In this document: positions 1 through 64,000 of the stretch, piece after piece
Layout: the number at the start of each line of letters is the position of its first letter
Numbering within the stretch: the stretch's first letter is position 1
Assembly: GCA_021157605.1 (NCBI GenBank)
Contig: JAGGWG010000006.1
Location: 2,387-66,386, forward strand
DNA length: 64,000 bases
Reading direction: 5' to 3'
Source: a bacterium
GTDB taxonomy: Bacteria > Patescibacteriota > UBA1384 > JAGGWG01
The notes under the pieces: model-generated
Told to the model about the DNA's origin: nothing
The model's database searches: none
Seen by the model: the letters and a program-made list of their open reading frames with translations, nothing else
Program-made: the position numbers and the translations under genes

Positions 1-1463
1 ATAACTGTTAAACCCAACCAATACTTTCTTGCTCTTTTCGCGAGCGCGTAAATAAATTTAGCTGAGTCTTCATGTTGCATCATTAACCATGCCTCATCAA
101 TAATCATTAATCTTTTCTTAAAATTTTGTTTTACCATATTCCAGACATAACCTAAAATCATATACATTGCGATTGGTCTTAGTTCTTCCTCTAAATTTTT
201 AATGCCAAAAACAATAAAGTTTTTGTCCAAATCAACATTGGTAGGGTTGTTAAAAAGTTGGGCAAAAGTTCCCCGAGCATATTTGTCTAAAAGTGTTGCC
301 AGACGCCCTCCCCCCTCCATACTGGCTAAAACCTTTTGCAGGTCTGAGATTAAGGGGGGAGGGTTTTTGTGGCTGGAGACATCAGGACCAATATCTTTTA
401 AAGCATAGGTTTCAAAAAGAGCTTTTTCCAAAATGCCTTCTTCTTCAGCACTAAGTTTTCCACCCACCATTAAAGCAATCAGTCCTTTTATTCTAATAAT
501 AGCTTCTCTTAAAATGTTTTCTCCTGATTCTTTGGTGTTTTGGGGCAAATCAAAGGGGTTGATATGGTGAGGAGATTTCAAACTAACATCAACAAAGGTG
601 CCGCCAGCAGCGCCAGCTAAATTTTTATACTCACCTTCAGGGTCAAGAACAATTATGTCTGTGCCCTGGATAAGATAACGCAAGGCTTCTAACTTGGCTA
701 AGTATGATTTTCCTGAACCCGAAGTGGCAAAGATAATTGAGTTTGCATTGGGTAGTTTAAAGCGATCAAAAATCACTAAAGACGAATTAAAGGAGTTTAT
801 GCCATAAAGAATGCCTGAGGTAGAGGTGATATTTTGGGAAACAAAAGGGAAAAAGGTGGAAAGAGAACCAGTATCAAAATTGCGCCATACTTGTAACTCG
901 TCTATATTAAGAGGCAGAGAAGAGTTAAATCCTTGCAGGTTGCGGAATATAGCTGGTTTAGTAATTATCATTTTTCCTCCTAGATCTGATTCTATTTCTT
1001 CTCTGAAAAGCTTGAGTTTTTTTAGACTTCGGGAGTAGATAGTGATGTAAAAACCGACAAGAAAAAGTTTTACTTCTCCTCTTTGCAGAGAAAAACGGAT
1101 TTCCTCAATATCTTGGAGCGCGGTTTCTAATTCTGGATCAGAAACAAGCCCTTTTTCTTTTTCCATCCGCCAAGTAGCCTCTAGAGAGGCTAAACGGTGT
1201 CTTAATTCTTTTAAAATCTGAGCGTTTTTTTGAGGATAAACAAAGATAGAGATGTCTAAAACAGAGTCTTTGTTAATAATGGAGTTAAACCAGCCGGGAG
1301 AGAGATAGCGGGGAAAGCCAAAAGCAAAAAGAGTAGTGATATAAAACTCATTAATTTTTAAGTAATTATTGCTTAGGCGCACAAAAGAAGGGGCAATAAT
1401 ATCTTGTAAAGTTATCTTCCCTTTTTCCAATAGTTTTTTGGCTTGTTTATCTGGTTTTTTCAT
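1..1463 (-). CDS. VirB4/TrbE-family type IV secretion ATPase, ATPase (C-terminal) portion. The 3' end runs off the window start.
   Basis: Not in the ORF track because it is truncated. Reverse translation from an ATG at 1463 gives ...IIFATSGSGKSYLAKLEALRYL (Walker A) and ...RLMIIDEAWLMM (Walker B). This is a typical VirB4/TraC ATPase core. Confidence 0.8.
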   Translation of the reverse strand, partial: MKKPDKQAKKLLEKGKITLQDIIAPSFVRLSNNYLKINEFYITTLFAFGFPRYLSPGWFNSIINKDSVLDISIFVYPQKNAQILKELRHRLASLEATWRMEKEKGLVSDPELETALQDIEEIRFSLQRGEVKLFLVGFYITIYSRSLKKLKLFREEIESDLGGKMIITKPAIFRNLQGFNSSLPLNIDELQVWRNFDTGSLSTFFPFVSQNITSTSGILYGINSFNSSLVIFDRFKLPNANSIIFATSGSGKSYLAKLEALRYLIQGTDIIVLDPEGEYKNLAGAAGGTFVDVSLKSPHHINPFDLPQNTKESGENILREAIIRIKGLIALMVGGKLSAEEEGILEKALFETYALKDIGPDVSSHKNPPPLISDLQKVLASMEGGGRLATLLDKYARGTFAQLFNNPTNVDLDKNFIVFGIKNLEEELRPIAMYMILGYVWNMVKQNFKKRLMIIDEAWLMMQHEDSAKFIYALAKRARKYWLGLTV

Positions 1464-2142
1464 TATTTTTCTTTAGTGATGTCCAAATGCTTTCCAAGTC
1501 TTCCAAAGCTTCACCGTTTCTTACTTGGGCACCCGGGTTATAACAAGAAAAGAAAAGCTCTATTAGTTCAGGGTTAGTGAGTTGCGCTACCTGCAAGCCT
1601 ATGCCAGCCAGACCAGAAGCAGCTACTTTGGTTCGTTCAAACAACTTTCTTTTAGCTTCTTTATAGCGACGCAAAACTATTTCTTGTGGCGGACCTGATA
1701 TTTGAAAACTTAGTTTTTGCCAAATACTTTTTGGGTGTATGGGTATAGGAGCATATCCTATAATTACATAAAAAGATTTATCCATAAGAGTGCCTAGGCG
1801 TCCTAACTGTTGGATAAAGTTAATGTATTCATAAGTTTCTATTCTTAGGGCATCAGTGGGTTGCTGGGGAGCTAGTGTTTTTAGTTTTTCCAGATAGGGA
1901 TCCAGGTTTACTGGTCGAGATTGAATTAAAATTTGGATGGGAAAATCCAAAGCATTAAGAAAGGTTTGAAAAGCATATAAAATTTGTTCTTTTTCGCGAT
2001 TAGCGTAGAGGTCAAAGTTGATCCCCGAAACCTTTAAAACTGCCCGCAGTTCTCCGTTTTGGAGAACCACTAAATTATCCCTAATGTCAGCAATAGGGAT
2101 AATTTGTTGTGTTGCTAAAGCTGAAGGTGTTTTTTTAACCAT
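1447..2142 (-). CDS. VirB4/TraC N-terminal domain (CagE_TrbE_VirB-like) as a separate 231-aa ORF, out of frame with the ATPase ORF. It is either a frameshifted pseudogene, a sequencing error or a genuinely split VirB4.
   Basis: The motif IIPIADIRDNLVVLQNGELRAVLKVSGINFDLYANREKEQILYAFQTFLNALDFPIQI matches the VirB4 N-terminal domain pattern. The TAA stop at 1447-1449 lies 14 nt from the ATG of the downstream ATPase ORF, a +2 frame offset. Confidence 0.6.
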   Translation of the reverse strand: MVKKTPSALATQQIIPIADIRDNLVVLQNGELRAVLKVSGINFDLYANREKEQILYAFQTFLNALDFPIQILIQSRPVNLDPYLEKLKTLAPQQPTDALRIETYEYINFIQQLGRLGTLMDKSFYVIIGYAPIPIHPKSIWQKLSFQISGPPQEIVLRRYKEAKRKLFERTKVAASGLAGIGLQVAQLTNPELIELFFSCYNPGAQVRNGEALEDLESIWTSLKKNNEKTR

Positions 2143-2166
2143 CTTTTGCTGTTTATTATACCACTT

Positions 2167-2748
2167 TTATTTTTTGTTTTTAGATAAAATAGAGTTTTGG
2201 GAGTGGGGTGTTGCTAGAAAAGTAGAAGGAACCTCTTGCTTTTCTTTTTGCGGCAGGTTTTTAAAAGGTTTTATTTTTATTTTTATATTTAATTTTTTCT
2301 GTCTGGCAACAATCCTTTTTCTGCTTTTCTGCGTTGGTATACCGTATATAGATATTTCTTCATGGAGATTTTGCAGACGGCTGCTCAGGCTTTTGGGGGT
2401 AGAGAATTTGTGTCTTTTTTTCTTTTTGCTTAATATTTTGACTCTAGGGGAAACAATTGTTGTTTTCCAAATAAATATCTTTGGACTGCGAAAAAAGCTC
2501 AAAAAAGCAACAATGATTTGGTCCATGTTTTGTTCTTGGAACTTGCCAAAAGCCAGAAATGAGGCTGAAAGCCATAGAGGCAGGGTCAAAATTATGCCCA
2601 CAAATATGCTTAGACCAAATATTTCTAAGGTTTTAATAATAATAATAGCGGGGATGCCGCCAGCCAGCAGATAGAGAAATTGGCGGAAGGTTAAAGGGCC
2701 AATAACTTTGTCTTCTAGATTAATTTTTTGTGGGACTTTATAAAGCAT
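2167..2748 (-). CDS. PrgI/VirB3-like small membrane protein of type IV secretion systems
   Basis: The N-terminus MLYKVPQKINLEDKVIGPLTFRQFLYLLAGG is followed by two TM helices, as in the PrgI family. It sits immediately upstream of VirB4, which is the canonical order. Confidence 0.5.
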   Translation of the reverse strand: MLYKVPQKINLEDKVIGPLTFRQFLYLLAGGIPAIIIIKTLEIFGLSIFVGIILTLPLWLSASFLAFGKFQEQNMDQIIVAFLSFFRSPKIFIWKTTIVSPRVKILSKKKKRHKFSTPKSLSSRLQNLHEEISIYGIPTQKSRKRIVARQKKLNIKIKIKPFKNLPQKEKQEVPSTFLATPHSQNSILSKNKK

Positions 2749-2763
2749 AAATTGTTATCTTGG

Positions 2764-5325
2764 TTAATCTTGTTTAGGTTTTTTCATTTCATATTGTACA
2801 TATTTATCCCTTCCTTTATCTATTTGTTGATAGTATTCATTTCGACTTTGGGGTAGGGGGCTTGATGAAGGTTTAGATTCTGTTTGGGGAGGAGGCAGTT
2901 GGGCTTTGGATTGTGCCTCTTTAACAACACCCTGAACAATCTGTCTTAGTTTTTGTTGTTCTTGATCAGAAAGAGGAGAGACTGATTCTGGGGTTTGGCC
3001 TTGGGCTATTTTTTGAATATCATTAGAGCTTAAAGAGACGCCCCTTTTACCGGTTATCCTATTGACTATACGTCTTGTTTCTTCATTAATGGTTCTGTTT
3101 GTGATTTCTATTTTGTAGTTATGCATAGCTTGTTGTTCATCTTTTTCTTTGGCAGAACTCTCTAAAAAGAGGAGTGCTTTTTCTAAAATTTCATCCGGTT
3201 TCTTGGCAGCAGGAAGATGATAGTTTTGCATTATACTAACAGCATCTTCATAATCACCCCTGCTTAAAAGATCTCTAGCCATTTCTAACTCACTTTTTAT
3301 AGTACTAATAGCTTTTTCCCTGTTGCCTAGGATTGTTTCTCTTTGACCAATAATAGATCTTATTTGATTTCCCAGAATTTGAGCCTTTCCTATTTCAATG
3401 TTGATTTTATCAGCTATTTTATCTCCTAATTCTCTAATTGATTCTGGATTAACAGAGACTGCTTGGGGATTTTCAAACTCCTCATTTGTTTCTTCAATAA
3501 TTTTTTGCACTTGGGGTTGGTCTGCTACTGGAGAATCAGGGCGAGGGGCAGTTTCTTTGGGCATATTGAAGGTTCTTAAATCAGTCATTAAGAGTTGATC
3601 AGAAGTGATATTTGCCGTGCTTGCCAATTCCCCCAGTGCTTTTTCGGCATCATTTTTTTCCTTGACATTAAAGCTTGAAAGCTTTCTGATCAAAGCACTC
3701 ACAACAGCTCTGATCTCGCCAATGTCTTCTGGTTTGACATCACGCAGTAGTGTTTCGTCACCGTTTTTGATTGCTTCAAATAGTTTTCCGGCATTGAGTT
3801 GTTCGAGCCTCTTGGACAAAAAATCAACGGGTTGAGAAGCATAGTCAGAAGCTTTGGCTAAATCTTCGCCACCACTGCGTTTAATAGCATCTACCAAAAC
3901 AGGATCAATGGCTTTTACATTGCCCTTATTTTTAACTAAAGCAGTGAGATAGCGTTTTTCTCTAAATTCTTTGTCTGTTTGTTCTATTTGTTTGGATAGG
4001 CCCTCTTCTAATTCTTTATCTTTACCTATAAGATTATACCTCATTATACCCATTGTTTTTCTGACCTGTGGTTTTTGCAAAAGCCCATAGGCCCCTTTCC
4101 GCAGGCTTCTTTGCAGTCCGCTGTATTTATAGGCTTTTTTGCCTATATCTTTTAATGGTCCAGTTATTTGTCCCATTTCATTTAATAAGCCGCTAGCCAT
4201 ACCAAAAGGCACCACTACAGCCAAAAGGCTAATAAGAAAACCCAAGCCAAAAGCAAAGTAATCTAATTTATGGGGTGTTTGTTTTGGTTCAAGAGTTCGG
4301 ATATTAATAATATTGCTGCTGCCTGTTTCTGTATTAGCAGACTCGCTGCCAGAGGATTCGTTTTGGGTTGATTCTTCTGTAGTTGGGGCTTGTTCTTCAT
4401 TATTTTCCTCTGCAGCTTGGGCTGTTTTTAGCTTTAGGGGAAATAGTGTAGACACTTCTTTGCTGAACTCTCTAGTTTTATTTTGGATTTTGGCTATAGC
4501 TGGTTGTTTAATCTGCTGGCTCATTAATCTGCCTCTGGCGGCATTGTTGAGCATAAAGCCAACCCAAAATATCGCAAAAATTATGGGGCCAGTGATAAGC
4601 CATCTAATAAACCAGTCCATCCATTTTTGAGAGAGAGAACTCAAGCCCGGTATTTCCAGTTTGAAAAAATAAAGGAAAAAGGCCAAAGGAGAAAATATCA
4701 CCAAAGCCAAGATTATATAAGCTCTGGTCCAAAGGATAATACCTACAGCCAAAAGCAAAAGTACGGGTAAGAGAAAAAGTAAAAGGATAAAGAAAACAAT
4801 AGCTATATCTAATGGCGCTACTATAATAGAAAAAGCACCTGCTCCTATTGCGCCAATCCCACCCAAATACCAGAGCCAGCTGTAAAGATCAACCATATTT
4901 TGGATAAACTTTTCTGGAGTGCCAATAAAAAGATTGGTTAAATTTTGGGCAAAATCAATAAAAAAGAGACAAATAGAGTAGCTGAGATTGGCTAAAATAA
5001 TTCCTACAATCAAACCGGGCAAAACTTTTTTGATTTGGTATTCTTCGTATTTAATATGGAAAATATTAGCTAAAGCAAAAACAATAAAGGCAATAAACAC
5101 CAAAATATCAAGTATGCCAACTACTGACTGCCAAGCGGTTTTAAAAGCCTCTCTTCCTTTAATAAAGTCAGCCAACCGGTATTGTTCTACTCTTTCGGGC
5201 ACAATTTCAAATACCTTATTTTCGTTTGGCTGATTTTCTTCTTGTGCGCGAACCGCAGCTGGCAGGAATAAACACCCAGACAATAACAGAATGGCAACAA
5301 TGATTAAACCTATTTTTTGGTTCAT
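2764..5325 (-). CDS. Large polytopic membrane protein with signal peptide, possibly a VirB6/TrbL-like T4SS channel component
   Basis: 853 aa. There is an N-terminal signal-like segment, at least 8 hydrophobic helices in the C-terminal third, and a long charged coiled-coil-like middle region. It is adjacent to PrgI-like and VirB4 genes. Confidence 0.4.
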   Translation of the reverse strand: MNQKIGLIIVAILLLSGCLFLPAAVRAQEENQPNENKVFEIVPERVEQYRLADFIKGREAFKTAWQSVVGILDILVFIAFIVFALANIFHIKYEEYQIKKVLPGLIVGIILANLSYSICLFFIDFAQNLTNLFIGTPEKFIQNMVDLYSWLWYLGGIGAIGAGAFSIIVAPLDIAIVFFILLLFLLPVLLLLAVGIILWTRAYIILALVIFSPLAFFLYFFKLEIPGLSSLSQKWMDWFIRWLITGPIIFAIFWVGFMLNNAARGRLMSQQIKQPAIAKIQNKTREFSKEVSTLFPLKLKTAQAAEENNEEQAPTTEESTQNESSGSESANTETGSSNIINIRTLEPKQTPHKLDYFAFGLGFLISLLAVVVPFGMASGLLNEMGQITGPLKDIGKKAYKYSGLQRSLRKGAYGLLQKPQVRKTMGIMRYNLIGKDKELEEGLSKQIEQTDKEFREKRYLTALVKNKGNVKAIDPVLVDAIKRSGGEDLAKASDYASQPVDFLSKRLEQLNAGKLFEAIKNGDETLLRDVKPEDIGEIRAVVSALIRKLSSFNVKEKNDAEKALGELASTANITSDQLLMTDLRTFNMPKETAPRPDSPVADQPQVQKIIEETNEEFENPQAVSVNPESIRELGDKIADKINIEIGKAQILGNQIRSIIGQRETILGNREKAISTIKSELEMARDLLSRGDYEDAVSIMQNYHLPAAKKPDEILEKALLFLESSAKEKDEQQAMHNYKIEITNRTINEETRRIVNRITGKRGVSLSSNDIQKIAQGQTPESVSPLSDQEQQKLRQIVQGVVKEAQSKAQLPPPQTESKPSSSPLPQSRNEYYQQIDKGRDKYVQYEMKKPKQD

Positions 5326-5343
5326 TTTAACTCTTTAATTGGT

Positions 5344-6780
5344 TTATAAAGGCGCGGAAGCAATTACCCCCCAAGTGATACGCAAAAGGGCGGTAAGCAG
5401 GTTGCGGATAGTATTTTTTACATAATCCAGTATTTTGTGGAAAAAGCCACTACCAGAGTCAAATTGGTCGTATCCTTCCTGTATTCCTGTGTTAAGAGCG
5501 CTTATTTCTCCCTCAATTCTGTTTTTTTCTCGTTCGATCTTGTCTCTTAAGTCCTTAGGAAGGTCTTGGTAGTTTTCTTGTTTTTGTAAACAGTCAAGAT
5601 AGTCATAAAGTTTGGCTTCGTAGTAAAGGGCAATTGCTGCTCGAGTGAAAGCTTTAGGTAGGTTGGTGCCTGTTATGGCTCTGGCTATTTTATTAATTGC
5701 TGATGCGCCCAAACCACAAGCTATTCCTCCTCCTACAGCGCCCCAAGGTCCTGCGGCTAGGCCTGATGCTATGGCTCCTATAAGGCAGCCTTTTATTTGT
5801 TGCTCTGAGACTGTTTCAATGTCTGTTTTGTTCCACATTTGTTGTATAGCACTCCCTAGTTGGTCAAGAACTTCACTTATCGCATTTCTTCTCAAGGAGG
5901 ATTCAGCGACAGGTTCAGCCGGGTCTTTAGGGATAATGCTTCTGAAGAGACTGTTGTTTTCTTGGCCAAAATTTGCTACCGGCACTTTGTTGGTGCTGTT
6001 TTCGTTTTTGGCATAGGTTTCATTCCAAGTGTCAAAAATTTGTTTTACATCTGCCGGAGGGTTGTTTAGATCAATAGGATTATCAGGCAATTTGTTTTGG
6101 CAGTTTTTAACTATTTGTGGTGTTACCCGTACATAAGAATCAATGCTTGGATCAGATAAATAGCCAACCTCGATATTAAATCTCCCATTAGCGGATACAT
6201 ATTGGCTGTATAGATTTTTATAAGGGGATAGCATAGAGTCAGCGATTTCTTGTGTTATGGGCACAAAAAATGATCTACTATTCTTTTCTCTTTTTAGAAA
6301 GAAAATACTGGTGTTGTTTCGGGCAACTTCTCTTTTGGCTTCTTCAAGACTACCAGCAAATAAAGTTCCTATCCTGGCAATTTCGCCATAGATATTATCA
6401 GCTTCAGAGGGGGTTACTAACAAAGACATTCTTTTCTCTACAGGGATAGAGCCACTGAGACGGAATAGTTCAGCTTTTTTTTCTGAACATACTTCTTGCA
6501 CGCTTGTGCTTATGCCTTCTGGATCAGGGTTATAAAGCAAATAACAAAGTTTTCCTGACGTGCCTGTACTTGTCTTAAAAATAAAGGTTGTGTCCCCCTT
6601 TTTTGTTTCTATTGTTTCTGTTTTTTTGTTATAAAACCATTTTACTGTAGTTGGGGTTGGGGTTAGGTCAGCTGCTTGGGGTTTGTGATAACGATTAAGC
6701 ACAGCAATGCCGCTAAACATAAAAAGTAGTAAAACTATTAGGACTAGAGAAATAACCTTTGTTTTTTTGCTTAAATACAT
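5344..6780 (-). CDS. Membrane-anchored or secreted hypothetical protein with a C-terminal glycine-zipper segment
   Basis: 478 aa. It has an N-terminal TM/signal segment (VISLVLIVLLLFMFSGIAVL) and a C-terminal GxxxG-rich helix (GAIASGLAAGPWGAVGGGIACGLGASAI). It overlaps the downstream TPR gene by 10 nt. Confidence 0.4.
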   Translation of the reverse strand: MYLSKKTKVISLVLIVLLLFMFSGIAVLNRYHKPQAADLTPTPTTVKWFYNKKTETIETKKGDTTFIFKTSTGTSGKLCYLLYNPDPEGISTSVQEVCSEKKAELFRLSGSIPVEKRMSLLVTPSEADNIYGEIARIGTLFAGSLEEAKREVARNNTSIFFLKREKNSRSFFVPITQEIADSMLSPYKNLYSQYVSANGRFNIEVGYLSDPSIDSYVRVTPQIVKNCQNKLPDNPIDLNNPPADVKQIFDTWNETYAKNENSTNKVPVANFGQENNSLFRSIIPKDPAEPVAESSLRRNAISEVLDQLGSAIQQMWNKTDIETVSEQQIKGCLIGAIASGLAAGPWGAVGGGIACGLGASAINKIARAITGTNLPKAFTRAAIALYYEAKLYDYLDCLQKQENYQDLPKDLRDKIEREKNRIEGEISALNTGIQEGYDQFDSGSGFFHKILDYVKNTIRNLLTALLRITWGVIASAPL

Positions 6781-7538
6781 AGACTAAATGTTTGCTGATA
6801 GGTTTTTAGTTTTTCCCAAACTTTTTTGTTTTTGTCTTTCAGCTCTTTTACTAATTTGCATCCTGTTTCTTCTTGCCCGCTTTTTATCCACCAATAAGCC
6901 AAAAAGGCTTTTTTAAATACAGGATTTTTGGATTGGTTGTAGGTTTGGATGATTTTTTGGCTTTTTTTGAATTTAACCATTTTTATTTTATCAATTTTTT
7001 CTACAAAAAGCATTAACAAGGTGTAGACAACTTCATAGTTTTCTTGTTTGTCTTTAATTGAGGCGAGTTTTTCTTCTGCTATATCCCATTTTTGAGAATC
7101 AATAGCTAAGCTGGCTTCTAAAAAGGCAATTTCAGGGTGTGCTGGTTCAGTGAGTTTGGCTTTATTGAGTGTTTTCTGGGCAATTTCAGGTTTTTTTTGT
7201 TTAATTTGAGCTTTGGCTAGCCAAAGATAGGTTTCAATGCTGTTTTTGTTAAGTCTTGTAGACCAGATAAAAAGATTTTCAGCCTGATCGTATTTTTTGT
7301 TTGCTAAAGCGATTTTGCCTAATTCTAAATAAGGAGCGTATGAGGCGGGAGTAAGGGCTAAGGCTTTAGACAAAAGGATAGCTTTTTCCTTTTTGGGGGC
7401 AGCTTGGGCTTGGCTGAGAAAGTATTTAGCCCATTGGTGACGAAAATCACGCAATACAAACCAAATAATAAGAACAAGTATTAAAAATACCAGCAAAAGA
7501 AAAAAGAGAATCTTTAAAACTTTCCTTGTTTTTTGCAC
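6771..7538 (-). CDS. Membrane-anchored tetratricopeptide (TPR)-like repeat protein
   Basis: It has an N-terminal TM helix followed by repeated A/L/K-rich helical pairs (LALTPASYAPYLELGKIALANKKYDQAENLF...). Confidence 0.45.
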   Translation of the reverse strand: MQKTRKVLKILFFLLLVFLILVLIIWFVLRDFRHQWAKYFLSQAQAAPKKEKAILLSKALALTPASYAPYLELGKIALANKKYDQAENLFIWSTRLNKNSIETYLWLAKAQIKQKKPEIAQKTLNKAKLTEPAHPEIAFLEASLAIDSQKWDIAEEKLASIKDKQENYEVVYTLLMLFVEKIDKIKMVKFKKSQKIIQTYNQSKNPVFKKAFLAYWWIKSGQEETGCKLVKELKDKNKKVWEKLKTYQQTFSLCI

Positions 7539-7558
7539 AAGACTATTGTATCAAGATT

Positions 7559-9664
7559 TTAGTTGATTTGGGGCCAAGGCTGAACAATGAGTTCGTTATC
7601 AGGTTTAATATAGGTTTTTTTCTTAAGAGCTAAAAAAGCGGCTTCAGTGACAAAAGGCATAAAAGGGTGAAGCATTTTTAGAGAATTAACTAAAAGAAAA
7701 ACCAAAAACAATGAAGTGGTTTTGTTTTTGTTTTTAAAAGCTTCTTTATTTTCCTCAATGACCTTGTCGCAGAAATAGTGCCAAAAAAAGGTGTAAGCGG
7801 ACTTAAGAGCTAAGTCAAAACGAAAACTCTCAATATTTTTCTCTACTGACTTAAGAGTGGTTTTAAACTCTTTTAAAGCTTGTTTTTGAGAAGGAGAAAG
7901 CTTGAGTTGTTTAATCTCTTTATAAGATAAAACCTTACTTTTTTGAAGATTAAGAATAATAAAGCGGGTGGCGTTCCAGATTTTGGTGGCAAAATTGCGG
8001 CCAGCAGTATAATCTTCTTCTTTAAAACGAATCTCTTGGCGCCAACCTGCTTTAATAGCCAGACCAAAACGAACTCCATCAGCTCCGAATTTTTCCCATA
8101 GTTCTAAAGGATTAATTCCTGTGCCAAGAGATTTGCTCATTCTTTTGCCCTCAGGATTAAGGATTGTGGAATGAATATAAACTTGGCTAAAAGGAATTTT
8201 CTTTTTAAAGAAGAGGCCAGAAAAGATCATTCTGGCTACCCAGAGATAGATAATATCTTTGGCTGTAAATAAAGACGAGGTGGGGTAGAAGTTCTTAAGG
8301 TCTTTGTTTTTAGCATCTTTTTTAGGATTTCCTGTCCAGCCCAAAGCAGCAAAGGACCAGAGAGCAGAAGAAAACCAAGTGTCTAAAACATCGTCCTCAC
8401 CTTTTAAAGGTATTTTATGCCCCCACCAGATTTGGCGGGAGATGCACCAATCCTTAATGTTTTTCATCCAATCAAGATAGACTTTTTTATAGCGCTTGGG
8501 GATAAACTCTATTTCCCCTTTTTCCACTACTTGGGAGGCCTTTTTGGCCAAAGGCTTCATTTTTACAAACCACTGCTTAGACAGTAGGGGTTCAATTTTG
8601 GTTCCACAGCGATAACAAAAAGCAACATTGTGTGAGTAAGCTTCTTTTTTGGCTAAAATCTTTTCTTTTTTAAGATCAGCTTCAATTTTTGCTCTAGCTG
8701 TTTGGATATCAAGGCCCTTGTAAGGAGTGGGCTTTATAATTTTTGCTTCCTCATTAATTACTTTAATAGCTTTTAATTTATGAGTTTTGGCAATCTCAAA
8801 ATCTAAAGGATCGTGGGCTGGTGTAATTTTTACTGCGCCAGTGCCAAAATTTATATCTACACGTTTATCAGCAATAACGGGGATCTTGCGGCCAACAAGA
8901 GGTAAAATAATCTTTTTACCAACTAATTTTTGGTATCGTTTGTCTTTAGGGTTAACAGCTACAGCTGTATCTCCCAGCATTGTCTCTGGTCTGGTGGTGG
9001 CTACAGTAATAAATTTAGTTTTGCCCTCAGGTTTAACTAAAGGATAGTTAATATACCAGAGAAAATTTTTTTCTTCTTTGTATTCTAGTTCAATATCAGA
9101 GAGAGCGGTTTGGCATCTTGGACACCAATTAATTATGCGTTCTCCTTGATAAATCAAGCCTTTTTTAAGATATGCTTTAAAGGCGTTTTTTACTGCTTCT
9201 TGGTAGCTGGGGTCAAGAGTAAAGGTTGTTCGGCTCCAGTCACAGCTTGCTCCTAAAATTTTGAGCTGGTCTAAAATAATCTCTCCATATTTTTCCTTCC
9301 ACTCCCAGATTTGTTTGATGAATTCGTCTCGTCCCAAATCTTGGCGCTTTTTTCCTTGTTTTAAGAGCTCTTTTTCCACTACATTTTGGGTAGCGATCCC
9401 AGCGTGGTCAATACCTGGGACCCAGAGAGTTTTAAACCCTTTCATTCTTTTATAGCGGACAACAATATCTTGGCAGGTAGCGTTAAGGGCATGCCCCATA
9501 TGTAAAGAACCAGTGATATTAGGAGGCGGAAGCATTACCGTGTAAGTTTTTTTGCGGGCTAGAGATTCAGGTAGTTTGTCAGGATTAAAATAGCCCTTCT
9601 TTTCCCAAAGGTTGTAGATTTCTTTTTCTTGATCTTTTTCAAAACGAGATGGGATTTTATTCAT
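7559..9664 (-). CDS. valS: Valyl-tRNA synthetase (short form, 701 aa)
   Basis: It has the class I motifs PPPNITGSLHMGHAL and KMSKSLG, plus the ValRS-typical WVPGIDHAGIATQ and WCPRCQTALSDIE. Confidence 0.8.
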   Translation of the reverse strand: MNKIPSRFEKDQEKEIYNLWEKKGYFNPDKLPESLARKKTYTVMLPPPNITGSLHMGHALNATCQDIVVRYKRMKGFKTLWVPGIDHAGIATQNVVEKELLKQGKKRQDLGRDEFIKQIWEWKEKYGEIILDQLKILGASCDWSRTTFTLDPSYQEAVKNAFKAYLKKGLIYQGERIINWCPRCQTALSDIELEYKEEKNFLWYINYPLVKPEGKTKFITVATTRPETMLGDTAVAVNPKDKRYQKLVGKKIILPLVGRKIPVIADKRVDINFGTGAVKITPAHDPLDFEIAKTHKLKAIKVINEEAKIIKPTPYKGLDIQTARAKIEADLKKEKILAKKEAYSHNVAFCYRCGTKIEPLLSKQWFVKMKPLAKKASQVVEKGEIEFIPKRYKKVYLDWMKNIKDWCISRQIWWGHKIPLKGEDDVLDTWFSSALWSFAALGWTGNPKKDAKNKDLKNFYPTSSLFTAKDIIYLWVARMIFSGLFFKKKIPFSQVYIHSTILNPEGKRMSKSLGTGINPLELWEKFGADGVRFGLAIKAGWRQEIRFKEEDYTAGRNFATKIWNATRFIILNLQKSKVLSYKEIKQLKLSPSQKQALKEFKTTLKSVEKNIESFRFDLALKSAYTFFWHYFCDKVIEENKEAFKNKNKTTSLFLVFLLVNSLKMLHPFMPFVTEAAFLALKKKTYIKPDNELIVQPWPQIN

Positions 9665-10667
9665 AAAGAAGAGAGTTTTCTGCTAATGCTTTTACACTAT
9701 ACCAGGGGACTTGATGTTTTTTCAAGAAATAGCCAGCCAAAGCAATAATAGAGGCATTGTCTCCAGCGTATTTTTTTTCACAAAAAAGAATCTCTTTTTT
9801 GGGAAGAGCTTTTAGTAATTTTTGGTAAAGAGCGTCTCTAAATGCCTGATTAGCAGCTACCCCGCCGCCCAAAAGAAAACTCTTTGGCTTATATTTAGCG
9901 ACCGCTGAAAATGTTTTCTCTACTAAGGATGTAATTATAGCGTCTTGAATAGCTTTAGCTAATTCTTTTTTATTTTCCGCAGTAATTTTTGTCTTTTGCA
10001 CAGTCCGTACCACCTCAGTTTTTAAGCCTGAAAAAGAAAAGTCAAAATCTCCTGAGTTAAGCATTGGTGGAGTGAAATGAAATCGGCTTTTTTTAATTTT
10101 AGCAGCTTCTTTTTCAATAGCTGGACCTCCGGGGTATCCCAATTTAATCAGGCGGGCTGTTTTATCAAATGCTTCACCGGCAGCATCATCGCGGGTAGAG
10201 CCAATAACTTTAAACTTATCTTTCGCGTTCGCTAAAATTAGTATTGTGTGTCCCCCACTCACTACTAGCCCTAAAATTGGGAACCTGAGTGTTTTTGTTG
10301 GTTCAGAAAGTAAAGCAGAATAAAAGTGAGCAATGAGATGGTTAACTGGTATAATAGGTTTTTGCCCCAAAAAAGCTAACGTTTTGGCAAAATTGACTCC
10401 TACAAGTAATGAGCCAAGCAAGCCTGGAGAGTGGGCAACTGCTAAAGAGTCAATTTTCTTGATATTAATTTTTTGTTTGAGTTCGTGGATCATTATTGGC
10501 AGTGTTTCTGCGTGGATTCGTGAAGCTACCTCAGGGATTATACCTGAGGTTTTTTGGTGAATTTTGATTTGGGTGGCTGTTTTTTCCCAGATTATTCTTT
10601 TTTGGGAGGAGTCAAAAACTGCCACTCCTGTTTCATCGCATGATGTTTCTATCCCCAATATTTTCAT
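9657..10667 (-). CDS. tsaD: tRNA N6-adenosine threonylcarbamoyltransferase TsaD (Kae1/Gcp)
   Basis: The N-terminus MKILGIETSCDETGVAVFD and the SGGVAANQ-like segment are typical. It has the right length at 336 aa. Confidence 0.9.
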   Translation of the reverse strand: MKILGIETSCDETGVAVFDSSQKRIIWEKTATQIKIHQKTSGIIPEVASRIHAETLPIMIHELKQKINIKKIDSLAVAHSPGLLGSLLVGVNFAKTLAFLGQKPIIPVNHLIAHFYSALLSEPTKTLRFPILGLVVSGGHTILILANAKDKFKVIGSTRDDAAGEAFDKTARLIKLGYPGGPAIEKEAAKIKKSRFHFTPPMLNSGDFDFSFSGLKTEVVRTVQKTKITAENKKELAKAIQDAIITSLVEKTFSAVAKYKPKSFLLGGGVAANQAFRDALYQKLLKALPKKEILFCEKKYAGDNASIIALAGYFLKKHQVPWYSVKALAENSLLYE

Positions 10668-10761
10668 AGGTTTTACTTAAGATTTTAAGATAAGGAAAAG
10701 AGAAGAAAAAAGCAATCTTTAAACTTGAAGACTCTTTGTTTTTGCCTTAAGCTTAATCAAA

Positions 10762-11796
10762 ATGAAGGTGGAATTTGTAGACGAAAGATGGAGAAAAAAA
10801 TGGGATCTCTTGCTTGCTGGTTCAAAGGGATCGTTTTTGCAGTCGTTTGCTTGGGGAGAGTTTAAGAAGGCTTTGGGGAAAAAAGTTTTTAGATTAGTGG
10901 TTTTAGAAACTACATCCAAAGCAGAATCTCCTTTTGAGGGTTCTACTAAGGTTTTGGCTTTAGCTCAAGTAATAAAGGAAGAGTTGCCTTATTTGGGGAG
11001 TTTTCTCTATATCCCTCATGGTCCTGTTTTTTTTAGTGCAGACAAAGAAAGAGTTTTTGAGAAGATAAAAGAAAAGGTATTTGCTCTTGCTCTTAAGGAG
11101 AAATCGTTTTGTGTGAGGTTTGAGCCAAAGGAGTCTTTGGATTTTGCTTGTAACCTTAAACACTATCGGAGTTCAATTCAGGCTCTTTATACCCTAAAAG
11201 TTGATTTAAAACCTTCTCTGGAAGAGATAATGGCTTCTTTTAAACAAAAAACCCGTTATAATGTGCGTTTGGCTACACGTAAAGGAGTAAGAGTAAAATT
11301 AGGCAAGGATAAAGACTTGAGGGAATTTCTGCGTCTTTTAAAGATTACTTCTAAAAGAGATGGTTTTAGTATTTATACAGATGAGTATTACCAAAGGCTT
11401 TATAAGGTTTTTAAAAAAGAAGATATGGTAGAGCTTTTGGTTGCTGAATACCAGAATGAAGTCTTGGGTGTGTTTTTTTGTGTTTTTTTTGGCAAGGAAT
11501 CTACTTATTTGCATGGAGCTACAAGCAACAAGTATCGCAACTTAATGGCTCCTTATGCTTTAATGTGGGAGGCAATAAAGAGAGCCAAAGAAAGGGGCTG
11601 TCGGGTTTTGGATCTTTGGGGAGTGGCGCCGGAAAATGAGATTAACCATCCTTGGTATGGGTTTACTCGTTTTAAACGTGGCTTTGCCCCCAAAGATCCT
11701 GTTGTTGCTTATCCGGGAACCTACTTTTTAGTTGTTAACAAACTAAAATTTTGGTTTTATCTTTGGCAAAAAATAATCAGGGGCAGGAGGATATAG
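10762..11796 (+). CDS. FemAB-family peptidoglycan interpeptide aminoacyltransferase
   Basis: 344 aa, with the FemAB-type N-terminus ...LLAGSKGSFLQSFAWGEFKK and the two-lobed GNAT-like organisation. Confidence 0.7.
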   Translation: MKVEFVDERWRKKWDLLLAGSKGSFLQSFAWGEFKKALGKKVFRLVVLETTSKAESPFEGSTKVLALAQVIKEELPYLGSFLYIPHGPVFFSADKERVFEKIKEKVFALALKEKSFCVRFEPKESLDFACNLKHYRSSIQALYTLKVDLKPSLEEIMASFKQKTRYNVRLATRKGVRVKLGKDKDLREFLRLLKITSKRDGFSIYTDEYYQRLYKVFKKEDMVELLVAEYQNEVLGVFFCVFFGKESTYLHGATSNKYRNLMAPYALMWEAIKRAKERGCRVLDLWGVAPENEINHPWYGFTRFKRGFAPKDPVVAYPGTYFLVVNKLKFWFYLWQKIIRGRRI

Positions 11797-11800
11797 ATAT

Positions 11801-13063
11801 ATGAAAGCAGTGAAAAAGATTTATTGGCATCTTAAAGCTTGGGTGGCTAATTTGATTTTTGGTTATCCGGCAAAGTCTTTGAAAATTATAGGGGTTACTG
11901 GGACTAATGGGAAAACTACCACCTGTTTTTACCTTGATAGTATTTTGCAAGCAGCTGGTTTGAGCACTGCCAGAATGACCACAGTTGATTATCACTTAAA
12001 TGATTCCCCAAAGGTAAATCCGGTTCATTTAACAACTTTTGACGCCTTTAGATTGCAGCGGTTTCTTAAGCAAGCCAAACAGAAAAAAATTAATTGGGTT
12101 GTTTTAGAACTTTCTTCACATGGCTTGGCTCAAGATAGGGCTTTGGGGATTGAATTAGAAGGCGGGGTAATTACCTATGTTTCCCGTGAGCATTTGGATT
12201 TCCATATTTCTTTGGCTGATTACTTTAGAGCTAAGGCCAAGATACTGGCAATGATAAAGCCGGAAGGATTTGCAGTTCTTAATCGTGATGATCGTAACTT
12301 TAATTACTTTAAATCTCGCCTAAACGGAAAAAAGCTTCTTACCTTTGGCCTTTTGCGAGGGGACATCAGGGCTGATAGGGTTAAATATCAGGCTGACGGC
12401 GTAGATTTTCTTTTGGTTACCCCTTTAGAAAAATTAAGAGTCAAACTCAAGTTGCCGGGGAGGTTTAATCTTTATAATGCTTTAGCTGCTTCAGCTGTTG
12501 CTTATGGTTTGGGTATTAAAGGAAATGATATTCGTAAAGGGTTGGAAAATTTGGACTATGTGCCGGGAAGAATGGAGGAGATAAAGGTAAAAAATCAGCC
12601 TTTTAGGTTAGTGGTTGATTATGTGCACACACCTGACGCTTTGGCTTTAGTTTTGGAGGAAATGCGTCAATCTGCTAAGGGGCGCTTAATTATTGTTTTT
12701 GGTATGCCCGGAGAAAGAGATCCCAGCAATCGCCCATTAATGGGCGAGGTGGCGCAAAGAGCAGACATTGTTATTATTACTAATGAGAATCCTCGTTCAG
12801 AAAAACCTGAAGATATTATTAACCAGATTGCTTCAGGGGTAAAAAATAAACAGGAAGGTAAAAACTTGTTTAAAATTGTGGACAGAAAAAAGGCTATTAA
12901 AAAGGCTATTGAACTTGCACAAGCAGGAGATCTTATTTTAGTGGCTGGCAAGGGACCGGAGAACTATATAGAGACCAAAAAAGGGATGATTCCTTGGGAT
13001 GATCGTTTAGTTTCCCGTCAGCTTATTAAAGAACATTTGGCTCAGCAAAAAGATTTTTCATGA
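11801..13063 (+). CDS. Mur ligase family protein (MurE-like UDP-MurNAc-peptide ligase, no N-terminal domain)
   Basis: It has the GVTGTNGKTTT P-loop, the DYVHTPDAL motif and a C-terminal Mur ligase domain. It is adjacent to FemAB-like. Confidence 0.75.
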   Translation: MKAVKKIYWHLKAWVANLIFGYPAKSLKIIGVTGTNGKTTTCFYLDSILQAAGLSTARMTTVDYHLNDSPKVNPVHLTTFDAFRLQRFLKQAKQKKINWVVLELSSHGLAQDRALGIELEGGVITYVSREHLDFHISLADYFRAKAKILAMIKPEGFAVLNRDDRNFNYFKSRLNGKKLLTFGLLRGDIRADRVKYQADGVDFLLVTPLEKLRVKLKLPGRFNLYNALAASAVAYGLGIKGNDIRKGLENLDYVPGRMEEIKVKNQPFRLVVDYVHTPDALALVLEEMRQSAKGRLIIVFGMPGERDPSNRPLMGEVAQRADIVIITNENPRSEKPEDIINQIASGVKNKQEGKNLFKIVDRKKAIKKAIELAQAGDLILVAGKGPENYIETKKGMIPWDDRLVSRQLIKEHLAQQKDFS

Positions 13064-15771
13064 AAAGAAAAAAATTTATTTTAATTGATGGGCATGCTTT
13101 GCTTCATCGAGCTTTTCATGCTTTGCCAGAACTGACCACTTCCAAAGGAGAATCAGTCAATGTGGTTTATGGATTCTTTTTAATTTTTTTAAATGCTATA
13201 AAAGAGATTAAGCCAGATTATATTGCTGTTTGTTTTGATCGGCCAGAGTTAACTTTTAGACATAAAAAGTTTAAGGCTTACAAAGCGCATCGTCCCAAAA
13301 CCCCTGAGGATCTTTTGCAGCAGATTCCTTTAGTTAAAGAGGGCTTGGAGGTTTTTGGGGTGCCGGTTTTAGAAAAAAAGGGTTTTGAGGCTGATGATTT
13401 AATCGCTTCTTTAGTGCGTTTGATTAAAGAGAAGTATCCTTGGATAGAGGCGATTATTGTTACCGGAGATTTAGACACTTTGCAAGCAGTGGGCAAAGGG
13501 GTAAAGGTGATGACTCTACGTAAAGGGATCACTGATACTGCTGTTTATGATGAGGCTGCAGTAAGAGAGAGGTTTGGTTTTGCTCCCAAGCTGTTGGCTG
13601 ACTACAAGGCTTTGCGAGGTGATCCTTCTGATAATATTCCGGGGGTAAGAGGCATTGGAGACAAGACTGCTAAAGAGTTGGTACAAAAGTATGGTTCTTT
13701 GGAGGAAATATACAAACATTTACAAAAAGGCACACTGAATGTTCAGGATAGAATTTTAAAACTGCTTCAGGAACAAAAAAAAGAGGCATTTTTAAGCAAG
13801 GAGCTGACTCTGTCTCAAGACAACTTAAAAATTGATTTTGGTTTAAAAGATTTTGCTTTTAAGGGGTTTAGTCAGGAAAGAGTTTTTCGCTGGTTCCAAA
13901 AAATGGAGTTCAAGTCCTTACTAAACAAGATACCTCATTTCAAAGAACAACCTTCCTTGTTTGGGGAAAAGAGTCCTGAGAGTGAAAAAGAGTGGGAATT
14001 GGTTGTTTTAGAACCATCTTCTCTTAAGAATTTTTATCAAAAGCTTAAAAAACAAAAAAGGTTTGTTTTTGATGTGGAGACATCATCTTTAGACAGGGAT
14101 TTGGTAGGTATTTCTTTTTGTTTTTCTAAAGACAGAGCTTACTTTTTACCTTTAGCTGATTTTTCTGATTTTAAATTTAAAAATAAAAAGAAGGTTTTTT
14201 ATTGGCTGAAAAAGATTTTTGCTCTTAAGATACCTAAAATCGGTCACAATCTTAAGTATGATTATAAGATTTTAAGACGTTATGGGATTGTAGCTAAGCC
14301 TCTTTTTTTTGACACTATGATTGCTTCGTGGCTTTTGGATCCGGAGACAAGAAACCATAGCTTAGATAGACTTAGTTTTGTGGAGCTCGGGTATCAAAAA
14401 ATTAATAAGGAAGAGTTTTTTGCTAAGGGCAAGAAGTTTGATCTGCGTCAACTTCCTCTTAGCAAAATCGCTGCCTATTCCGCTGAAGACAGCTGGGCAA
14501 CTTTTACCCTTTATCGCAAACTATACCCAAAAATTAAGAATTTAAATTTAAAGTTTGTTTTTCAAAAAATAGAGATGCCTTTGGTTGAGGTTTTAGCTTT
14601 AATGGAAGAATGGGGCATTAAAATAGATGTTGGTTTTCTAAAAAAGTTGGAGAGAAAAGTTGATAATCAGATTGAAAAAATTAAAAAAGAGGTTTTTCAT
14701 TTAGTTGGACAACGTTTTAACCTTAATTCCCCTTTACAGCTTCGGGAAATTTTGTTTCAGCGTCTCAGGTTGGATAGCACGAGAATCAAGAAAACAAAAA
14801 CAGGGCTTTCTACCGCTGCTTCTGAGCTTGAAAAAATGAAAGGAGAGCATAAGGTCATTGATTTGATTTTGCGTTATCGCGAATTAGCTAAACTTAAAAA
14901 TACTTATTTAGAAGCTTTACCTAAAATGGTTGATTCTTCCCAAAGACTTCATACCAATTTTAACCAGACAGTTACTGCTACCGGCAGATTAAGTTCTTCT
15001 GAGCCGAATTTGCAAAATATACCTGTGCGGACAAAATTAGGATGTTTGATTAGAGAGGCTTTTGTGGCTGACAAAGGTAAGGTTTTGGTTGGGGCTGATT
15101 ATTCCCAAATTGAATTGCGCATTGTTGCTCATTTGTCCAAAGATCCTAATATGATTAAAGCCTTTTTAGCAGATGAGGATATCCATACCGCCACAGCCTC
15201 TTTAATTTATAAAGTGCCTGCAAAAAAGGTAACTTCAGAAATGCGTCGGGTAGCCAAAACAGTTAATTTTGGTGTTATCTATGGTATGAGTCCTTATGGT
15301 TTAGCACAATCTTTAGGTGTGTCTCAACAGTATGCTCGCCGCTTTATTAAAAAGTATTTTATCTTTTTTCCTAAAGTCAAGGCTTATACAGAGAAAACAA
15401 TTAAAAAAGCAAAGAAATTAGGTTATGTTGAGACTTTGTTTGGGCGGCGGCGCTATTTGAAGGATATTAATTCGCGCTTACCTGATTTAAGAGCAGCGGC
15501 TGAGAGAGCGGCTATAAATATGCCTGTGCAGGGTACGGCTGCTGATATTATTAAGTTAGCAATGATAAAAATTTTTCGAGATAAACGCCGTTTTCCCTCT
15601 TTAAAAATGCTCCTTCAAGTGCATGATGAATTGGTTTTTGAGGTGGACAAAGCTGATGAAAAAAAAGCCAAACAATGGGTTAAGGAAATAATGGAAGATA
15701 TAGTGAAGCTTTCAGTGCCGCTAAAAGCTGAAATATACTCAGCTTCTTCTTGGGGAAAGATGAAAAAATAA
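13060..15771 (+). CDS. polA: DNA polymerase I
   Basis: 903 aa. It has an N-terminal 5'-3' exonuclease, a central 3'-5' exonuclease-like region and a C-terminal family A polymerase domain with the motifs RRVAKTVNFGVIYG and VHDELVFE. Confidence 0.95.
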   Translation: MKRKKFILIDGHALLHRAFHALPELTTSKGESVNVVYGFFLIFLNAIKEIKPDYIAVCFDRPELTFRHKKFKAYKAHRPKTPEDLLQQIPLVKEGLEVFGVPVLEKKGFEADDLIASLVRLIKEKYPWIEAIIVTGDLDTLQAVGKGVKVMTLRKGITDTAVYDEAAVRERFGFAPKLLADYKALRGDPSDNIPGVRGIGDKTAKELVQKYGSLEEIYKHLQKGTLNVQDRILKLLQEQKKEAFLSKELTLSQDNLKIDFGLKDFAFKGFSQERVFRWFQKMEFKSLLNKIPHFKEQPSLFGEKSPESEKEWELVVLEPSSLKNFYQKLKKQKRFVFDVETSSLDRDLVGISFCFSKDRAYFLPLADFSDFKFKNKKKVFYWLKKIFALKIPKIGHNLKYDYKILRRYGIVAKPLFFDTMIASWLLDPETRNHSLDRLSFVELGYQKINKEEFFAKGKKFDLRQLPLSKIAAYSAEDSWATFTLYRKLYPKIKNLNLKFVFQKIEMPLVEVLALMEEWGIKIDVGFLKKLERKVDNQIEKIKKEVFHLVGQRFNLNSPLQLREILFQRLRLDSTRIKKTKTGLSTAASELEKMKGEHKVIDLILRYRELAKLKNTYLEALPKMVDSSQRLHTNFNQTVTATGRLSSSEPNLQNIPVRTKLGCLIREAFVADKGKVLVGADYSQIELRIVAHLSKDPNMIKAFLADEDIHTATASLIYKVPAKKVTSEMRRVAKTVNFGVIYGMSPYGLAQSLGVSQQYARRFIKKYFIFFPKVKAYTEKTIKKAKKLGYVETLFGRRRYLKDINSRLPDLRAAAERAAINMPVQGTAADIIKLAMIKIFRDKRRFPSLKMLLQVHDELVFEVDKADEKKAKQWVKEIMEDIVKLSVPLKAEIYSASSWGKMKK

Positions 15772-15778
15772 TTTTTTT

Positions 15779-16681
15779 ATGTCTGTTTTAATTTTTCTTG
15801 GTGAAGACGAATTTTTAACCACAGAGTTGGCTCGTTCAGTGGCAGAAAGATTTAAAGCAGACAGGGTAATAGTTGAAAGCGAAGAGGATTGGGCTGGTTT
15901 TAATTTGCGTCAAGAGGGCTTATTTGCTCAAGGGACAAAAAAGGTAGTTTTTATTAAAAATCAATTGCGCCGGAAAAATAAAAAAAGAATAGAAAACTTA
16001 AAAAATAGTTTAGATTCCAATCATTTTATTTTTATTGAAAATGAAAAGAAGAAATTTTTTTGCCCTCGCTTTATTAAGCAAAAAGCCAAACTTTTTAATG
16101 TTGATGTTTTGAGTCGTCGGTACTCTTTTTGGAAAAAGGTTGCCGGCAAAATGGGTGCAACTTTAAGTTATGCTGAGTTTCAGGAAGCAGTAAGTTCTTT
16201 GGGCGGCAACCTTTCTTTGCTTTGGACATTATTAGCGCAAAAGGCGCTTATTGGTCGGCCTTTGTCGTACTTATTAAAAAGTTGGTCTTGGGGCAATGTT
16301 TTTGCTTTGATAGAGGCTTTTCACCAAGGATCTTTAGTCCGGGTTTTGCAAGAAATAAGATCACTGAGGCTTAGTGAAGCAGATCCTTTGCAGGTTTGGT
16401 ATTTGCTGGCAAGTGAATTTGTTCGTCTTTATCAATTCAAAAACGGGGTTCCTCTTACTGTCCATCCTTTTGTTAAACAGAAATTGAAACAAACAATAGG
16501 TCTTTATAGTTTAGAGCAATTAGAAGATATTTTGGGCCAACTTTATGAGACAGATCTAAAATTAAAAACCGGCTTTTTTGCCGGGTCTTCTTCCCAAAAA
16601 CATAACTGGGAAGTTATTTTGAGTTTTGTTTTTTGGTGGTTTTTTTCTTTTGATTCAAAGAAGTATTCAGCCAGATACTGA
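15779..16681 (+). CDS. Probable DNA polymerase III delta subunit (HolA-like)
   Basis: The N-terminus VLIFLGEDEFL is delta-like. It is ~300 aa and sits immediately after polA. Confidence 0.4.
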   Translation: MSVLIFLGEDEFLTTELARSVAERFKADRVIVESEEDWAGFNLRQEGLFAQGTKKVVFIKNQLRRKNKKRIENLKNSLDSNHFIFIENEKKKFFCPRFIKQKAKLFNVDVLSRRYSFWKKVAGKMGATLSYAEFQEAVSSLGGNLSLLWTLLAQKALIGRPLSYLLKSWSWGNVFALIEAFHQGSLVRVLQEIRSLRLSEADPLQVWYLLASEFVRLYQFKNGVPLTVHPFVKQKLKQTIGLYSLEQLEDILGQLYETDLKLKTGFFAGSSSQKHNWEVILSFVFWWFFSFDSKKYSARY

Positions 16682-16916
16682 TCCTTTTTTTAAGACGGGA
16701 TCCTTTGTTGCGGTGAAAAACCTTTTCTTTGACCGCTTTATCCACGTATTTGTAAAAGAGTTTTAAGCTTTCAGTTGCATCTTTTTTCTTTTTCTTGGCT
16801 AAAGCTTGGCGTATCTGTTTCCTCAAGAGGCGAATTTTTTTCAAATAATAAAGGTTTTGTCTACGATTGCGTAGGGATTTTTTCAGAGCTTTTTTAGCTG
16901 ATTTTGTTTGTGGCAC
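16614..16916 (-). CDS. rpsT: 30S ribosomal protein S20
   Basis: It has KSAKKALKKSLRNRRQN...HRNKGSRLKKRIS, the S20 signature. The basic C-terminal tail is extended. It overlaps the holA-like 3' end on the opposite strand by ~68 nt. Confidence 0.8.
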   Translation of the reverse strand: MPQTKSAKKALKKSLRNRRQNLYYLKKIRLLRKQIRQALAKKKKKDATESLKLFYKYVDKAVKEKVFHRNKGSRLKKRISIWLNTSLNQKKKTTKKQNSK

Positions 16917-17037
16917 AGAGATATTTATTTTTGAACAAAGCTATCTTAAAGAAAGATTAAACAAAAATCAAGGTTTTTAAATTTGCCCCTAATTTTTATT
17001 GATTAAAAATTATGTTTAATATATATTAAAAGCGCAT

Positions 17038-18135
17038 ATGGCTATTGAGGCGAAACAGGAGGTAGTAAAGATTTTGCAAGAGAAAGACAACTTTTTGATT
17101 TCCACTTGTGAAAGCGGACGAATTAGCGCTCTGGCTTCTATTTTAGCTTTGGGGCAAATTTTAAAACAATTAGGCAAACGCTATATCCTTTTTGTGCCAG
17201 AGTTACCTAATAAAAAGATAGATTTTTTGCCTTATTACCAGGAACTCAAAACAGAGATTGTTAGTGAAAATTTAGTTGTTTGGCTGGCAGAAAAAAAAGC
17301 CAGATTAAGAAAAATTGTTTGGGAGAGAAAGGATAAAAGACTAAAGCTGGAACTTGTTCCTTTAGAGGGGCAGTTCACTCCTCAAGATGTTTCTTTTGCT
17401 TATAGCAAACCAGATATTAACTGTTTGTTTTTTGTGGCTTCACCGCGTTCCTGCGCTTTTAAAGAGATTGAAAAGTTTAAAGAAAAATTAGTGGTTAACT
17501 TGGACTATCATCAAGACAATGACTTTTTTGCTGCCCTTAATTGGGTTGATAAAAAAAGCGTTTCTATGGCTGAAATGATGGTGGCTTTAATTGAGTCTTT
17601 AGAGTCAGCAACCAAAAAGACTATTCATAGTCCTGATATTGCCACCTTGCTTTATTTTTCTTTGTATTGGGCAACCAAAGGTTTAAAGGGAAAGATTCCA
17701 GCCAAAACTTTTTCTGTTGCTGCTCAGCTGATTTCCTGGGGGGCGGAAAAAGAAAAGGTGGAAGAAAGTTTTGAAAAGAGGTGGCCAGCAGATTTTTTCT
17801 CTCTTGTAGCTCGAATTTGGCAAAAAGGAAATTGTCAGAATAAACGTTTTGTGGGTTCTTTAAGAATTAAGAACAAAGATGAGGTTGCCTTGTGGGAGAA
17901 GCACCAGAAACATATTTTAAGAGAAATCCGAAACAAAACAGCAGAGATAGACGAGGTTTTTTTAGTGGTAAAAAACTCAGGACAAACTGAGCTTTGGGTA
18001 TATTCTCAAGACGACCCTCAAAAGTTTATTTGTTTAGAGGCAGATTGGATTTTTAAAAAGCCCCCTTTATTCCGTGCTCAACTCAAAGTGCCTTTTGAAA
18101 AAGCAGCAGAGAAATTAAGCAAAAGCTTATTTTAA
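17038..18135 (+). CDS. DHH/NrnA-like protein with degenerate catalytic motifs
   Basis: The overall N-terminal layout matches NrnA (KILQEKDNFLISTCESG...ALASILALGQILKQLGK). The HxxPDGDAxGS and DHH motifs are replaced (STCESGR; DYHQDN) and no GGGH is seen. Confidence 0.35.
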   Translation: MAIEAKQEVVKILQEKDNFLISTCESGRISALASILALGQILKQLGKRYILFVPELPNKKIDFLPYYQELKTEIVSENLVVWLAEKKARLRKIVWERKDKRLKLELVPLEGQFTPQDVSFAYSKPDINCLFFVASPRSCAFKEIEKFKEKLVVNLDYHQDNDFFAALNWVDKKSVSMAEMMVALIESLESATKKTIHSPDIATLLYFSLYWATKGLKGKIPAKTFSVAAQLISWGAEKEKVEESFEKRWPADFFSLVARIWQKGNCQNKRFVGSLRIKNKDEVALWEKHQKHILREIRNKTAEIDEVFLVVKNSGQTELWVYSQDDPQKFICLEADWIFKKPPLFRAQLKVPFEKAAEKLSKSLF

Positions 18136-18666
18136 ATTATAAAGCGGGACCCAGGTAAAACGGCGTCTATTTAGTGGCCAGAAAACAAAAGAGAGTTTGC
18201 CAATAATAAATTTTTTAGGCAGAGGTCCCCAGATGCGTGAATCATTGCTTGCTGGCCGATTATCTCCTAAGACAAAGTATTCGTCTTTCCCTAGTTTGAT
18301 CTTTTGAAAACCAAAGCTGGGAATCTCGCCTTGGTAATAAGATTCACCTAAAAGTTGATTATTGATGTAGATTTTATTTTCTTTTATTTCTATTGTTTCT
18401 CCGGGTAGACCAATAACTCTTTTAACGTATAAATCCTGTCGGGTGCCGGGAAAGCGGAAAACTACCACTTCTCCCCTTTTGGGATTTTGGAAAAAATAGC
18501 TTGTTCTGTCTATCCAAGCGAATTCATTGTTTTCAAGATTTGGATACATACTTTGACCGCTAATTGCCATTGGTGCTCCCACAAAAAAATAAACAAAAGC
18601 TAAAAAGCTGAAACCTATACTTATTCTCTTGATAATACCCCAGATGATAATTGTCTTTTTGTTCAT
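18127..18666 (-). CDS. lepB: Signal peptidase I
   Basis: It has the S26 motifs GQSMYPNL, VKRVIGLPGETI and GDNRPASNDSR. Confidence 0.85.
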   Translation of the reverse strand: MNKKTIIIWGIIKRISIGFSFLAFVYFFVGAPMAISGQSMYPNLENNEFAWIDRTSYFFQNPKRGEVVVFRFPGTRQDLYVKRVIGLPGETIEIKENKIYINNQLLGESYYQGEIPSFGFQKIKLGKDEYFVLGDNRPASNDSRIWGPLPKKFIIGKLSFVFWPLNRRRFTWVPLYNLK

Positions 18667-20192
18667 AAGCGGCTGACTGAGTTAATAAACTCCCCTAACT
18701 TTAGTGATGCTTTAATAACTTTTTCAACTTTCTGATAGGGTAGCTCCAAAGTGTTAAGACTGATTAAAAAAGGAGGGTTTCGGGGTGGTGCTACTTTCAA
18801 AAGCTCAATGAGTTTTTTTTCTTCTTGGAAAAAAATAAACCAAGGAAGTGTTTTGTATAGAGACTGCCAACTAGGTTGTTGTTTTAATATTTCTTTTTGC
18901 TTCTTTTGTAGTTGGTGTCGTCCAGCCTTTCCCAGTCTGGTAAAAAAGGTTAGAACCGGAATGCGTTCTCCCAAAAATACAAAAACAAGATTAGCAACAA
19001 TGGCTGGAAGAACTAACCACGGTAAGTTGCTAATCCAGGCAGAGATAGCCAAAAGAATAAGAGAAGCAAGACCAAGAATTGCAAGAATTGTTCTGGTATC
19101 CAGAAAACCTATTTTTGCCTGTTTAAGATATCCTTGGTTTTGCATTTCTAATAAAAGAAGGTCCTTAAGTCGCAAAAGAGAATGGGGGATTATTTCTTTC
19201 TCTGCTTGTTTTTCTATCTTTTCAAGATTAACTCTATTTTGGTTAGCAAAGAGGAAATCCCAAAGAATTTTTTCTGGATAAGTCAGCGAAGGGTCGCTTT
19301 TGTTTTTGCCAATAATGATTTTGCCTTCTCTTTCTATGAAAATAACAAGATTTTTTTGGGCCCAGTCAGCTAAGGTGGCGGCAATAGCTTCTGGGGTAAG
19401 GCGTTTATAATAAAGATAGCTGTTGGCTAAAAAAGATTGGGGTATTGAGGTGCCATAAGAGGAAGAGGGATAGAAGTAGTGTCTCCAAAAAAAGATTGCT
19501 GTTCCCAATAAAAAGATTAACAAGAGGGCTGTGTAAAGATAAAGGTACTCCTGAATAGTATTGACAAGTGTTTGGGTAAAAGGAAGATGGAAATCAAAAT
19601 CGCTTTTTGCTTCCCAAGAAAGAGAAGAATAGGGTTCAAGTGAAGCCTGGGCTTGGTAGGTGTTTTTGGTTGTCTTTTGAGAGTGTATAGAGCCGCCATG
19701 AATAAGGTAGAGACGGGGTTTTTTGATTGTAGCTTGCTGGGGCAAAATAATAGAAAGATCAAGGGTGGGAATATAGGTGTGGGGTTCTTTAGTGAGGGGA
19801 ACAAATATTTCCCAGAACTTTTCTTTATCTTTTTGAGAGGTGAGTCTGGTTTTATAACTTAAAGATAAATTAGGGAGATTGGGAAATAAAACTATTAGGC
19901 GGTCTTTTTGATGAATTAGGTTAAACTTGGTTTTTCCTTGAGCGGTGTTTACCGAGACATTAAAGGCATCTTTGGGTATAGACCAGCTTAACGCTGGTAA
20001 ATTACCTGGTACTTCAGAAATCTCAACTTTTGTTTCTGTTTCAAAATTATCTTTAATCTTGACTTCTATCTTGACTTTATTTATGATTGAAAAAACTCCA
20101 GAAAGGTTTTGAGCGTTAACTATTTGAGATTTAAGAAAAAAGATAACTATCAAAGGTATTAAGAAAGCTAAAGTGAGTTTTGACTTGATCAT
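18663..20192 (-). CDS. DUF2207-like membrane protein (signal peptide, extracellular N-domain, central and C-terminal TM helices)
   Basis: 509 aa. Topology is inferred from hydrophobic segments only. Confidence 0.35.
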   Translation of the reverse strand: MIKSKLTLAFLIPLIVIFFLKSQIVNAQNLSGVFSIINKVKIEVKIKDNFETETKVEISEVPGNLPALSWSIPKDAFNVSVNTAQGKTKFNLIHQKDRLIVLFPNLPNLSLSYKTRLTSQKDKEKFWEIFVPLTKEPHTYIPTLDLSIILPQQATIKKPRLYLIHGGSIHSQKTTKNTYQAQASLEPYSSLSWEAKSDFDFHLPFTQTLVNTIQEYLYLYTALLLIFLLGTAIFFWRHYFYPSSSYGTSIPQSFLANSYLYYKRLTPEAIAATLADWAQKNLVIFIEREGKIIIGKNKSDPSLTYPEKILWDFLFANQNRVNLEKIEKQAEKEIIPHSLLRLKDLLLLEMQNQGYLKQAKIGFLDTRTILAILGLASLILLAISAWISNLPWLVLPAIVANLVFVFLGERIPVLTFFTRLGKAGRHQLQKKQKEILKQQPSWQSLYKTLPWFIFFQEEKKLIELLKVAPPRNPPFLISLNTLELPYQKVEKVIKASLKLGEFINSVSRL

Positions 20193-20237
20193 TTAGGTTT
20201 ATTATACTAAAAACTCTGCTAATTTAATTTTTAACTT

Positions 20238-20501
20238 ATGCCCCAGACCATTTTCGAGAGATTAAAAAAGAAGTATCAGAGAAACAAAGAAGATACTGGT
20301 TCCCCAGTAGTACAGATAATTGTTATTTCAGAAAAAATTCAGGATTTGTCACAACACCTTAAAAAACATCCTCATGATATTGACGGGCGTTTAAGTTTGC
20401 TTAAGTTTTTAGCCAAAAGAAGAAGGCTTTTGGCTTATCTTTCTAAATTCGAAACTAATGTTTATAAAAAGGTTGTTAAAGATCTGGGCCTTAAGGCTTA
20501 A
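20238..20501 (+). CDS. rpsO: 30S ribosomal protein S15
   Basis: It has HLKKHPHDIDGRLSLLKFLAKRRRLLAYL, the S15 signature. It is upstream of pnp, the conserved rpsO-pnp arrangement. Confidence 0.9.
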   Translation: MPQTIFERLKKKYQRNKEDTGSPVVQIIVISEKIQDLSQHLKKHPHDIDGRLSLLKFLAKRRRLLAYLSKFETNVYKKVVKDLGLKA

Positions 20502-20509
20502 AGTTTTAT

Positions 20510-22627
20510 ATGAAGCAAAAAACGTACTCTAAAGAGTTTGACTGGAAGGGTAAAACTCTAAAACTGGAAACAGGCAAATTGGCTCATTTTGCTGATTCAG
20601 CAGTGCGGATAGATTTTGGCAAAACCACTGTGCTTTGCACAGTAGTGGTCAGCAAAGAGCCGCGTGAAGAAGCTGACTTTTTTCCTTTACTTATAGATTA
20701 TGAAGAAAAATACTATGCTTCAGGAAAGATCTCAGGGAGTCGTTTTATTAAAAGAGAAGGTCGGCCTTCTGAGGAAGCAGTTTTAAACGCCCGTTTGATT
20801 GACAGGCCTATTAGGCCTCTTTTCCCTAAATACTATCGCAATGATGTCCAGGTAGTGGTTACTGTTCTTTCTTATGACCCCCAATGCCCGCCGGAAATAC
20901 CTTCTATAATTGGTACTTCTTTGGCTCTTTCAATCTCCCAAGCTCCTTTTCAAGGTCCAGTAGGGGCAGTCAGAGTAGGGATGAAGAATAATGAAATAAT
21001 ATTGAATCCTTCTGATGAGATAGAGGGATTAGAGCTTGATCTTAAAGTGGTAGGAAACCGGGAAAGAATTTTAATGGTTGAGGGTTGGGCTAAAGAGATT
21101 TCAGAAAAAAGGATGCTGGAGGTACTGCGTTGGGCTCATAAGCAACTTCAATTTGCCATAAAGGTTCAAGAGGAATTTTTAGCTAATTTAGATATTAAGA
21201 AAGCCGAGTTATTAATATCTGAATCTGATATCCATGTTAAACTTTCTAGTTTGTTGGGTAGTAAAATTAAAAAAACACTCCAGCTTAAAAACGAAGAAAA
21301 ACGTCAAGAAGAGCTTAACCGGTTTGAGGAAAGAGTCCTTAAAGAGTTTGAAGGGGATTATAAACAGATAGAGATTCAAAATGCTTTTAATGATCTTATC
21401 AAAAAAGAAACCCGCCGCCTAATTATTGAGAAGGGATTCCGCCCTGACGGAAGAAAATTAGATGAGATTAGACCACTTAATATTGAGGTGGGCGTTTTGC
21501 CGCGTACTCACGGCAGTGCTCTTTTTTCTCGTGGGGAAACACAGGTTCTTAGCATTACTACCTTAGATTCTCCAGCTAAAGAGCAGTTGGTGGAAACAAT
21601 GGAAGAAGAGAGATCCAAACGCTTTATGCACCACTATAACTTCCCCCCTTATTCTACTGGAGATATTCGGCCATTGGGTTCTCCTTCGCGCAGAGAGATT
21701 GGTCACGGTGCTTTGGCAGAAAAGGCTTTGCAAAATATTATTCCTGACAAAACCTTTTTTCCTTACACTATTCGTGTTGTTTCTGAAGTGCTTTCTTCTA
21801 ATGGCTCAACTTCTATGGCGGCAACTTGCGCTTCCACTCTTTCTTTAATGGATGCTGGTGTGCCAATCAAAAGTCCTGTTGCTGGAATTGCTATGGGTTT
21901 AGTTACTGAAGAAAAAGATGGCAAGATTACAAACTATAAAGTACTGACCGATATTCAGGGGGTAGAAGATTTCTCCGGAGATATGGATTTTAAAGTAGCT
22001 GGCACCAAAAAAGGAATTACTGCTATTCAGCTTGATGTTAAAATTTCAGGTATTAGCTTTGAGATAATAGAAGAGGTATTTGTCCGTGCCAAAAAGGCTC
22101 GCTTGTACATTCTTGAAGAAATGGCAAAGGTTCTTCCCCATTATCGTAAACAAGTTTCTCCTTTGGCACCAAGAATTGAGGTGTTAAAGATTGATGCTGA
22201 AAAAATTAGAGATGTAATTGGTCCAGGCGGAAAGACTATAAGAGAGATTATTGCCCAGACTGGTGTTGAGATTGATATTGAACCAGACGGTACAGTCTAT
22301 ATCTCTTCTGAATCAGACAAAGGCAATATCAAACAGGCAAGAGAGTGGGTAGAGAATCTAACTCGCGAAATTAAGGTGGGCGAGATATTTAAAGGCAAGA
22401 TAACTCGGATAGTAGATTTTGGTGCTTTTGTTGAAATTTTACCCGGTCAAGAGGGTTTAGTGCATATTTCTGAATTTTCTGAAAAGCGCATTGACAATAT
22501 CCGCAATTTAGTTAAGGTTGGTGATATAATTCCAGTTAAGGTAATAAAAATTGACGAATTAGGTCGGATAAATCTTTCTGTTAAGGCTTTGCCTTCTAAT
22601 TTAAAAAAAGGTTTGCCTTTTAGCTAA
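20510..22627 (+). CDS. pnp: Polynucleotide phosphorylase
   Basis: 705 aa with two RNase PH domains and C-terminal KH and S1 domains (GKITRIVDFGAFVEILPGQEGLVHISE). Confidence 0.95.
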   Translation: MKQKTYSKEFDWKGKTLKLETGKLAHFADSAVRIDFGKTTVLCTVVVSKEPREEADFFPLLIDYEEKYYASGKISGSRFIKREGRPSEEAVLNARLIDRPIRPLFPKYYRNDVQVVVTVLSYDPQCPPEIPSIIGTSLALSISQAPFQGPVGAVRVGMKNNEIILNPSDEIEGLELDLKVVGNRERILMVEGWAKEISEKRMLEVLRWAHKQLQFAIKVQEEFLANLDIKKAELLISESDIHVKLSSLLGSKIKKTLQLKNEEKRQEELNRFEERVLKEFEGDYKQIEIQNAFNDLIKKETRRLIIEKGFRPDGRKLDEIRPLNIEVGVLPRTHGSALFSRGETQVLSITTLDSPAKEQLVETMEEERSKRFMHHYNFPPYSTGDIRPLGSPSRREIGHGALAEKALQNIIPDKTFFPYTIRVVSEVLSSNGSTSMAATCASTLSLMDAGVPIKSPVAGIAMGLVTEEKDGKITNYKVLTDIQGVEDFSGDMDFKVAGTKKGITAIQLDVKISGISFEIIEEVFVRAKKARLYILEEMAKVLPHYRKQVSPLAPRIEVLKIDAEKIRDVIGPGGKTIREIIAQTGVEIDIEPDGTVYISSESDKGNIKQAREWVENLTREIKVGEIFKGKITRIVDFGAFVEILPGQEGLVHISEFSEKRIDNIRNLVKVGDIIPVKVIKIDELGRINLSVKALPSNLKKGLPFS

Positions 22628-22629
22628 CA

Positions 22630-23208
22630 ATGACTCGCTCTTGGGATAAGTTGAAAAAAGAGGTTTCTGTTTGTCAGCAATGCGGTCTTTACAAAACAAG
22701 AACCAAAGTTGTTTTTGGTGAAGGAGGTTTTGAGAAAAAGGTTGTTCTTATTGGTGAAGCCCCTGGCAAAAATGAAGATTTACAGGGTCGTCCTTTTGTG
22801 GGTTCAGCTGGCAGGGTTTTAGACAAAATGTTGGGGCTAGCAGGTCTTTCCCGCAATGATGTTTTTATCACTAATGTAGTTAAATGTCGGCCGCCGCACA
22901 ATCGGGATCCTTTGCCAGAAGAGATAGAATCCTGTTTTCCTTTTTTGCGAAGGCAGCTGTTTTTAATTAAGCCAAAATTAGTTATTACTCTGGGTCGGTT
23001 CGCTTTGTCTCGGTTCAGTTCAGGCTTAATCAGTCAAGTGCATGGAGTGCCAAAGAGGGTAAAGTGGAGGTTTAAAAATAAAGAAATTAGTTTTATCCTT
23101 TTTCCTGTTTTTCATCCGGCGGTGGCTTTGTACAGGGGAGAATACCACAAGATGTTGGTCCAAGATTTTAAAAAAATAAAACGAATTATTAATTTAACTA
23201 AAGAGTGA
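22630..23208 (+). CDS. Uracil-DNA glycosylase, family 4
   Basis: It has GEAPGKNEDLQGRPFVGSAGRVLDKML, ITNVVKCRPP and HPA. Confidence 0.85.
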   Translation: MTRSWDKLKKEVSVCQQCGLYKTRTKVVFGEGGFEKKVVLIGEAPGKNEDLQGRPFVGSAGRVLDKMLGLAGLSRNDVFITNVVKCRPPHNRDPLPEEIESCFPFLRRQLFLIKPKLVITLGRFALSRFSSGLISQVHGVPKRVKWRFKNKEISFILFPVFHPAVALYRGEYHKMLVQDFKKIKRIINLTKE

Positions 23209-23227
23209 TTTAAAACTAAAAATTATT

Positions 23228-24958
23228 ATGAGTCAAATTCAGGATTACCATCCAAACGGGCAAAACAACCAAAAGACAGTTCTTAATTTTGAGGAAATGG
23301 ACGTATTGCGCATTATTCCTTTGGGCGGCTTAGGAGAGATTGGCCGCAATATGTTGGTTTTAGAGTATGGCAATGACATTATTATTATTGATGCCGGTAT
23401 TATGTTTCCTCCGGAGGAAATGTTGGGTATAGATTTTATTATTCCCAACACCCGTTATCTTGATGACAAAAAAAAGAATATCCGCGGTATTATTATTACC
23501 CATGGGCATGAAGATCATATAGGAGCTTTACCCTATGTTTTGCCTCGTTTGGGAAACCCAGTGATCTATACTGCTCCTTTAACCAAAGGTTTAATTGAGG
23601 TTAAGTTGAGCGAGTTCAGTTTGCAGGCACCCCGGATCGAAGTTGTTAAACCGGGTCAAAAGATAAAATTAGGAGTTTTTGAGGTTGATCCTTTTGAAGT
23701 TAATCACTCTATCCCCGACACTTTAGGTTTGGCCATTGATACTCCGGTAGGTCTGCTAATCCATTCTGGTGATTTCAAATTTGATTTTACTCCTGTGTCT
23801 GGTTCACCTATTAATTTGGCCAAATTGGCTGAATTGGGCAAAAAGAATGTTTTAGCTTTATTTTCAGATAGCACAAACGTGGAAGTTCCGGGCTACACCT
23901 TGAGTGAAAAAACTGTGGGTGAGAACTTTTTCAATATCTTTAGTCAGGCAGAAGGAAGGGTTATTGTTTCCAGTTTTGCCTCCCTAATTAATCGTATCCA
24001 GCAGGTATTTGACGCCTCCAAGCGTTTTAATCGCCATGTTTTTCTCTCTGGAAGAAGTTTGATTGGCAACGTAAAGGTAGCTTTAAAACTTGGCTATCTT
24101 AAAGCTCCAAAAGATCTTTTAATTGACGCTCATCAATTAAAACAACTTCGTGATGATCAGGTAACAATTATGTGTACTGGTTCTCAAGGGGAAATGTATT
24201 CTGCTTTAGTGCGTATGGCTTCTGATGATCACCCCCATATTAAGATTAAACCCGGTGATACAGTAGTAATTTCTGCTTCCCCCATACCCGGCAATGAAAC
24301 AGCGATTAACAGAACAATTAATAATCTTTTTCGGCGAGGAGCAAAGGTTATTTATGGTCGCGAACTGGATATCCATGTTTCTGGACATGCTGCCCAGGAA
24401 GAGTTGAAGATTTTTTATGAGATAGTTAAGCCCAAGTATTTTATACCTGTACATGGTGAAGATAGGCATCTGATTTTGCATTGCCGTTTGGTTCAAGATA
24501 TGGGTCATAGCCCCAATGCTGCTTTTGCTTTAGAAGATGGTCGGGTTTTAGAAATTGATAAAAACCAAAATGCGAGATTGCGGAAGGAGGTGGTTCCTTC
24601 TGGATATGTGCTTGTGGACGGATTGGGAGTTGGCGATGTGGGTGATGTTGTTTTGAGGGATAGGCAGGCAATGAGTAAGGAAGGAGTTTTTATGGTAGTT
24701 TGTATTGTTAATAACCGCACTAAAGAATTAGTCAGCAGTCCAGATATTATTTCTCGCGGTTTTGTTTATATGCGCGCTCACGAAAAATTAATTCAAGAAG
24801 CTAGAGGCAGGGTGCGAAGTATTATGCAAAAGTACAGCCAAAAACATCGTGGAGATTGGAGCCATGTCAAAAACGAACTAAGGGACAGAATAGGTGAGTT
24901 TTTGTTTCAAAAAACTAAGCGCCGTCCTTTGGTTCTGCCAGTGATTATTGAAGTTTAG
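23228..24958 (+). CDS. rnj: Ribonuclease J
   Basis: It has the metallo-beta-lactamase motif ITHGHEDHIGALP followed by beta-CASP and a C-terminal domain. It is 576 aa. Confidence 0.9.
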   Translation: MSQIQDYHPNGQNNQKTVLNFEEMDVLRIIPLGGLGEIGRNMLVLEYGNDIIIIDAGIMFPPEEMLGIDFIIPNTRYLDDKKKNIRGIIITHGHEDHIGALPYVLPRLGNPVIYTAPLTKGLIEVKLSEFSLQAPRIEVVKPGQKIKLGVFEVDPFEVNHSIPDTLGLAIDTPVGLLIHSGDFKFDFTPVSGSPINLAKLAELGKKNVLALFSDSTNVEVPGYTLSEKTVGENFFNIFSQAEGRVIVSSFASLINRIQQVFDASKRFNRHVFLSGRSLIGNVKVALKLGYLKAPKDLLIDAHQLKQLRDDQVTIMCTGSQGEMYSALVRMASDDHPHIKIKPGDTVVISASPIPGNETAINRTINNLFRRGAKVIYGRELDIHVSGHAAQEELKIFYEIVKPKYFIPVHGEDRHLILHCRLVQDMGHSPNAAFALEDGRVLEIDKNQNARLRKEVVPSGYVLVDGLGVGDVGDVVLRDRQAMSKEGVFMVVCIVNNRTKELVSSPDIISRGFVYMRAHEKLIQEARGRVRSIMQKYSQKHRGDWSHVKNELRDRIGEFLFQKTKRRPLVLPVIIEV

Positions 24959-25010
24959 ATTTTTAAAAGTTTGGTTTGAGTTAAAATAACAAAAAAGCTA
25001 TAATAAGCAG

Positions 25011-27077
25011 GTGGCAAGAAAGAGAAGGAAGAAGAGTGAAGAAAAAGAAATAAAGTCTCTCGAGTCCCAAAGAGAACTTTTTGGGATTATTCTTTTGGCT
25101 TTAGCTCTTTTCTTTTTGTTTTCTCTTTTGAATAAAGCTGGTATAGTTGGCTATTACTTTAATCAAATCCTTTTCTTTTTGGGCGGCTGGGCTGCTTGGT
25201 TGTTGCCTTTTTTGCTGCTCCCTCTTATTTATATGCTATTGCGCAAAAAAGAGGTTTCTTTAAATATCCTCTTGGGCGAGCTATTTATATTTCTTTCCGC
25301 AGCTTCTTTGCTTTCTCTTTTAGGTATGGAGAAAGCTGTTATTAATTGGCAAGGATTAGGAGGGACTGTTGGGGGAGTTCTGGCTTTTGTGTTTTTTAAG
25401 CTTTTTTCTTTTTGGTTTAGTTTTTTCCTTTTGGTTCTTTGGTTTTTGGCTGGGCTGATTTTGAGTTTTAACTTTTCTTTGAGTTCTCTGGTTTCAAAAT
25501 TTAAGCCTGTAACAAAGACTGAAAGAGAAAAGAAGAAAACAGAGGAACCTGTGGTGGCTTCTTCCCCTTTTCAAAAAAGAGGCCTTACTCTTTTTCCTTT
25601 TGCCAAAAAGCAGACCGAGACAGAGGGAGATAAAGAAGGCAAATACAGTATTGCAGTAGTAGACAAAGATTGGAACTTTCCTCCTATTGATCTTTTGGAT
25701 GTTGAAGAAAAGAAACCTGATGGCGGTTCAGTTGAAAAAAGAGCTGAGATTATTAAAAAAACTTTGGCTGATTATGATATTGAGGTGGAAATGGGGGAGA
25801 TTAGTGTGGGCCCAACTGTGACCCAGTTTACCCTAAAGCCTAAGACTGGGGTCAAGTTGAGTCAAATTGTTTCCCGGGCTGATGAAATCGCTTATGCTTT
25901 GGCTGCTCATCCTATTCGTATTGAGGCTCCTATCCCTGGCAAATCAGCTGTCGGCGTGGAAGTGCCTAATCAAGAGCAGGCAATTGTCAGGTTGCGCAGA
26001 TTATTACAATCCAAAGAGTTTGCTCAGCAAAAATCTCCCCTAGCTTTTCCTTTGGGCAGAAATGTGGCTGGCAAGCCTTTTATAACTGAGCTTACGCGTA
26101 TGCCTCATCTTTTGGTGGCTGGAGCTACTGGCACAGGTAAGAGTGTATGCTTAAATAGTATTTTGACTACTTTTCTTTTTCGTAATTCACCCAAAACTTT
26201 TAGATTGATTCTGGTTGATCCTAAACGGGTGGAATTTACTCTTTATAATGATATTCCCCATCTCTTGACCCCAGTTATTTCTGAAGTTGATAAAACCATT
26301 AGTGCTTTTAGATGGGCCACAGAAGAGATGGACAGACGCTATGTTCTTTTACAAGAAAAAGGCAAGCGGAATATTTTAGAGTTTAATCGTTCTGCCAAAC
26401 CTGATGAACGTTTGCCTTATATTGTAATTATTATTGATGAGCTGGCTGATTTGATGGTTCAGGCCAGACGCGAGGTAGAAGCTTCAATTGTGCGTTTGAC
26501 CCAGATGGCTCGGGCTACAGGAATTCATTTGATTTTAGCTACTCAGCGTCCGAGTACAGATGTTATTACTGGTTTAATTAAAGCCAATATTACTCACCGT
26601 ATTGCTTTTCAAGTCGCTTCCCAAATTGATTCCCGCACAATTTTGGATCAAGGAGGGGCGGAGAAACTTTTGGGTCGGGGAGATATGCTTTATCTTAGCG
26701 CTGATTCGCCTAAACCAAAGAGGCTTCAGGGTCCAATGGTTACAGAAGAAGAAGTACGCAGAATAACTAATTACCTCAAAGAAAAAGGATCGCCTCACTA
26801 TCAAGAAGAAATTACTTCTGCCAAGCCTCAAAGTGTTGGTTTAGGTAGTGATGGAGATGAATTGTTGGAGCAGGCGATTGAAGTGGTTTTGCAGGAGCGC
26901 AGAGCTTCAGCTTCATTGTTACAAAGGCGGTTGCGTATAGGTTATGCTCGCGCCGCTCGTTTAATTGATCTGCTGGAAGAAAAAGGAGTTGTTAGTCCCC
27001 AAGAAGGTTCTCGTTCGCGTCAAGTTTTAATTGATGAGCAAACCTTTCAAGATATGAAAGAAAAAGGTTTGTTTTAA
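25011..27077 (+). CDS. ftsK: DNA translocase FtsK/SpoIIIE (GTG start)
   Basis: It has N-terminal TM helices, the GATGTGKSV Walker A, DELADLM and a C-terminal gamma (winged-helix) domain. Confidence 0.9.
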   Translation: MARKRRKKSEEKEIKSLESQRELFGIILLALALFFLFSLLNKAGIVGYYFNQILFFLGGWAAWLLPFLLLPLIYMLLRKKEVSLNILLGELFIFLSAASLLSLLGMEKAVINWQGLGGTVGGVLAFVFFKLFSFWFSFFLLVLWFLAGLILSFNFSLSSLVSKFKPVTKTEREKKKTEEPVVASSPFQKRGLTLFPFAKKQTETEGDKEGKYSIAVVDKDWNFPPIDLLDVEEKKPDGGSVEKRAEIIKKTLADYDIEVEMGEISVGPTVTQFTLKPKTGVKLSQIVSRADEIAYALAAHPIRIEAPIPGKSAVGVEVPNQEQAIVRLRRLLQSKEFAQQKSPLAFPLGRNVAGKPFITELTRMPHLLVAGATGTGKSVCLNSILTTFLFRNSPKTFRLILVDPKRVEFTLYNDIPHLLTPVISEVDKTISAFRWATEEMDRRYVLLQEKGKRNILEFNRSAKPDERLPYIVIIIDELADLMVQARREVEASIVRLTQMARATGIHLILATQRPSTDVITGLIKANITHRIAFQVASQIDSRTILDQGGAEKLLGRGDMLYLSADSPKPKRLQGPMVTEEEVRRITNYLKEKGSPHYQEEITSAKPQSVGLGSDGDELLEQAIEVVLQERRASASLLQRRLRIGYARAARLIDLLEEKGVVSPQEGSRSRQVLIDEQTFQDMKEKGLF

Positions 27078-27086
27078 ATAGGTATT

Positions 27087-27758
27087 ATGGAAGCAAAATT
27101 TTCTCGCCGCACAATTGAGACACCCAAGAGTTTGGGTCGGACCTTGCGGAGCAGACGTCTAAAAAAGGGGATAACTCTCAAGGAGGCGGCTCAAAAAACA
27201 ATGGTGCGCAGGCACTATCTTTACTATCTCGAGACTAATCAATTTAAGCTTTTGCCTCCAGAACCTTATGGTTCTTATTTTGTTAAGCGGTATGCTGATT
27301 TTTTGGGACTTAACACTGAGGAAATAATGGTATGGTATCAGCAGGAGATTGGTGCCAGACAGAAAGATTCTGGCATAGTTAATCCTCCTGAGGAAGTACG
27401 TTTTTCAGTTCTTGGCTTTTTCCGCCAGCGTTTACGTTATTTTATTTTAGGTGGCTTGGCGATTTTGCTTTTGAGTTCTTTTTTGGCATATGAAGTAGTA
27501 GGTTTTACTCAAGGTCCCTACCTAAATATTGTTGCTCCCGAGCAAGAGGAGATAAGCACTAAGGAAGTTTTATTTACTATTAGAGGGGTAGCTGACAAGG
27601 AGTCATCTTTAACTTTAAATGGTGAGCTGATAGAGCTTGATTCGGGTGTATTTGAGAAAGAGGTAGTTCTTAAACCGGGGCAAAATCGCTTTGTTCTTGA
27701 GGCTCAAGATAATTTAGGGAAGAAAACCAAAAAGGAAATTGTTATTTGGCGTCTTTAG
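27087..27758 (+). CDS. RodZ-like helix-turn-helix membrane protein
   Basis: It has an N-terminal XRE-type HTH (ITLKEAAQKT), a single TM helix and a C-terminal beta-rich domain. Confidence 0.5.
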   Translation: MEAKFSRRTIETPKSLGRTLRSRRLKKGITLKEAAQKTMVRRHYLYYLETNQFKLLPPEPYGSYFVKRYADFLGLNTEEIMVWYQQEIGARQKDSGIVNPPEEVRFSVLGFFRQRLRYFILGGLAILLLSSFLAYEVVGFTQGPYLNIVAPEQEEISTKEVLFTIRGVADKESSLTLNGELIELDSGVFEKEVVLKPGQNRFVLEAQDNLGKKTKKEIVIWRL

Positions 27759-27817
27759 TTTGACGAGCTACTTGGCTCTGCTCTAAAATTAAAGTTAGAA
27801 AAACATAATTTTTAACT

Positions 27818-28804
27818 ATGCGAGACAAACGCAAGGAAGCGATTAAGATGGCTTTAGAACAAATTGAGCGCAACTTTGGCAAAGGCGCAATTATGCCTTT
27901 GGGCGCCAAAGAGGCGTTGGATGTAGCCACTATACCCACCGGTTCTCTTTCTTTGGATTGGGCTTTGGGAGTTGGGGGTTTGCCGCGAGGAAGAATTGTC
28001 GAGATTTATGGCCCTGAGTCTTCAGGAAAAACAACTTTAGCTTTGCATGTAATTGCTGAAGCCCAAAGAAAAGGAGGTTTAGCTGCTTTTATTGATGCTG
28101 AACATGCTTTTGATCCAGAGTACGCCAAGCGTATAGGCATTAACCTTGAAGATCTTTTAGTTTCTCAGCCTGATACTGGTGAGCAGGCCTTGGAGATTGC
28201 TGAAACATTAGTGCGTTCCAATGCTTTAGATGTCATTGTGGTTGATTCTGTAGCTGCTTTAGTGCCTCGGGCAGAAATTGAGGGTGAGATGGGTGAGTCG
28301 CAAATCGGTCTTCAGGCGCGGCTTATGAGTCAGGCTTTGCGCAAATTAGCTGGAGCTATTTCCAAATCAAAGACTATGGTTATCTTTATTAACCAGATTA
28401 GAATGAAGGTCGGGGTTTTGTTTGGCAATCCTGAGACAACTCCGGGTGGTTTGGCTTTAAAATTTTACTCTTCAGTTCGTTTAGAAATTAGACGTATTGG
28501 TCAGATTAAAAAAGGAAATGAGATTATTGGTAATCGTATAAGGGTTAAGGTGGTTAAAAACAAAGTGGCTCCTCCTTTTAAAACCGCTGAGTTTGATATT
28601 CGTTACGGTCAGGGTGTTGATAAAGTAAGTGAAATTTTAGATGTAGGCGAGGAAACAGGAGTTCTTTCGCGCAAGGGAAATACTTATTATTTCGGCAAAC
28701 AAAAATTAGGCGTTGGTCGTGAAAAAACGTTGGCATTATTAAAGGAAGATAAGCGTTTGGCTCAGCGTATCAGGAAAGAAATAGTGGCAAAAATGGAAAA
28801 ATGA
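27818..28804 (+). CDS. recA: Recombinase A
   Basis: It has the GPESSGKTT Walker A, VVDSVAAL and RecA L1/L2 loop regions. Confidence 0.95.
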
Positions 28805-29382
28805 AATGGTCTGTTAAGAAGAGAGGGCGTTTTTGGTTGGTTCAAGGGGGTAGAGAAAAGTTTTGGCTAACACCGTATTTTTTTAAAAAGCTTTCTCCTT
28901 ATTTTAAACAAGGGGTTGGGGCTGAAAAGATAAAAGAGCTTATTCTTTCTTTGCTCAAAGAAAGAGTGATTTACTTTTTGAGCCTTAGGGACAGAAGCGA
29001 GTTTGAAATTAAAAACTATGTTTTTAGATTGCGGCAGGAAAAGTTTTTACCCCAAATTATCAAATGGCTTAAGCATTTAAATCTTCTTAATGATTATAGT
29101 TTTGGTTTAAAGTTTGTTGACTATCAAAAACAGCGGCTTTTTGGCCCTTTTTATATTGCCCGCCAGCTTAAGAACAGGGGGTTGAATGAAAAACTTGTTG
29201 AGGAAGTTTTGTTAAAGAGCTATACTAAAGAAGAAGAGAGAAAAAAAGCAAGAGCGTTGTTTAAAAAATACAGCCCCAAGAAGCGGCTTAAAAATATCAA
29301 AGAAAAGGCAAAAATGCTGCGTTTTTTCTCTGGCCGGGGTTTTAGCAGAGAAATAATTTACGAACTAATGGAGGATTTATGA
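28801..29382 (+). CDS. recX: RecA regulator RecX
   Basis: It has a 4-nt ATGA overlap with the recA stop and is a ~190-aa all-helical repeat protein. Conserved recA-recX synteny supports the call. Confidence 0.6.
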
Positions 29383-29714
29383 ACAAAGAGATTAAAGAAA
29401 AAATATACGCTTCCCTTTATTATCTTGGTGGTTTGGGTATTATTTGTTTTTTGAAGAGATCAACTTCTTTTGAGAAGTTCCATGCTGTTCAGGGTTTGAG
29501 TTTATTTTCTTTTTTCAGTCTTTTGGTTATTTGGCTGTTTGTATCTTTATGGTTAGTGCCTATTTTATCCTTTCTTTCTATAATAGGATTTTTAGGGGTA
29601 ATATTTTGGCTAGGTTATGGTTTAAGTTCAGTTTGGCGCGGTCAAAAACTTAATCTTTCAGGATTGGAGTTTGTATCTCGTCCCTTTTCTTCTCGTTTGA
29701 TCGAGGAGGTTTAG
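29379..29714 (+). CDS. Small membrane protein (DUF4870-like)
   Basis: 111 aa with three hydrophobic helices and an N-terminal HAVQ-containing segment. Confidence 0.35.
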   Translation: MNKEIKEKIYASLYYLGGLGIICFLKRSTSFEKFHAVQGLSLFSFFSLLVIWLFVSLWLVPILSFLSIIGFLGVIFWLGYGLSSVWRGQKLNLSGLEFVSRPFSSRLIEEV

Positions 29715-31103
29715 ATGAAGGTTAAAATTGTTGCCACAATTGGTCCTGCCTCTGGAGATTTAGAGGTGCAAAAAGAAATGGTGGAGGCCGGGCTTTCAGT
29801 AGCACGGTTTAATTTTTCTCATGGTCAAAGAGAAGAGTTTAAAGAGTGGGCACAAAACTTTAGGTCCCTAAGCTCGCAAACAAAACAACCAGTAGCTATT
29901 TTACAGGATCTTCAGGGTCCACGATTAAGATTAGGAGAGTTAAAAAAAGAAAAAACTCTGTCTTTAGGGGAGGTTCTAAAAGTGGGTGTGCGTCGTTCGG
30001 GCAATGATTTGGTTTTAGATAATCCTGAAGTATTTGCTGATATTAAGCCTAAAGAACGCATTTTAGTTAATGATGGAGTAGTGGTTTTGCGGGTAAAAAA
30101 GAAAAAAAACCATAGTTTGGTTTGTGAGGTGGAAAGAGCAGGCAAAGTTAGAAGTCATAATGGAGTTAATCTGCCTGATTCCAAAATTTCTTTCCCTTCT
30201 TTAACTGAAAAGGACAAGGAAGATGCTTTGTTTGGTTTAGAACTCAGAGTTGATTACATGGCTTTATCTTTTGTTCGCAAAGCTGATGATATTAGACAGT
30301 TCAAAAAATACCTTGGTCATCGTAGTAATTTTAGGCCTCTTATTATTGCTAAAATAGAAAAACGAGAGGCAGTTGAAAATATAGAGGGAATTTTAAAGGT
30401 AGTTGATGGAATTATGGTTGCCAGAGGCGATCTTGGTATTGAGATGCCGCGAGAGGAAGTACCCTTGGTGCAAAAAGAGCTAATTAAAAAAGCGATTGCT
30501 GCCGGCAAAGCAGTGATTACAGCTACGCAAATGTTAGAGTCAATGGTTAAAAGACCTTTGCCAACGCGGGCAGAGGTAAGTGATGTTGCCAATGCAATTT
30601 TAGACGGGACAGACGCGGTAATGCTTTCAGAAGAAACTTCTATTGGCGATTATCCAGCGGAGGCTCTAAAAGAGATGGTTAAAGTGATTAAGGAGGTTGA
30701 GGAGGCTTATGATAATAACAGGTCAATTGGCCAAAAGCTTATTTCTGAAGTAGATGTTTTGGGTGAAGCAGCTTGTCGAATGGCTCAGGAGGCAAAAGCC
30801 CGTTATATTGTCTCTGTTACTAATTCAGGCCACACTGCCAGAATGATTGCTAAGCATAGACCAAAGACTCCTATTTTGGCTCTTACTCCTTACGAAACAG
30901 TGTGGAGACAGCTTAGTTTGGTGTGGGGAGTTACGCCTTTGCTTCTGCCAATGTTTCATACTACTGATGAGTTAATTTATCAAGCGACTAATTTGGTTAA
31001 AACTAAAAAATTAGTGAAACCTAAAGATAAGATAATAATCGTTGCTGGTCATCCAGCTGGCAAAAGAGGGCGGACTAATCTTTTGAAGCTTCAAATTGTA
31101 TGA
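29715..31103 (+). CDS. pyk: Pyruvate kinase
   Basis: It has MKVKIVATIGPAS, MVARGDLGIE and a C-terminal allosteric domain. Confidence 0.9.
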   Translation: MKVKIVATIGPASGDLEVQKEMVEAGLSVARFNFSHGQREEFKEWAQNFRSLSSQTKQPVAILQDLQGPRLRLGELKKEKTLSLGEVLKVGVRRSGNDLVLDNPEVFADIKPKERILVNDGVVVLRVKKKKNHSLVCEVERAGKVRSHNGVNLPDSKISFPSLTEKDKEDALFGLELRVDYMALSFVRKADDIRQFKKYLGHRSNFRPLIIAKIEKREAVENIEGILKVVDGIMVARGDLGIEMPREEVPLVQKELIKKAIAAGKAVITATQMLESMVKRPLPTRAEVSDVANAILDGTDAVMLSEETSIGDYPAEALKEMVKVIKEVEEAYDNNRSIGQKLISEVDVLGEAACRMAQEAKARYIVSVTNSGHTARMIAKHRPKTPILALTPYETVWRQLSLVWGVTPLLLPMFHTTDELIYQATNLVKTKKLVKPKDKIIIVAGHPAGKRGRTNLLKLQIV

Positions 31104-33334
31104 GAAACAAAATTATTTTTTGGTTTCCGGAAATTTCTCGTCGGGATATATCTTTGGTTGGGGGCAAAGGGGCAAATTTAGGAGAATTGAGTCGAGCCAA
31201 CTTTCCTGTCCCTGAAGGTTTTTGTCTTTCCACTAAAGCTTACTTTGATTTTATTCGCCAGTATAAAATTGACGAAATTATTGAGGAAGAGCTGACAGCT
31301 CTTAATTATGAAGATAGTGAATTATTGCACAAAGCTTCTGCTGTTATCAAAGAAGCGATTTTAGATGCTCCTTTACCCAAGAAAATTGAGGAAGAAATTA
31401 TCAAAGCTTATGAAAAAATAGACAATAGTTTTGTAGCCGTACGTTCTTCAGCTTCAGCTGAGGATTTGCCAGAAGCATCTTTTGCTGGTCAGCAAGCTAC
31501 CTTTTTGAATGTTAAAGGAAAAGATAAGCTTCTTGAAGCTGTTAAAAAGAGTTGGGCTTCTCTTTTTGAGGCAAGGGCGATTTACTACCGCTTTGTAAAT
31601 AATTTTGATCATCTTAAGGTTGGCCTCTCAGTAGTGGTACAGCGAATGATTCAATCTGAGGTTTCAGGAGTGATGTTTACTGTTGATCCTCTAACAAATA
31701 GAAAGGATCTAATTTATATTGAAGCAGCCTATGGTTTAGGAGAAGTAGTTGTTTCTGGTGCAGTTAGACCTGATCGTTATTGGGTTAAAAAACGTTCTTT
31801 TACTATCAGTAAAAAAGATATTTCGCGGCAAAATTGGATGCTGAAAAAGCAGGGTTTGGGGGACAGGCGGGTACCAGTAGCTTGTTCTTTGCAGAATCAA
31901 CAAAAACTTGCTAATGAACTAATTATTCAGTTAGCCCGCTTGGGAAAAAAGATTGAAAAACATTATGGTGTGCCTCAGGATATTGAGTGGGCAATGGAGA
32001 AGGAGAAACTCTACATTGTTCAGGCTCGTCCTGTTACCACATTGGAAAGAGGGAAAAAACAAAAGGAGGTTAAGGCTAAACATATTTTACTTAAAGGTCA
32101 GGGTGCTTCCTCGGGCCAAGTTTCTGGCAAAGTGGTTATTATCTCTTCACCAAAAGAGCTGAATAAGGTCAAGAAAGGGGATATTTTGGTGGCAAAAATG
32201 ACTAATCCCAGTTATGTGCCAGCAATGAGAAAAGCTGCCGGTATTATTACTGATGAGGGTGGAGCAACCTCCCATGCCGCTATTGTTAGTCGGGAGTTAG
32301 GTATTGCTTGTGTGGTGGGCACAGAAAAAGCTACAAAAGTGCTTAAAAACAATGAGTTGGTTACTGTTGATGGAGAAAGGGGGTTGGTTTATGCCGGTGA
32401 TGCTGTAATTAACAAAGAAGTTTCGGTAATAAGCCACAAAAAACTCCCTAAAACAAAAACTAAAATTTATGTCAATTTGGGCGAAGTGGCAGCTGCCAAA
32501 AAAGTGGCTAAACTTTCTGTTGATGGGGTCGGGCTTTTGCGGGCTGAGTTTATGATTGCTGAAATTGGAGTTCACCCCCGTTATATGTGGGAAAAGGGGG
32601 AAAGTGGGAAATTTGTTAAGCGTTTAACTGAAGGAATCAGGGTTTTTGCTCAAGCTTTTAACCCCCGGCCAGTGATTTATAGAGCGACAGATTTTAAAAC
32701 CAATGAATATCGCAATTTAAAAGGGGGGGAGAAGTATGAAAAAACAGAATCTAACCCAATGCTTGGGTATCGAGGGGCAATGCGCTATATTCAAGAGCCG
32801 GATCTTTTTGGGTTAGAGCTGGAAGCTTTAAAGAGGGTTCGCCGTCGCTACAAAAATGTTTGGTTAATGATTCCTTTTGTGCGCACTGTTGATGAGATGA
32901 AAAAAGTTTTGTTTTTGCTCAAAAAAGCAGGTTTAAAACGCAGCCAAAGTTTTAAGGTTTTGGCTATGTGCGAGGTTCCTTCTACCGTAATTTTAGCTGA
33001 TAAATTTATGGAAACTGGCATTGATGGTTTTTCTATTGGCTCCAATGATCTCACCCAGTTGCTTTTAGGTTTAGATAGAGACAATGAAAGATTAAGTTTT
33101 GAATTTGATGAGAGAGACCCGGCTGTAATCTGGGCAATTAGGAGAATTATTCGCTTAACGCATCGCAAAAAAGGCTTAGTTTCTATCTGTGGTCAGGCTC
33201 CTTCTCGGTATCCGGAGTATGTTAGATTCTTAGTTAAAGAAAAAATTGATTCAATTTCAGTTAATCCCGATGCAGTGGAAAAAACTAAAAAAATGGTGGC
33301 TGAAATAGAAAAAGAGCTTAAAATTAGCAAATAG
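31100..33334 (+). CDS. ppsA: Phosphoenolpyruvate synthase (PEP-utilising enzyme family)
   Basis: It has the N-terminal ATP-grasp motif LVGGKGANLGEL, the central phosphohistidine motif GGATSHAAIVSRELGIACVVG and a C-terminal PEP-binding TIM domain. Confidence 0.8.
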   Translation: MRNKIIFWFPEISRRDISLVGGKGANLGELSRANFPVPEGFCLSTKAYFDFIRQYKIDEIIEEELTALNYEDSELLHKASAVIKEAILDAPLPKKIEEEIIKAYEKIDNSFVAVRSSASAEDLPEASFAGQQATFLNVKGKDKLLEAVKKSWASLFEARAIYYRFVNNFDHLKVGLSVVVQRMIQSEVSGVMFTVDPLTNRKDLIYIEAAYGLGEVVVSGAVRPDRYWVKKRSFTISKKDISRQNWMLKKQGLGDRRVPVACSLQNQQKLANELIIQLARLGKKIEKHYGVPQDIEWAMEKEKLYIVQARPVTTLERGKKQKEVKAKHILLKGQGASSGQVSGKVVIISSPKELNKVKKGDILVAKMTNPSYVPAMRKAAGIITDEGGATSHAAIVSRELGIACVVGTEKATKVLKNNELVTVDGERGLVYAGDAVINKEVSVISHKKLPKTKTKIYVNLGEVAAAKKVAKLSVDGVGLLRAEFMIAEIGVHPRYMWEKGESGKFVKRLTEGIRVFAQAFNPRPVIYRATDFKTNEYRNLKGGEKYEKTESNPMLGYRGAMRYIQEPDLFGLELEALKRVRRRYKNVWLMIPFVRTVDEMKKVLFLLKKAGLKRSQSFKVLAMCEVPSTVILADKFMETGIDGFSIGSNDLTQLLLGLDRDNERLSFEFDERDPAVIWAIRRIIRLTHRKKGLVSICGQAPSRYPEYVRFLVKEKIDSISVNPDAVEKTKKMVAEIEKELKISK

Positions 33335-33353
33335 GAGCCGAATTTCAAAAGGG

Positions 33354-33665
33354 TTATTTAGCAGCAGAAGCGCTGCTTTTTTTTGTGTTCGTGGGGATAA
33401 CGCTGACAAAGGTTTTTAGACGAGTTTTTCCGTAAAAATTGCTTTTCTTTTTTTTAAAAAACTTCACCCGGCCCTGTTTAAGAGCAAAAATGGTAAAATC
33501 TTTACCTAAAGCAACGTTCTCGCCCGGGTTATATTTAGTCCCTCTTTGGCGGATAATAATTTCTCCAGCCTTAACTATCTGGCCGTCAGTGCGCTTAACG
33601 CCCAGCCTTTTGGATTCGCTGTCTCTACCCAGCCTAGTTGATCCTTGCGACGCCTTATGAGCCAT
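33354..33665 (-). CDS. rpmA: 50S ribosomal protein L27 with a ~20-aa C-terminal basic extension
   Basis: It has [25 protein letters not shown]...[10 protein letters not shown]. The ORF track starts 18 codons upstream at 33719, but the conserved MAHK start is at 33665. Confidence 0.85.
33360..33385 (+). terminator. Rho-independent terminator after ppsA
   Basis: AGCAGC-agaagc-GCTGCT forms a 6-bp stem. It is followed by TTTTTTTT. It overlaps the codons of the rpmA C-terminal tail on the opposite strand. Confidence 0.5.
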
Positions 33666-33809
33666 AACCAAATTTAGTTTAGACAAAAAAACAATAAAGG
33701 GGAAATCTCTTTTTGTCAAGAGTTTTATCAGGGTATTTTAAAACTATTTTTAGTTTTAAGATTCCCCACTTTGTTTTGTTTTTAACTTTTTGTTAAATTT
33801 AAATACAGT

Positions 33810-36800
33810 ATGGCTCGACCTGAATTTGTTCATCTTCACGTGCACTCGCATTACTCTATTTTAGATGGATTAGGCAAAATTGACTCATTGGTAGAGAAGG
33901 CAAAGAAGCTAAAACAGAAAGCTGTGGCTTTAACTGACCATGGCGTGATGTATGGAGCGGTGGAATTTTTTCTTAAAGCTAAAGAAGCGGGTATTAAACC
34001 AATAATTGGTTCTGAAGTTTATCTTGCCCCTAAGTCAATGGAAGATAAAAGCAGGGAGGACACTAACCCTTACCACCTTGTTCTATTGGCTAAAAACGAA
34101 GAGGGCTATAAAAATTTGATGCATCTTTTAACTTTGGCTCATCTTAAAGGGTATTATTATAAGCCGCGCATAGACAAAAAAACACTTAAAAAATATGCTA
34201 AAGGATTAATTGCCCTTTCTGCCTGTTTGCAGGGGGAAATCCCCCGTTTAATTTTAAGCGGCGCTCAAGACAAGCTCAAAAAGTCTTTGGATTTTTATCA
34301 AGAGGTTTTTGGCAAGGATTTTTATTTAGAGATACAGCACCATCCTAATATTGAGGAACAAGCTAAAGTAAATCAGGAAATAGTAAAAATAGCCAAAAAG
34401 TTAGGTATCAAGGTTGTAGCCACTCAAGACGCACACTACCTTGATATTGAAGACAAGGAGGCGCATGAAGCGCTTCTCTGTATTCAGACAGGCCGTTTTC
34501 TTTCTGATAAAGACAGAATGTCAATGGCTGAGGATAATTTTCATTTGGCTTCTACTGAAGAAATGGCAGAGGCTTTCAAAGAATATCCTCAGGTTTTAAA
34601 AAATACGCTGGAAGTGGCAGAAAAAATCGAGTTGGAGATCAAGCCTTCTGGAAAATTGCTTTTGCCCAAATTCCCTCTTCCTAAGGGATATACAGCAGAA
34701 AAGTATTTACGGGAGTTGGCTTTAAGGGGTTTGCGTTGGCGTTATGGCAGCTGGTCGCGCGAAAAGGCTCAAGCCTCTGAATCAAATAATTTTGAGGTTT
34801 CTAAAGAGGTTATGGACAGGTTGAATTATGAGCTTTCAATTATTGAAAAAACAGGTTATGCTTCCTATTTTTTGATTGTTGCTGACTTTATCAACTTTGC
34901 CAAGAACAAAGGCATAGCTGTAGGGCCGGGTAGAGGAAGTGCTGCTGGTAGTTTGGTTTCTTATCTTTTGGGTATTACTGACATTGATCCCTTAAGATAT
35001 GGTTTAATTTTTGAACGTTTTCTTAACCCAGAAAGAGTTTCCCCGCCTGATATTGATATTGATTTTGCTGATGATCGACGAGATGAAGTTATCCAGTATG
35101 TTCGTCACAAATATGGCGAGGATAAGGTGGCCCAAATTGCTACCTTTGGTAAAATGGAGAGTCGTCAGGTTGTCAGAGATGTAGCCAGAGTAATGGGTTT
35201 AAGTTATTCTGACGGAGATCGAATTGCTAAAGCTATTCCTTTTGGCAGCAAACTTGAAGAAGCTCTAGAGGTTTCACCAGAATTAAAAAAGATGTATGAG
35301 AGCGAAGATCAGGTGCAGAAGGTTGTTGATTTGGCTAAGCGTTTGGAAGGGGTAGTGCGTCAGACTGGTATTCACGCTGCCGGAGTAGTTATTGCTCCTG
35401 AAGAGTTGCCTAATTTTACCCCTCTTCAGCGTGCGCCCAAAGGCGATCTTTCTATTACCACCCAATACTCAATGTACGATATAGAAAAGCTTGGTTTGGT
35501 AAAGATGGATTTTTTGGGTCTTTCTAATCTTTCCATTATTCAGCAAGCTTTAAGGGTAATCGCCAAAACCAAAGATACAAAAATCGATATTTCTAATTTG
35601 CCCCTAGAGGATAAAAAGACATTTAAACTTCTTTCTCAAGGTTATACAGTTGGTGTTTTTCAGCTTTCCAGTGAAGGGATGAGGCGTTACTTAAAGCAGC
35701 TTAAGCCTTCCCAGTTTGAGGATTTGATTGCTATGGTTGCCCTTTACCGTCCGGGGCCAATTGAGTTTATTCCCCAATATATTGCTGGCAAACATGGCGC
35801 CGAAGTCAAATATTTACACCCAAAACTTGAGTCAATTCTTCAAGAAACCTACGGGATTGCTGTTTATCAGGAACAGGTGCTTGAAATTGCTCGTCAGCTT
35901 GGAGGTTTTACTTATGGTGAAGCTGATATTTTAAGACGGGCAGTAGGCAAAAAAATCAAAGAGCTTTTATTAGAACAAAAGAAAAAGTTGATTAGCGGTA
36001 TGCTTAAAAATGGGGTGAATAAGGGAGTAGCTAAAAAAATATGGGAGTTTATCCAGCCTTTTGCTCGTTATGGTTTTAATAAATCTCATGCTGCTGGCTA
36101 CGCTATGATTGCCTACATCACCGCTTACCTAAAAGCTAATTATCCATCAGAATTTATGTCCGCTCTTTTAACTGCAGATCAGGAGGATTTGGATAAAATT
36201 GCCAGGGATATCGCTGAGTGTGAAAGAATGGGGATCAAGGTTTTGCCGCCTGATGTCAATGAGTCATTTGTTGAATTCGGCGTAGTTAAGGATACAGGAG
36301 ATATTAGATTTGCTTTAGCGGCAATTAAAAACATAGGGGAGACACCAGCTGAGGTGATTGTGGAAGAGCGGAAGAAAAATGGTGCTTACAAAACTTTAGA
36401 GGATTTTCTTAAAAGGCTTTCGCCAATAATAAACAAAAAAATTTTGGAAAGCTTAATTAAAGCTGGAGCGCTGGATAGTTTTGCCGAAAGGCAACTTCTT
36501 TTGCACAATTTGGAAAAACTACTTCGGTATGCCAGCTCCTTTGCCCGACGTAACCAGAGTAATCAGACAGATCTTTTTGGTATGAGTGAAAAACCGATTT
36601 TAAAGGAAAATTTAGATCTTGAGCCGGTAGAACCAGCTAGTGAATCGCAAAAGATGAGCTGGGAGCGGGAACTTTTAGGTATTTATCTTTCTCTACATCC
36701 TTTAGATAATCATAAAAAACTTCTCAAGTCTCTACCTTATCAGATTAAGGATTTAGCACAAATGCCAGAGAACAAACAGGTTATTGCTGTGGGTGTTATT

Positions 36801-37298
36801 ACTGAAATTCAAAAGATATATACCCGTTCTCAAGAACTTATGCTTTTTGTCCGTATTGAAGACAAAACCGCTTCAGTTGAGGCTTTAGTTTTCCCAAAAG
36901 TTTTGCAGGAATTTGGCGATGTTTTCCAAATGGATAGTGTCATTGGGATCAAAGGGCGTTTAACTTTTAAGGAGAGAGGAGAAAGAACAACAGAACCTAA
37001 AATTATTGTGGAAAAAGCCAAAAGAGCTGAACACATTCAGATTAAGACAAATGCGAAAAAATTGGACACACCTCAGCGTCAGGCGCTAATCCTAAAACTC
37101 TCCCATTACTCTCGTCCCTTGATGGAGTCCTTGAAAAATATCATTACTTCCCAAAAAGGAGATCTCCCTGTTTATTTAGTAGTTAGGGAGAATGGGATTG
37201 ATAAAGAGATACGTCTGCGTCAGGGAGTTAATTGTTCCAAAAAACTGCTAAAAGAGATGCGTTCTCTTTTGGGTAAAGAAAATGTTTCTTGGCGTTAA
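33810..37298 (+). CDS. dnaE: DNA polymerase III alpha subunit
   Basis: 1162 aa with the PHP domain HLHVHSHYSILDG, a polymerase core and a C-terminal OB fold. Confidence 0.95.
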   Translation: MARPEFVHLHVHSHYSILDGLGKIDSLVEKAKKLKQKAVALTDHGVMYGAVEFFLKAKEAGIKPIIGSEVYLAPKSMEDKSREDTNPYHLVLLAKNEEGYKNLMHLLTLAHLKGYYYKPRIDKKTLKKYAKGLIALSACLQGEIPRLILSGAQDKLKKSLDFYQEVFGKDFYLEIQHHPNIEEQAKVNQEIVKIAKKLGIKVVATQDAHYLDIEDKEAHEALLCIQTGRFLSDKDRMSMAEDNFHLASTEEMAEAFKEYPQVLKNTLEVAEKIELEIKPSGKLLLPKFPLPKGYTAEKYLRELALRGLRWRYGSWSREKAQASESNNFEVSKEVMDRLNYELSIIEKTGYASYFLIVADFINFAKNKGIAVGPGRGSAAGSLVSYLLGITDIDPLRYGLIFERFLNPERVSPPDIDIDFADDRRDEVIQYVRHKYGEDKVAQIATFGKMESRQVVRDVARVMGLSYSDGDRIAKAIPFGSKLEEALEVSPELKKMYESEDQVQKVVDLAKRLEGVVRQTGIHAAGVVIAPEELPNFTPLQRAPKGDLSITTQYSMYDIEKLGLVKMDFLGLSNLSIIQQALRVIAKTKDTKIDISNLPLEDKKTFKLLSQGYTVGVFQLSSEGMRRYLKQLKPSQFEDLIAMVALYRPGPIEFIPQYIAGKHGAEVKYLHPKLESILQETYGIAVYQEQVLEIARQLGGFTYGEADILRRAVGKKIKELLLEQKKKLISGMLKNGVNKGVAKKIWEFIQPFARYGFNKSHAAGYAMIAYITAYLKANYPSEFMSALLTADQEDLDKIARDIAECERMGIKVLPPDVNESFVEFGVVKDTGDIRFALAAIKNIGETPAEVIVEERKKNGAYKTLEDFLKRLSPIINKKILESLIKAGALDSFAERQLLLHNLEKLLRYASSFARRNQSNQTDLFGMSEKPILKENLDLEPVEPASESQKMSWERELLGIYLSLHPLDNHKKLLKSLPYQIKDLAQMPENKQVIAVGVITEIQKIYTRSQELMLFVRIEDKTASVEALVFPKVLQEFGDVFQMDSVIGIKGRLTFKERGERTTEPKIIVEKAKRAEHIQIKTNAKKLDTPQRQALILKLSHYSRPLMESLKNIITSQKGDLPVYLVVRENGIDKEIRLRQGVNCSKKLLKEMRSLLGKENVSWR

Positions 37299-37819
37299 AC
37301 ATTGTGTCTTAGCCAATATTCTTTGAGATTTAAAATTTGGCGCTTGAGTTTTTCCGGGTTAGCTACTTTTTCTAATTTAATTTTGCCGCCCGGTGTTTTA
37401 ATAATTAGGTCTCCAAAACCAAGTATAGATGCTTTTAAGCCTTTGATTTTATACTCTACCTCTAAAATATCTTTGAGGGCAGTCTCTTTTACTTTAGTTT
37501 CAAAGGCTCCTTTTTGGGTTTTGGACCATAATCTTTTATTGGTCAAAAAAGCTTGATTGCGGTAGAAACGAGAATAGCTAAAGATGGCGTAGGTTCCTAA
37601 AACGCCAACACAGATTAAAAAAACAACAAAGAACCAAAAAGAAAATCCTGCTTTAGCTAAAGTAAAAGCTAAAAGAAAAAAAGCTAAACTGAGAGACCAG
37701 AAAAGCGGCCAAACTAAAAAATAAGAATGAGGAGTGATTTCCAGAAGTATTTTTTCATCTTCGTCCAGATCAAACATAGTTTTAATGTATAAAATATGGC
37801 AAAAGAAGACCCAAAGCAA
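37295..37819 (-). CDS. Bacterial PH-domain (YdbS/YdbT-like) membrane protein
   Basis: It has two N-terminal TM helices, then a PH-like domain with NQAFLTNKRL. Confidence 0.45.
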   Translation of the reverse strand: MLWVFFCHILYIKTMFDLDEDEKILLEITPHSYFLVWPLFWSLSLAFFLLAFTLAKAGFSFWFFVVFLICVGVLGTYAIFSYSRFYRNQAFLTNKRLWSKTQKGAFETKVKETALKDILEVEYKIKGLKASILGFGDLIIKTPGGKIKLEKVANPEKLKRQILNLKEYWLRHNV

Positions 37820-37851
37820 CTATGACAATAATAACAATCCAGATAACGCGC

Positions 37852-38865
37852 TTAAGTTCTTTCATTGTTTCTTTTTTCTATTATATCTAAAACTGCGAAA
37901 AAAATGAGGCAGACTCCAGAGAGAATAACTAAACCAAAAAATTTAATTTGGGTTGAAGCAGGAATAATCAGCAATCCAAAAACAAGCGATATTAGCCAGA
38001 AGAAAAAAGTTGTCTGTTTTTCGCTTAGTCCCAATCTGAGCAGGCGGTGATGGAGGTGGCGCTTGTCTGCCAAAAAGATATTTTTTTTGCCTTTAATCCT
38101 TTGCATTATCACCCATAATCCGTCTAGTATAGGCAGACCCAAAACTAAGAATGAGGTTGCTAATTTGGAGCCGCCCAAGATAGAAGTAAGGGCTAGCATA
38201 AAGCCCAAAAAATTGCTGCCTGAATCACCCATAAAAATTTCTCCTTTAAGAAAATTGTAAGGCAAAAAGGCTAAAAGGATACCGATTAAAATGCTAGCCA
38301 AAAGTACAGCAGGAAAGGCATTTACCCAAGGTAGAAAGGCGGTGTAAATAATAGCTAAGAAGGCAATAATGCTGACTCCGGCAGCTAAACCGTTCAGCCC
38401 GTCCAGCCAATTAAGGATATTGATAAGCAGAACAACCCAAAATATAGTAGCAAGAGCTGAAAACCAAAAATTAAGAGTAATCATGCCCAGCAAAGGGATA
38501 TTAATAACTTCTATTCTAATGCCTAGTGCTACCAACAGCCCGGCGCCAAGCAGTTGTCCCAAAAGTTTAATTTGTGGAGAGAGATTAAAGATATCATCCA
38601 AAAGTCCAACAACAAAGATAATCAAAGCCGGCAGAAAAATTTTTCCCAAAACAGCTAAACTAAGATAAGAAAAGTGAGAAAAAAAGGAAACAGCAAGTAA
38701 AACAAGCCAAAAAGCAGAAAAGAAAATAATTCCTCCTGTGCGGGGAACAGGTTGTCGGTGGATTTTTCGTTTTGCTGGCTGGTCTAAAATCTGAATTCTT
38801 TTTGCCAGCGGGTAGCCCAGCAAAGAGGCAAAGAAGCTGGCAATTGAAGCAAGGATATAAATCAT
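37852..38865 (-). CDS. Glycosyltransferase family 4 polyprenyl-phosphate sugar-phosphate transferase (MraY/WecA family)
   Basis: It is polytopic and has the DDxxD-type motif VGLLDDIFNL and RKIHRQPVPRTGG. Confidence 0.75.
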   Translation of the reverse strand: MIYILASIASFFASLLGYPLAKRIQILDQPAKRKIHRQPVPRTGGIIFFSAFWLVLLAVSFFSHFSYLSLAVLGKIFLPALIIFVVGLLDDIFNLSPQIKLLGQLLGAGLLVALGIRIEVINIPLLGMITLNFWFSALATIFWVVLLINILNWLDGLNGLAAGVSIIAFLAIIYTAFLPWVNAFPAVLLASILIGILLAFLPYNFLKGEIFMGDSGSNFLGFMLALTSILGGSKLATSFLVLGLPILDGLWVIMQRIKGKKNIFLADKRHLHHRLLRLGLSEKQTTFFFWLISLVFGLLIIPASTQIKFFGLVILSGVCLIFFAVLDIIEKRNNERT

Positions 38866-38869
38866 ATTT

Positions 38870-39340
38870 TTAGGATAGATCCTCTTTAGAATAAAGTATA
38901 TTCCAATCTATCCGTTCATAAGGGAAAAGCTCTCTCTTTTTAAAGAAGCGCTCTATCTCTTTTTTGGCTGTTTCAGGTGAGTCTGAGGCGTGGACCACAT
39001 TGTGAGATATTGAGATGGCAAAATCCCCCCTGATTGTGCCCGGAGGTGCTTCAACACCAAAAGTAGGCCCAGTAATTTTTCTCACTACTGAGACCGCTTC
39101 ATTGCCCTCCAAAACTATCAAAATTGTAGGAGAGAGTTTCATAAAATCCACCAAATCTTTGAAAAAGGGCTTGCCGCGATGGTGAGCATAATGTTCGTGC
39201 AATACCTTGTCTTTTAGATGGACCATTTTTAGACCAATGATTTTTAGCCCTTTGCGCTCAAAGCGGTGGATGATTTCGCCAATCAGCCCGCGGTTGACAG
39301 CATCAGGTTTGACAATAACCAGCGTTCGTTCTAAAGCCAT
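38870..39340 (-). CDS. ndk: Nucleoside diphosphate kinase
   Basis: It has ERTLVIVKPDAV and the NVVHASDS active-site region. Confidence 0.9.
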   Translation of the reverse strand: MALERTLVIVKPDAVNRGLIGEIIHRFERKGLKIIGLKMVHLKDKVLHEHYAHHRGKPFFKDLVDFMKLSPTILIVLEGNEAVSVVRKITGPTFGVEAPPGTIRGDFAISISHNVVHASDSPETAKKEIERFFKKRELFPYERIDWNILYSKEDLS

Positions 39341-39343
39341 AAT

Positions 39344-40630
39344 TTATTTTATTTTCTGAATTAATTCTAACAGGCCTTCTTTTTCTTTCAAAGGTCCTAA
39401 AAGAGTAAGAGCTGTGTTTTGGGGTTTAATTAGTTCTCTAAGGACCCTGTCCATGTCTTTTTTGGTGATTGCCTGAGTGGTTCTTTTTATTTCCTCTATG
39501 GATAAAGGACGGTTAAACAGCCTGATGCCTTCTAAGGCAAAATGAGCAATAGTTTGAGGGTTGTCTAAGCTTGTCTCTAGTTCTCCAAGATTGCCTTTTT
39601 TTGCCTCCCTGAGTTTTTGCTCGTCAATACCAGAAGTTTTTAGTTTTTGGAAAATCTTTCCCATTTTCTGGATTGCTTTTTTTGTTTTTTCCGGGGCAAA
39701 GCCGCCAGATACAGAAAGAAGCTGAAAACTTTTAAAGTCAAAACTATGGGCACTAATGTCATAGCTTAGGCCAAGTTTTGTTCTGATTTCAGAGAATAAA
39801 ATCGAATTCAGACCTTGCCCCAAAATTTTTGCCAAAAGTTGTATAGCAATGTTTTCTTTGAGGTTTGCTGGCTTTACTCTTTCAAAAAGCCAAACAAGGT
39901 TAGTCTGCTTAATTTTTTTGTAATGCACAGCAAGGCGTGGTTTTTGGGGAGAGACGTAAGTGGGGATAGAACGTTTCCGCTCTAGCGGCTTTTTGTTGGG
40001 AATAAGTTTTTCTACTTTTTCAGCGAATTTATGTGTCCCGGGGCCAGAAAGAGTTATAACGCAGTTTTGGGGAAGATAGTTGTTTTGCCACCAATTTGTA
40101 AGTTTTTTTTTATCAATGCTTTTGATTGTTTTTTGGTAGCCAATAGTTGGTTGCGAAATTGGATGGTTAGTATTTAAATTTTTATCTGCCAGTTCATCTA
40201 CATAGCTGTCCGGCCTGTCTTTATACATTTTTCTTTCTTCTAAAATTACCTGTTTTTCTTTTTCTATCTCTTCTCTTTTTTTGATTGCTAGGGGATTGAA
40301 GACAACATCAAAAAGCACAGGGAGGGTTTTTTCAGTGTATATTTTTGGGCTAACTAACCAAAAAATAGTGCGTTCAGCGCTGGTAAAGGCGTTGATTATT
40401 CCCCCGTATTTTTCTACCGCAGCTCCTATTGCTTGTTCGTTAGGGTGTTTTTTACTTCCTTTGAAAACCATATGCTCTAAAAAATGGGATATGCCGGCTT
40501 CTTTTTTGTTTTCCAAAAACGATCCCACCCAAAAATTAATGTTTAGAGCCAGAGAATGCAGATGGTTTAATTCAATACTAATGATTTTGGCACCTTTTGT
40601 TTTTTTTAGCCTGAATTTTATTTTAGACAT
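39344..40630 (-). CDS. M16-family (insulinase-like) zinc peptidase
   Basis: It has the inverted zinc motif HFLEHMVFKGS and is 428 aa. Confidence 0.75.
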   Translation of the reverse strand: MSKIKFRLKKTKGAKIISIELNHLHSLALNINFWVGSFLENKKEAGISHFLEHMVFKGSKKHPNEQAIGAAVEKYGGIINAFTSAERTIFWLVSPKIYTEKTLPVLFDVVFNPLAIKKREEIEKEKQVILEERKMYKDRPDSYVDELADKNLNTNHPISQPTIGYQKTIKSIDKKKLTNWWQNNYLPQNCVITLSGPGTHKFAEKVEKLIPNKKPLERKRSIPTYVSPQKPRLAVHYKKIKQTNLVWLFERVKPANLKENIAIQLLAKILGQGLNSILFSEIRTKLGLSYDISAHSFDFKSFQLLSVSGGFAPEKTKKAIQKMGKIFQKLKTSGIDEQKLREAKKGNLGELETSLDNPQTIAHFALEGIRLFNRPLSIEEIKRTTQAITKKDMDRVLRELIKPQNTALTLLGPLKEKEGLLELIQKIK

Positions 40631-41096
40631 AACTAAGAGTTAGTTGTTTGCCTATTTTGAGACTCAAGACAATAAGGACTGCTTGGATTATAAGTCCCAA
40701 AAAAATTAAAAACAAGGATGTGCTTTTTTTAGGATTAAAAAGATAAGCAACTAAGCCTGCTGTATAACTCCCTCCTATGATAGGTATGGGTACAGCAGCA
40801 AGAAGAAAGATTAACCCCAGTCCCAGACGGCGAAAGTTTTTCTCGTGTTTTTGCCGGGTATAGAGAAAAATCTTTTCTTTTATTTTCTTTAAAAAAGGAA
40901 TAAAGTCAATCAGTTTTTCTATTTGCCCCAAAAGCAAAATTGTGATCAACCCCCCCAGCCAAGCACCAATAATGCTGATTGTCATTGCCGCTAAAAGAGG
41001 GAGATTGTATTGAAGTAAAGCCAAAGGGATTGAGCCTCTCATCTCAACTACAGGGGCAAAAGCCAGAAAAAGTATTTTTAGGTATATTGCTAACAT
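40623..41096 (-). CDS. Small membrane protein, putative small multidrug export family (COG2426-like)
   Basis: It has PVVEMRGSIPLAL at the N-terminus and four TM helices. Confidence 0.4.
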   Translation of the reverse strand: MLAIYLKILFLAFAPVVEMRGSIPLALLQYNLPLLAAMTISIIGAWLGGLITILLLGQIEKLIDFIPFLKKIKEKIFLYTRQKHEKNFRRLGLGLIFLLAAVPIPIIGGSYTAGLVAYLFNPKKSTSLFLIFLGLIIQAVLIVLSLKIGKQLTLSYV

Positions 41097-41099
41097 TGG

Positions 41100-41861
41100 T
41101 TAAATTAAAAAATAGATTATTATCCCTGAAGCGACCAAAAAGCGCCAGATAGCGAAGGGCCAAAGGCGGTGATGTTCTAAATAGCGGAGGAGCCAGGCTA
41201 CAACTAAATAGCTAAAGGCAAAGCTGGTTAAAAAGCCTATTAGATAAGGCACAAGAAAAGAGTGGTTTAAGGAAATAATTTTTGGAGCTTCTAAAAGAGT
41301 TGCCCCCAGTATGGCTGGTGTGGCTAAAAGAAAGGAGAACTTGGCTGCTTCTTTTCTTTTTAGACCTAAAAATAGGGCTACAGAAATTGTAATGCCTGAA
41401 CGGGAAACACCCGGGAAAAGGGCCAAAGCTTGGGCTAAACCAATTAGCAAAGCATCTGTTAAAGTAAGCTGTTTTGCTGTTTTTTCTCCGGTTTTTTGGT
41501 CTGCCCAAATCAGAATCAAGCCAAAGAAAATAAGATTAAAGAGAGTCAGACTGGTTATGCGCCAAAACGATGGCTGGGTTTTTTCCAGAACAATACCTAA
41601 AACCGTAGCAGGGATTAAGGCTAAAAAGAGTTTGAAAATTAAGGAAGAAGACAGGGGGCGTTCTTTAAAAAGAGCTGGCCACTTTTTAGCAAAATAAACA
41701 ATTAGAGCTAAAGCAGAACCAAAGTGGATAAAGACATCAAAGCTCAAGTCAAAAGAAAGATGAAATAATTTTTCAGTTAAAAAAAGATGGGCTGAAGAAG
41801 ATATAGGTAGAAACTCAGTTAAAGCTTGGATTAAAGCTAAAATTACTGCCTGAATACCCAT
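41100..41861 (-). CDS. uppP: Undecaprenyl-diphosphatase
   Basis: It has ALTEFLPISSSAHL and SRSGITI, the BacA/UppP motifs. Confidence 0.85.
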   Translation of the reverse strand: MGIQAVILALIQALTEFLPISSSAHLFLTEKLFHLSFDLSFDVFIHFGSALALIVYFAKKWPALFKERPLSSSLIFKLFLALIPATVLGIVLEKTQPSFWRITSLTLFNLIFFGLILIWADQKTGEKTAKQLTLTDALLIGLAQALALFPGVSRSGITISVALFLGLKRKEAAKFSFLLATPAILGATLLEAPKIISLNHSFLVPYLIGFLTSFAFSYLVVAWLLRYLEHHRLWPFAIWRFLVASGIIIYFLI

Positions 41862-41982
41862 TACTTAGATATCATACATTTTTTAAGAGATAAAATTCAA
41901 GTTTCTCTTGATGAAAATAAATTTTTTATTTAGTTTAAAAATCACTTTGACAAGTTAGTGTTTGACGAAGGAGGGGACACAC

Positions 41983-42543
41983 ATGGCGGTTTTGGATCGG
42001 GCTGTGATTGTCGCCGGCAGGAGGATTCTGGCCGGGGACAAGAGGGTACTAATCAACAACCTCGTTATTTTCGAGAAAGGATCAAAGGGGTGGCACTTTG
42101 ACCCCAGCGGCTGGTTGCTTGCTGGGGAGGCAGGGGTGACGTCAGACGAGCTCTGGCACATACTCACCCATCCTCCATTCAATTTTCCTTTAGATTCCTG
42201 CTGGGACAACAAAAAATGCTCGGAGGATAAGTGTTGTAAGATTCCTCCGGGGCTGACAGAAAAAGAGTTCACCTCTTTTTTGGAGGCAGGCTACGATTGG
42301 GACCTTTTTGACTTTAGGACTTACATGGTCCGTCCTAGGAAAGGCGAGGACGGCTACTGCATTTTTCACAATTCAGAAGGAGGTTGCCAGCTCTTTGGCA
42401 GCCCCTTGCGCCCCCAGCAGTGCCGTTGGCGTTACTGCTGGGATGACGTTTTAGACAACGGGCCGGATCTGTCCCGTTACATTTTGAGCTGGTACCCACC
42501 GGCACCCTCAGATAGGGTGCGCCAGCGCTATAATCTAAGGTAA
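41983..42543 (+). CDS. YkgJ/UPF0153-family Cys-rich (CxxCxxCC-type) putative metal-binding protein, encoded in a G+C-rich patch
   Basis: The Cys pattern CWDNKKCSEDKCCK...GYCIFHNSEGGCQLFGSPLRPQQCRWRYC matches the YkgJ consensus C..C..CC ... C.IY..RP..CR..P. The preferred start is the ATG at 41983, which has a GAAGGAGGGG Shine-Dalgarno sequence 7 nt upstream. The track uses a TTG at 41962. Confidence 0.55.
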   Translation: MAVLDRAVIVAGRRILAGDKRVLINNLVIFEKGSKGWHFDPSGWLLAGEAGVTSDELWHILTHPPFNFPLDSCWDNKKCSEDKCCKIPPGLTEKEFTSFLEAGYDWDLFDFRTYMVRPRKGEDGYCIFHNSEGGCQLFGSPLRPQQCRWRYCWDDVLDNGPDLSRYILSWYPPAPSDRVRQRYNLR

Positions 42544-42578
42544 CCAAAGCAAAAGACCCTGCTTATTAGCAGGGTCTT

Positions 42579-43118
42579 TCAGTTTATTGATATTTCTGAT
42601 AAGTGCTCTCCCAAATTAACCACTGTATTAGCTTCTATCTCCAGCCAATAGTTAACAGGAGAGACAGAAGGTTCGGGTGAAGAGGATACATATGGAAATG
42701 GCAGATAAAACTCTGGAATTACTATTTCTACATTTGGATTGATGTTTTTGACCTCTTGAACACTTTCAACAAAATCGCCGTCCCGCGACATAAGAGCCAA
42801 CTTCTCTCCTTTAGACAGGGTTCGCCCCTTTTCTACAATTAGCTCTTTTATTTTTTGATCTACCCACGCATCTTTTTTTTCAAAAATAATAGAGTCCCTA
42901 TCTTTGAGAAAGGTTATAACACGTGGGTCACAAGAGATAGCATAAACAAAGCTCTTGTAAGCTTCACTTATAGGTTCTAAGGAAACATATAAGAACTCAA
43001 ACTTTTTTCCTACCAACAGTTCTGCCACCTTAATTATATCTAAGTTGCAGCCGCAGGTCTCCATTATCTCCCGCCGCCAGTAGTTCCAGTTGGGTCCGTC
43101 CACAATAACAACATTCAC
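42579..43118 (-). CDS. NYN-domain (LabA-like) predicted ribonuclease
   Basis: It has an N-terminal VVIVDGPNW and an MSRDGDFV (SxDxDF-like) motif. Confidence 0.55.
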   Translation of the reverse strand: MNVVIVDGPNWNYWRREIMETCGCNLDIIKVAELLVGKKFEFLYVSLEPISEAYKSFVYAISCDPRVITFLKDRDSIIFEKKDAWVDQKIKELIVEKGRTLSKGEKLALMSRDGDFVESVQEVKNINPNVEIVIPEFYLPFPYVSSSPEPSVSPVNYWLEIEANTVVNLGEHLSEISIN

Positions 43119-43372
43119 TTTTATCTACCGCCTTCTGCCTTGTTTTGAATGTCCTAATGTTGTATCAGTTTTAGCACTTTTTATATTTTTGTCAATGTTT
43201 ATTTAAAAAATAAAAGCAAAAATAAAGCAAAACACTTTAAAAACACAGATGCTTAAACCTAATTTACAAGTTTAAAACTTTTTGCTTTAGCTGTTTGAAA
43301 ATTTTTAAATAGTTTATTTTTTTAGTTTTTGTTTTTTGTTATGCTATTTTTAAAGACAAATTAATTTTTATT
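43119..43372. promoter_or_regulatory. 254-bp AT-rich intergenic spacer, a likely promoter region for the yfiH-like-dnaG-rpoD operon
   Basis: It is the longest non-coding gap in the window and is very AT-rich, with TTGAAA and TATGCT-like hexamers. No ORF or structured RNA was evident. Confidence 0.3.
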
Positions 43373-44245
43373 ATGGCAAGTAAAGAAACAGGGATGATTT
43401 CTGAAAGTTTGACACATGAGCGCGAACGGGAGGAGCGAATAAAAGATGGGGTTTGGCGGCCAAAGATTTTAGCCCCTTTTAGAGAAGTGGTTTGCGGTGC
43501 TTCTACAAAGAGTTTTCCGGGTTTAATTTATCTGCGAAATCCTGATCGTTTTAAGGAGCCTTTAACAGAACCACAAAAAGTAAGGGCAGCCAAGAGTTTG
43601 ATTTCTTTTATCAGAGCTCTTGATCCTGATCTTGATCCTAAAAAAGTTGCTTATCCAGAGCTTAGCCATTCAACTAATATGGTAGTTTTAGATGAACAAA
43701 CAGCAAAAAGACACGTTGAACCAAGAATAAAGATTGAAAATACCGATGGTTTAATTTCTCAGCTTAAAGGCTACACCTTAATGATTTTAGGAGCAGATTG
43801 TCCTTCTATAGCTCTTTTTGATCCTAAAACTCACTCTGTGGGTGTTTTTCACTCAGGTTGGCGGGGAACTGCTCAAGGCATTGTAATTGAAGGGGTAAAG
43901 AAGATGCAGGAAGTTTTTGCTGCTAATTCTAGTGATTTTTACGCCGTAGTAGGTCCGGGCTACAGCCGCAATTATGAAGTTCGCGAAGATGTACTGGAGG
44001 CATTTAGAGCCAGCCAAATTTTTTCAGAAGAAGAGCTGAACCGCTTTTTTGTTCGCAAAGACGAAGAACACTTTAATTTAGATCTTCACCAGGCTTTAGC
44101 TCTTGAGCTCCAAAAAGCAGGTGTCCCTGAAAATCAAACAGAGATAACCTCTTTGCGAACAGATTTAGATAATGATCTTTTTCCTTCTTATCGTTTGGAA
44201 AAAGATCAAGCTGATCGTTTTGCCTTTGCTATTGCTTTAAAATAA
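43373..44245 (+). CDS. YfiH/PgeF (DUF152, laccase-domain) family protein
   Basis: It has GADCPSIALFDPKTHSVGVFHSGWRGTAQGIV and an extra ~60-aa N-terminal region. Confidence 0.7.
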   Translation: MASKETGMISESLTHEREREERIKDGVWRPKILAPFREVVCGASTKSFPGLIYLRNPDRFKEPLTEPQKVRAAKSLISFIRALDPDLDPKKVAYPELSHSTNMVVLDEQTAKRHVEPRIKIENTDGLISQLKGYTLMILGADCPSIALFDPKTHSVGVFHSGWRGTAQGIVIEGVKKMQEVFAANSSDFYAVVGPGYSRNYEVREDVLEAFRASQIFSEEELNRFFVRKDEEHFNLDLHQALALELQKAGVPENQTEITSLRTDLDNDLFPSYRLEKDQADRFAFAIALK

Positions 44246-44284
44246 CTTTACAAGCAAGTTTTTTGTTTTTACTCTTAAAGGGCA

Positions 44285-46036
44285 ATGCCAGATCCCTTAG
44301 AGGAGATTAAACAAAAAGTTGATATTGTTGATTTAATCTCTTCTTATATTTCTTTAAAAAAGGCAGGTCGCAACTATAAAGCCCTTTGCCCTTTTCATCA
44401 GGAAAAAACCCCTTCTTTTATGGTTTCCCCGGAAAAACAGATTTGGCACTGTTTTGGTTGTGGTCGCGGAGGTGATGCCATTTCCTTTGTTATGGAAATG
44501 GAGGGTTTGGAGTTTTATGAGGCTTTAAAGTTTTTAGGGGAAAAAGTGGGGGTAAAAGTAGAGCCCCTAAACCAAGAGGCTTATTCAGAGAAAAAGCGCC
44601 TCTATGAGCTAAATGAGATAGCGGCTAAGTTTTTTCAGTATGTTTTATGGAAAACTGCTCCCGGCAAGAAAGCACTGAAGTATTTGCGTGATCGCGGACT
44701 AAAAGATACAACTATTGATGAATTCCACATAGGTTATGCTCCTAATCAAAAAGATGCTTTAAGCAAATTTCTGCTTAAACGTAAATACCCTGTTCCACTT
44801 TTGGTAAAATCAGGTTTAGTTATTAAAAAAGATAATCCGTCTCCAAAAGAAACTCCTATTTTTGATAGGTTTCGCGGTCGCGTAATCTTTCCTGTATTTA
44901 ATCAGGGGGGTTCAATTGTGGGTTTTTCTGGAAGAATTATGCCTCATTTGGAAAGCGACAATTTAGCTAAATATCTTAATTCTCCTGATACCCCTGTGTT
45001 TAATAAAAGTTTTGTTTTGTATGGCTTAAACTTTGCCAAGCAGGCAATTATGAAAAAGGGTTTTGTTGTTTTAGTAGAGGGACAGATGGATGTTATCTCT
45101 GCTCATCAAGCAGGCTTTTTAAACACAGTGGCTTCTTCTGGCACTTCCTTAACTGAACCTCAGCTTGATTTGCTCCGCCGATTTACTAATAAGATATATT
45201 TTGCCTTTGATCAAGATTCAGCTGGGCAAGTTGCTACTGAAAGGGGGATTGAGTTAGCTCTTAAGAAAGGTTTTTTGGTATATGTAGTGTTTATTCCTAA
45301 GCCGTATAAAGATGTAGATGAGTGCGTAAAGTCTAACCCTAAAAAATGGGAGGAAGCCTTATCTAAAAAGCGCAGTATTATTGAATACTTTTTTCAGATT
45401 TATGCCAAAGGGGCCAAGACTATTGAGCAGCGCAAAGAAGCAGCAGAAAAAGTTTTGCTTTGGATTAAAGTGATCCCTGACCCGATCTTACAGGGAGAGT
45501 GGATGCAAAAGCTGAGTTCTGCTCTTGATATTGGAGAACCCTATCTTTATGAGGCTTTACAGAATCTCTCTAAAGATAAAGTTAAAACTCAACCAGTCGG
45601 GGGAGACAAAGCTAAATCTTCTTTTGGCAAAGAGGAAGTAAAAAAACGAATTGTGGCTTTTTTGTTTGTTTTTCCTTCATTCTATAAAAGATCAAAATCT
45701 AAACTAAATAGACTTTTGAAGCAAAACAAACTTTACAATCTTTGGTTTAAATTCTACAATCAGAAAGATAGAGTTAAAGATAGTTTTTTGGCTCGTCTTA
45801 AAAGCCCAGAGTTGCCTTTAGCAGTACTGGAAGTGGAGAATGATTATGATCAGGGTGACAAAAAGTTGGCTTGGCAGGAATTTAATGATTTAGTGCAGTT
45901 TTTATACAGAGAAGCAAAAGAGATGCAGATTGCTAAGCTTCAGCGTCAGATTAAAATCTGTGAGAAGAAAAAAGATTCCCTTCATCTTAAAAAACTTCTT
46001 AGAAAATTGCAAGATTTAATTATGGATAAACAATAA
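44285..46036 (+). CDS. dnaG: DNA primase
   Basis: It has the CHC2 zinc finger [30 protein letters not shown] and a TOPRIM domain ([12 protein letters not shown]). Confidence 0.9.
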
Positions 46037-46043
46037 AATTTTT

Positions 46044-47174
46044 ATGGTTGATCCCAATGTTTTACGTTTTCATCCAGAGAATCTTCATGATGTCCCCCCG
46101 CGCTTTCAGGAATTGATTGAGAAAGGGGATAGGGACGGTTTTGTTTCTGCTAAAGAGATTTTAAACCTTATCCCTAATCCTGAATCTCGGCTTAAAGATG
46201 CTGACTATCTTTTTCTTTTATTGCAAGAAAGGGGAATTGAAATGATAGCCGGAGAACCAAAGCGAATTTTGGACAGATTTATGGAAGATGAAAAACGGGA
46301 GGAAGAGGAAGCTCTTTCTTCAATACGCATTAATGATATCTCTGATTATATTGATGACTCTGTTAGGCTTTATCTGCGGGAAATAGGTAAGGTTTCTCTT
46401 TTGACGCCTGTGTCTGAAAAAGCTTTAGCCAAAAGAGTGGCTTGGGGAGATGAGGTAGCCAAAAGAAAATTAGCGCGAGCGAATTTGCGTTTAGTTGTTT
46501 CTATTGCCAAAAAATATATTGGCAGAGGTTTGGGTTTTTTGGATTTAATTCAAGAGGGCAATATTGGTTTAATGCGCGCGGTCGAGAAATTTGATTGGAA
46601 AAGAGGTTATAAGTTTTCTACCTATGCTACTTGGTGGATTAGACAAGCAATTACCAGAGCCATTGCTGATCAGGCGCGTACTATTAGAATTCCTGTACAT
46701 ATGGTGGAAACAATCAACAAAATCCATAAAGCCCAAAGGATGTTGGTTCAGGAATTAGGTAGGGAGCCCCTGCCTGAAGAGATTGGAGCTGAGATCGGTT
46801 TGCCTGCAGAAAAAGTTGAACAGATTTTAAAAATGACCCAAGATACAGTTTCTTTAGAGGCTCCTGTGGGTGAAGATGAAGACTCAATTTTAGGAGATTT
46901 TATTGAAGACAAGCAAGCTGCTACTCCTGAGGATGCTGCCTCCCAGCAGTTTTTACGCCAACAGATCAGAGATATTCTTAAATATCTGACTCCGCGGGAA
47001 CAAAAAATTTTAAGGATGCGTTTTGGCCTTGAGGACGGGGAGACTCATACTCTTGAAGAAGTAGGAAAAGAGTTTGGGGTAACCCGTGAAAGAGTGCGCC
47101 AGATTGAAGCCAAAGCCTTGGAAAAGCTAAGAGAGATGAAGGTTCATCGTCGTCTAAAAGAATACTTGCACTAA
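46044..47174 (+). CDS. rpoD: RNA polymerase sigma-70 factor
   Basis: It has [47 protein letters not shown] and a region 4 HTH. Confidence 0.95.
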
Positions 47175-47178
47175 GTTT

Positions 47179-48204
47179 TTATTCTTCTGTCCATCTTTTT
47201 TTCAGCATTTCTCGAACATCTTTTCTTTTGCCAAAATGGTCATCCTCATCAGCCCAATAGCCAATAAAGACACCTGAAAAGTTGTGCTTTTTTAAAATAT
47301 CAAGTCCTATACTAATAGCTTGGGCATAGATTTGAGCATCAGGCAGAGGGCTGTGTTCAGCGCTTCCTTGCCAGTAATCCAAACCCATAGGTACTGCTAA
47401 CTTACAAGAGATGTTGTATTTTTTAGCTAATTTGTCAATGGTTGTTGTTTCTTTTTCAATATAATCTCTGACGTCTTCAAAGCTTCTAATATCGCTTATG
47501 CCGTCATACTCTTTACGCGGATAAAAAGTAAGGCCCAAACAGTCATAGCCCCAAAAAGACTGGCTTTTATCTAGGATTTTCCATCTTTCTGCGTCATAGT
47601 GTTCAGCAGTAATGACTTTGCCGCTGTAAATTTCTCTTATTTGAGGCAGGATTTCTTTAAGCCACCTGCCTGATATTTTTTCATCTAAAATAAGGTTCAT
47701 CTCTACTCCCGGAGCAAACATTTCCACCTCATTTTCTTGGGCAAACTTAGCCCAAGTCAGCACTGTCTCTGTCCAAATATCTTCAGAAAGCCGCCATTTT
47801 TTATTAACCCAATATTCTCTGGATTCTACATATGGCACAAGAAAAATTTTAAAGCCTTTTTTATGGGCTTCGTTGATTGCTTTTTTTAGAACTCTTTGGG
47901 CTTTTTCTGTATTGCCTTCAAGGCCGCCATCTGGGGTGCCGTTGTAAAAAGCTCTTATTAATAAAAAATTGGCTCCTGTATTTTTAGCTTTGTTTAAAAT
48001 GCGTTTATTGGACAAAAAGTTGTAGCCTTGTTTATAAATAAAGGGGTTGTAATAATAAGAATAGGTGCGCCAAGTTAGTCCTTGGATATCAAACTCTTTT
48101 TTTATTTGGACGGTTGGTTCTTTTTGAAAGTAAAAGTAACTAGATGTTGCTATTAAAACGAGGGCAACAAGAGTTAAAATAATCCAAATCCAGATTCTTT
48201 TCAC
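47179..48204 (-). CDS. Membrane-anchored putative glycoside-hydrolase-like (TIM-barrel) protein
   Basis: It has an N-terminal TM helix, and the ENEVEMFAPGVEMN region resembles a GH acid/base segment. This is a weak call. Confidence 0.3.
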   Translation of the reverse strand: MKRIWIWIILTLVALVLIATSSYFYFQKEPTVQIKKEFDIQGLTWRTYSYYYNPFIYKQGYNFLSNKRILNKAKNTGANFLLIRAFYNGTPDGGLEGNTEKAQRVLKKAINEAHKKGFKIFLVPYVESREYWVNKKWRLSEDIWTETVLTWAKFAQENEVEMFAPGVEMNLILDEKISGRWLKEILPQIREIYSGKVITAEHYDAERWKILDKSQSFWGYDCLGLTFYPRKEYDGISDIRSFEDVRDYIEKETTTIDKLAKKYNISCKLAVPMGLDYWQGSAEHSPLPDAQIYAQAISIGLDILKKHNFSGVFIGYWADEDDHFGKRKDVREMLKKRWTEE

Positions 48205-48240
48205 TCTTCTATTATAGATTTTAAATATTTAAATGTCAGT

Positions 48241-48861
48241 TTGGATTCTTTTTGGTTCTCAAGAAGGGTTATGTTATTATTGAGGCAGAAAATAAAAGTA
48301 ATTATGAAAACTAACAAGGTGCTTATTTTGGTCTTAGTGATTGTGGGTGTTTTGATTTTAGGTAGTTTATTGTCTTTTGTCTTTATGGGTCAGATGTTTT
48401 GGGCACGTTTTGTTCCAATACTTTCGCATTCAAGCAAGCAATCAGTAAGTTCAGAGCAACAGAGTTCTGAAAGTAGTGAGCAATCTGCGAGCCAAACAGA
48501 AGAAAGTTCTTCTTTTTCTTCAGCCAATGAGGTGACGCCCACAGGTTCAGCTGTTAGCTGGGATAGTGAAGTGAAACCTATTATTGAATCTGTTTTTGGC
48601 GGAGCCAGTTTGATTGAGTTCACTACTGCTAAAGGTCAGAATGCTTACTTAAAGTATGCTATCCCGCGTCGCGCCAGCTCAAGTGATTTAGCCAAAATTT
48701 TAAGCTTATTTAAACAAAAAGGATACAGCGAAGTAGTTTCCGGATCTAACAGCGGCACCAACACAGCCATTATGAGCAAAGGCGATACTCAGGCAGTTGT
48801 CACTTTTGAAGATAATAGCGACTACGTAGAGGTGACAATTGCTGAGACCCCTTCTTATTAA
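48241..48861 (+). CDS. Membrane-anchored hypothetical protein with a Ser/Glu-rich linker. The likely true start is the MKTNK codon at 48304.
   Basis: It has a TM helix LILVLVIVGVLILGSLLSFVF, then the low-complexity stretch SSEQQSSESSEQSASQTEESSS, then a ~100-aa domain. Confidence 0.35.
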   Translation: MDSFWFSRRVMLLLRQKIKVIMKTNKVLILVLVIVGVLILGSLLSFVFMGQMFWARFVPILSHSSKQSVSSEQQSSESSEQSASQTEESSSFSSANEVTPTGSAVSWDSEVKPIIESVFGGASLIEFTTAKGQNAYLKYAIPRRASSSDLAKILSLFKQKGYSEVVSGSNSGTNTAIMSKGDTQAVVTFEDNSDYVEVTIAETPSY

Positions 48862-48894
48862 AGCCTCTGTTTTTAAATTAATATTGTTAGTCTA

Positions 48895-49629
48895 TCAGTA
48901 TCTTTCTATTTCTCCTGCTTTTTGGCGGTATTGGCAGTATTCGCAAGTTGTTTTTGGCTTAGGGAGTTTATCGCTTTGCAGTATTTTTTTGATTTCTTTT
49001 AGTGTTGGCTCTATCCAAGAGGTTGAGCCTTTATAAGGCAGAAGCTTAACATCAAACTCCAGTTTGCCGTCAAAAGCTTTGCGGTCACGCTTGGCATTAA
49101 CATAGACAAAGTAGGCAGTGTCTGAAACCTTAAAGCCATTGTTTCTAAAAAGCCATTGATAGATTTCCAGCTGTCTTTTGTATCCTTCTTTCCATTCTCC
49201 GTCTAAGGTTACCTCCCCGTTAATACTCGTAGCTTTATAATCAACCACAATCAGCTCTTCTTTTTTGCTGATCCAAATGTCGTCAATAGCTCCATAAACC
49301 AAAAAATTAGTTTCAGGATCATGGTACTGAATACCTTGCCTGAAATTACGCCAGTTTTCCAATTCTTGATGCTGAAATGGTACTGCCTCTAAGCCGTAGT
49401 TTTTGAGTAGGGGGTGAGTGGAGTTTTTAGCGCGATGAATATCAAACTCTTTTTTAAGCAAATGATCAACAGCGCTGTTAAGAGTGAAAGCCGGCCACGA
49501 GGGTCGTCTGATGCCTAGTTTTACATCTAGGTAGAAACATCTTGGACACTCCACAAACAACTCAATTTTTGACCGACTGAGTTTGAAGGGGCTTTTTGGT
49601 TTTTGAAAGAAAAGATTTTGCTGCGGCAT
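48895..49629 (-). CDS. Cas4/RecB-like PD-(D/E)XK nuclease (orphan, no CRISPR array or cas genes nearby)
   Basis: It has SKIELFVECPRCFYLD at the N-terminus, a core IDDIWISKKEELIVVDYK (D...D/ExK) and the C-terminal Cys pair CEYC. Confidence 0.55.
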   Translation of the reverse strand: MPQQNLFFQKPKSPFKLSRSKIELFVECPRCFYLDVKLGIRRPSWPAFTLNSAVDHLLKKEFDIHRAKNSTHPLLKNYGLEAVPFQHQELENWRNFRQGIQYHDPETNFLVYGAIDDIWISKKEELIVVDYKATSINGEVTLDGEWKEGYKRQLEIYQWLFRNNGFKVSDTAYFVYVNAKRDRKAFDGKLEFDVKLLPYKGSTSWIEPTLKEIKKILQSDKLPKPKTTCEYCQYRQKAGEIERY

Positions 49630-49880
49630 AGTTTTAATTAGTGGTAATTTTTATATCCTTTTTTACTTTTTCGGGTTTGCTTTTGTATTATTTTGCGTTG
49701 CGGATTTTTTGTCAAAGCCTAGAACCGCTTGGACCAATCATCTCAAGGGTGAGCAGAACAACGAGAATAATAAGAATTTTTATCATCCTTCTTTTTTATT
49801 TTCTCTTTTATTGTATATTTCCATCTTGACTTTTGGGACAAATAGTTACAGAGAGAGGATTTGTTACGTCTTTTGTCTTC

Positions 49881-50612
49881 TTAAATCCTTTTTAGGTATT
49901 TTTCTATTCTTTGTATTTTTTTATCATCCAACTTATCAATTTTCTCCAGTATATATTTTAGTAAATAATGTAGTTTGTGGCTTAAGGCATTTGAGTCAAT
50001 TCCTATTTCATTTTTTCTTGTTAATGCGAATACATCTCGACTTTGATAAAAGAGAACAATAGAACGGAAGTCAGCTTTTGGCATAAAAGGCAGACCTGCG
50101 GCCGGTATATTTTTTGGTGTAAATTCATGTACGAGACTATTCCTTACTCTTAAAAGCTTTTCAATTTCTTCATCATTTAAATTTGTCAGTCTTTTCGTCG
50201 CCTTGAGGAGCTTTTTAATTTTTTTGTGCGTTCCTACCTTTAATTCTCCTTCTTTTGGCATCTGGCCAAAAGGTCTTAATAAGAAATCTGTTATCCATTT
50301 TTTACTTCTGCTTCTATATAATTTTGTTATTTTTATTTTTGCTTCTTCTAATTCTTTTATTTCTTTTTTGCTCCAAAAATCTTTTTCTTTGCTTTCTACA
50401 ATTGCGTTAACTGTTCCAAGAAACTCGATAGTTGCCAAGGTAGATAAAAGAACTGTGAAGTTGCCCCCTCCGATTGGTATTTCTCGGCTATCTTTCTCAA
50501 TGGTGGATACACATTTTGTGTATAGAAAGGTATTGCTGTCAGCAATGGAATAGCTTACTATTTTTGCGATTTTTTTGCTTACCTTATTTTTGAGAATCTT
50601 TTTTTTATTCAC
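49881..50612 (-). CDS. Hypothetical protein with a HEPN-type R-N-x3-H motif (predicted RNase-like effector)
   Basis: It has EIEKLLRVRNSLVHEF (Rx4-6H with N after R) in a helical context. It is 243 aa and overlaps the upstream gene by 8 nt. Confidence 0.4.
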   Translation of the reverse strand: MNKKKILKNKVSKKIAKIVSYSIADSNTFLYTKCVSTIEKDSREIPIGGGNFTVLLSTLATIEFLGTVNAIVESKEKDFWSKKEIKELEEAKIKITKLYRSRSKKWITDFLLRPFGQMPKEGELKVGTHKKIKKLLKATKRLTNLNDEEIEKLLRVRNSLVHEFTPKNIPAAGLPFMPKADFRSIVLFYQSRDVFALTRKNEIGIDSNALSHKLHYLLKYILEKIDKLDDKKIQRIEKYLKRI

Positions 50613-51561
50613 AGACTTCTTTTTTTTTAATACTCAAAGGGAAAAATATAAGTTTGAGCAAAAAGGTTATGATGAAAATTATGCTTAGTATAGCTAACGT
50701 AATTAGAGATAGTGTAAGTGGTAGCCAGGGAATTTTGGCAAGCAAAAAACCTAGATATGCAAGGCTAGCAGGGAATAGTTGCCGGATTAATAACAATATA
50801 CCGAGACAAATTATGATCCATGCTGATAACAGAAAGAATTTGTAAGTCCAGTATGGCCATTTATCCTTCATCAGTTTTTCTCCGCATACAATTTTGGTAG
50901 TTTCCCAAATAACCTCTCCCATTAGCAGTCCTTCTTTAGTTATGAGTATGCCATCGCGTGTGTCTTGACCATTTGCGAATTTGGCAAATCCGCGCATAAC
51001 TAAATTTTTTAGGATTCTATCTCTGCCGATCTTGTCTACTTCTTCCTGTTTGATTTTCATATCGTCTAGTTTTGGAGAATAACTATCTATATCGGCTTGT
51101 TTTAAATTGACTATAAGATTAGAAATTATCTTTTCTTTTGCTTCGGCAGGCAGTCTTTTTTCATCTGGTGGCAACCGGTCTTTGTCATTTCTAAGCTGTT
51201 TTTCTAACTTTCTTATATCTTCCAAAAAAATCAGCCAACTCTTTTCCAATACATCCAAAACAGCCTCGGCAAATTGTTTCTCTTCCTGTGTATCGAGATC
51301 CTGGTTTAGTTTTTCGCGCTGTGCGAGTAGATGGTGTTCGTATTTCTTTTTTCTTGCCTCTATGGTTTTGGCTTTTTCAAAGAGATCAAATTCAAATATA
51401 GGACTGCCCAGATGTTTATGTCCCCAATAAGTCCACCGTAAGATTCTTTTTTCAATAGGCCAAAGGCTTTCTTTTTGGTGGTCTGCTTGGGCATTTAATT
51501 GTTGGAGGGTCTGGAAAAGTTCCAATTTTTTGTAAAATTTAATAGTAAAAGGCAGGTTCAT
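50605..51561 (-). CDS. Hypothetical protein with a soluble charged coiled-coil N-domain and 2-3 C-terminal TM helices
   Basis: 318 aa. The C-terminal segments FFLLSAWIIICLGILLLI and LTLSLITLAILSIIFIITFLL are hydrophobic. It is translationally coupled to the HEPN-motif gene. Confidence 0.4.
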   Translation of the reverse strand: MNLPFTIKFYKKLELFQTLQQLNAQADHQKESLWPIEKRILRWTYWGHKHLGSPIFEFDLFEKAKTIEARKKKYEHHLLAQREKLNQDLDTQEEKQFAEAVLDVLEKSWLIFLEDIRKLEKQLRNDKDRLPPDEKRLPAEAKEKIISNLIVNLKQADIDSYSPKLDDMKIKQEEVDKIGRDRILKNLVMRGFAKFANGQDTRDGILITKEGLLMGEVIWETTKIVCGEKLMKDKWPYWTYKFFLLSAWIIICLGILLLIRQLFPASLAYLGFLLAKIPWLPLTLSLITLAILSIIFIITFLLKLIFFPLSIKKKEVCE

Positions 51562-51684
51562 GCTGTATTTATTTTACTACAAATACTAATCTGTCAAAGT
51601 TAGAGCTAGTTCCGCGTAGCTTTTCCATCTGCTGTTACTTTACAAATCTGCCTCCGAAGTCTGCTATCTCTTTAAAATGTTTGC

Positions 51685-52488
51685 TCAACAATCCTCTCTA
51701 GCTTCCTGGCCCAACAGCCATTTTTCTTTCTTCAGAACTGCCTCGTAGGTTTTTTTGTGCCAATAGAACAGCCTTTTGTCAAGTTCATCTGATATATGAT
51801 AAAAATGAAGATGGGCATACATTTCGGTTAATTTTTTTGCAAAAATCTTTTCCTTAGGTTTAAGCTCTTGAGGTTTTTTCAGCTTCTTCAACCACTGTCG
51901 GGCTTCAACATGCTCCGGCACATTGAGTTTTAGATGTAATACTATATTTTTATACGCATCGCTGCTAAATTTAAATCTCCGGATTTCTTCCAATGTGTTG
52001 TTAAAACTTCGAATTTCTTGATTAAGTCGTGCAAGATATTCATTAATTTTGGGGCCCAGTTTCGCGGTTCCTGGCAATAAAAGTGTTTGTCCAAGCACTG
52101 TATGAACATCAGGATTAAAGATATTATAGAAAGGATTGCCCCACTCTCTCAGCTTGCTGTCCGCTGTTCTTGCCATGTCGTACCGGTGATATCCCCCTTC
52201 TTCATATTTCGTCCAGCTTCCCAGAATCTCTAATTGTTTCTTCAATAGATTAATCGCCTGCATTTTTTCTTCGAAAGTTTTTTTCTCATAAAGGTAAAAA
52301 GCTACCTCCACAGAGAGTCCAGGTATAAGAGCAGGAATAATACCTGAAAGAATATTCTGCAATGAAAAAATATATCCAGTTTTCACCCATCTTGCCCATC
52401 CAAGAGCTAGTATCAAGAGGACTAGGAGTGTGGCAAACCAAAGAGTGGCTGGGTAATTTCTCAATGTTTTCTTCCACAAACTGCACAT
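51685..52488 (-). CDS. Hypothetical protein with two N-terminal TM helices and a soluble C-domain
   Basis: 267 aa. The N-terminus ATLWFATLLVLLILALGW and IIPALIPGLSVEVAFYL is hydrophobic. I recognised no catalytic motif. Confidence 0.4.
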   Translation of the reverse strand: MCSLWKKTLRNYPATLWFATLLVLLILALGWARWVKTGYIFSLQNILSGIIPALIPGLSVEVAFYLYEKKTFEEKMQAINLLKKQLEILGSWTKYEEGGYHRYDMARTADSKLREWGNPFYNIFNPDVHTVLGQTLLLPGTAKLGPKINEYLARLNQEIRSFNNTLEEIRRFKFSSDAYKNIVLHLKLNVPEHVEARQWLKKLKKPQELKPKEKIFAKKLTEMYAHLHFYHISDELDKRLFYWHKKTYEAVLKKEKWLLGQEAREDC

Positions 52489-52584
52489 AGCGACTTTTAG
52501 CTTGCGTTTTTGCTGACAAACCTCTACTGGTAATTCATCTAATCTATCATATCTCTTGGGCCTAGGTCAATAATAGTATTTTTT

Positions 52585-52612
52585 ACAAAAAAGGGGCTCT
52601 GCCGAACCCCTT
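52585..52612 (-). terminator. Rho-independent terminator downstream of hsdR
   Basis: On the minus strand, AAGGGGUUCGGCAGAGCCCCUU forms a hairpin. It is followed by a U-run, which reads as the plus-strand A6 at 52587-52592. Confidence 0.5.
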
Positions 52613-52666
52613 ATTCTTATTCTTATCTTTCTCACTTCATCCTCTCCGCCACCACTTCGGCGAATT

Positions 52667-55663
52667 TTAATCTGAAGAACCAGCATCTTCAAACAAAAAT
52701 TGAGCTTGTTTTAAAGTAACCTGAGCAATGGGCTCAGCCTCCTGTGGCGGAATTCCCGATCGATAAAGAATCCTTTTAATTTTGCCTCTAATCCTAGCAA
52801 GCAACACGTCATTATTCGTCCAATCTACCGCCAGATCTTCTTTAATTGCCTGTACCACTTCCTTTGCTAACCGTCTCAATTCTTTATCCTCTTTTATATA
52901 CTTTTTCCCTTTTGTCAATGCGTCATAAAAAGCTAACTCTTCCTCACTCAAGCCTAATTTTTGCCCCTTTCTCTCTTCTGCTTTTATCTCCTTTGCCAAG
53001 TCAATCAACTTATCAATAGTTTCGGCAGAATCTATAAATTTCTTCTCATATTTCTCAATTACCTCTTCCAATCTTTCTCTAAGAGAGTCATACCGCACTA
53101 TATTTTTCCTTAATCGCGAATTAATTTCATCACTTAGCAATTTTCTTAATACTTGAATCGCCAAATTGGGGTAGGCCATCTGCTTTAGTCTTTTCAAAAA
53201 TTCTTCATCAAAGATCGAAACCTCCGGCTTTTTCTTGCCTTGCATCTCTAAGATATCTATTGGTTTGTCAGCTGCAATGCTCTCGGCAATCAGCTCTTTA
53301 ACTGTAGTTTCTATTTTCTGCTCCACCGTTAGTGGCCGAACAATTACTCTTTTAACAATATTTTTCTTAATCGCCTGAAAGAACTCTACTTCTTTTTGAA
53401 TTTTATCTGCTTCGGGATGGGGCCGAATAAAAGCCCACAATTTAAACAATGCTGTTGCCTCTTTTATAAAACGTTTTTGTTTTTCTTCATCAATTCTCCC
53501 TGTTTCTTCATCAGTAATAACTTTGTTAATCGCCCGCTGAAAGAGTCGAGCCAATTTCCTTCCTGGTAGCTTGTGCCAGCTTTTGTATCTCATCCCAGCA
53601 AAATAAGAACGAACGATATCGTATTTCTCGTGCATTCTCTCAATTAACTCCTCTAGAGGGATCAAGGCTTCTTTGACCTCTTTTTCACTATAGATGTTCA
53701 ATGCTTTCCTCAAATCATCCGCAATCCCAATATAATCAACGATTAAACCTCCCTGCTTATCCTTAAAAACCCTGTTCACTCTCGCAATCGCCTGCATCAA
53801 AGTATGGTTTTTCAAAGGCTTGTCCATATACATTGTGGCCAAGCAAGGCACATCAAACCCCGTCAACCACATATCGCAAACAATCACCATTTTGAGCGGA
53901 TCATCTGGATCCACAAATCTCTCTTTTAGCTGTTCCACATCCAAATCATCCTGAACCTTTCCTTTAAAATCAGTCAACCCGGAAACAGCCACTGCACACT
54001 CTGGAGCCTCAGGGTTTTTAGAAATTAGTTTATACATCTTGACCGCTACTTTTCGACTAATGGTCACCACCATCGCTTTTCCTTCAACTGCCCGATGGTT
54101 GAAATGCCAGACGATATCTCGGGCGATTTTCTCTAGCCGGTCAGGGTCACTGATCAGCTTTTCTAATCTGGAATACCTCTTCTTAAGTTCTTCTTTTGCC
54201 TCTGTATCTAAATTCGCCGTAAGATGGTCAAAATCTTCATCTATAAACTCGTTTGTTAAATGCAAAGGCACAAGTCTTCCTTCGTAATAGATAGGAACGA
54301 CTGCTTTATCTTCCACCGCTCTATCGATAGGATAAACACTAATATAATCTCCAAAAACCAACCTCGTATCTCTATCCCGAAGGCTGATTGGAGTCCCAGT
54401 AAAACCGAGAAAAGAAGCATTGGGCATTGCCTGACGAGCATTGCCTGCAAGTTTTGCGTATTGCGATCGATGAGCTTCGTCAGCAATAACAATTAGATTA
54501 TGCTTCTTAGAGAGAAGAGGGTATTTTTCTTCTTCACGCTCGGTCTCAAATTTTTGAATTGTGGTAAAGATTATGTCTCCACTTGCTCTTTTAAGTCTCT
54601 CTCGTAAATCTCTGATTGACTTTGCCTGTTTAGGAAAGAGGCCACACCTTTTAAACTTCTTAAAAAGTTGGTTGTCAAGATCGTTTCTGTCAGTCAAAAA
54701 TACAAAAGCTGGATTTTTAAGTTCTTTAAGTTGTCGTACTTTGTTCACATAAAAAATCATTGAAATAGATTTTCCCGAGCCTTGCGTGTGCCAAAAAACT
54801 CCAATGCGACCATCTCCTTTAGGCTTAACTTTTGTCTTTGTGGCTTCAATCGCTTTGTTCACCCCAAAGTATTGGTGATAAAGGGGCATCTTTTTGACAA
54901 AAGTGCTCCCTTCTTTCTCAAAAATGATGAAATTTTGAACGATATCTAAAAAACGAGCCTTGTGGAAAATGCCTTTAATCAAAACCTCAAGTTGGTTCAC
55001 TCCTTTTGTTTTTTCGTTTTCATTCTCAATTTTTTTCCAAACCGAGAACCATTCGCGGGTAGAACTAATTGTACCGTGCTTAGCTTCTAAAAGATCAGAA
55101 ATAACAATGACTTGATTGTATTTAAAGATATCGGGGATATCTTTTTTGTAACCTTTCATCACTTGATCGTAAGCATCATCGATTGTGGCATTTTCTGTAG
55201 CCGGGTTTTTGAATTCAAAAAGAGCCAAAGGCAAACCATTTACAAAGACTATGAGATCGGGCCGCCTTACTTTTTCTGTGCCTTGAACGGAAAATTGGTT
55301 AACGATTAAAAAGTCATTTCGCTCCGGCTGCTCAAAATCAATTAGCTTAACATAATCCCATTTTTCTTCGTCAATCTTGAGCGGTACACCCTGAATAAGC
55401 AGTCGGTAAAAGTTCTTGTTAGCAATTATAAGGTCCGGATGTTCGATTCGTTGAATTTCCTCAATCGTTTCTTCTATTGCTGCTTGAGGAATTCCCGGAT
55501 TCAAATTTACCAAAGCCTCTTTGAGCCTTCTTTCTAAAATTACCTGGCGATAATCTCTTCGTTCCAATACCAAATCTTTTGGACCAAAGGCATAATCATA
55601 CCCAAGGCTTTTAAACCACTCAATTGCTGGTTGTTCTGTTAGGGTTTGTTCGATTAGTTTCAT
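52667..55663 (-). CDS. hsdR: Type I restriction enzyme R subunit
   Basis: 998 aa. It has an N-terminal PD-(D/E)XK region, an SF2 helicase motif I (FWHTQGSGKS) and motif II VIADEAHRSQ. The C-terminal half is helical. Confidence 0.9.
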   Translation of the reverse strand: MKLIEQTLTEQPAIEWFKSLGYDYAFGPKDLVLERRDYRQVILERRLKEALVNLNPGIPQAAIEETIEEIQRIEHPDLIIANKNFYRLLIQGVPLKIDEEKWDYVKLIDFEQPERNDFLIVNQFSVQGTEKVRRPDLIVFVNGLPLALFEFKNPATENATIDDAYDQVMKGYKKDIPDIFKYNQVIVISDLLEAKHGTISSTREWFSVWKKIENENEKTKGVNQLEVLIKGIFHKARFLDIVQNFIIFEKEGSTFVKKMPLYHQYFGVNKAIEATKTKVKPKGDGRIGVFWHTQGSGKSISMIFYVNKVRQLKELKNPAFVFLTDRNDLDNQLFKKFKRCGLFPKQAKSIRDLRERLKRASGDIIFTTIQKFETEREEEKYPLLSKKHNLIVIADEAHRSQYAKLAGNARQAMPNASFLGFTGTPISLRDRDTRLVFGDYISVYPIDRAVEDKAVVPIYYEGRLVPLHLTNEFIDEDFDHLTANLDTEAKEELKKRYSRLEKLISDPDRLEKIARDIVWHFNHRAVEGKAMVVTISRKVAVKMYKLISKNPEAPECAVAVSGLTDFKGKVQDDLDVEQLKERFVDPDDPLKMVIVCDMWLTGFDVPCLATMYMDKPLKNHTLMQAIARVNRVFKDKQGGLIVDYIGIADDLRKALNIYSEKEVKEALIPLEELIERMHEKYDIVRSYFAGMRYKSWHKLPGRKLARLFQRAINKVITDEETGRIDEEKQKRFIKEATALFKLWAFIRPHPEADKIQKEVEFFQAIKKNIVKRVIVRPLTVEQKIETTVKELIAESIAADKPIDILEMQGKKKPEVSIFDEEFLKRLKQMAYPNLAIQVLRKLLSDEINSRLRKNIVRYDSLRERLEEVIEKYEKKFIDSAETIDKLIDLAKEIKAEERKGQKLGLSEEELAFYDALTKGKKYIKEDKELRRLAKEVVQAIKEDLAVDWTNNDVLLARIRGKIKRILYRSGIPPQEAEPIAQVTLKQAQFLFEDAGSSD

Positions 55664-55672
55664 TTTGCCTCA

Positions 55673-56911
55673 TTAGAAAAAATAAAAATACATCCCACTA
55701 ATCCAACACCTCTTTTGCCCTTCAAAATCTGGGCCGCAAAAAGGAAGGGTTCGAGAAGTGCTGTCATTCAAAAGAAAGGGTTTGGTAGGATAACGTAGTC
55801 CCGTCCCAATATTAGCCTCATTTTTGTAAACATTTGCTATATCATCACAGATCACCGCTAAAAAAGAAGCGAAGACAGTGTCATTATGAATCATTTTGTT
55901 TTTTTGGAAAATCTCAAAAAAAGTCTCTCCCTTTTCATTCTTTAAAAATTTCGACGCTTCAACACAAATGGTCACTCTGAAATCAGCTTGAAAATCTGCT
56001 TGCAATTGCTGCTGATACACAATGTTTGCTTTTCTCAAAATGGTTTTTAAAAGTCGGGGAGACATTGTTTGGGGAAATTCTTGAAAAAGGGCCATAAAGA
56101 AAGAAGCAAGTTGATCTTTGGCGGGCTTATATTCTTCATTTTCTAAAAAATCAGGATCAAAAATTTGTTCGATAAACTCTTCAAAATGTGAGATTTTGGG
56201 GTAGAAAAACTCTGCGTAGTCCAAAAACTTTAAATATCTCTGGGTCTCTTTCTGGAAGTTTTCACTACCTATGAGAGCAATGACTATAAATTTCTTTTTT
56301 AGATTTTCTCTGCACAAAATGTTTCTGATAAAGTAACTAAGAGTTTCGAGGAAAAAGAGTCCTTCTTCTCCTGAACGATCAGCATCTTCTATTATCAAAA
56401 AGAAATCTTGCCGCTTCAAAAGTTTCTTCGACCCTTCTAGGAACAACTTTTGAAATTCAACCATAGCTTCCGGGGGGAGTTCGCGAAACAGATCCAATAG
56501 TCCAGTTAATCCACCAAGACGGGCAGAAGACAAAATGGCTTTAAAAAGTTCAATAGCGAAATTTCGGCCACTTTTCCCTTTCATCTTCTTTTCCAAAAAA
56601 GATAACTCCGAAGTCTGTTGAACCATCTCTAACAACAGCCCCTCCCATAAAAGTTTTCTGTTGGGATAACTCCAAGCCTCAAACTTTATCCATTTTTCCT
56701 TTTTCGACCTTTTTCTTTTGTCCATTATTTGGTACAACATTGTGCTCTTACCTATACCATAAGGACCAATAAGACCTACTAGAGCTGGCTTATCGATTGA
56801 AGACAATTTTTGCTCAAAGGATCTGATATATTCTGAAAAATTTAAAAGATCCGGCACCTCGGGTGTCTCTTGAAGCAGTTTCAAGTTTTTAATAAAACCT
56901 TTTGTCTTCAT
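55673..56911 (-). CDS. KAP-family P-loop NTPase embedded between hsdS and hsdR
   Basis: It has the Walker A motif LIGPYGIGKST, the KAP-typical FEAWSYPNRKLLWEGLL and the Walker B motif FFLIIEDADRS. It starts 2 nt after the hsdS stop and stops 9 nt before hsdR. Confidence 0.6.
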   Translation of the reverse strand: MKTKGFIKNLKLLQETPEVPDLLNFSEYIRSFEQKLSSIDKPALVGLIGPYGIGKSTMLYQIMDKRKRSKKEKWIKFEAWSYPNRKLLWEGLLLEMVQQTSELSFLEKKMKGKSGRNFAIELFKAILSSARLGGLTGLLDLFRELPPEAMVEFQKLFLEGSKKLLKRQDFFLIIEDADRSGEEGLFFLETLSYFIRNILCRENLKKKFIVIALIGSENFQKETQRYLKFLDYAEFFYPKISHFEEFIEQIFDPDFLENEEYKPAKDQLASFFMALFQEFPQTMSPRLLKTILRKANIVYQQQLQADFQADFRVTICVEASKFLKNEKGETFFEIFQKNKMIHNDTVFASFLAVICDDIANVYKNEANIGTGLRYPTKPFLLNDSTSRTLPFCGPDFEGQKRCWISGMYFYFF

Positions 56912-56913
56912 GG

Positions 56914-58137
56914 CTATACCCTTATTTCCCCACTCATTAATTTAGGCAAAAGTAAATCGCGAAGAGACGATAAAAGTTGGTTTTCTTTTACATTCCGGAT
57001 AAGTTGTTTATAAAGGGGGAAGCACATTTTTTCGAAATGATTAAGCAGCTTCTTTGGAGGGAGAACAAAAGGCATTCTGCAAAGATCATCCCATTTTACC
57101 ACAGGCATCTTGGTCCCCGATGCGCATTTGGAAGCGAATTCTATTGTAGAAGCAGAGAATAAGAGAGAAATTGAAAATGAATATAACTCTCGCTTTCTAG
57201 GATAAATCACAAAAACTGATTGATTTGTGACACCATCGAAAGGTGCTATAACTACCTTGTGAAAATAAGGCCTTACGGCTCCGAAAAGAATATCCCCTTT
57301 GTAAAATCTAAATGCCGATGTCTTAATCTCTGCACCCTTACCAAAAGTGGAAACACTCAGACTTCGCCGAGGAAACCTCCCTAGATCAAGTAACTTTTCT
57401 CTCTTCCACTCCTCAAAGGTTTTAATTCTCTCCCTCCGTCGCTCTACGATCTCTCCCAACCTCTCTACTCTCCATCCTTCCGGAATTTTGCCTAATTCGC
57501 TGTCAACAAATTTCACTTTTTCCCAACCCGGGAATCTAAATTTCACAAACCACTCTTCAAAAATCGCCTGCGCCATTTCCTCCAGTGTCTGGTTAATCTT
57601 GTTGTTGAGCTCAATCTTCTCATCAAAAGCAGAAAGAATATCCGCAATGCGCTTTTGTTCGTTGAGGTCTTGGGGGATTGTTATTTCAAAGTTCTCAAAT
57701 TTGGATTTAGAAATATTCGTGTATACCGACCCACTATATTTTAACAATCGAGGTTTCACGTATTTAAAACAGTAATAAAGGAATTCGGGTAGAATTTTAT
57801 CTATATCGCAAATTACAGAATTGATTTGTTGATTAGTAAAGCTTTCCCTGCATGTTATTCCGACTTCTCCTACAGTAGCCAAACACGAAACCACAACAGC
57901 TTTGGGTGGCAACTTTAAATTTCTCATCGATTGTGCCCCTTTTTCTGAAAGAGTTCGCTCTGTTTTCTCTATGTAGCGCTGATTTTTTAGATCGGGAATG
58001 GTAATAAATGGGTAACGACCGCCGAAATTTCTTGGATCAGTAGTAGAAGGAGTTTTGCCTGTTATAACCTTCCCGATTTCTTTAATTTTCACGCTTTTCC
58101 ATTTTTTACTCTTGGAAAACATCTTTTCGTCCTCCAT
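56914..58137 (-). CDS. hsdS: Type I restriction-modification specificity subunit
   Basis: It has two target-recognition domains separated by conserved helical spacers (e.g. the IFEEWFVKFRFPGW and LRDLLLPKLMSGEI repeats). An alternative start at the MFSK codon (58122) has a better GGAGGA Shine-Dalgarno sequence. Confidence 0.85.
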   Translation of the reverse strand: MEDEKMFSKSKKWKSVKIKEIGKVITGKTPSTTDPRNFGGRYPFITIPDLKNQRYIEKTERTLSEKGAQSMRNLKLPPKAVVVSCLATVGEVGITCRESFTNQQINSVICDIDKILPEFLYYCFKYVKPRLLKYSGSVYTNISKSKFENFEITIPQDLNEQKRIADILSAFDEKIELNNKINQTLEEMAQAIFEEWFVKFRFPGWEKVKFVDSELGKIPEGWRVERLGEIVERRRERIKTFEEWKREKLLDLGRFPRRSLSVSTFGKGAEIKTSAFRFYKGDILFGAVRPYFHKVVIAPFDGVTNQSVFVIYPRKRELYSFSISLLFSASTIEFASKCASGTKMPVVKWDDLCRMPFVLPPKKLLNHFEKMCFPLYKQLIRNVKENQLLSSLRDLLLPKLMSGEIRV

Positions 58138-58169
58138 TTTTAATTTTTAACTTTATCCTCCACCAATTT

Positions 58170-59075
58170 TTATTTAAAAAGCTCCTCCAAGAAAATCCTA
58201 ATTTTAACTGCTGCACCTTCCACGTCTGACAATTGAATATTGATCGAGTATGAATGTTGAGCACTATCAATTAAAATTTTGTAATTCATTACCTCTTTGT
58301 AAATTCTTTTGTTGGAAAGCAACCTTTCCGCTTTCCCCAAGAGATTTTTTGTCTCTAAATACTGCCCCTTTTCATCTTTGACTTCTGACTCTTTGTTTAT
58401 TTGCTGGAACTTCCTCACAATAGAAAGAGGCAAAATTCTTCTTAAAATTAATATAGATGCTATTGGTCTTTTGTTGGCGAAATTAAAATTAAAATCATCA
58501 CACAATATTTTCAAATCTGGAGGTAGCTTTTTCACCAAGCTGTTTGGAAATAAATCTTTCTCAGTTCGACTGCTTCTTATTGTTGGTTTATCTTTAGTTT
58601 TGCTAATCGTCCAATCAAGAAGCTTATCACGCACAGCCTCTAAAACTGAAACTATCTGGCTTTGAGGGAAAAACATTGCAAACTCTGTCCGCATCTTAAC
58701 TGCTTGTGCAAGCATTTCTTGCATGGGTGGTGGATATTTAATTTGCAAGTAGTCTTCACTTTTATCAAGCAGGTTCTCAAGTTCGGGAATTGACTCAAAG
58801 ATGTGTTGTCGAGAAAGCAAATCTTGAGTTTTGTCGTCTTTGGGAAACATCACGGGTATCCATCGACCCAAAACAGGATTAAGTGCCTTGGGCTCACCTC
58901 TTATCAACCTATAGCTAGGTGGTTTGCCTGAACTGTAACCATTCATTTCGCGATCAATCCATTTTAAAAATTCTTTATCGCCCAATTCACTCGCCAGGAT
59001 CTTTGCCTTCCTTAATAACTCCGAAACTTTTGCTTCAGATTTAATGATCTCGTTTTTAAATTCCTGGATATCCAT
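58170..59075 (-). CDS. Hypothetical ~300-aa protein embedded between hsdM and hsdS (possibly Abi-like)
   Basis: I prefer the MDIQEF start at 59075 with a GAGGG Shine-Dalgarno sequence. The track starts at 59117 and would overlap the upstream gene by 32 nt. The N-terminal segment LKWIDREMNGY resembles abortive-infection (AbiTii-like) N-domains, but this is unverified. Confidence 0.4.
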   Translation of the reverse strand: MDIQEFKNEIIKSEAKVSELLRKAKILASELGDKEFLKWIDREMNGYSSGKPPSYRLIRGEPKALNPVLGRWIPVMFPKDDKTQDLLSRQHIFESIPELENLLDKSEDYLQIKYPPPMQEMLAQAVKMRTEFAMFFPQSQIVSVLEAVRDKLLDWTISKTKDKPTIRSSRTEKDLFPNSLVKKLPPDLKILCDDFNFNFANKRPIASILILRRILPLSIVRKFQQINKESEVKDEKGQYLETKNLLGKAERLLSNKRIYKEVMNYKILIDSAQHSYSINIQLSDVEGAAVKIRIFLEELFK

Positions 59076-59085
59076 ACTTCCCTCT

Positions 59086-59379
59086 TTATCTGATAACGAA
59101 AAATTTATAAATCTCAAAAAGCAAACTTGCTATAGCAATTAGCATTCCAATGCCCGCTATGATAACACCAGCTAAAGTGATTTTATTTAAGGCTTTTGTT
59201 AACTTCTCTGAAGAGGCGGTGGCCTTCTCGATATTCGAATTAAGGTTTTTTAGCTCTTCCTTAATCCTTCCCACTGTACGAAAAAAGCCTGAAGGCCAAG
59301 GTCTCACAGAGAAATAGGAAGTCAAAGTGTCCAAAAATTTCCGGATTTTTTCATAATCTTCTTCCTTAAATCTCATCAT
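59086..59379 (-). CDS. Small tail-anchored membrane protein (97 aa)
   Basis: It has a soluble helical N-terminus and a single C-terminal TM (ITLAGVIIAGIGMLIAIASLLF). There is a 4-nt ATGA overlap with the GIY-YIG stop. Confidence 0.35.
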   Translation of the reverse strand: MMRFKEEDYEKIRKFLDTLTSYFSVRPWPSGFFRTVGRIKEELKNLNSNIEKATASSEKLTKALNKITLAGVIIAGIGMLIAIASLLFEIYKFFVIR

Positions 59380-59681
59380 TTTCCTTTCTGTTCTTTATTA
59401 AATGGCGGTTTTCTTCTCCTAACAAGAAAAGTCTCTAGCCTTTTGGCTTCTTCTACAGAGTTAGTAAGAATCACTCCAAACTTTACCGCTTGCTGTTTCT
59501 GCTCTCGAATCTCCCGCACACTTTCCAAAATTCTTTTTGGCAAACGTCCTCTTTTCGCTCGCCCCACTTTTTGAAGTCGACCAGAACGAGTGAAGATCCC
59601 GTATACCCCCGGCTTGTCTTTGGGCAATTGTTTGAGAGTGACTTTGGTGATCTTTTTGATTGAAACAAATTTTTTACGCAT
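59376..59681 (-). CDS. Small stand-alone GIY-YIG nuclease domain protein (YhbQ-like, 101 aa)
   Basis: It has KPGVYGIF...GRLQKVGRAKRGRL...ILESVREI...VILTNSVEEAKRLETFLVRRRKPPFN. This places the GIY / Y(K)VG / Arg / Glu / Asn catalytic pattern in order. It overlaps the hsdM stop by 8 nt and has a GGGAG Shine-Dalgarno sequence. Confidence 0.6.
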   Translation of the reverse strand: MRKKFVSIKKITKVTLKQLPKDKPGVYGIFTRSGRLQKVGRAKRGRLPKRILESVREIREQKQQAVKFGVILTNSVEEAKRLETFLVRRRKPPFNKEQKGK

Positions 59682-61278
59682 TTTGTCTCCCTAAACGCTT
59701 TAAGTTATGCTTAATTTTTCTTTCTAGCTTCCTCGACTCCTTGAAATATTTTTCTAATTGCTTCGTCAATTTTTTCATCTTCTTCTCAAACGGTATGCCG
59801 TCGTCTTCTTCGGGCTTAATACCCACATATCTTCCCGGCGTCAAAACATAACCTGCTTTTCTAATTTCTTCGATAGTGACTGCCTTACAAAATCCTGGCT
59901 CATCCTTGTATTTTCCGGCTCCCTTTTCTCCCCGCCAAGCTCTAACAGTATCAGCGATTTTCTGAATCTGCTTGTCAGTGATCACATATTGTTTTCTGGA
60001 AATTGGCTCATACATTTCGCGCGCATCAATAAACAAAGTTTCACCACGACGGTCTCTAAATCTTTTATTTCTTTTGTCTTTGGTCAAAAACCAAAGAGAG
60101 ACCGGCAATGAAACGTTGTAGAAAAGTTTGGGCGGACAGGCAATAATTACGTCTACCAAATCATCTCTAATAATTCTTTTTCTAATTTCGCCTTCTTTGC
60201 CTCCCACAGCCAGGGCGCCATTTGCCATCACAAAACCAGCTACTCCGCCGGGAGCCAAGTGGTAAACAAAGTGCTGGATCCACATAAAGTTTGCGTTGCT
60301 GTTAGGAGGAAGACCATATTTGATCCTTGGATCTTTCTGAATTCTATCTGCGCCCCAATCTGAAAAGTTAAAGGGGGGATTGGAAATTACAATATCTGCT
60401 CGGAGATCAGGGAATTTGTCATTGTGGTAAGAATCGCCTTGTTCAACGTGGGCGATGATCCCTCTAATTGCCAAATTCATTTGGCAAAGCCGCCAGGTGG
60501 TTGAGTTTTTTTCTTGGCCATAAAAGTTTATTTTGCTGGGATCTTTTTTGTGCATTTCAATAAATTTTCTGCTTTGGATAAACATACCTCCGCTTCCGCA
60601 GGCTGGGTCAAAAACCCGACAGTTTTCATAGGGCTCCAAAATCTCTATCAGTAACTTTACTAAACATCGAGGCGTGTAGAATTCGCCACCTCTTTTGCCC
60701 TCTGCAGAAGCAAACTGACCAATGAAATACTCATAGATTCTTCCCAAGAGATCTTTGTCTTTTTCTTTTTGTTCTTGAATCTTGCTAAAGAGATTGATCA
60801 GCTCGCCTAGAATTCTGGGTTCTAAATCTCTGACTCGCGTGTACTCCACAAAAATTTTAGGCAGAACACCTTTTAGTTGAGGGTTTTCTTGTTCTATTAA
60901 TTCCATTGCCTTGTCTAGCTTACGAGCAATATCAGAGGAGGTAGCGTTTTCTTGAAGATAGGACCATCGGGCTTCTGGGGGAATATAAAAAATGCCCTGG
61001 CTAAGGTAAGAATCTTTGTCTTCAGTAATAGCTTCTCGAGCTTGAGGCGTAGGGGCGTAATAGGGGCTGTTTTTGTCTTGGGTGGCTTTTTCGAGAAATC
61101 TCTTTCGCTTATCAAAAGCCTCAGAAATGTATTTTAAAAAGATCAATCCCAAAACAATATGTTTGTATTCAGAGGCATCCATGCTGCCTCGCAGCTTGTC
61201 AGCTGCTTGCCAAAGTTGGTTTTCAAAATCGATGTCTTTCATTTCTGCTATCTTAGCAGATTTACCCCTAAAAATCAA
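59674..61278 (-). CDS. hsdM: Type I restriction-modification N6-adenine DNA methyltransferase subunit
   Basis: It has an N-terminal HsdM_N helix domain, the motif I region FDPACGSGGMF and motif IV NPPFNFSDW. Confidence 0.9.
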   Translation of the reverse strand: MIFRGKSAKIAEMKDIDFENQLWQAADKLRGSMDASEYKHIVLGLIFLKYISEAFDKRKRFLEKATQDKNSPYYAPTPQAREAITEDKDSYLSQGIFYIPPEARWSYLQENATSSDIARKLDKAMELIEQENPQLKGVLPKIFVEYTRVRDLEPRILGELINLFSKIQEQKEKDKDLLGRIYEYFIGQFASAEGKRGGEFYTPRCLVKLLIEILEPYENCRVFDPACGSGGMFIQSRKFIEMHKKDPSKINFYGQEKNSTTWRLCQMNLAIRGIIAHVEQGDSYHNDKFPDLRADIVISNPPFNFSDWGADRIQKDPRIKYGLPPNSNANFMWIQHFVYHLAPGGVAGFVMANGALAVGGKEGEIRKRIIRDDLVDVIIACPPKLFYNVSLPVSLWFLTKDKRNKRFRDRRGETLFIDAREMYEPISRKQYVITDKQIQKIADTVRAWRGEKGAGKYKDEPGFCKAVTIEEIRKAGYVLTPGRYVGIKPEEDDGIPFEKKMKKLTKQLEKYFKESRKLERKIKHNLKRLGRQNA

Positions 61279-61346
61279 TCTTGATTTTTGGAATAAATAT
61301 TGTGTAATTTGGGCTGGTTTTGGGGGTGAAAGTAGTGTTAGGGCTT

Positions 61347-61378
61347 AAAACAAAAACCTTCGCAAAGTATTGCGAAGG
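61347..61378 (-). terminator. Rho-independent terminator separating the zinc-ribbon genes from the hsdM operon
   Basis: A perfect 9-bp stem CCTTCGCAA / TTGCGAAGG with a 4-nt loop is followed on the minus strand by a U-rich run (plus AAAACAAAAA). Confidence 0.6.
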
Positions 61379-61391
61379 TGAATTGATTGGG

Positions 61392-61559
61392 TTAATCCTC
61401 TCTGCTGCTAGTGAGCTGCCCCCATTCTTTTTCTCCATAAACGACTTTTCCGCAACGGGGACAGCGGTAAACCACTGTTGTCAGGTTGTCCCTGACAGTA
61501 GTGGTTCCCCCTTTTTGGAGGAGAGTTTCACAATTTGGGCAGTGGTCATGATGATCCAT
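61392..61559 (-). CDS. 55-aa zinc-ribbon protein (CPNC...CPRC), not in the supplied ORF track
   Basis: My hand translation gives MDHHDHCPNCETLLQKGGTTTVRDNLTTVVYRCPRCGKVVYGEKEWGQLTSSRED. It lies in a G+C-rich patch and is the first of three tandem zinc-ribbon ORFs. Confidence 0.35.
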   Translation of the reverse strand: MDHHDHCPNCETLLQKGGTTTVRDNLTTVVYRCPRCGKVVYGEKEWGQLTSSRED

Positions 61560-61578
61560 ATCTTGCCTCCCCGGACTT

Positions 61579-61935
61579 TTAGTCTCCCGGCAGAAAAGGA
61601 TGGTTGCCTTTTTCTTCCACGGTCTCGATCAAAGTGATAATGATGACTATTGGTAATAAGAAGAGGTAAAGGCACATTCCTCCAAATTTCTGCAGAGCGA
61701 ATCTTATTCGCCATTCTGCGGGAGCAATGAGTCTGTTCCAAAAATACAGGCTCGCGCTGTAGCGAATTACTTGTTCCGGAGGTATTGCGAGTATTCTTCG
61801 CTCTATGACTTCCACGAAATGATGACACCGGTTACAAAAATAACGATTTACTTTGGTGTCTCCTGATTCTAGTATTGGTTCTACGAACTGCAAAAAGTTA
61901 TTGCACCGTTCACATCTTATTTCAGCACCTCTCAT
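61579..61935 (-). CDS. Zinc-ribbon protein with a hydrophobic C-terminal region (paralog A)
   Basis: It has CERC...CNRC, then LYFWNRLIAPAEW, then a C-terminal TM (LYLFLLPIVIIITLI). Confidence 0.45.
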   Translation of the reverse strand: MRGAEIRCERCNNFLQFVEPILESGDTKVNRYFCNRCHHFVEVIERRILAIPPEQVIRYSASLYFWNRLIAPAEWRIRFALQKFGGMCLYLFLLPIVIIITLIETVEEKGNHPFLPGD

Positions 61936-62282
61936 TTTAATACCTCCTCTTCTTCGTAATCGTTTTCGCGCGAGATGAGATCCATAACATAATCAACTGT
62001 AAACAAAGGCACAATGATAGAAAGGAGACCCAACTCCCTTATTTCTTCGAGGGCGAAAGATACCCCCCATGCCAAAGGAGCAACCAGCTTTCTCCAAAAA
62101 TAAAGTGTTGGGCCACACCTTTTTTGCTCTGTGAGAGTAAGATTGAGACCAGGATCGTACCACGATATTACCTCAACATATTCATTGCAATTGCCGCAAT
62201 AATAACGCTCAATGTCTTTGTCGTCGAGACTGAGTATAGTCTCGACGAATCGCAGTAACTTCCCGCATTTGTCGCACTTCAT
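61932..62282 (-). CDS. Zinc-ribbon protein with a hydrophobic C-terminal region (paralog B)
   Basis: It has CDKC...CGNC, then LYFWRKLVAPLAW, then a hydrophobic helix. It aligns colinearly with paralog A and overlaps it by 4 nt. Confidence 0.45.
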   Translation of the reverse strand: MKCDKCGKLLRFVETILSLDDKDIERYYCGNCNEYVEVISWYDPGLNLTLTEQKRCGPTLYFWRKLVAPLAWGVSFALEEIRELGLLSIIVPLFTVDYVMDLISRENDYEEEEVLK

Positions 62283-62355
62283 TATTGTGATACCCCCTTT
62301 TGGTAAAGTGCTTTTCTCACCATAGGAGAAACAGGGACAAAATGCAAGTTTATAG

Positions 62356-63165
62356 TCAGCTGGCTATATCCCGTTTAGAAAAAACTATAATGGCCAAGAG
62401 GGTAAAAAGTATTGCTACTCCCAGAAAAACCCAAACAGCCAAGTTTTCAATCTGATTATTAATTAGAGCTTGGCTGGGATCGTAATAATGGAAAAAAGAG
62501 AAGTATTTTGTCTTGTTCCATTCGTTTTTTAGGGAAGAGACAATGTTGACTACATACATTGCTACAATAATAGCTACAGAGACAAAATAGACCTTTCCTT
62601 TTTCAGAAAATAAAGCAGAAAAAAACATAGCTAAACTAAAGGTTGCCCAACCTAATAAAAAGCCAACAATAGCCAAACTTAAATAATGGGAAGTTTGGAA
62701 CTCTATATTATAAAGAGAGGCCAAAGGGATAGCTGAAAAAATAGAAATAGCGGTAAAAACTATCAGGGCTGAAATGCCTGATAAGTATTTAGCCAAAAAG
62801 ATTTTGAGGCGGGATATGGGCTGGGATAACAAAATCTCAATAGTCTTTTTTTCTATTTCTCCGGCAATTGAGGAGCCTGCCCAAGAAATAGTTAAAGCAA
62901 AGAGCATTATCGGCCAAACAAAGCTAAACTGCTCTACAGACAGAAAGTTTTCCAGCTTGGTAAAAGAAAGCTCAGGAGATTCAATATCAAAAGCCTTAAG
63001 TAAGGATTCCGGATAAGTCTTCATTAGTTCTTGCAACTGTTGCGCCTGTTCCTTGATCGAGGGAAAGAGAGCGACATACATCCATAGAAGGAGAATTCCG
63101 GCTAAACAGTAAGCCAAAATAGTGTATTTTCTATCTTTAATTGTGCGCCAGAATAAAGCAAGCAT
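62356..63165 (-). CDS. ABC-2 family transporter permease
   Basis: 269 aa with six hydrophobic helices. It is adjacent to an ABC ATPase. Confidence 0.55.
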   Translation of the reverse strand: MLALFWRTIKDRKYTILAYCLAGILLLWMYVALFPSIKEQAQQLQELMKTYPESLLKAFDIESPELSFTKLENFLSVEQFSFVWPIMLFALTISWAGSSIAGEIEKKTIEILLSQPISRLKIFLAKYLSGISALIVFTAISIFSAIPLASLYNIEFQTSHYLSLAIVGFLLGWATFSLAMFFSALFSEKGKVYFVSVAIIVAMYVVNIVSSLKNEWNKTKYFSFFHYYDPSQALINNQIENLAVWVFLGVAILFTLLAIIVFSKRDIAS

Positions 63166-63166
63166 T

Positions 63167-64000
63167 TTATTTTTTATTTTTGTAAAATTCTAAAAATATC
63201 TCTTCCAGTGAAGCTTGAGCAATCTCTATATTTTTCAACCGATAACGGGCGAGTTTTTTAAGCAAAGGGTTGATGTCTTCTTTGATTTGCAAAATCAAAC
63301 TCTCTGAATTTTGGTGAATAATTTTTGTGTTTTTCAGCTGAAAGTCCTCTTTCTTAAAGGTTGAATCAAAATTAATTTTTGCCTGATAGATTTTCCTTTT
63401 CTTCAAATCAGCAATAGTTTCTGTAGCAATAAGTTTCCCTTTTTTAATAATTCCTACCCGCGTGCAGACATTTTCTACTTCATGAAGGTTGTGGGAAGAC
63501 ATAAAAATTGTGCTTCCATTTTGTTGGAGTTCTCTTAAAATTCCGTAGATTGTATTTTGCAAAAGAGGGTCAAGACCGGCTGTCGGCTCATCTAAAATGA
63601 TTACTTTTGGCTGGTGCATTAAAGCGAGAATGAGGTTTAATTTTTGTTTGTTGCCAGTAGAAAGAGTTTTGACTTTAGGTAAAGGATTAAAATCCAATTT
63701 TTTTATCAGCTTATCGCGCAGAGGCGCTTTGCCTTTAATTTTTTCCAAAAGATTGATGTGTTCATAGCCGTTCCAATTGTCATAAAGCTCGGCTTCACTT
63801 GATAGATAACCGACATATTTTTTAAGTTGGACAGATTCTTCTTGGGCGTCGTAATTTAAAATTTTAATAGAGCCTGCAGTGGGAGAAACAAAATTCATCA
63901 TACACCTGATAGTGGTAGTTTTGCCTGCTCCATTTGGGCCCAGAAAGCCGAAGATCTCTCCTTTTTTAACAACAAAAGAGATGCCGTCTATTGCTTTGAT
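63167..64000 (-). CDS. ABC transporter ATP-binding protein (5' end beyond window)
   Basis: The Walker A motif GPNGAGKTT is found by reverse translation of 63925-63951. The signature LSTGNKQKLNL, the Walker B motif VIILDEPTAGLD and an H-loop are present. The C-terminal ~90 aa form an accessory domain. Confidence 0.85.
   Translation of the reverse strand: MKAIDGISFVVKKGEIFGFLGPNGAGKTTTIRCMMNFVSPTAGSIKILNYDAQEESVQLKKYVGYLSSEAELYDNWNGYEHINLLEKIKGKAPLRDKLIKKLDFNPLPKVKTLSTGNKQKLNLILALMHQPKVIILDEPTAGLDPLLQNTIYGILRELQQNGSTIFMSSHNLHEVENVCTRVGIIKKGKLIATETIADLKKRKIYQAKINFDSTFKKEDFQLKNTKIIHQNSESLILQIKEDINPLLKKLARYRLKNIEIAQASLEEIFLEFYKNKK

What the first reader, a model, noticed from the sequence alone, without database searches (positions are those of the whole stretch)
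41947..43372. Compositionally foreign ~1.2 kb insert: G+C-rich YkgJ-family gene plus NYN-domain gene, then a 254-bp AT-rich spacer
The plus-strand YkgJ-type Cys-rich gene (41983-42543) is visibly far more G+C-rich than its flanks, roughly 50% by eye against mid-30s. It has a strong GGAGG Shine-Dalgarno sequence and a TTGACA hexamer. The convergent NYN-domain gene is also somewhat G+C-enriched. The block interrupts an otherwise housekeeping run between uppP and yfiH-dnaG-rpoD. This pattern suggests recent horizontal acquisition. YkgJ-like Fe/Zn proteins and NYN RNases are both poorly characterised.
Basis: partly seen in the sequence, partly recalled or inferred. Interest (0 to 1): 0.5.

Follow-up and report, generated by a model that had tools for sequence, protein, structure and literature searches.

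The report
G+C-rich resident YkgJ-like gene
The G+C-rich spike is real, but it is one small cysteine-rich metal-binding protein gene that has sat next to uppP throughout this Patescibacteria-like lineage, so it is an old resident with odd composition and a recombined allele, not a recently acquired two-gene insert.

Summary
The spike is real for ORF1 only (41983-42543, +): 52.8% G+C against 38.1% for the window, and GC3 0.62 against 0.35±0.05 in 49 ORFs. ORF2 (42579-43118, -) and the 254-bp spacer are compositionally ordinary.

ORF1 is a real gene (dN/dS 0.17; all indels in multiples of 3). It belongs to a very rare family, with 9 true representatives among 1.84 billion proteins. It links to Pfam PF03692 (CxxCxxCC/YkgJ) only through other family members.

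A homolog lies divergently beside uppP in all ten lineages examined, down to about 30% identity. No phage or plasmid relatives were found. Recent horizontal acquisition is therefore not supported.

About 60% of the G+C excess is synonymous. It recurs in six of ten lineages.

Against a strain about 97% identical, a tract of about 0.4 kb inside the CDS is about 18% diverged (dS 0.58; neighbours 0.01-0.14). Replacement by a related allele explains this best.

The NYN label for ORF2 is unproven. ORF2 sits in a variable slot that holds tRNA-Ser or a restriction-modification system in relatives.

The cause of the G+C excess is unresolved. Interest is modest.

The parts
41100..41861 (-). uppP (BacA, undecaprenyl-diphosphate phosphatase). 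It is the conserved divergent neighbour of ORF1.
   Evidence: PF02673 at E 1.7e-72. It is adjacent to an ORF1 homolog in all ten lineages examined.
41862..41982 (.). AT-rich (26% G+C) divergent intergenic region between uppP and ORF1. It holds a conserved TTGACA (41947-41952) and the Shine-Dalgarno sequence AAGGAGGGG (41968-41976).
   Evidence: Sequence and G+C. The hexamer and the Shine-Dalgarno sequence are invariant in W, L001 and L003. The scan reported only a minus-strand promoter-like site (41900->41871) and no complete plus-strand promoter.
41983..42543 (+). ORF1: a 186-aa Cys/Trp-rich protein of a clade-specific subfamily of the CxxCxxCC (YkgJ/FliB-type) superfamily. This is the whole G+C-rich block.
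   Evidence: G+C 52.8% and GC3 0.62. dN/dS is 0.17 and indels are in multiples of 3. The family has 9 true representatives. P0013 hits PF03692 at 28.9 bits against a cutoff of 23. hhalign gives 99.7% between the window subgroup and the PF03692-positive subgroup. The AF2 model has pLDDT 84.
42199..42438 (+). CxxCxxCC-like domain (residues 73-152). The first Cys cluster is C73-X5-C79-X4-C84-C85. The second comprises C126, C135, C147 and C152.
   Evidence: Seven Cys are invariant across 11 family members. The PF03692 match in P0013 spans the equivalent residues 85-162. The alignment is shown.
42040..42447 (+). High-divergence tract between the window and strain L001. It is about 18% diverged, against about 3% in 10 kb of flanks. 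It is the probable homologous-recombination tract.
   Evidence: Sliding identity. Per-60-nt difference counts and site patterns. ORF1 dS is 0.58 against 0.01-0.14 in nine neighbouring genes. The first 57 nt of the CDS carry only 1 difference.
42552..42579 (.). Perfect 12-bp stem with a 4-nt loop and T-runs on both sides. It is a bidirectional intrinsic terminator shared by the convergent ORF1 and ORF2.
   Evidence: Terminator scan on both strands and inverted repeat I11. Conserved in L001 and L003. The weak Rfam BSnc120 hit is only this hairpin.
42579..43118 (-). ORF2: a 179-aa fast-evolving protein with background composition, possibly an NYN/PIN-like nuclease. It occupies a variable slot.
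   Evidence: G+C 39.3%. Only sub-threshold NYN hits (Pfam E 0.17, PADLOC E 0.038), both on residues 100-134. A homolog lies at the same position in L008 (33% identity, E 7e-31). Absent in L002/L003 and L012. The invariant motifs are VDGPNW, WVDxK and SRDGD.
43119..43372 (.). 254-bp AT-rich (21.7% G+C) divergent intergenic region between ORF2 and yfiH.
   Evidence: It falls within the range of other divergent gaps in the window, 20-31%. It contains an imperfect AT-rich inverted repeat at 43223-43241 / 43271-43289.
43373..44245 (+). yfiH-type gene (Cu-oxidase_4), which starts the yfiH-dnaG-rpoD run.
   Evidence: PF02578 at E 1.1e-42. It is 74% identical to the L002 ortholog, which directly follows ORF1 there.

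Best explanation
The G+C-rich block is one monocistronic gene, ORF1. It has its own Shine-Dalgarno sequence and ends at a bidirectional terminator.

Protein (inferred). ORF1 encodes a small cytoplasmic cysteine-rich metalloprotein of a clade-specific, divergent branch of the CxxCxxCC (YkgJ/FliB) superfamily. By analogy with FliB, the CX5CX4CC motif plus four further invariant cysteines most likely hold a [4Fe-4S] cluster, with Zn as the alternative. The substrate is unknown.

Residency (shown). The gene is an ancient, vertically inherited resident. It is the fixed divergent partner of uppP across a small Patescibacteria-like lineage. It is not a recent insertion.

Composition (shown). The odd composition is gene-specific. 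About 40% of the excess follows from amino-acid content and about 60% from G/C-ending synonymous codons. The excess is shared with sister lineages and recurs in other branches of the clade.

Cause of the excess (inferred). ORF1 alleles are exchanged by short-tract homologous recombination among related lineages. One such replacement, of about 0.4 kb, separates the window from a strain about 97% identical. A fixation bias towards G/C keeps GC3 high in this gene. That bias could be recombination-associated biased gene conversion or selection on synonymous sites.

ORF2 and the spacer (shown, except the NYN fold). ORF2 is a separate, fast-evolving, possibly NYN-like gene. It sits in a variable slot between ORF1 and yfiH. 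In other lineages that slot holds tRNA-Ser(GCT), a type I restriction-modification system or other genes.
For: Real coding gene:
- dN/dS is 0.17, 47 of 79 differences fall at third codon positions, and all indels are multiples of 3.

Family:
- The exhaustive profile search found 11 hits, 2 of them spurious repeat proteins.
- Seven Cys are invariant.
- P0013 passes the PF03692 threshold, and three other members score 17.6-22.4 bits.
- hhalign gives 99.7%, E 8e-26.
- FliB binds a [4Fe-4S] cluster through CX4CX3CC and has 8 conserved Cys (PMC8598068).

Residency:
- The uppP<>ORF1 pairing is present in all ten lineages.
- The UppP clade is isolated, at >=57% identity followed by a drop to 46%.
- There are no phage or plasmid homologs and no flanking repeats.

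Composition:
- The same protein encoded with the window's codon usage would have 44.1% G+C and GC3 0.366. The observed values are 53% and 0.62, z = 7.8.
- The GC3 excess is +0.29 in W, +0.28 in L001, +0.13 to +0.17 in L002/L003, +0.16 in L012, +0.13 in L096, +0.06 in L008, and about 0 in L009, L010, L013 and L014.

Allele replacement:
- Flanks are about 97% identical, but the CDS is 64-84% identical.
- ORF1 dS is 0.58 and dN 0.097. The nine neighbours have dS 0.01-0.14 and dN 0.004-0.028, and ORF1's dN/dS is similar to uppP's.
- The tract boundary lies inside the CDS: 1 difference in the first 57 nt, then 13 in the next 57.
- None of the 14 within-population SNPs falls in ORF1.
- Third-position changes polarised with L003 are 18 GC>AT against 12 AT>GC. 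About 3.3:1 would be expected if ORF1 were decaying under the flanks' mutation bias.

Variable slot.
Against: - Metal binding and any catalytic activity are pure inference.
- The donor lineage of the divergent allele is unsampled. Only one close strain pair was available, because L002 and L003 are identical.
- The polarised counts are small, and the outgroup is saturated (W-L003 dS > 4).
- No direct measurement of recombination or of biased gene conversion was possible.
- Three AT-rich lineages (L010, L013, L014) show no G+C excess, so any G/C-favouring force is not universal.
Confidence: 0.6

Rival explanations
1. One reading: a recently acquired foreign insert of about 1.2 kb carrying both ORF1 and ORF2.
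For: The G+C and GC3 spike of ORF1 is strong. ORF2 is absent in some relatives.
Against: - ORF1 is syntenic beside uppP in all ten lineages, down to about 30% identity.
- ORF1 is also G+C-rich in the sister lineages.
- ORF2 has background composition.
- ORF2's divergence from L001 is at background level, dS 0.085, so it did not travel with the ORF1 allele.
- The family is confined to this clade.
- There are no mobile-element homologs, integrase or flanking repeats.
Confidence: 0.03
2. Older xenologous displacement. In the ancestor of the W/L001/L003 group, and separately in L012 and L096, the resident ORF1 was replaced in place by a homolog from a G+C-richer member of the same clade. The gene has not yet fully drifted to the host's composition.
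For: - All three codon positions are G+C-shifted, as expected after long residence in a genome of about 50-55% G+C.
- ORF1 distances are not proportional to flank distances. W-L003 is 72% and W-L008 is 47%, although the flanks place L003 and L008 about equally far from W.
- G+C-richer clade members exist, such as L008 and L009 at 43-47%.
- GC3 is lower in L003 (0.49) than in W (0.62), which could be partial decay.
Against: - No sampled clade member has the required ORF1 G+C or GC3; the highest outside the W group is 0.50.
- W-L003 dS is saturated, so neutral decay should be largely complete.
- Polarised changes show no strong GC>AT excess.
- The G+C-rich tract ends exactly at the CDS, with AT-rich flanks of 26% and 22%.
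Confidence: 0.2
3. Selection on synonymous sites of ORF1. G/C-ending and rare codons such as AGG and GGG, and/or a stable mRNA, would be favoured to tune translation speed or mRNA half-life for a cofactor-loaded protein. No unusual recombination would be needed to explain the composition.
For: - The excess is mostly synonymous and confined to the CDS.
- Codon use is skewed: AGG 7 to AGA 0, CAG 4 to CAA 0, GAG 7 to GAA 2, TAC 6 to TAT 1.
- The native mRNA folds more stably than synonymous-codon shuffles in three orthologs, z = -3.1 to -3.4.
- The excess recurs in several lineages.
Against: - Control genes also give negative z (-0.25 to -1.95), and ORF2 gives -3.2.
- The shift covers both G- and C-ending codons in general and does not favour a specific codon set.
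- It does not explain the five-fold dS excess against L001.
- It is absent in three lineages.
Confidence: 0.15
4. The G+C-rich segment is, or overlaps, a structured non-coding RNA or another nucleotide-level element, and the ORF is incidental or dual-function.
For: - G+C-rich islands in AT-rich genomes are often structured RNAs.
- The folding z-score is strongly negative.
- A perfect 9-bp hairpin lies at 42414-42443.
- RNAalifold predicts 14 compensatory pairs, against about 5 in shuffles.
Against: - There is no Rfam match.
- The coding signature is clear, and there is a conserved protein family with invariant Cys.
- The same alifold pipeline gives 6-14 compensatory pairs on ordinary neighbouring genes.
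- The hairpin is absent in distant orthologs and follows from the QQC...YCW codons.
Confidence: 0.03

Closest known systems
Pfam PF03692 CxxCxxCC ('putative zinc- or iron-chelating domain'; E. coli YkgJ, formerly UPF0153)
   Same: ORF1 is a small protein with two cysteine clusters: an N-terminal C..C..CC cluster, then G-x-C-x-F ... C ... RP-x-x-C ... C. Family member P0013 carries the canonical CX2CX2CC and passes the Pfam threshold. Profile-profile homology to the window subgroup is 99.7%.
   Different: - The window protein is not detected by the Pfam model.
- The first cluster is expanded to CX5CX4CC.
- There is an extra N-terminal beta-rich segment of about 70 residues and a C-terminal helical tail.
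- The family is confined to one small clade and always lies beside uppP.
FliB, flagellin lysine-N-methyltransferase of Salmonella (PMC8598068)
   Same: FliB's cysteine-rich motif is of the same type, CX4CX3CC, and was shown to bind one oxygen-sensitive [4Fe-4S] cluster. FliB has eight conserved cysteines in all. ORF1 has eight Cys, seven of them invariant in the family.
   Different: From my own knowledge, FliB is about twice as long and acts on flagellin. No direct sequence match between ORF1 and FliB was tested here. SAM dependence or methyl transfer by ORF1 is speculation.
DpdM, candidate preQ1 methyltransferase of phages (DUF3109; described as homologous to YkgJ; bioRxiv 10.1101/2023.04.13.536721)
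   Same: It is another case where a YkgJ-related metal-binding protein is proposed to be a methyltransferase.
   Different: DpdM is phage-encoded and lies in a 7-deazaguanine pathway context. ORF1 has no phage homologs and no such neighbours.
NYN / LabA-like PIN-fold nucleases (PF01936), for ORF2
   Same: Two independent NYN models align to the SRDGDF segment. Invariant acidic residues in VDGPNW, WVDxK and SRDGD resemble the NYN metal-binding motifs. That comparison rests on my own knowledge of the family.
   Different: The scores are far below threshold (12.8 bits against 24.2). A profile search against PDB sequences found nothing. The fold was not modelled.
Housekeeping genes beside variable loci that show excess diversity through recombination (for example gnd next to the E. 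coli O-antigen cluster), and the link between recombination and raised GC3 in bacteria (Lassalle et al. 2015). Both are recalled from my own knowledge.
   Same: A conserved gene bordering a variable slot shows locally raised divergence at synonymous and non-synonymous sites alike, together with raised GC3.
   Different: The adjacent slot gene, ORF2, was not co-replaced; its dS is 0.085. Biased gene conversion was not measured here.

Membership tests
PF03692 CxxCxxCC / YkgJ superfamily (ORF1) | The protein itself matches the Pfam model at or above the gathering score. | tested here: not met
   No family at E<=10 for window:41983-42540.
PF03692 CxxCxxCC / YkgJ superfamily (ORF1) | Significant homology to proteins that do meet the Pfam threshold (transitive membership). 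| tested here: met
   The profile of the window group finds P0013 at E 3e-9. P0013 scores 28.9 bits against a cutoff of 23, and three more members score 17.6-22.4 bits. hhalign gives 99.7%, E 8e-26, over 151 columns.
PF03692 CxxCxxCC / YkgJ superfamily (ORF1) | An N-terminal C-x2-C-x2-CC cluster. | tested here: inconclusive
   The window protein has C73-X5-C79-X4-C84C85. Family spacing ranges from the canonical CX2CX2CC in P0013 to CX7CX4CC in P0008. FliB's functional motif is CX4CX3CC. The CC pair and the first Cys are invariant, and C79 is present in most members.
PF03692 CxxCxxCC / YkgJ superfamily (ORF1) | A second, C-terminal cysteine group (G-x-C-x-F ... C ... RP-x-x-C ... C). | tested here: met
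   C126, F128, C135, C147 and C152 are invariant, and P144 is nearly invariant, in 11 sequences.
PF03692 CxxCxxCC / YkgJ superfamily (ORF1) | Binds Fe-S or Zn. | not testable with these tools
   This needs purified protein with UV-vis, EPR or metal analysis, as was done for FliB (PMC8598068).
NYN domain nuclease, PF01936 (ORF2) | Model match at or above the gathering score. | tested here: not met
   Pfam NYN gives E 0.17 and 12.8 bits against 24.2. The L001 ortholog gives E 0.095. PADLOC NYN gives E 0.038. All hits cover only residues 100-134.
NYN domain nuclease, PF01936 (ORF2) | Conserved acidic catalytic residues on a PIN-like fold. | tested here: inconclusive
   D7, D87, D113 and D115 are invariant between the window protein and the 33%-identical L008 homolog. 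The PDB profile search found nothing.
Recently acquired genomic islet (horizontal transfer) | Compositional deviation from the host. | tested here: met
   Met for ORF1 only. Not met for ORF2 or the spacer.
Recently acquired genomic islet (horizontal transfer) | Absent from close relatives at the same site. | tested here: not met
   An ORF1 homolog lies next to uppP in all ten lineages examined. Only ORF2 is variably present.
Recently acquired genomic islet (horizontal transfer) | The nearest homologs lie in foreign taxa or on mobile elements. | tested here: not met
   All true homologs whose genomic context was examined lie in the same UppP-defined clade. Nothing was found in phage or plasmid collections.
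Recently acquired genomic islet (horizontal transfer) | Insertion scars or mobility genes (flanking direct repeats, an integrase, a tRNA target). | tested here: not met
   Only chance-level repeats of 12-13 nt were found. The window has no tRNA. No mobility gene was identified in the block: neither ORF matched a family above threshold in Pfam or NCBIfam. A tRNA-Ser(GCT) does lie in the equivalent slot in L009, L012 and L013.

The most novel reading that the evidence does not exclude
ORF1 marks a gene-sized recombination hotspot in an episymbiont-type (Patescibacteria) genome. Repeated short-tract allele exchange between related lineages, coupled with G/C-biased fixation, holds one gene at GC3 of about 0.6 inside a genome at GC3 of about 0.33. 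The protein would be a new clade-specific [4Fe-4S] enzyme of the FliB/YkgJ type whose fixed pairing with uppP reflects a role in the undecaprenyl-phosphate or cell-envelope cycle.
Probability: 0.15. Interest if true: 0.55.

Novelty: new member of a known kind. Interest (0 to 1): 0.3.

Why it matters
The main value is as a caution. A z = 5 G+C spike with foreign-looking codon usage would be called a horizontally acquired islet by any compositional method. Synteny across ten lineages shows instead that the gene is an old resident.

If the recombination and G/C-bias reading holds, the locus would be a compact natural example of gene-specific compositional evolution in a reduced, AT-rich genome.

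The finding also defines a very rare, clade-restricted branch of the poorly understood YkgJ/FliB cysteine-rich superfamily, with 9 representatives among 1.84 billion clusters. Its conserved partner, uppP, gives a concrete place to look for the function of that branch.

Tried and rejected
- Structured RNA. Rfam gave nothing in the region, the window or the relatives. The folding z-score and the alifold covariation were no better than in control genes. The CDS hairpin is not conserved.
- Diversity-generating or A-directed mutagenesis. The W-L001 substitution spectrum is symmetric and dominated by transitions, with no adenine bias. No copy of ORF1 exists elsewhere in the window.
- Ongoing hypermutation. 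None of 14 within-population SNPs lies in ORF1, and the low-divergence 5' end of the CDS argues against a gene-wide rate increase.
- Positive selection as the cause of the divergence. dN/dS is 0.17, the same as for uppP.
- External donor pool. Phages and plasmids gave nothing. The viral-contig scan could not be run with the family alignment.
- Collection scans for ORF1. The genome and metagenome contig scans found nothing. The UppP-profile scan of species-representative genomes returned only distant phyla, with a best identity of 44%, so the lineage could not be named more precisely than one 'Patescibacteria group' label.
- Sequence searches for solved or annotated relatives. PDB searches for ORF1 and ORF2 found nothing. 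NCBIfam, PHROGs and PADLOC gave nothing significant.
- L002 against L003 as a second close pair. They are identical, so the pair is uninformative.
- P0007 and P0015 from the exhaustive search. They are FN3- and WD40-repeat proteins matched by summed short repeats, and are not homologs.
Full report
OBSERVATION

The compositional spike is real and extreme, but it is confined to one gene.
- ORF1 (41983-42543, +, 186 aa) has 52.8% G+C against 38.1% for the window. The best 560-nt sliding window has z = 5.2 and the runner-up has 46.1%.
- ORF1 GC3 is 0.62. The mean over 49 non-overlapping ORFs is 0.346±0.053, and the next highest is 0.43.
- GGAGG (41970-41974) and TTGACA (41947-41952) are present and conserved in relatives. 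The consensus scan did not report a full promoter on the + strand.
- ORF2 (42579-43118, -) has 39.3% G+C and GC3 0.385, so it is not enriched.
- The 254-bp spacer has 21.7% G+C. That lies within the 20-31% range of the other divergent intergenic gaps in the window.
- A perfect 12-bp hairpin at 42552-42579 is a bidirectional terminator between the convergent ORFs. The only Rfam 'hit' in the region is this hairpin.

IS ORF1 A GENE OR AN RNA?

A G+C island in an AT-rich genome could be a structured RNA, so I tested both readings.

The evidence favours a protein-coding gene:
- Rfam finds nothing.
- Orthologs differ mainly at third codon positions (47 of 79 differences), dN/dS is 0.17, and every indel is a multiple of 3.

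The evidence for an RNA structure does not survive controls:
- The native sequence folds more stably than synonymous-codon shuffles (z = -3.1 to -3.4 in three orthologs). Ordinary neighbouring genes give -0.25 to -1.95, and ORF2 gives -3.2.
- RNAalifold predicts 14 compensatory pairs. The same pipeline gives 6-14 on control genes.
- A perfect 9-bp hairpin inside the CDS follows from the QQC...YCW codons and is absent in distant orthologs.

ORF1 is therefore a protein-coding gene. A conserved RNA structure is not supported.

WHAT PROTEIN?

- ORF1 hits nothing in Pfam or NCBIfam, even at E<=10.
- The k-mer-indexed search found only four clusters.
- The exhaustive HMM search of 1.84 billion representatives found 11 proteins. 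Two of them are FN3- and WD40-repeat proteins matched by summed short repeats, and they are not homologs.
- The nine true members are 177-217 aa long. They share seven invariant cysteines (C73, C84, C85, C126, C135, C147 and C152 in window numbering) plus F39, P41, P89, E95 and F128.
- One member, P0013, carries the canonical CX2CX2CC and passes the PF03692 (CxxCxxCC) gathering score with 28.9 bits against 23. Three more members score 17.6-22.4 bits.
- A profile-profile comparison links the window subgroup to those members at 99.7% probability, E 8e-26.

The window protein itself is too divergent for the Pfam model. It has CX5CX4CC, an N-terminal beta-rich segment and a C-terminal helical tail.

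Two relatives have been studied. FliB binds a [4Fe-4S] cluster through CX4CX3CC and has eight conserved cysteines (PMC8598068). The phage protein DpdM is a YkgJ-homologous candidate preQ1 methyltransferase. The best functional inference for ORF1 is therefore a small Fe-S (or Zn) protein, possibly an enzyme of that type. This is inference only.

IS IT FOREIGN?

The evidence says it is not recently foreign.
- Every family member whose context I could read lies divergently next to uppP. These are L001 (85% identity to the window protein), L002/L003 (72%), L008 (47%), and L009, L010, L012, L013, L014 and L096 (about 30%) (identities).
- The block dnaE-...-GT4-ndk-M16-VTT/Sm_multidrug_ex-uppP | ORF1 is shared across these loci.
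- UppP homologs show a small isolated clade at >=57% identity and then a drop to 46%. One member is labelled 'Patescibacteria group bacterium'.
- ORF1's distribution coincides with that clade.
- There are no phage or plasmid homologs and no flanking repeats.

WHAT VARIES IS THE SLOT AFTER ORF1

- In L002/L003 and L012, ORF1 is followed directly by yfiH-dnaG-rpoD. In L012 a tRNA-Ser(GCT) lies between ORF1 and yfiH.
- L009 and L013 also carry tRNA-Ser(GCT) in the slot.
- L008 carries an ORF2 homolog, another ORF and a type I restriction-modification system.
- L013 carries bipA, a PPIase and others.

ORF2 has one near-identical cluster and a 33%-identical homolog in L008 at the same convergent position (E 7e-31). 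Its NYN assignment rests on two sub-threshold hits to the same 30 residues (Pfam E 0.17, PADLOC E 0.038) and on the invariant motifs VDGPNW, WVDxK and SRDGD. The assignment is plausible but unproven.

WHY IS ORF1 G+C-RICH?

- The same protein encoded with the window's codon usage would have 44.1% G+C and GC3 0.366. So about 40% of the excess comes from amino-acid content (Cys, Trp, Gly, Arg, Pro) and about 60% is synonymous, z = 7.8.
- The shift covers both G- and C-ending codons in general.
- The excess is not a family constant. The GC3 excess over the flanks is +0.29 in W, +0.28 in L001, +0.13 to +0.17 in L002/L003, +0.16 in L012, +0.13 in L096, +0.06 in L008, and about 0 in L009, L010, L013 and L014. 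It is never clearly negative.
- In L008 the G+C-rich zone extends over the ORF2 homolog, at 52% against 43%.

A SECOND ANOMALY

- L001 is a strain about 97% identical to the window over 10 kb. Identity falls to 64-84% inside the ORF1 CDS and returns to 98% in ORF2.
- ORF1 has dS 0.58 and dN 0.097. The nine neighbouring genes have dS 0.01-0.14 and dN 0.004-0.028. ORF1's dN/dS equals that of uppP.
- The excess is therefore not due to positive selection.
- It is not gene-wide either. The first 57 nt of the CDS carry one difference and the next 57 carry 13, although that 5' segment is free to vary against L003 (15 differences in 60 nt).
- None of the 14 SNPs between the window and the near-identical contig L004 lies in ORF1.
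- ORF1 distances are not proportional to flank distances. ORF1 is 85%, 72% and 47% identical for W against L001, L003 and L008. UppP is 95%, 76% and 73%, and M16 is 97%, 63% and 60%.

The simplest reading is that a tract of about 0.4 kb (about 42040-42447) was replaced by a homologous allele from a related, unsampled lineage whose ORF1 is equally G+C-rich.

Third-position changes polarised with L003 are 18 GC>AT against 12 AT>GC. About 3.3:1 would be expected if the gene were decaying under the flanks' mutational bias. The counts are small and the outgroup is saturated. Even so, this does not look like an un-ameliorated recent import.

VERDICT

ORF1 is an old, clade-specific, fast-evolving YkgJ/FliB-type cysteine-rich gene permanently paired with uppP. 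Its foreign-looking composition is a gene-specific state that is shared with relatives and recurs across the clade.

I favour recombination between related lineages combined with a G/C-favouring fixation bias as the cause. Older in-place displacement from a G+C-richer clade member, and selection on synonymous sites, remain live alternatives.

The residency and family conclusions are strong. The cause of the G+C excess is unresolved. ORF2 and the spacer are compositionally ordinary and belong to a variable slot, which is tRNA-associated in relatives. Interest is modest, and the main lesson is that a very strong compositional signal here does not indicate recent horizontal transfer.

Noticed in passing
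L009:2638-2726, L012:5132-5222, L013:1340-1429: A tRNA-Ser(GCT) lies in the slot between ORF1 and yfiH in three distant clade members. The 64-kb window has no tRNA gene at all. The tRNA may explain why this slot accumulates different cargo in different lineages.
   Followed up: partly
L008:10222-16576: A type I restriction-modification system (hsdM, hsdS, hsdR and small ORFs) occupies the slot downstream of ORF1 and the ORF2 homolog in this relative.
   Followed up: no
L098 (983-nt contig) against window 42313-42444: A population variant of ORF1 (P0003, 138 aa) has a 144-nt in-frame deletion between imperfect 12-nt direct repeats (GACCTTTTTGAC / GACGTTTTAGAC). The deletion removes the whole second cysteine cluster. 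It could be a slippage allele or an assembly artefact.
   Followed up: partly
L001:10019-10528 against window 42448-42495: The L001 allele of ORF1 lacks 16 codons (DVLDNGPDLSRYILSW, a predicted C-terminal helix) and has three single-codon indels, yet remains in frame.
   Followed up: partly
window 42414-42443: A perfect 9-bp inverted repeat (CCCAGCAGT-N12-ACTGCTGGG) lies inside the CDS and encodes PQQCRWRYCW. It is kept in L003, carries one mismatch in L001, and is absent in distant orthologs.
   Followed up: yes
L008:7771-7878 (-): A 35-aa hydrophobic small ORF with 56% G+C and its own G+C-rich terminator-like hairpin sits in the uppP-ORF1 intergenic region of L008. L009 has a 47-aa ORF in the equivalent place. 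The window has nothing comparable.
   Followed up: no
window 45823-45835 and 45983-45984 (3' part of dnaG): Six of the 14 SNPs between the window and the near-identical contig L004 cluster in two short patches near the end of dnaG. This may be a small recombination patch or a variable C-terminal region.
   Followed up: no
window 37852-41861 and the same block in relatives: The conserved block next to ORF1 (a GT4 MraY/WecA-like transferase, ndk, an M16 peptidase, a VTT/Sm_multidrug_ex membrane protein and UppP) looks like a lipid-carrier and envelope module. From my own knowledge, VTT/DedA-type proteins have been implicated in undecaprenyl-phosphate recycling.
   Followed up: no
window 43223-43241 / 43271-43289: An imperfect AT-rich inverted repeat (19 nt, 84% complementary, 29 nt apart) lies in the ORF2-yfiH spacer.
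   Followed up: no
P0007 and P0015: Two long repeat proteins (FN3-type at 4212 aa and WD40-type at 1022 aa) reached E<1e-5 in the exhaustive profile search only by summing many weak matches to short ORF1 segments. They are false positives and need excluding when this family is counted.
   Followed up: yes

What the first reader, a model, noticed from the sequence alone, without database searches (positions are those of the whole stretch)
48895..62282. ~13 kb defence island embedded between rpoD-side housekeeping genes and a transporter
Between the glycoside-hydrolase-like and Ser/Glu-linker genes on the left and the ABC transporter on the right, every gene is defence-associated or of unknown function: a Cas4-like nuclease, a HEPN protein, membrane proteins, Type I RM, a KAP NTPase, a GIY-YIG nuclease and zinc-ribbon paralogs. 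No tRNA, integrase or transposase marks the borders. Accumulation may therefore be by recombination into a hotspot rather than by a classic mobile element.
Basis: inference. Interest (0 to 1): 0.55.

Follow-up and report, generated by a model that had tools for sequence, protein, structure and literature searches.

The report
Swappable defence-gene slot in a CPR genome
An 11.5 kb stretch between conserved housekeeping genes of an uncultured ultra-small (CPR, probably Saccharibacteria-like) bacterium holds a restriction-modification operon stuffed with extra anti-phage genes. A sister strain carries a completely different defence set in exactly the same slot, so this is a real but fairly ordinary integrase-free defence hotspot.

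Summary
They are a Cas4-like nuclease, a HEPN protein, two membrane proteins, a Type I RM, a KAP NTPase, a small GIY-YIG protein and zinc-ribbon paralogs. An AbiTii gene was missed. No tRNA, integrase, transposase, att-like repeat or GC anomaly was found.

A sister strain has flanks 94-96% identical in DNA. It keeps the PgeF-dnaG-rpoD-GH113-S/E-Cas4-like genes on one side and the zinc-ribbon trio plus ABC transporter on the other. Between them it carries about 11.5 kb of unrelated cargo: a Type III RM with Shedu and DUF3800 embedded.

The variable segment is therefore window 49739-61234. The Cas4-like and zinc-ribbon genes are conserved flank, not cargo.

A more distant relative carries the same Type I module at another site. 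It lacks AbiTii and has a different gene in place of KAP, with junctions at gene boundaries.

The hsdM promoter-like leader and a decayed ten-codon hsdM stub survive in front of the sister's Type III cargo.

The hotspot interpretation is supported, most likely through homologous recombination across conserved flanks. Integrase-free core defence hotspots and RM-embedded defence genes are already described, so this is a new member of a known kind. Only two alleles could be compared.

The parts
48895..49629 (-). Cas4-like PD-(D/E)XK nuclease with CPRC...CEYC cysteines. It belongs to the conserved left flank, not the cargo.
   Evidence: PF12705 2e-15. TIGR00372 (cas4) scores 39 bits, below its cut-off of 65. 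It is 96% identical in the sister strain. More than 576 relatives at about 55-65% identity occur in metagenomes.
49687..49715 (-). Promoter-like site (TTGACA-17-AATAAT) for the Cas4-like gene, retained in the sister strain.
   Evidence: 11 of 12 consensus match. It lies inside the block that is conserved up to the left breakpoint.
49739..61234 (.). Variable cargo segment of the hotspot, about 11.5 kb.
   Evidence: Homology to the sister strain stops at about 49738 and about 61235. The sister has about 11.5 kb of unrelated genes here.
49881..50612 (-). 243 aa stand-alone HEPN-fold protein, a predicted RNase effector or toxin.
50605..51561 (-). 318 aa protein with a soluble N-terminal part and 2-3 C-terminal TM helices. 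Function is unknown. It overlaps the HEPN gene by 8 bp.
   Evidence: Hydropathy. Only 10 homologues were found. One of them lies directly after a Type IIG-like RM gene in L068.
51685..52488 (-). 267 aa protein with two N-terminal TM helices and a four-helix bundle. Function is unknown.
52591..52612 (-). Intrinsic-terminator-like hairpin closing the RM operon.
   Evidence: 9-pair stem followed by a T-run.
52632..61305 (-). Type I RM module as a transferable unit, from the promoter-like leader to 35 bp past the hsdR stop codon.
   Evidence: These are the limits of homology (82-86% nt) to the copy at a different site in GCA_054042585.1.
52667..55663 (-). hsdR.
   Evidence: HSDR_N, SWI2_SNF2, T1R_D3-like and T1RH-like_C domains.
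55673..56911 (-). KAP-family P-loop NTPase embedded between hsdS and hsdR. No TM segment is predicted.
   Evidence: PF07693 above its cut-off, with weak QatA and PifA matches. Homologues carry PF07693. A homologue occupies the same hsdS-hsdR slot in L100.
56914..58137 (-). hsdS, with two target-recognition domains.
   Evidence: Methylase_S matched twice. Only the central and C-terminal conserved regions match the L102 hsdS.
58170..59075 (-). AbiTii-domain protein embedded between hsdM and hsdS. The C-terminal ~125 aa are unassigned.
   Evidence: PF18864 5e-36 and PADLOC AbiTii 8e-38. The gene is absent from the L102 copy of the module.
59086..59379 (-). 97 aa coiled-coil protein with a C-terminal TM helix. 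It travels with the RM module.
   Evidence: TM segment. Weak AbiTi match, 0.0085. 86% identical in L102.
59376..59681 (-). 101 aa GIY-YIG-like protein. It travels with the RM module.
   Evidence: Matches to the UvrC N-terminal region, best 8e-6. 88% identical in L102.
59674..61242 (-). hsdM. The real start is most likely the ATG at 61242, not the mechanical TTG at 61278.
   Evidence: HsdM_N and N6_Mtase domains. The 522 aa form is the one in NCBI.
61243..61278 (-). Promoter-like leader TTGATT-17-TAAGAT. Its -10 hexamer sits inside a perfect inverted repeat, TCTGCTAAGATAGCAGA (61244-61260), 7 nt before the ATG. This suggests a leaderless mRNA and a possible operator.
   Evidence: The leader is conserved in the window, in L102 and in front of the sister's Type III cargo. 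It matches only 8 of 12 consensus positions, so the promoter scan did not list it.
61356..61379 (-). Terminator-like hairpin ending the ABC and zinc-ribbon transcription unit.
   Evidence: 10-pair stem followed by a T-run. It is conserved in the sister strain.
61392..62282 (-). Three small zinc-ribbon genes (55, 118 and 116 aa). The two larger ones are paralogues with a C-terminal TM helix. They belong to the conserved right flank.
   Evidence: BLASTP 1e-22. TM segments. 91%, 91% and 78% identical in the sister strain.
62356..63901 (-). ABC-2 permease and ABC ATPase, part of the conserved right flank. The ATPase runs past the end of the window.
   Evidence: Pfam. 97-98% identical in the sister strain.

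Best explanation
Window 49739-61234 is one allele of an integrase-free chromosomal defence hotspot in an uncultured CPR (probably Saccharibacteria-like) bacterium.

The slot lies between two conserved blocks. On the left are PgeF-dnaG-rpoD, a GH113-like gene, an S/E-rich protein and a Cas4-like nuclease. On the right are an ABC transporter and three zinc-ribbon genes.

The cargo has two parts.
1. A single Type I RM operon, transcribed from one promoter-like leader and closed by a terminator. Accessory defence genes are embedded in it. A GIY-YIG-like protein, a 97 aa membrane protein and AbiTii sit between hsdM and hsdS. A KAP NTPase sits between hsdS and hsdR.
2. Three further genes downstream: a membrane-anchored four-helix-bundle protein, a second membrane protein, and a HEPN protein.

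The inferred history is as follows. Whole cargoes are exchanged between related strains by homologous recombination across the conserved flanks. This is plausible after natural transformation, which has been shown for cultured Saccharibacteria. Inside the RM operon, individual cassettes are also swapped at gene boundaries.

The inferred function is layered defence. The RM enzyme restricts unmethylated DNA as a first line. The embedded AbiTii and KAP proteins and the neighbouring HEPN protein act as back-up, abortive-infection-type effectors.
For: Shown:
- Domain assignments for all the named genes.
- The sister strain shares both flanks at 93.6-95.7% nucleotide identity. Between them it has unrelated cargo: Type III mod, a 272 aa gene, DUF3800, Shedu SduA (2e-62), a 217 aa gene and Type III res (9e-135), followed by five small genes.
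- The breakpoints sit in intergenic or promoter DNA. One is 109 bp upstream of the Cas4-like ATG and the other is at the hsdM start.
- A ten-codon hsdM stub survives in the sister at 18 of 30 nt in a fixed register, P about 1e-4.
- The same RM module is found at another site, in the opposite orientation relative to the backbone, in GCA_054042585.1. It is 82-86% identical in nucleotides there, against 72-76% for the housekeeping flanks. AbiTii is absent and KAP is replaced by a 187 aa gene, with junctions at the hsdS stop and the hsdR start.
- There is no tRNA, recombinase or border repeat, and no GC deviation.
- ENA contigs from the same samples end at 49735, 49703 and 49699, that is at or within 40 bp of the left breakpoint. 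This is what co-existing alleles would do to an assembly.
- A KAP homologue is embedded between hsdS and hsdR in an unrelated operon, and another is paired with Shedu.

From the literature:
- Saccharibacteria are naturally competent and recombine with about 1 kb homology arms (PMC10633639).
- Core-gene-flanked hotspots have been proposed to transfer by homologous recombination (PMC10250203).
- Defence genes embedded in Type I RM operons are known (10.1101/2024.01.29.577857; PMC11411939).
Against: - Only one sister allele and one more distant relative were available, so the frequency of exchange is unknown.
- All sequences are metagenome assemblies.
- The recombination route is inferred, and no donor was identified.
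- No defence activity has been tested for any gene.
- Three cargo genes have no assignable function beyond fold or topology.
- The AbiTi-like and GIY-YIG assignments are weak.
- The promoter-like leader matches the sigma-70 consensus at only 8 of 12 positions.
Confidence: 0.78

Rival explanations
1. Reciprocal loss. The ancestor carried both the Type I and the Type III cargo in a larger island, and each strain deleted a different half. No horizontal replacement occurred.
For: The sister strain retains the hsdM promoter-like leader and a decayed hsdM 5' stub. A Type I module, or at least its start, was therefore once present there.
Against: The two cargoes share no gene, yet both ends of both alleles coincide to within a few bases. 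Independent deletions would not be expected to do that. The Type I module is also more similar between distant relatives than the housekeeping genes are, and it sits at another site there. That shows the module does move.
Confidence: 0.1
2. Remnant of a conventional mobile element (an integrative island, a prophage or a satellite) whose integrase lies outside the sequence examined or has been lost.
For: Defence islands are often carried by mobile elements (PMC10250203). The window stops about 4 kb before the end of the contig.
Against: - Both borders of the variable DNA are defined, and conserved housekeeping genes lie immediately outside them.
- The sister contig shows no recombinase domain for 10 kb beyond the ABC genes.
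- No PHROG hits were found, apart from one marginal hit (E=0.0023) to a family of unknown function for the 118 aa zinc-ribbon flank gene.
- There is no tRNA, no border repeats and no GC shift.
Confidence: 0.05
3. Site-specific cassette exchange, with the inverted repeat in the hsdM leader (61244-61260) acting as a recombination site, somewhat like an integron attachment site.
For: The roughly 70 bp leader is the only sequence shared by all three contexts: the window, the other site in L102, and in front of the Type III cargo. It lies at the right breakpoint.
Against: No recombinase gene is present. No matching repeat was found at the left breakpoint or at the 3' end of the module. The repeat encloses a -10-like hexamer, so a promoter with an operator is the simpler reading. 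In the sister strain homology continues about 30 nt past the repeat into an hsdM stub.
Confidence: 0.04
4. Assembly or binning chimera: the cargo does not really sit between these flanks.
For: All the data are short-read metagenome assemblies. The u243 junction next to the Cas4-like gene is covered only by the NCBI contig.
Against: An independent ENA contig, identical except at a scaffold gap, spans ABC, the zinc ribbons, hsdM and on into hsdR. Two independent JGI assemblies agree on the sister allele. Both alleles join the flanks at the same positions.
Confidence: 0.03

Closest known systems
Core defence hotspots flanked by conserved core genes (cDHS1/2 of Pseudomonas aeruginosa, PMC10250203; E. 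coli defence hotspots, known to me only as a reference, Hochhauser 2023, cited within PMC11411939).
   Same: The flanking core genes are fixed and the defence cargo between them varies. There is no obvious mobile-element affiliation. Transfer by homologous recombination of the flanks has been proposed.
   Different: Only two alleles were seen here, against hundreds to thousands there. The slot is small (11.5 kb), shows no GC deviation and sits in a reduced CPR genome. A resident promoter-like leader is retained across alleles.
Defence genes embedded inside RM, BREX, DISARM or Hma operons ('guilt by embedding', Payne et al. 2024, 10.1101/2024.01.29.577857; TgvAB in the Vibrio cholerae VPI-2 Type I RM, PMC11411939).
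   Same: Accessory genes lie co-oriented between hsdM, hsdS and hsdR. The sister allele shows the same pattern in a Type III RM, with Shedu and DUF3800 between mod and res.
   Different: The embedded set is different: AbiTii, KAP, a GIY-YIG-like protein and a small membrane protein. None has been tested. Here two relatives show cassette gain, loss or replacement at exact gene boundaries.
EcoprrI-PrrC, and RloC (an anticodon nuclease held in check by a Type I RM; described in PMC3710099).
   Same: A P-loop NTPase gene sits inside a Type I RM operon, and the operon neighbourhood contains a HEPN protein. A plausible logic is a second-line effector released when restriction is blocked.
   Different: The NTPase is a KAP-family protein without a fused HEPN domain. 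The HEPN protein is a separate gene outside the operon. No interaction is known.
Lactococcal AbiT (AbiTi plus AbiTii).
   Same: There is a strong AbiTii-domain match. A small upstream membrane protein is arranged like AbiTi.
   Different: Similarity to AbiTi is marginal (E 0.0085). The small protein persists without AbiTii in the related module. The protein has about 125 extra C-terminal residues. PMC3710099 reports that AbiTii domains are often fused to HEPN domains, but this was not tested here.

Membership tests
Core-gene-flanked defence hotspot | The same conserved flanking genes occur in related genomes. | tested here: met
   Flanks are 93.6-95.7% identical in nucleotides in the sister strain, with the same gene order.
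Core-gene-flanked defence hotspot | The gene content between the flanks differs among genomes and is dominated by defence genes. | tested here: met
   One allele has a Type I RM with AbiTii, KAP and HEPN. The other has a Type III RM with Shedu and DUF3800. They share no cargo gene.
Core-gene-flanked defence hotspot | Many different occupancies across a population (true 'hotness'). | tested here: inconclusive
   Only two alleles were recoverable. Contig breaks near the left breakpoint in three ENA assemblies hint at co-existing variants.
Integrase-mediated genomic island or prophage | An integrase or recombinase gene, a tRNA or other att site, and flanking direct repeats. | tested here: not met
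   No tRNA, no recombinase domain and no border repeats. PHROGs gave no hits apart from one marginal hit (E=0.0023) to a family of unknown function for the 118 aa zinc-ribbon flank gene.
Type I restriction-modification system | hsdM, hsdS and hsdR present with their characteristic domains. | tested here: met
   N6_Mtase 3e-108 with HsdM_N; Methylase_S matched twice; HSDR_N, SWI2_SNF2 and T1RH-like_C.
Type I restriction-modification system | Methylation and restriction activity. | not testable with these tools
   Requires methylome data or expression of the operon.
HEPN superfamily (243 aa protein) | A conserved Rx4-6H motif. | tested here: met
   R157-N-x-L-x-H162-E is invariant in 12 sequences at 43-50% identity.
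HEPN superfamily (243 aa protein) | A HEPN helical-bundle fold. | tested here: met
KAP P-loop NTPase | A match to the family profile above its curated cut-off. | tested here: met
   PF07693 scores 25.3 bits against a cut-off of 20. 33 of 42 homologues carry PF07693.
KAP P-loop NTPase | Transmembrane helices inserted in the P-loop domain. This is described as typical of the family; the statement rests on my own knowledge of Aravind et al. 2004. | tested here: not met
   No hydrophobic segment was found. The protein resembles the soluble defence KAPs (weak QatA and PifA matches).
AbiT two-gene abortive-infection system | An AbiTii-domain protein. | tested here: met
   PF18864 5e-36 and PADLOC AbiTii 8e-38.
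AbiT two-gene abortive-infection system | An AbiTi partner. | tested here: inconclusive
   The 97 aa protein matches AbiTi at E 0.0085 only. Its orthologue occurs without AbiTii in L102.
CRISPR-associated Cas4 | A score above the cas4 model cut-off, and linkage to cas1, cas2 or a CRISPR array. | tested here: not met
   TIGR00372 scores 39 bits against a cut-off of 65. No array was found. Neighbours in 80 related loci are mostly housekeeping genes, and a UDG-family gene lies downstream in 6 of 34 loci.
GIY-YIG nuclease (101 aa protein) | A match to the GIY-YIG catalytic domain. | tested here: inconclusive
   There is no Pfam hit. Only the UvrC N-terminal region matches, at 8e-6 and far below the model cut-off.

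The most novel reading that the evidence does not exclude
The slot may be a 'plug-in' expression site. A resident leader of about 70 bp, probably producing a leaderless transcript and carrying an operator-like inverted repeat, stays in place or travels with the cargo. Whatever RM-scaffolded defence cassette recombines in is then expressed from it.

Exchange would operate at three nested levels without any mobile-element machinery: the whole cargo, the RM module, and single embedded genes. The strongly conserved Cas4-like nuclease gene immediately downstream might take part in, or benefit from, this traffic. In distant CPR lineages the same gene also lies directly downstream of Type I, Type IIG or Mrr-type restriction genes (L046, L071, L068).
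Probability: 0.1. Interest if true: 0.6.

Novelty: new member of a known kind. Interest (0 to 1): 0.38.

Why it matters
CPR/Patescibacteria have tiny genomes and mostly lack CRISPR, and little is known about how they defend themselves against phages.

This locus shows that a lineage of this kind keeps a compact, swappable defence slot next to essential genes. It packs several candidate abortive-infection genes inside RM operons. It exchanges them at the level of the cargo, the module and the single cassette, without any visible recombinase.

The locus also nominates untested candidates by 'guilt by embedding': the KAP NTPase, the GIY-YIG-like protein with its small membrane partner, a rare stand-alone HEPN family, and two membrane proteins.

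The concept itself is already established in Proteobacteria, so the value is as a clean example in an under-studied phylum rather than as a new principle.

Tried and rejected
- **GTDB genome scan with the GH113-like flank gene.** It gave a single 5.9 kb Saccharibacteria contig without useful synteny.
- **Is the position upstream of the Cas4-like gene a general defence site?** I scanned 80 metagenome loci. Neighbours are mostly housekeeping genes. A minority have restriction genes upstream: Mrr_cat in 4 of 117 upstream proteins, Type I RM in L046 and L071, and Type IIG in L068. None was listed downstream. PADLOC matched 105 families upstream against 21 downstream, but the models are redundant. 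The result is suggestive, not conclusive. A phmmer attempt to locate the other Mrr proteins failed.
- **Are the three genes between hsdR and the Cas4-like gene a conserved cassette?** Rejected. Homologues of the HEPN gene occur alone, next to RhuM or near another Type I RM, and never with the other two genes.
- **Similarity of u243 to other genes directly upstream of a Cas4-like gene.** Pairwise comparisons with the gene directly upstream of the Cas4-like gene in L068 and in the sister strain were not significant. Nor was the comparison of the two small GIY-YIG proteins.
- **PDB sequence searches** for u243, KAP and AbiTii gave nothing useful. PHROGs gave nothing apart from one marginal hit (E=0.0023) to a family of unknown function for the 118 aa zinc-ribbon gene.
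- **Fold search of the 267 aa protein** returned only generic four-helix bundles.
- **The apparent hsdM split in ENA contig L001** is only a scaffold gap of Ns.
I worked around this through cluster members.

Full report
**Origin of the sequence.** The island proteins are identical to those of a 67,972 bp contig from an NCBI MAG labelled only 'bacterium' (locus tags J7K05_007xx). The same DNA occurs in ENA assemblies of the SPET22 metagenomes. The only hit among GTDB species representatives is an uncultured Candidatus Saccharibacteria MAG, at 67% protein identity for the GH113-like flank gene. Relatives of the Cas4-like gene come from a range of metagenome assemblies, including an ACD sample deposited only as 'uncultured bacterium'. 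I therefore treat the organism as a CPR/Patescibacteria member, probably Saccharibacteria-like. The rest of the window is housekeeping: LeuRS, PolA, PNPase, RNase J, FtsK, pyruvate kinase, PPDK, DnaE, NDK, BacA, PgeF, DnaG and RpoD.

**What is in the interval.** All genes from 48895 to 63901 are on the minus strand. In the direction of transcription the order is as follows.
- ABC ATPase and ABC-2 permease.
- Three small zinc-ribbon genes of 116, 118 and 55 aa. The first two are paralogues (1e-22), each with a C-terminal TM helix.
- A strong terminator-like hairpin at 61379-61356.
- hsdM (59674-61242).
- A 101 aa GIY-YIG-like gene, a 97 aa membrane-anchored gene and AbiTii.
- hsdS, a KAP-family NTPase and hsdR.
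- A terminator-like hairpin at 52612-52591.
- A 267 aa membrane protein, then a 318 aa membrane protein overlapping a 243 aa gene by 8 bp.
- A good promoter-like site (TTGACA-17-AATAAT), and finally the Cas4-like PD-(D/E)XK nuclease.

The genes from hsdM to hsdR overlap or lie 2-32 bp apart, so they read as one operon.

**No mobile-element marks.** There is no tRNA, no Rfam family and no CRISPR-like array. No recombinase domain was found. PHROGs gave only one marginal hit (E=0.0023), to a family of unknown function, for the 118 aa zinc-ribbon gene. There is no repeat pair at the borders beyond short AT-rich chance matches. Cargo GC is 0.380 against 0.381 elsewhere.

**The synteny test.** The 90% clusters of the Cas4-like protein and the ABC permease each contain a member on JGI contigs of 134.6 kb and 29 kb.

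Those contigs carry the left block (h193, h179, PgeF, DnaG, RpoD, GH113-like, S/E-rich protein, Cas4-like) at 84-100% protein identity (94-100% apart from h193). They carry the right block (ABC ATPase, permease, three zinc-ribbon genes) at 78-98%. In DNA the left block is 95.7% identical over 7.8 kb and the right block 93.6% over 2.8 kb.

Between the blocks the sister strain has about 11.5 kb with no detectable similarity to the window's cargo. It reads:
- a Type III mod gene with an N-terminal GIY-YIG domain;
- a 272 aa gene, DUF3800 and a 31 aa ORF;
- Shedu SduA (2e-62) and a 217 aa gene;
- Type III res (9e-135);
- five small genes, including a 92 aa GIY-YIG protein.

Alignments place the breakpoints at window ~49738 and ~61235. 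The first is 109 bp upstream of the Cas4-like ATG, just outside its promoter-like site. The second is at the hsdM start.

The variable unit is therefore 49739-61234. The Cas4-like gene and the zinc-ribbon genes are flank.

Three ENA contigs from the window's own samples end at 49735, 49703 and 49699. This is what an assembler does where co-existing strains diverge.

**A second level of modularity.** A more distant relative, GCA_054042585.1, has dnaG-rpoD at 76% nucleotide identity and the dnaE-BacA block at 72%. It has the same backbone order: dnaE, NDK, BacA, two to three small genes, PgeF, dnaG, rpoD.

In that genome the Type I module is inserted between the small genes and PgeF. This is a different site, and the module points the other way relative to the backbone.

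The module is more similar to the window's copy than the housekeeping genes are. It is 82-86% identical in nucleotides. HsdM is 92% identical in protein, HsdR 90%, the GIY-YIG-like protein 88% and the 96/97 aa protein 86%.

Homology runs from window 61305, just upstream of the promoter-like leader, to 52632, which is 35 bp past the hsdR stop.

Inside the module the relative lacks AbiTii and has a 187 aa gene with no recognisable domain where the window has KAP. Its hsdS shares only the conserved central and C-terminal regions, so it has different target-recognition domains. Homology resumes exactly at the hsdR start codon.

Cassettes inside the operon are therefore gained, lost or replaced at gene boundaries.

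**The leader.** Immediately before the hsdM ATG lies TTGATT-17 nt-TAAGAT-7 nt-ATG. The -10-like hexamer is enclosed in a perfect 7+3+7 inverted repeat, TCTGCTAAGATAGCAGA (61244-61260).

The same arrangement, with TAGAAT as the -10-like hexamer, precedes hsdM at the other site in the distant relative. An identical copy precedes the Type III cargo in the sister strain.

In the sister it is followed by ATACAAGATGCTCACTTTGACAACCGGCTA. This matches the first 30 nt of hsdM at 18 positions in a fixed register (P about 1e-4). It translates as IQDAHFDNRL against MKDIDFENQL.

I read this as an hsdM stub with a mutated start codon. On that reading the Type III cargo replaced a Type I module downstream of its own promoter.

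The leader matches the sigma-70 consensus at only 8 of 12 positions and was not listed by the promoter scan. Its promoter role, the leaderless mRNA and an operator function for the repeat are all inferences.

**The unassigned genes.**
- *The 318 aa protein.* It has only 10 homologues. One of them, in L068, starts at the stop codon of a large Type IIG-like methylase/restriction gene. It is followed there by an Mrr_cat gene and a gene with an RN...H motif, and then a Cas4-like gene.
- *The 267 aa protein.* Its family has 45 representative clusters. The model is confident (pLDDT 90). It is a membrane-anchored four-helix bundle with only generic structural neighbours.

**KAP and embedding.** The KAP assignment is solid at family level, although the protein has no TM insertion.

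In an unrelated contig a 39%-identical homologue sits between hsdS and hsdR, together with Abi_C, DUF3800 and two unknown genes. In another contig a homologue follows a Shedu gene.

This is not a random sample.

The pattern is already described. Payne et al. report frequent embedding in Type I RM, BREX and DISARM and use it to predict defence genes. TgvAB is an experimentally confirmed case in Vibrio cholerae. PrrC is the classical one. The same HEPN review notes that AbiTii domains are often fused to C-terminal HEPN domains. The roughly 125 unassigned C-terminal residues of the AbiTii protein here could be such a domain, but I did not test that.

**The Cas4-like gene.** It scores below the cas4 model cut-off. 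It has no CRISPR context. It has more than 576 relatives at about 55-65% identity in metagenomes.

In 39 non-redundant loci with at least 3 kb of upstream sequence, the three nearest upstream genes are mostly housekeeping. Downstream, a UDG-family glycosylase occurs in 6 of 34 loci. It therefore looks like a conserved repair-type nuclease rather than a defence gene.

However, restriction genes recur immediately upstream of it and co-oriented with it. There is a Type I RM in L046, hsdR 12 bp upstream in L071, and a Type IIG gene with Mrr in L068. Mrr_cat was found in 4 upstream proteins in all, and none was listed downstream. PADLOC family counts point the same way (105 against 21), but they are inflated by redundant models. 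I record this as an unexplained side observation.

**Mechanism.**
- *Shown.* The cargo is allelic between conserved flanks. The breakpoints are clean and intergenic. The RM module exists at a second site with higher identity than the backbone. No recombinase, att site or compositional signal is present.
- *Inferred.* Exchange occurs by homologous recombination through the flanks. This is plausible because cultured Saccharibacteria are naturally competent and integrate DNA with about 1 kb homology arms. The same route has been proposed for core defence hotspots. The move of the module to a new site needs some form of illegitimate or microhomology-assisted recombination, and I found no trace of how it happened.
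- *Functional model (inferred).* The Type I enzyme restricts unmethylated DNA. AbiTii, KAP and the HEPN protein act as back-up effectors of the abortive-infection type, by analogy with PrrC and EcoprrI.

**Limits.** Only two alleles of the slot and one displaced copy of the module were found. Everything is metagenome-assembled. The u243/Cas4-like junction is covered only by the NCBI contig. No activity has been tested.

**Verdict.** The hotspot interpretation is supported. The phenomenon belongs to known categories, namely integrase-free core defence hotspots and RM-embedded defence genes. Its main merit is as a clean, three-level example in a CPR genome, together with a handful of untested defence candidates.

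Noticed in passing
window 48895-49629; loci L046 (402-10726), L071 (37-3689), L068 (2-6783): The conserved Cas4-like gene has restriction genes immediately upstream and co-oriented in three distant CPR lineages. These are a Type I RM with two embedded genes in L046, hsdR 12 bp upstream in L071, and a Type IIG-like gene, a u318 homologue and Mrr in L068. Mrr_cat occurs in 4 of 117 upstream neighbour proteins, and none was listed among 98 downstream neighbours. The downstream neighbour is a UDG-family glycosylase in 6 of 34 loci.
   Followed up: partly
window 61244-61260 (also L102 10020-10034 and L007 11902-11918): A perfect inverted repeat, TCTGCTAAGATAGCAGA, encloses the -10-like hexamer 7 nt before the hsdM ATG. 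It is conserved in three genomic contexts, including in front of an unrelated Type III RM. It could be an operator on a leaderless transcript.
   Followed up: partly
ENA contigs L004, L005 and L006, which end at window 49735, 49703 and 49699: Short contigs from three samples of the window's own metagenome series stop at or within 40 bp of the left breakpoint of the variable segment. This is consistent with several alleles co-existing in those samples.
   Followed up: no
L007 12005-14259 versus L003 1-707: The sister strain's Type III mod gene is intact (776 aa) in one JGI assembly and split (511 + 240 aa) in the other. A T7 run lies about 10 nt downstream of the stop codon that ends the first reading frame. 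This could be phase variation, a real frameshift or an assembly error.
   Followed up: no
L095 5243-10255; L100 1787-11858; L003/L007 (Type III mod to res): Other RM operons fetched here also carry embedded genes. L095 has Bro-N, a 308 aa gene and a 221 aa gene between hsdM and hsdS. L100 has Abi_C, a 207 aa gene, KAP, DUF3800 and a 163 aa gene between hsdS and hsdR. The sister strain has a 272 aa gene, DUF3800, Shedu and a 217 aa gene between Type III mod and res.
   Followed up: partly
window 61392-62282: Three tandem small zinc-ribbon genes, two with a C-terminal TM helix, sit between the ABC-2 transporter and the hotspot. They are conserved with the transporter in the sister strain. Their function is unknown, and they may be accessory to the transporter.
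   Followed up: no
window 2764-5325 and 5344-6780: Two large minus-strand ORFs (853 and 478 aa) have no Pfam match at 1e-5, in an otherwise housekeeping neighbourhood.
   Followed up: no
L098 4562-7308: A 38%-identical homologue of the island's KAP NTPase forms a tight two-gene pair with a 478 aa Shedu (SduA_C) protein in another metagenome contig. This suggests KAP may act as a partner of nuclease effectors.
   Followed up: no

Follow-up and report, generated by a model that had tools for sequence, protein, structure and literature searches.

The closest described counterparts of the locus reported here are HEPN RNases that accompany restriction-modification (RM) systems. At least 16 HEPN clades are tied to RM systems, and a PrrC-type model has been put forward for them (PMC3710099). 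In the case of PrrC and RloC, the HEPN RNase is genetically attached to Type I RM, and the proposed logic is that of a back-up which fires once restriction is blocked (PMC3710099; PMC12707154). PrrC carries an N-terminal ABC-type ATPase domain and its gene is located between hsdM/S and hsdR. The proteins of the ApeA/BMEI1217 type (PF18739) and the EC042_2821/DUF3644 type, the latter including HEC-08, are single Rx4-6H HEPN effectors encoded in or after RM operons. HEC-08 is an embedded HEPN defence gene, the motif histidine of which is needed for defence (bioRxiv 10.1101/2024.01.29.577857). Single-protein Abi HEPN RNases are known as well, among them AbiV with its variant active-site arrangement (PMC3710099), and HEPN toxins occur in the HEPN-MNT (type II/VII) toxin-antitoxin systems. 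The 'guilt by embedding' genes of Type I RM, BREX and Hma systems (TgvAB, BrxU, HECs) are related by their placement; tgvAB lies between hsdM and hsdS.

The window, i.e. the whole stretch of 64,000 nucleotides that was analysed, contains a Type I RM operon and three further genes on the same strand, here referred to as A, B and C. The three minus-strand open reading frames of the initial annotation were recovered at their coordinates, and the neighbouring Type I RM operon was verified, since hsdM, hsdS and hsdR were all matched by domain models. The trio had been described as lying upstream of that operon; by the direction of transcription it is positioned downstream of hsdR. The features of the locus are the following:

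52667..61278, minus strand: Type I RM operon carrying passenger genes
59674-61278, minus strand: hsdM, N6_Mtase match at 2.8e-108
59376-59681, minus strand: GIY-YIG-like gene inside the RM operon
59086-59379, minus strand: gene of a TM protein inside the RM operon
58170-59117, minus strand: AbiTii gene inside the RM operon, 4.9e-36
56914-58137, minus strand: hsdS, Methylase_S match at 1e-42
55673-56911, minus strand: KAP NTPase gene inside the RM operon
52667-55663, minus strand: hsdR, matches to HSDR_N, SWI2_SNF2 and T1RH-like_C
52591..52612, minus strand: terminator-like hairpin just past the hsdR stop, 9-bp stem with 5 G-C pairs, followed by a T run
52541..52570, minus strand: promoter-like site before A, TTGACC-18-TAGATT with TG, consensus match
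51685..52488, minus strand: gene A, 267 aa, ATG start (ORF listing)
50605..51561, minus strand: gene B, 318 aa, ATG start (ORF listing)
50605..50612, minus strand: overlap of the B stop and the C start, 8 nt, GTGAATAA
49881..50612, minus strand: gene C, 243 aa, GTG start (ORF listing)
48895..49629, minus strand: PD-(D/E)XK (Cas4-like) gene flanking the island, 58% identical to the island-flanking gene of locus L005

The gap of 123 nt between A and B and the 8-nt overlap of B and C were both as initially annotated. The trio is flanked on one side by the hairpin behind hsdR and on the other by a promoter-like site that belongs to the following gene. The hairpin between hsdR and A suggests that transcription of the trio is not a mere continuation of that of hsdR and, given these bounds, the three genes could be co-transcribed in the window. 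The number of promoter-like sites in the region does not exceed the shuffled expectation, and the site before A is to be read as a consensus match only. The base composition of the region (GC 0.34-0.40, compared with ~0.38 for the window) showed no clear anomaly. Viral contigs were scanned for all three proteins and yielded nothing, as did tblastn searches of phage and plasmid collections with C and two of its distant relatives, which gives no evidence for phage or plasmid origin. The proposal that the locus is a defence island was upheld. It was also correct that none of the three proteins resembles a named family: no model of Pfam, NCBIfam, PADLOC or PHROGs matched A, B or C, and neither did the PADLOC 2.0 models including the PDC candidates. 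Profile searches of the PDB with the three proteins yielded nothing meaningful.

The R-N-x3-H motif that had been noticed in C (LLRVRNSLVHEF) is present, and a second conserved motif is located in the N-terminal part of the protein:

50127..50144, minus strand: Rx4H motif of C, R157-N-S-L-V-H162, predicted catalytic pair (alignment and model)
50460..50471, minus strand: GGGN motif of C, residues 48-51, at the N-terminus of core helix 50-73 (model)

The loose Rx4-6H pattern alone is not above chance, being found in 21 of the 49 ORFs of at least 150 aa in the window. In C it is meaningful because R157 and H162 are invariant in all 66 aligned relatives at a mean column identity of 20%. The position following the arginine (158) is occupied by N in 58 of the 66 relatives and by H in 7 more. 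G48, G50 and N51 are likewise found in 66/66 relatives, G49 in 65/66 and D25 in 65/65. The family comprises about 70 clusters at 50% identity with the signature D...GGGN...RNxLxH, and its close members are apparently confined to uncultured, CPR-like bacteria.

The AlphaFold (AF2) model of C, with a pLDDT of 94.7, displays a four-helix bundle of the HEPN type, in which helices 2 and 3 are separated by a large helical insert of ~60 residues, and a C-terminal extension bearing a small beta-hairpin. The Rx4H motif is situated at the C-terminal end of core helix 147-163. In HEPN proteins the motif is expected where helix 3 ends and the next loop begins (PMC3710099), and the position of Rx4H in C, together with the polar residue (N) after the arginine, matches this anatomy. 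Database searches with C were less informative. No Pfam match was obtained at E<=1 and the gathering threshold of no HEPN model was reached; among the 66 relatives, weak matches were detected to HEPN_Apea (5, best E 1.1e-3) and HEPN_RiboL-PSP (1, 2.3e-4), along with single weak matches to pEK499_p136 and DUF3644. PADLOC applied to all 66 relatives gave scattered single weak matches only, and the source names of ten distant relatives were either absent or 'hypothetical protein'. Foldseek, suggested as a check in the initial annotation, found nothing in the PDB at E<=0.001, the sole HEPN entry, 2hsb, appearing at rank 42. The motif position in the model did fit HEPN. The initial assignment of a HEPN fold with a conserved catalytic-type Rx4H motif is corroborated by the alignment of the 66 relatives and the AlphaFold model. 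Judged by these two lines of evidence, C is a real HEPN-superfamily protein of an undescribed, unnamed family.

In comparison with the known systems, C resembles the ApeA and EC042_2821/DUF3644 types as a single Rx4-6H HEPN effector linked to RM operons, and the weak HEPN_Apea and DUF3644 matches of its relatives point in the same direction. In contrast to the ApeA type, C lacks both the beta-rich domain at the N-terminus and the zinc-ribbon tail. It differs from the RM-linked HEPNs also in its own signature of D25 and GGGN48-51, in the helical insert and in the beta-hairpin extension. C shares the genetic attachment to Type I RM with PrrC and RloC; however, it contains no NTPase domain and its gene follows hsdR behind the terminator-like hairpin, which rules out membership of that group. 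A sequence relationship to AbiV and the other single-protein Abi HEPN RNases was not detectable. Membership of the HEPN-MNT toxin-antitoxin systems was ruled out as well, since no MNT nucleotidyltransferase gene was found next to C in the window or at the 7 other distinct C loci; C is also about twice the size of the HEPN-MNT toxins, and its neighbour here is a membrane winged-helix protein. By analogy with PrrC and HEC-08, C is probably an RNase effector with a comparable back-up role.

The membrane topologies initially assigned to A and B, two N-terminal TM helices in A and C-terminal TM helices in B, were reproduced by hydropathy and are kept in the homologues of both proteins:

52297..52458, minus strand: N-terminal TM pair of A, residues 11-36 and 46-64 (hydropathy; kept in both homologues)
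50899..51048, minus strand: winged-helix-like region of B, residues 172-221, NLVxRGFA...GILITxEGLLMGEVI
50623..50850, minus strand: C-terminal membrane anchor of B, residues 238-313, 2-3 TM helices (hydropathy)

B is built of a conserved N-terminal helical region with an HKHLGSP motif, a variable coiled-coil insert, a winged-helix-like domain and the C-terminal TM helices. The winged-helix-like domain displays the helix-turn-helix followed by a beta-hairpin wing, and the structure model contains helices 235-262, 264-274 and 280-309 in the anchor region. C-terminal TM segments were predicted by hydropathy in all 11 B family members. The family was tied to RM in at least 9 of about 14 contexts (raw counts): B is placed between hsdM and hsdS at seven loci (L021, L023, L039-43), as tgvAB is, and follows a IIG methyltransferase at two (L005, L007). 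Directly after B, an Mrr_cat gene was found in two distinct clades of the B phylogeny (L016, 4-nt overlap; L005, 34-nt gap), and the encoded Mrr_cat proteins themselves lack an N-terminal DNA-binding domain. Other B homologues are followed by Fic (L020), Bro-N (L045) or unknown genes. B belongs to an RM-embedded family and is a winged-helix protein tethered to the membrane. In A, the two TM helices precede a soluble domain of ~200 aa, for which neither PDB nor family-library matches were obtained. The A family has three members, the two homologues being 43-48% identical to A and trailing type II RM genes (L008, L010), so that all three follow RM genes (3/3 contexts, raw counts).

The homologues of C were located next to RM genes in 6 of 8 distinct contexts (raw counts from a small sample). 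Apart from the Type I RM of the window, a Type I RM system was found within 2 kb (L013), and C follows an Eco57I-like (IIG-type) methyltransferase gene with an 8-nt overlap (L004), a series of D12 methyltransferase, AlwI restriction endonuclease and AbiU2-like genes with a 4-nt overlap with the last (L012), and Bro-N and type III Res genes (L046); at L047 it overlaps a HARE-HTH gene. The remaining two homologues are solo or beside housekeeping genes (L001, L048). Members of the family are repeatedly placed straight after genes of type I, IIG, IIS and III RM systems.

The co-occurrence of the families was determined with profile HMMs of A, B and C applied to all six frames of 48 related loci and the window. 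Outside the window, 12 matches were obtained for C, 33 for B and 3 for A. Two of the families were never found in one locus among the 48, and the window alone contains more than one; the sample is small, with 8 distinct C loci and 3 A loci, and a distant partner could be missed on the many short contigs. An absence of co-occurrence outside this genome, named in the initial annotation as evidence against its own proposal, was what was observed. A conserved three-gene system with a fixed gene order is thus not supported across the 48 loci, and A and B are not needed partners of C elsewhere; the three proteins may cooperate at this locus specifically. Recurrent placement inside or beside defence or RM genes at unrelated loci was seen for the A, B and C families separately. 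Genes of 157/158 aa beside A, B and C homologues (L008, L007, L004) were considered as one family and proved to be unrelated.

We regard it as rather probable that the 2.6-kb stretch forms the outer margin of a defence island at a Type I RM operon, with three unrelated accessory genes and C as a HEPN RNase core; the genome appears to be a metagenome-derived one of Patescibacteria/CPR-like type. The initial annotation had instead combined A, B and C into one dedicated membrane-coupled abortive-infection system, the membrane proteins sensing a signal or relaying it to the HEPN effector. The adjacency of the genes on one strand, their common bounds, the B/C overlap and the membrane character of both A and B argue for such a system. 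However, no match of any of the families elsewhere shares its locus with another, and C homologues occur solo, beside housekeeping genes or after unrelated RM genes. The overlap, which had been taken as a sign of coupling between B and C, stems from C's own start: NTGAATAA overlaps unrelated upstream genes at two other loci (L004, L012), and B and C are co-translated here only because this start context terminates whatever frame enters it. On this evidence, the dedicated three-gene system is very unlikely. The gene order and translational coupling of B and C also resemble antitoxin-toxin operons, with C as the toxin, B as its neutraliser and stabilisation of the island by addiction, not phage defence, as the outcome. 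Against this, neither an MNT gene nor another conserved small partner accompanies any C homologue, B is a 318-aa membrane protein with an RM-linked distribution of its own, and the solo homologues indicate that members of the C family do without a cognate antitoxin, which makes the pair highly improbable.

A rather unlikely reading, although a stronger one than the previous two, is a two-gene module in which membrane-tethered B serves as sensor, anchor or regulator for an exchangeable downstream nuclease, HEPN here and Mrr_cat elsewhere. B directly precedes a nuclease without its own DNA-binding domain at at least three loci (Mrr_cat twice, HEPN once). However, the genes following most B homologues are not nucleases, the B of L023, the closest kin of that of L016, has HsdS next to it, which excludes a fixed B-Mrr_cat pairing as a rule, C has no B neighbour at any other locus, and Mrr_cat genes are common in defence islands anyway. 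The more specific proposal that the B family is a new RM-associated class, licensing or placing an interchangeable nuclease at the membrane, the entry site of phage nucleic acid, appears decidedly unlikely; if true, the B-C pair of the window would be a functional two-component membrane-coupled effector. The least probable of the readings is that C is a non-catalytic helical bundle, for instance DinB/YfiT-like or a binding HEPN, and that the locus has no RNase function. It is contradicted by the motif position and by the fact that R and H are strictly invariant and spaced in the usual RNxLxH manner. DinB-type metal sites require a histidine triad; the C family has one invariant histidine only, which rules out the DinB/YfiT-like version. 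Non-catalytic HEPNs usually lose the motif (PMC3710099).

In the preferred reading of an island edge with three unrelated accessory genes, A, B and C would each derive from a small family separately linked to RM systems and would have accumulated independently beside a Type I RM operon already holding AbiTii and KAP-NTPase genes. The functional core would be C, a stand-alone protein of ~240 aa. By analogy with PrrC, the ApeA-type HEPNs, HEC-08 and AbiV, it may act as a metal-independent endoribonuclease that is silent in uninfected cells. HEPN enzymes with such activity usually work through a composite site formed in a dimer. A phage evading or inhibiting the neighbouring RM system would cause C to cleave RNA (tRNA, rRNA or mRNA), and growth and phage production would be halted as a consequence.

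The locus is most likely a defence island of the ordinary kind and does not represent a new system of three genes. The families of A, B and C are RM-operon passengers like the 'guilt by embedding' genes, and the operon of the window has AbiTii and KAP NTPase passengers too. Current concepts are left unchanged, and the gain consists of better annotation and a short, testable list of candidate defence genes from a lineage with a poorly known immune repertoire. The unnamed HEPN family with the D...GGGN...RNxLxH signature joins the RM-linked RNase effectors, and 'guilt by embedding' screens gain two more candidates in the membrane-anchored winged-helix family of B and the 2-TM family of A. The RM operons of small uncultured (CPR-like) genomes collect passengers much like those of well-studied bacteria.

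All three open reading frames were recovered exactly as the initial annotation had described them, on the minus strand. The features of the island are listed in the direction of transcription.

59674-61278, minus: hsdM of the Type I restriction-modification (RM) operon
59086-59681, minus: two small genes directly after hsdM (101 aa and 97 aa)
58170-59117, minus: AbiTii-domain protein, 315 aa (PF18864, E 4.9e-36, residues 17-176)
55673-56911, minus: KAP-family P-loop NTPase, 412 aa (PF07693, E 1.1e-5, above the gathering score)
52667-55663, minus: hsdR, between the KAP-family NTPase and A
52591-52612: terminator-like hairpin directly 3' of the hsdR stop (9-bp stem, T run)
52541-52570: promoter-like site after the hairpin, ahead of A (consensus match only)
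51685-52488, minus: gene A, ORF of 267 aa
50605-51561, minus: gene B, ORF of 318 aa
49881-50612, minus: gene C, ORF of 243 aa, GTG start
49687-49715: promoter-like site TTGACA-17-AATAAT preceding the PD-(D/E)XK gene, the strongest of the region (consensus match only)
48895-49629, minus: PD-(D/E)XK/Cas4-like gene flanking the island, 3' of C

The transcriptional order was hsdM, GIY-YIG-like gene, TM protein, AbiTii, hsdS, KAP NTPase, hsdR, A, B, C and the PD-(D/E)XK/Cas4-like gene. The genes A, B and C were thought to lie directly upstream of the Type I RM operon; relative to transcription they are located downstream of hsdR. The hairpin and the promoter-like sites are consensus matches only; they suggest that A-B-C may form a transcription unit of its own. 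The AbiTii-domain gene, placed between hsdM and hsdS, belongs to the abortive-infection-associated genes and is embedded in the Type I RM operon, and the KAP-family NTPase, positioned between hsdS and hsdR and with weak PADLOC matches to QatA and PifA, is a second embedded passenger. The 101-aa protein weakly resembled the N-terminal (GIY-YIG) region of UvrC (NCBIfam E 8e-6, far under the cut-off), and the 97-aa TM protein had a hydrophobic helix at its C-terminus. Just 5' of hsdM (61579-62282, minus) were two adjacent small paralogues of 118 and 116 aa, each zinc-ribbon-like at its N-terminus (CxxC…CxxC) and hydrophobic in the C-terminal part. The PD-(D/E)XK/Cas4-like gene was 58% identical to a gene of locus L005 (10834-11568) which flanks a different island, containing SNF2/PLD, Bro-N, a IIG methyltransferase, a B homologue and Mrr_cat. 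The occurrence of this flanking gene at two different islands suggests that defence cargo integrates next to it, at a conserved hot spot.

Zero matches to Pfam, NCBIfam, PADLOC and PHROGs were obtained for A, B or C, in agreement with the earlier view that none resembles a named family. Their sequences were identical to the hypothetical proteins J7K05_00765, J7K05_00770 and J7K05_00775 of a metagenome-assembled "bacterium" at NCBI; one homologue came from a Candidatus Moraniibacteriota MAG, which makes a CPR/Patescibacteria-type host probable. Hydropathy bore out the TM segments described before: A has two near its N-terminus (residues 11-36 and 46-64), and B has 2-3 TM helices in one C-terminal block (residues 238-313). 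These patterns were kept in the respective homologues.

The loose Rx4-6H pattern is uninformative alone, as 21 of the 49 ORFs in the window with 150 aa or more contained it. A word-seeded search resulted in 12 close relatives of C at 43-50% identity, and an exhaustive profile search with E<=1e-3 in 71 representatives, almost all of which were 210-260 aa long and had a single domain. In the alignment of 66 of these (mean column identity 20%), G48, G50, N51, R157 and H162 were the only invariant positions, D25 and G49 were near-invariant, and N158 was present in 58 members. These positions give D…GGGN…RNxLxH as the signature of the family. The AlphaFold2 model built with the 66-member alignment (pLDDT 94.7, pTM 0.91) contained a helical insert at 82-143 besides the long helices 3-32, 50-73 and 147-163, and its C-terminal part included a small hairpin; the single hydrophobic stretch (54-72) was a core helix of the globular model. 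The R…H motif was placed at the C-terminus of helix 147-163, exactly as in the HEPN superfamily, where the motif spans helix 3's end and the beginning of the loop that follows, and helices 2 and 3 typically have inserts between them (Anantharaman et al., PMC3710099). Weak Pfam matches among the relatives were to HEPN_Apea (5, best E 1e-3), HEPN_RiboL-PSP (1, 2e-4) and pEK499_p136 (1). The HEPN reading of the R-N-x3-H motif, which is of the catalytic type, was thus upheld by conservation and the model, and C very probably belongs to this superfamily, as a new, unnamed family outside the named Pfam families.

The proposal that A, B and C form one membrane-coupled abortive-infection module was examined with HMMs of the three families against all six reading frames of 48 related loci (L001-L048). 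Outside the window, C was matched 12 times, B 33 times and A 3 times, and none of these 48 loci contained more than one of the families. This argues against a three-gene system, such a lack of co-occurrence having been named in the initial annotation as a refuting outcome. Eight distinct contexts of C were distinguished, counting the Type I RM operon of the window. C homologues were located 2 kb from a Type I RM system with Bro-N and Fic genes (L013), over the end of an Eco57I-like methyltransferase gene (L004), after a D12 methyltransferase, an AlwI endonuclease and a 201-aa AbiU2-like protein (L012), after Bro-N and a type III Res gene (L046), overlapping a HARE-HTH gene (L047), beside RhuM (L001) and amid housekeeping genes (L048). 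B homologues occurred between hsdM and hsdS (L021, L023), between a methyltransferase with Bro-N and an HsdS-like protein (L039-43), after IIG-type methyltransferases (L005, L007), ahead of Mrr_cat nucleases (L005, L016), ahead of Fic (L020) and ahead of Bro-N followed by HsdM (L045); in other loci unknown or housekeeping genes adjoined. The A family had just two homologues, both directly after type II RM genes. From these separate contexts, each family is RM-linked independently.

Bro-N genes recurred within RM operons (L013 5243-10255, L039 673-5862, L046 2-3456), and Fic and RhuM genes adjoining C or B homologues in these uncultured bacteria; such passengers resemble those reported for RM-linked toxin genes. 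The L012 segment 7405-8684 held a tandem pair of HEPN-type genes after the type IIS (AlwI) RM pair, the 201-aa protein having a weak HEPN_AbiU2 match and an RHQFVAH motif and the second gene being the C homologue, with a 4-nt overlap between them.

The 8-nt overlap of B and C (50605-50612; …GTC TGT GAA TAA over GTG AAT AAA…) was confirmed; A and B were spaced by 123 nt. The overlap had been taken as a sign of a B-C partnership. However, C homologues begin with M-N-K, encoded by NTG AAT AAA, whose two other frames contain TGA and TAA. Since the family's gene start, NTGAATAA(A), carries stop codons in both, any upstream gene entering it in those frames ends inside it. The same type of overlap was found with the methyltransferase gene of L004 (1737-1744, 8 nt) and the AbiU2-like gene of L012 (8007-8010, 4 nt), and the three overlapped genes are mutually unrelated. 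The "translational coupling" is therefore a property of C's own start and does not mark a B-C pair.

The B family alignment fell into four parts: an N-terminal region with invariant W34, E37-K38, W43 and H48-K-H-L-G-S53, then a coiled-coil insert confined to the four long members, the conserved block NLVxRGFA…GILITxEGLLMGEVI and the C-terminal TM helices. In L017, the B homologue P0018 (6001-7074) had an extra C-terminal soluble domain of ~130 aa after the TM helices, by its sequence a candidate HAD-hydrolase-like domain. Mrr_cat genes were located directly downstream of B homologues in L005 (8986-9846) and L016 (6576-7481). Both products had an N-terminal nuclease domain followed by ~170 residues, without the Mrr_N DNA-binding domain, and were 31% identical over the first 140 residues. 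A fixed partner of B was ruled out, as the two B-Mrr_cat pairs fell in separate clades of the neighbour-joining tree and the nearest relative of one paired B protein was followed by HsdS instead. Because a nuclease recurs downstream of B, a partnership of B-type membrane winged-helix proteins with exchangeable nucleases is still considered, as an unlikely arrangement. Gene A encodes two TM helices and a soluble domain of ~200 aa, with many invariant positions in a 3-sequence comparison and no family, PDB or viral match; its only informative feature is the RM-trailing position.

That HEPN genes occur beside RM systems in defence islands is well established. The HEPN family of C is undescribed, and the families of B and A count as new RM passengers. 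The C family is attached repeatedly to RM systems of four types, and the island additionally holds the AbiTii and KAP-NTPase passengers. An RM link is recorded for at least 16 HEPN clades, for which a PrrC-like action was proposed, with silence as long as the RM system is neither inhibited nor overwhelmed (PMC3710099). PrrC, to which C is likened, is a HEPN protein embedded in a Type IC locus (PMC12707154) with a proposed RM-guarding role. HEC-08, an embedded HEPN protein, needs its motif histidine for phage defence (bioRxiv 10.1101/2024.01.29.577857), and other defence genes in Type I RM operons, e.g. TgvAB, were validated. By analogy with this literature, C would most likely be a back-up endoribonuclease; speculatively, the insert 82-143 and the C-terminal extension may have an autoinhibitory or sensing role. 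The activation of C would most likely halt translation.
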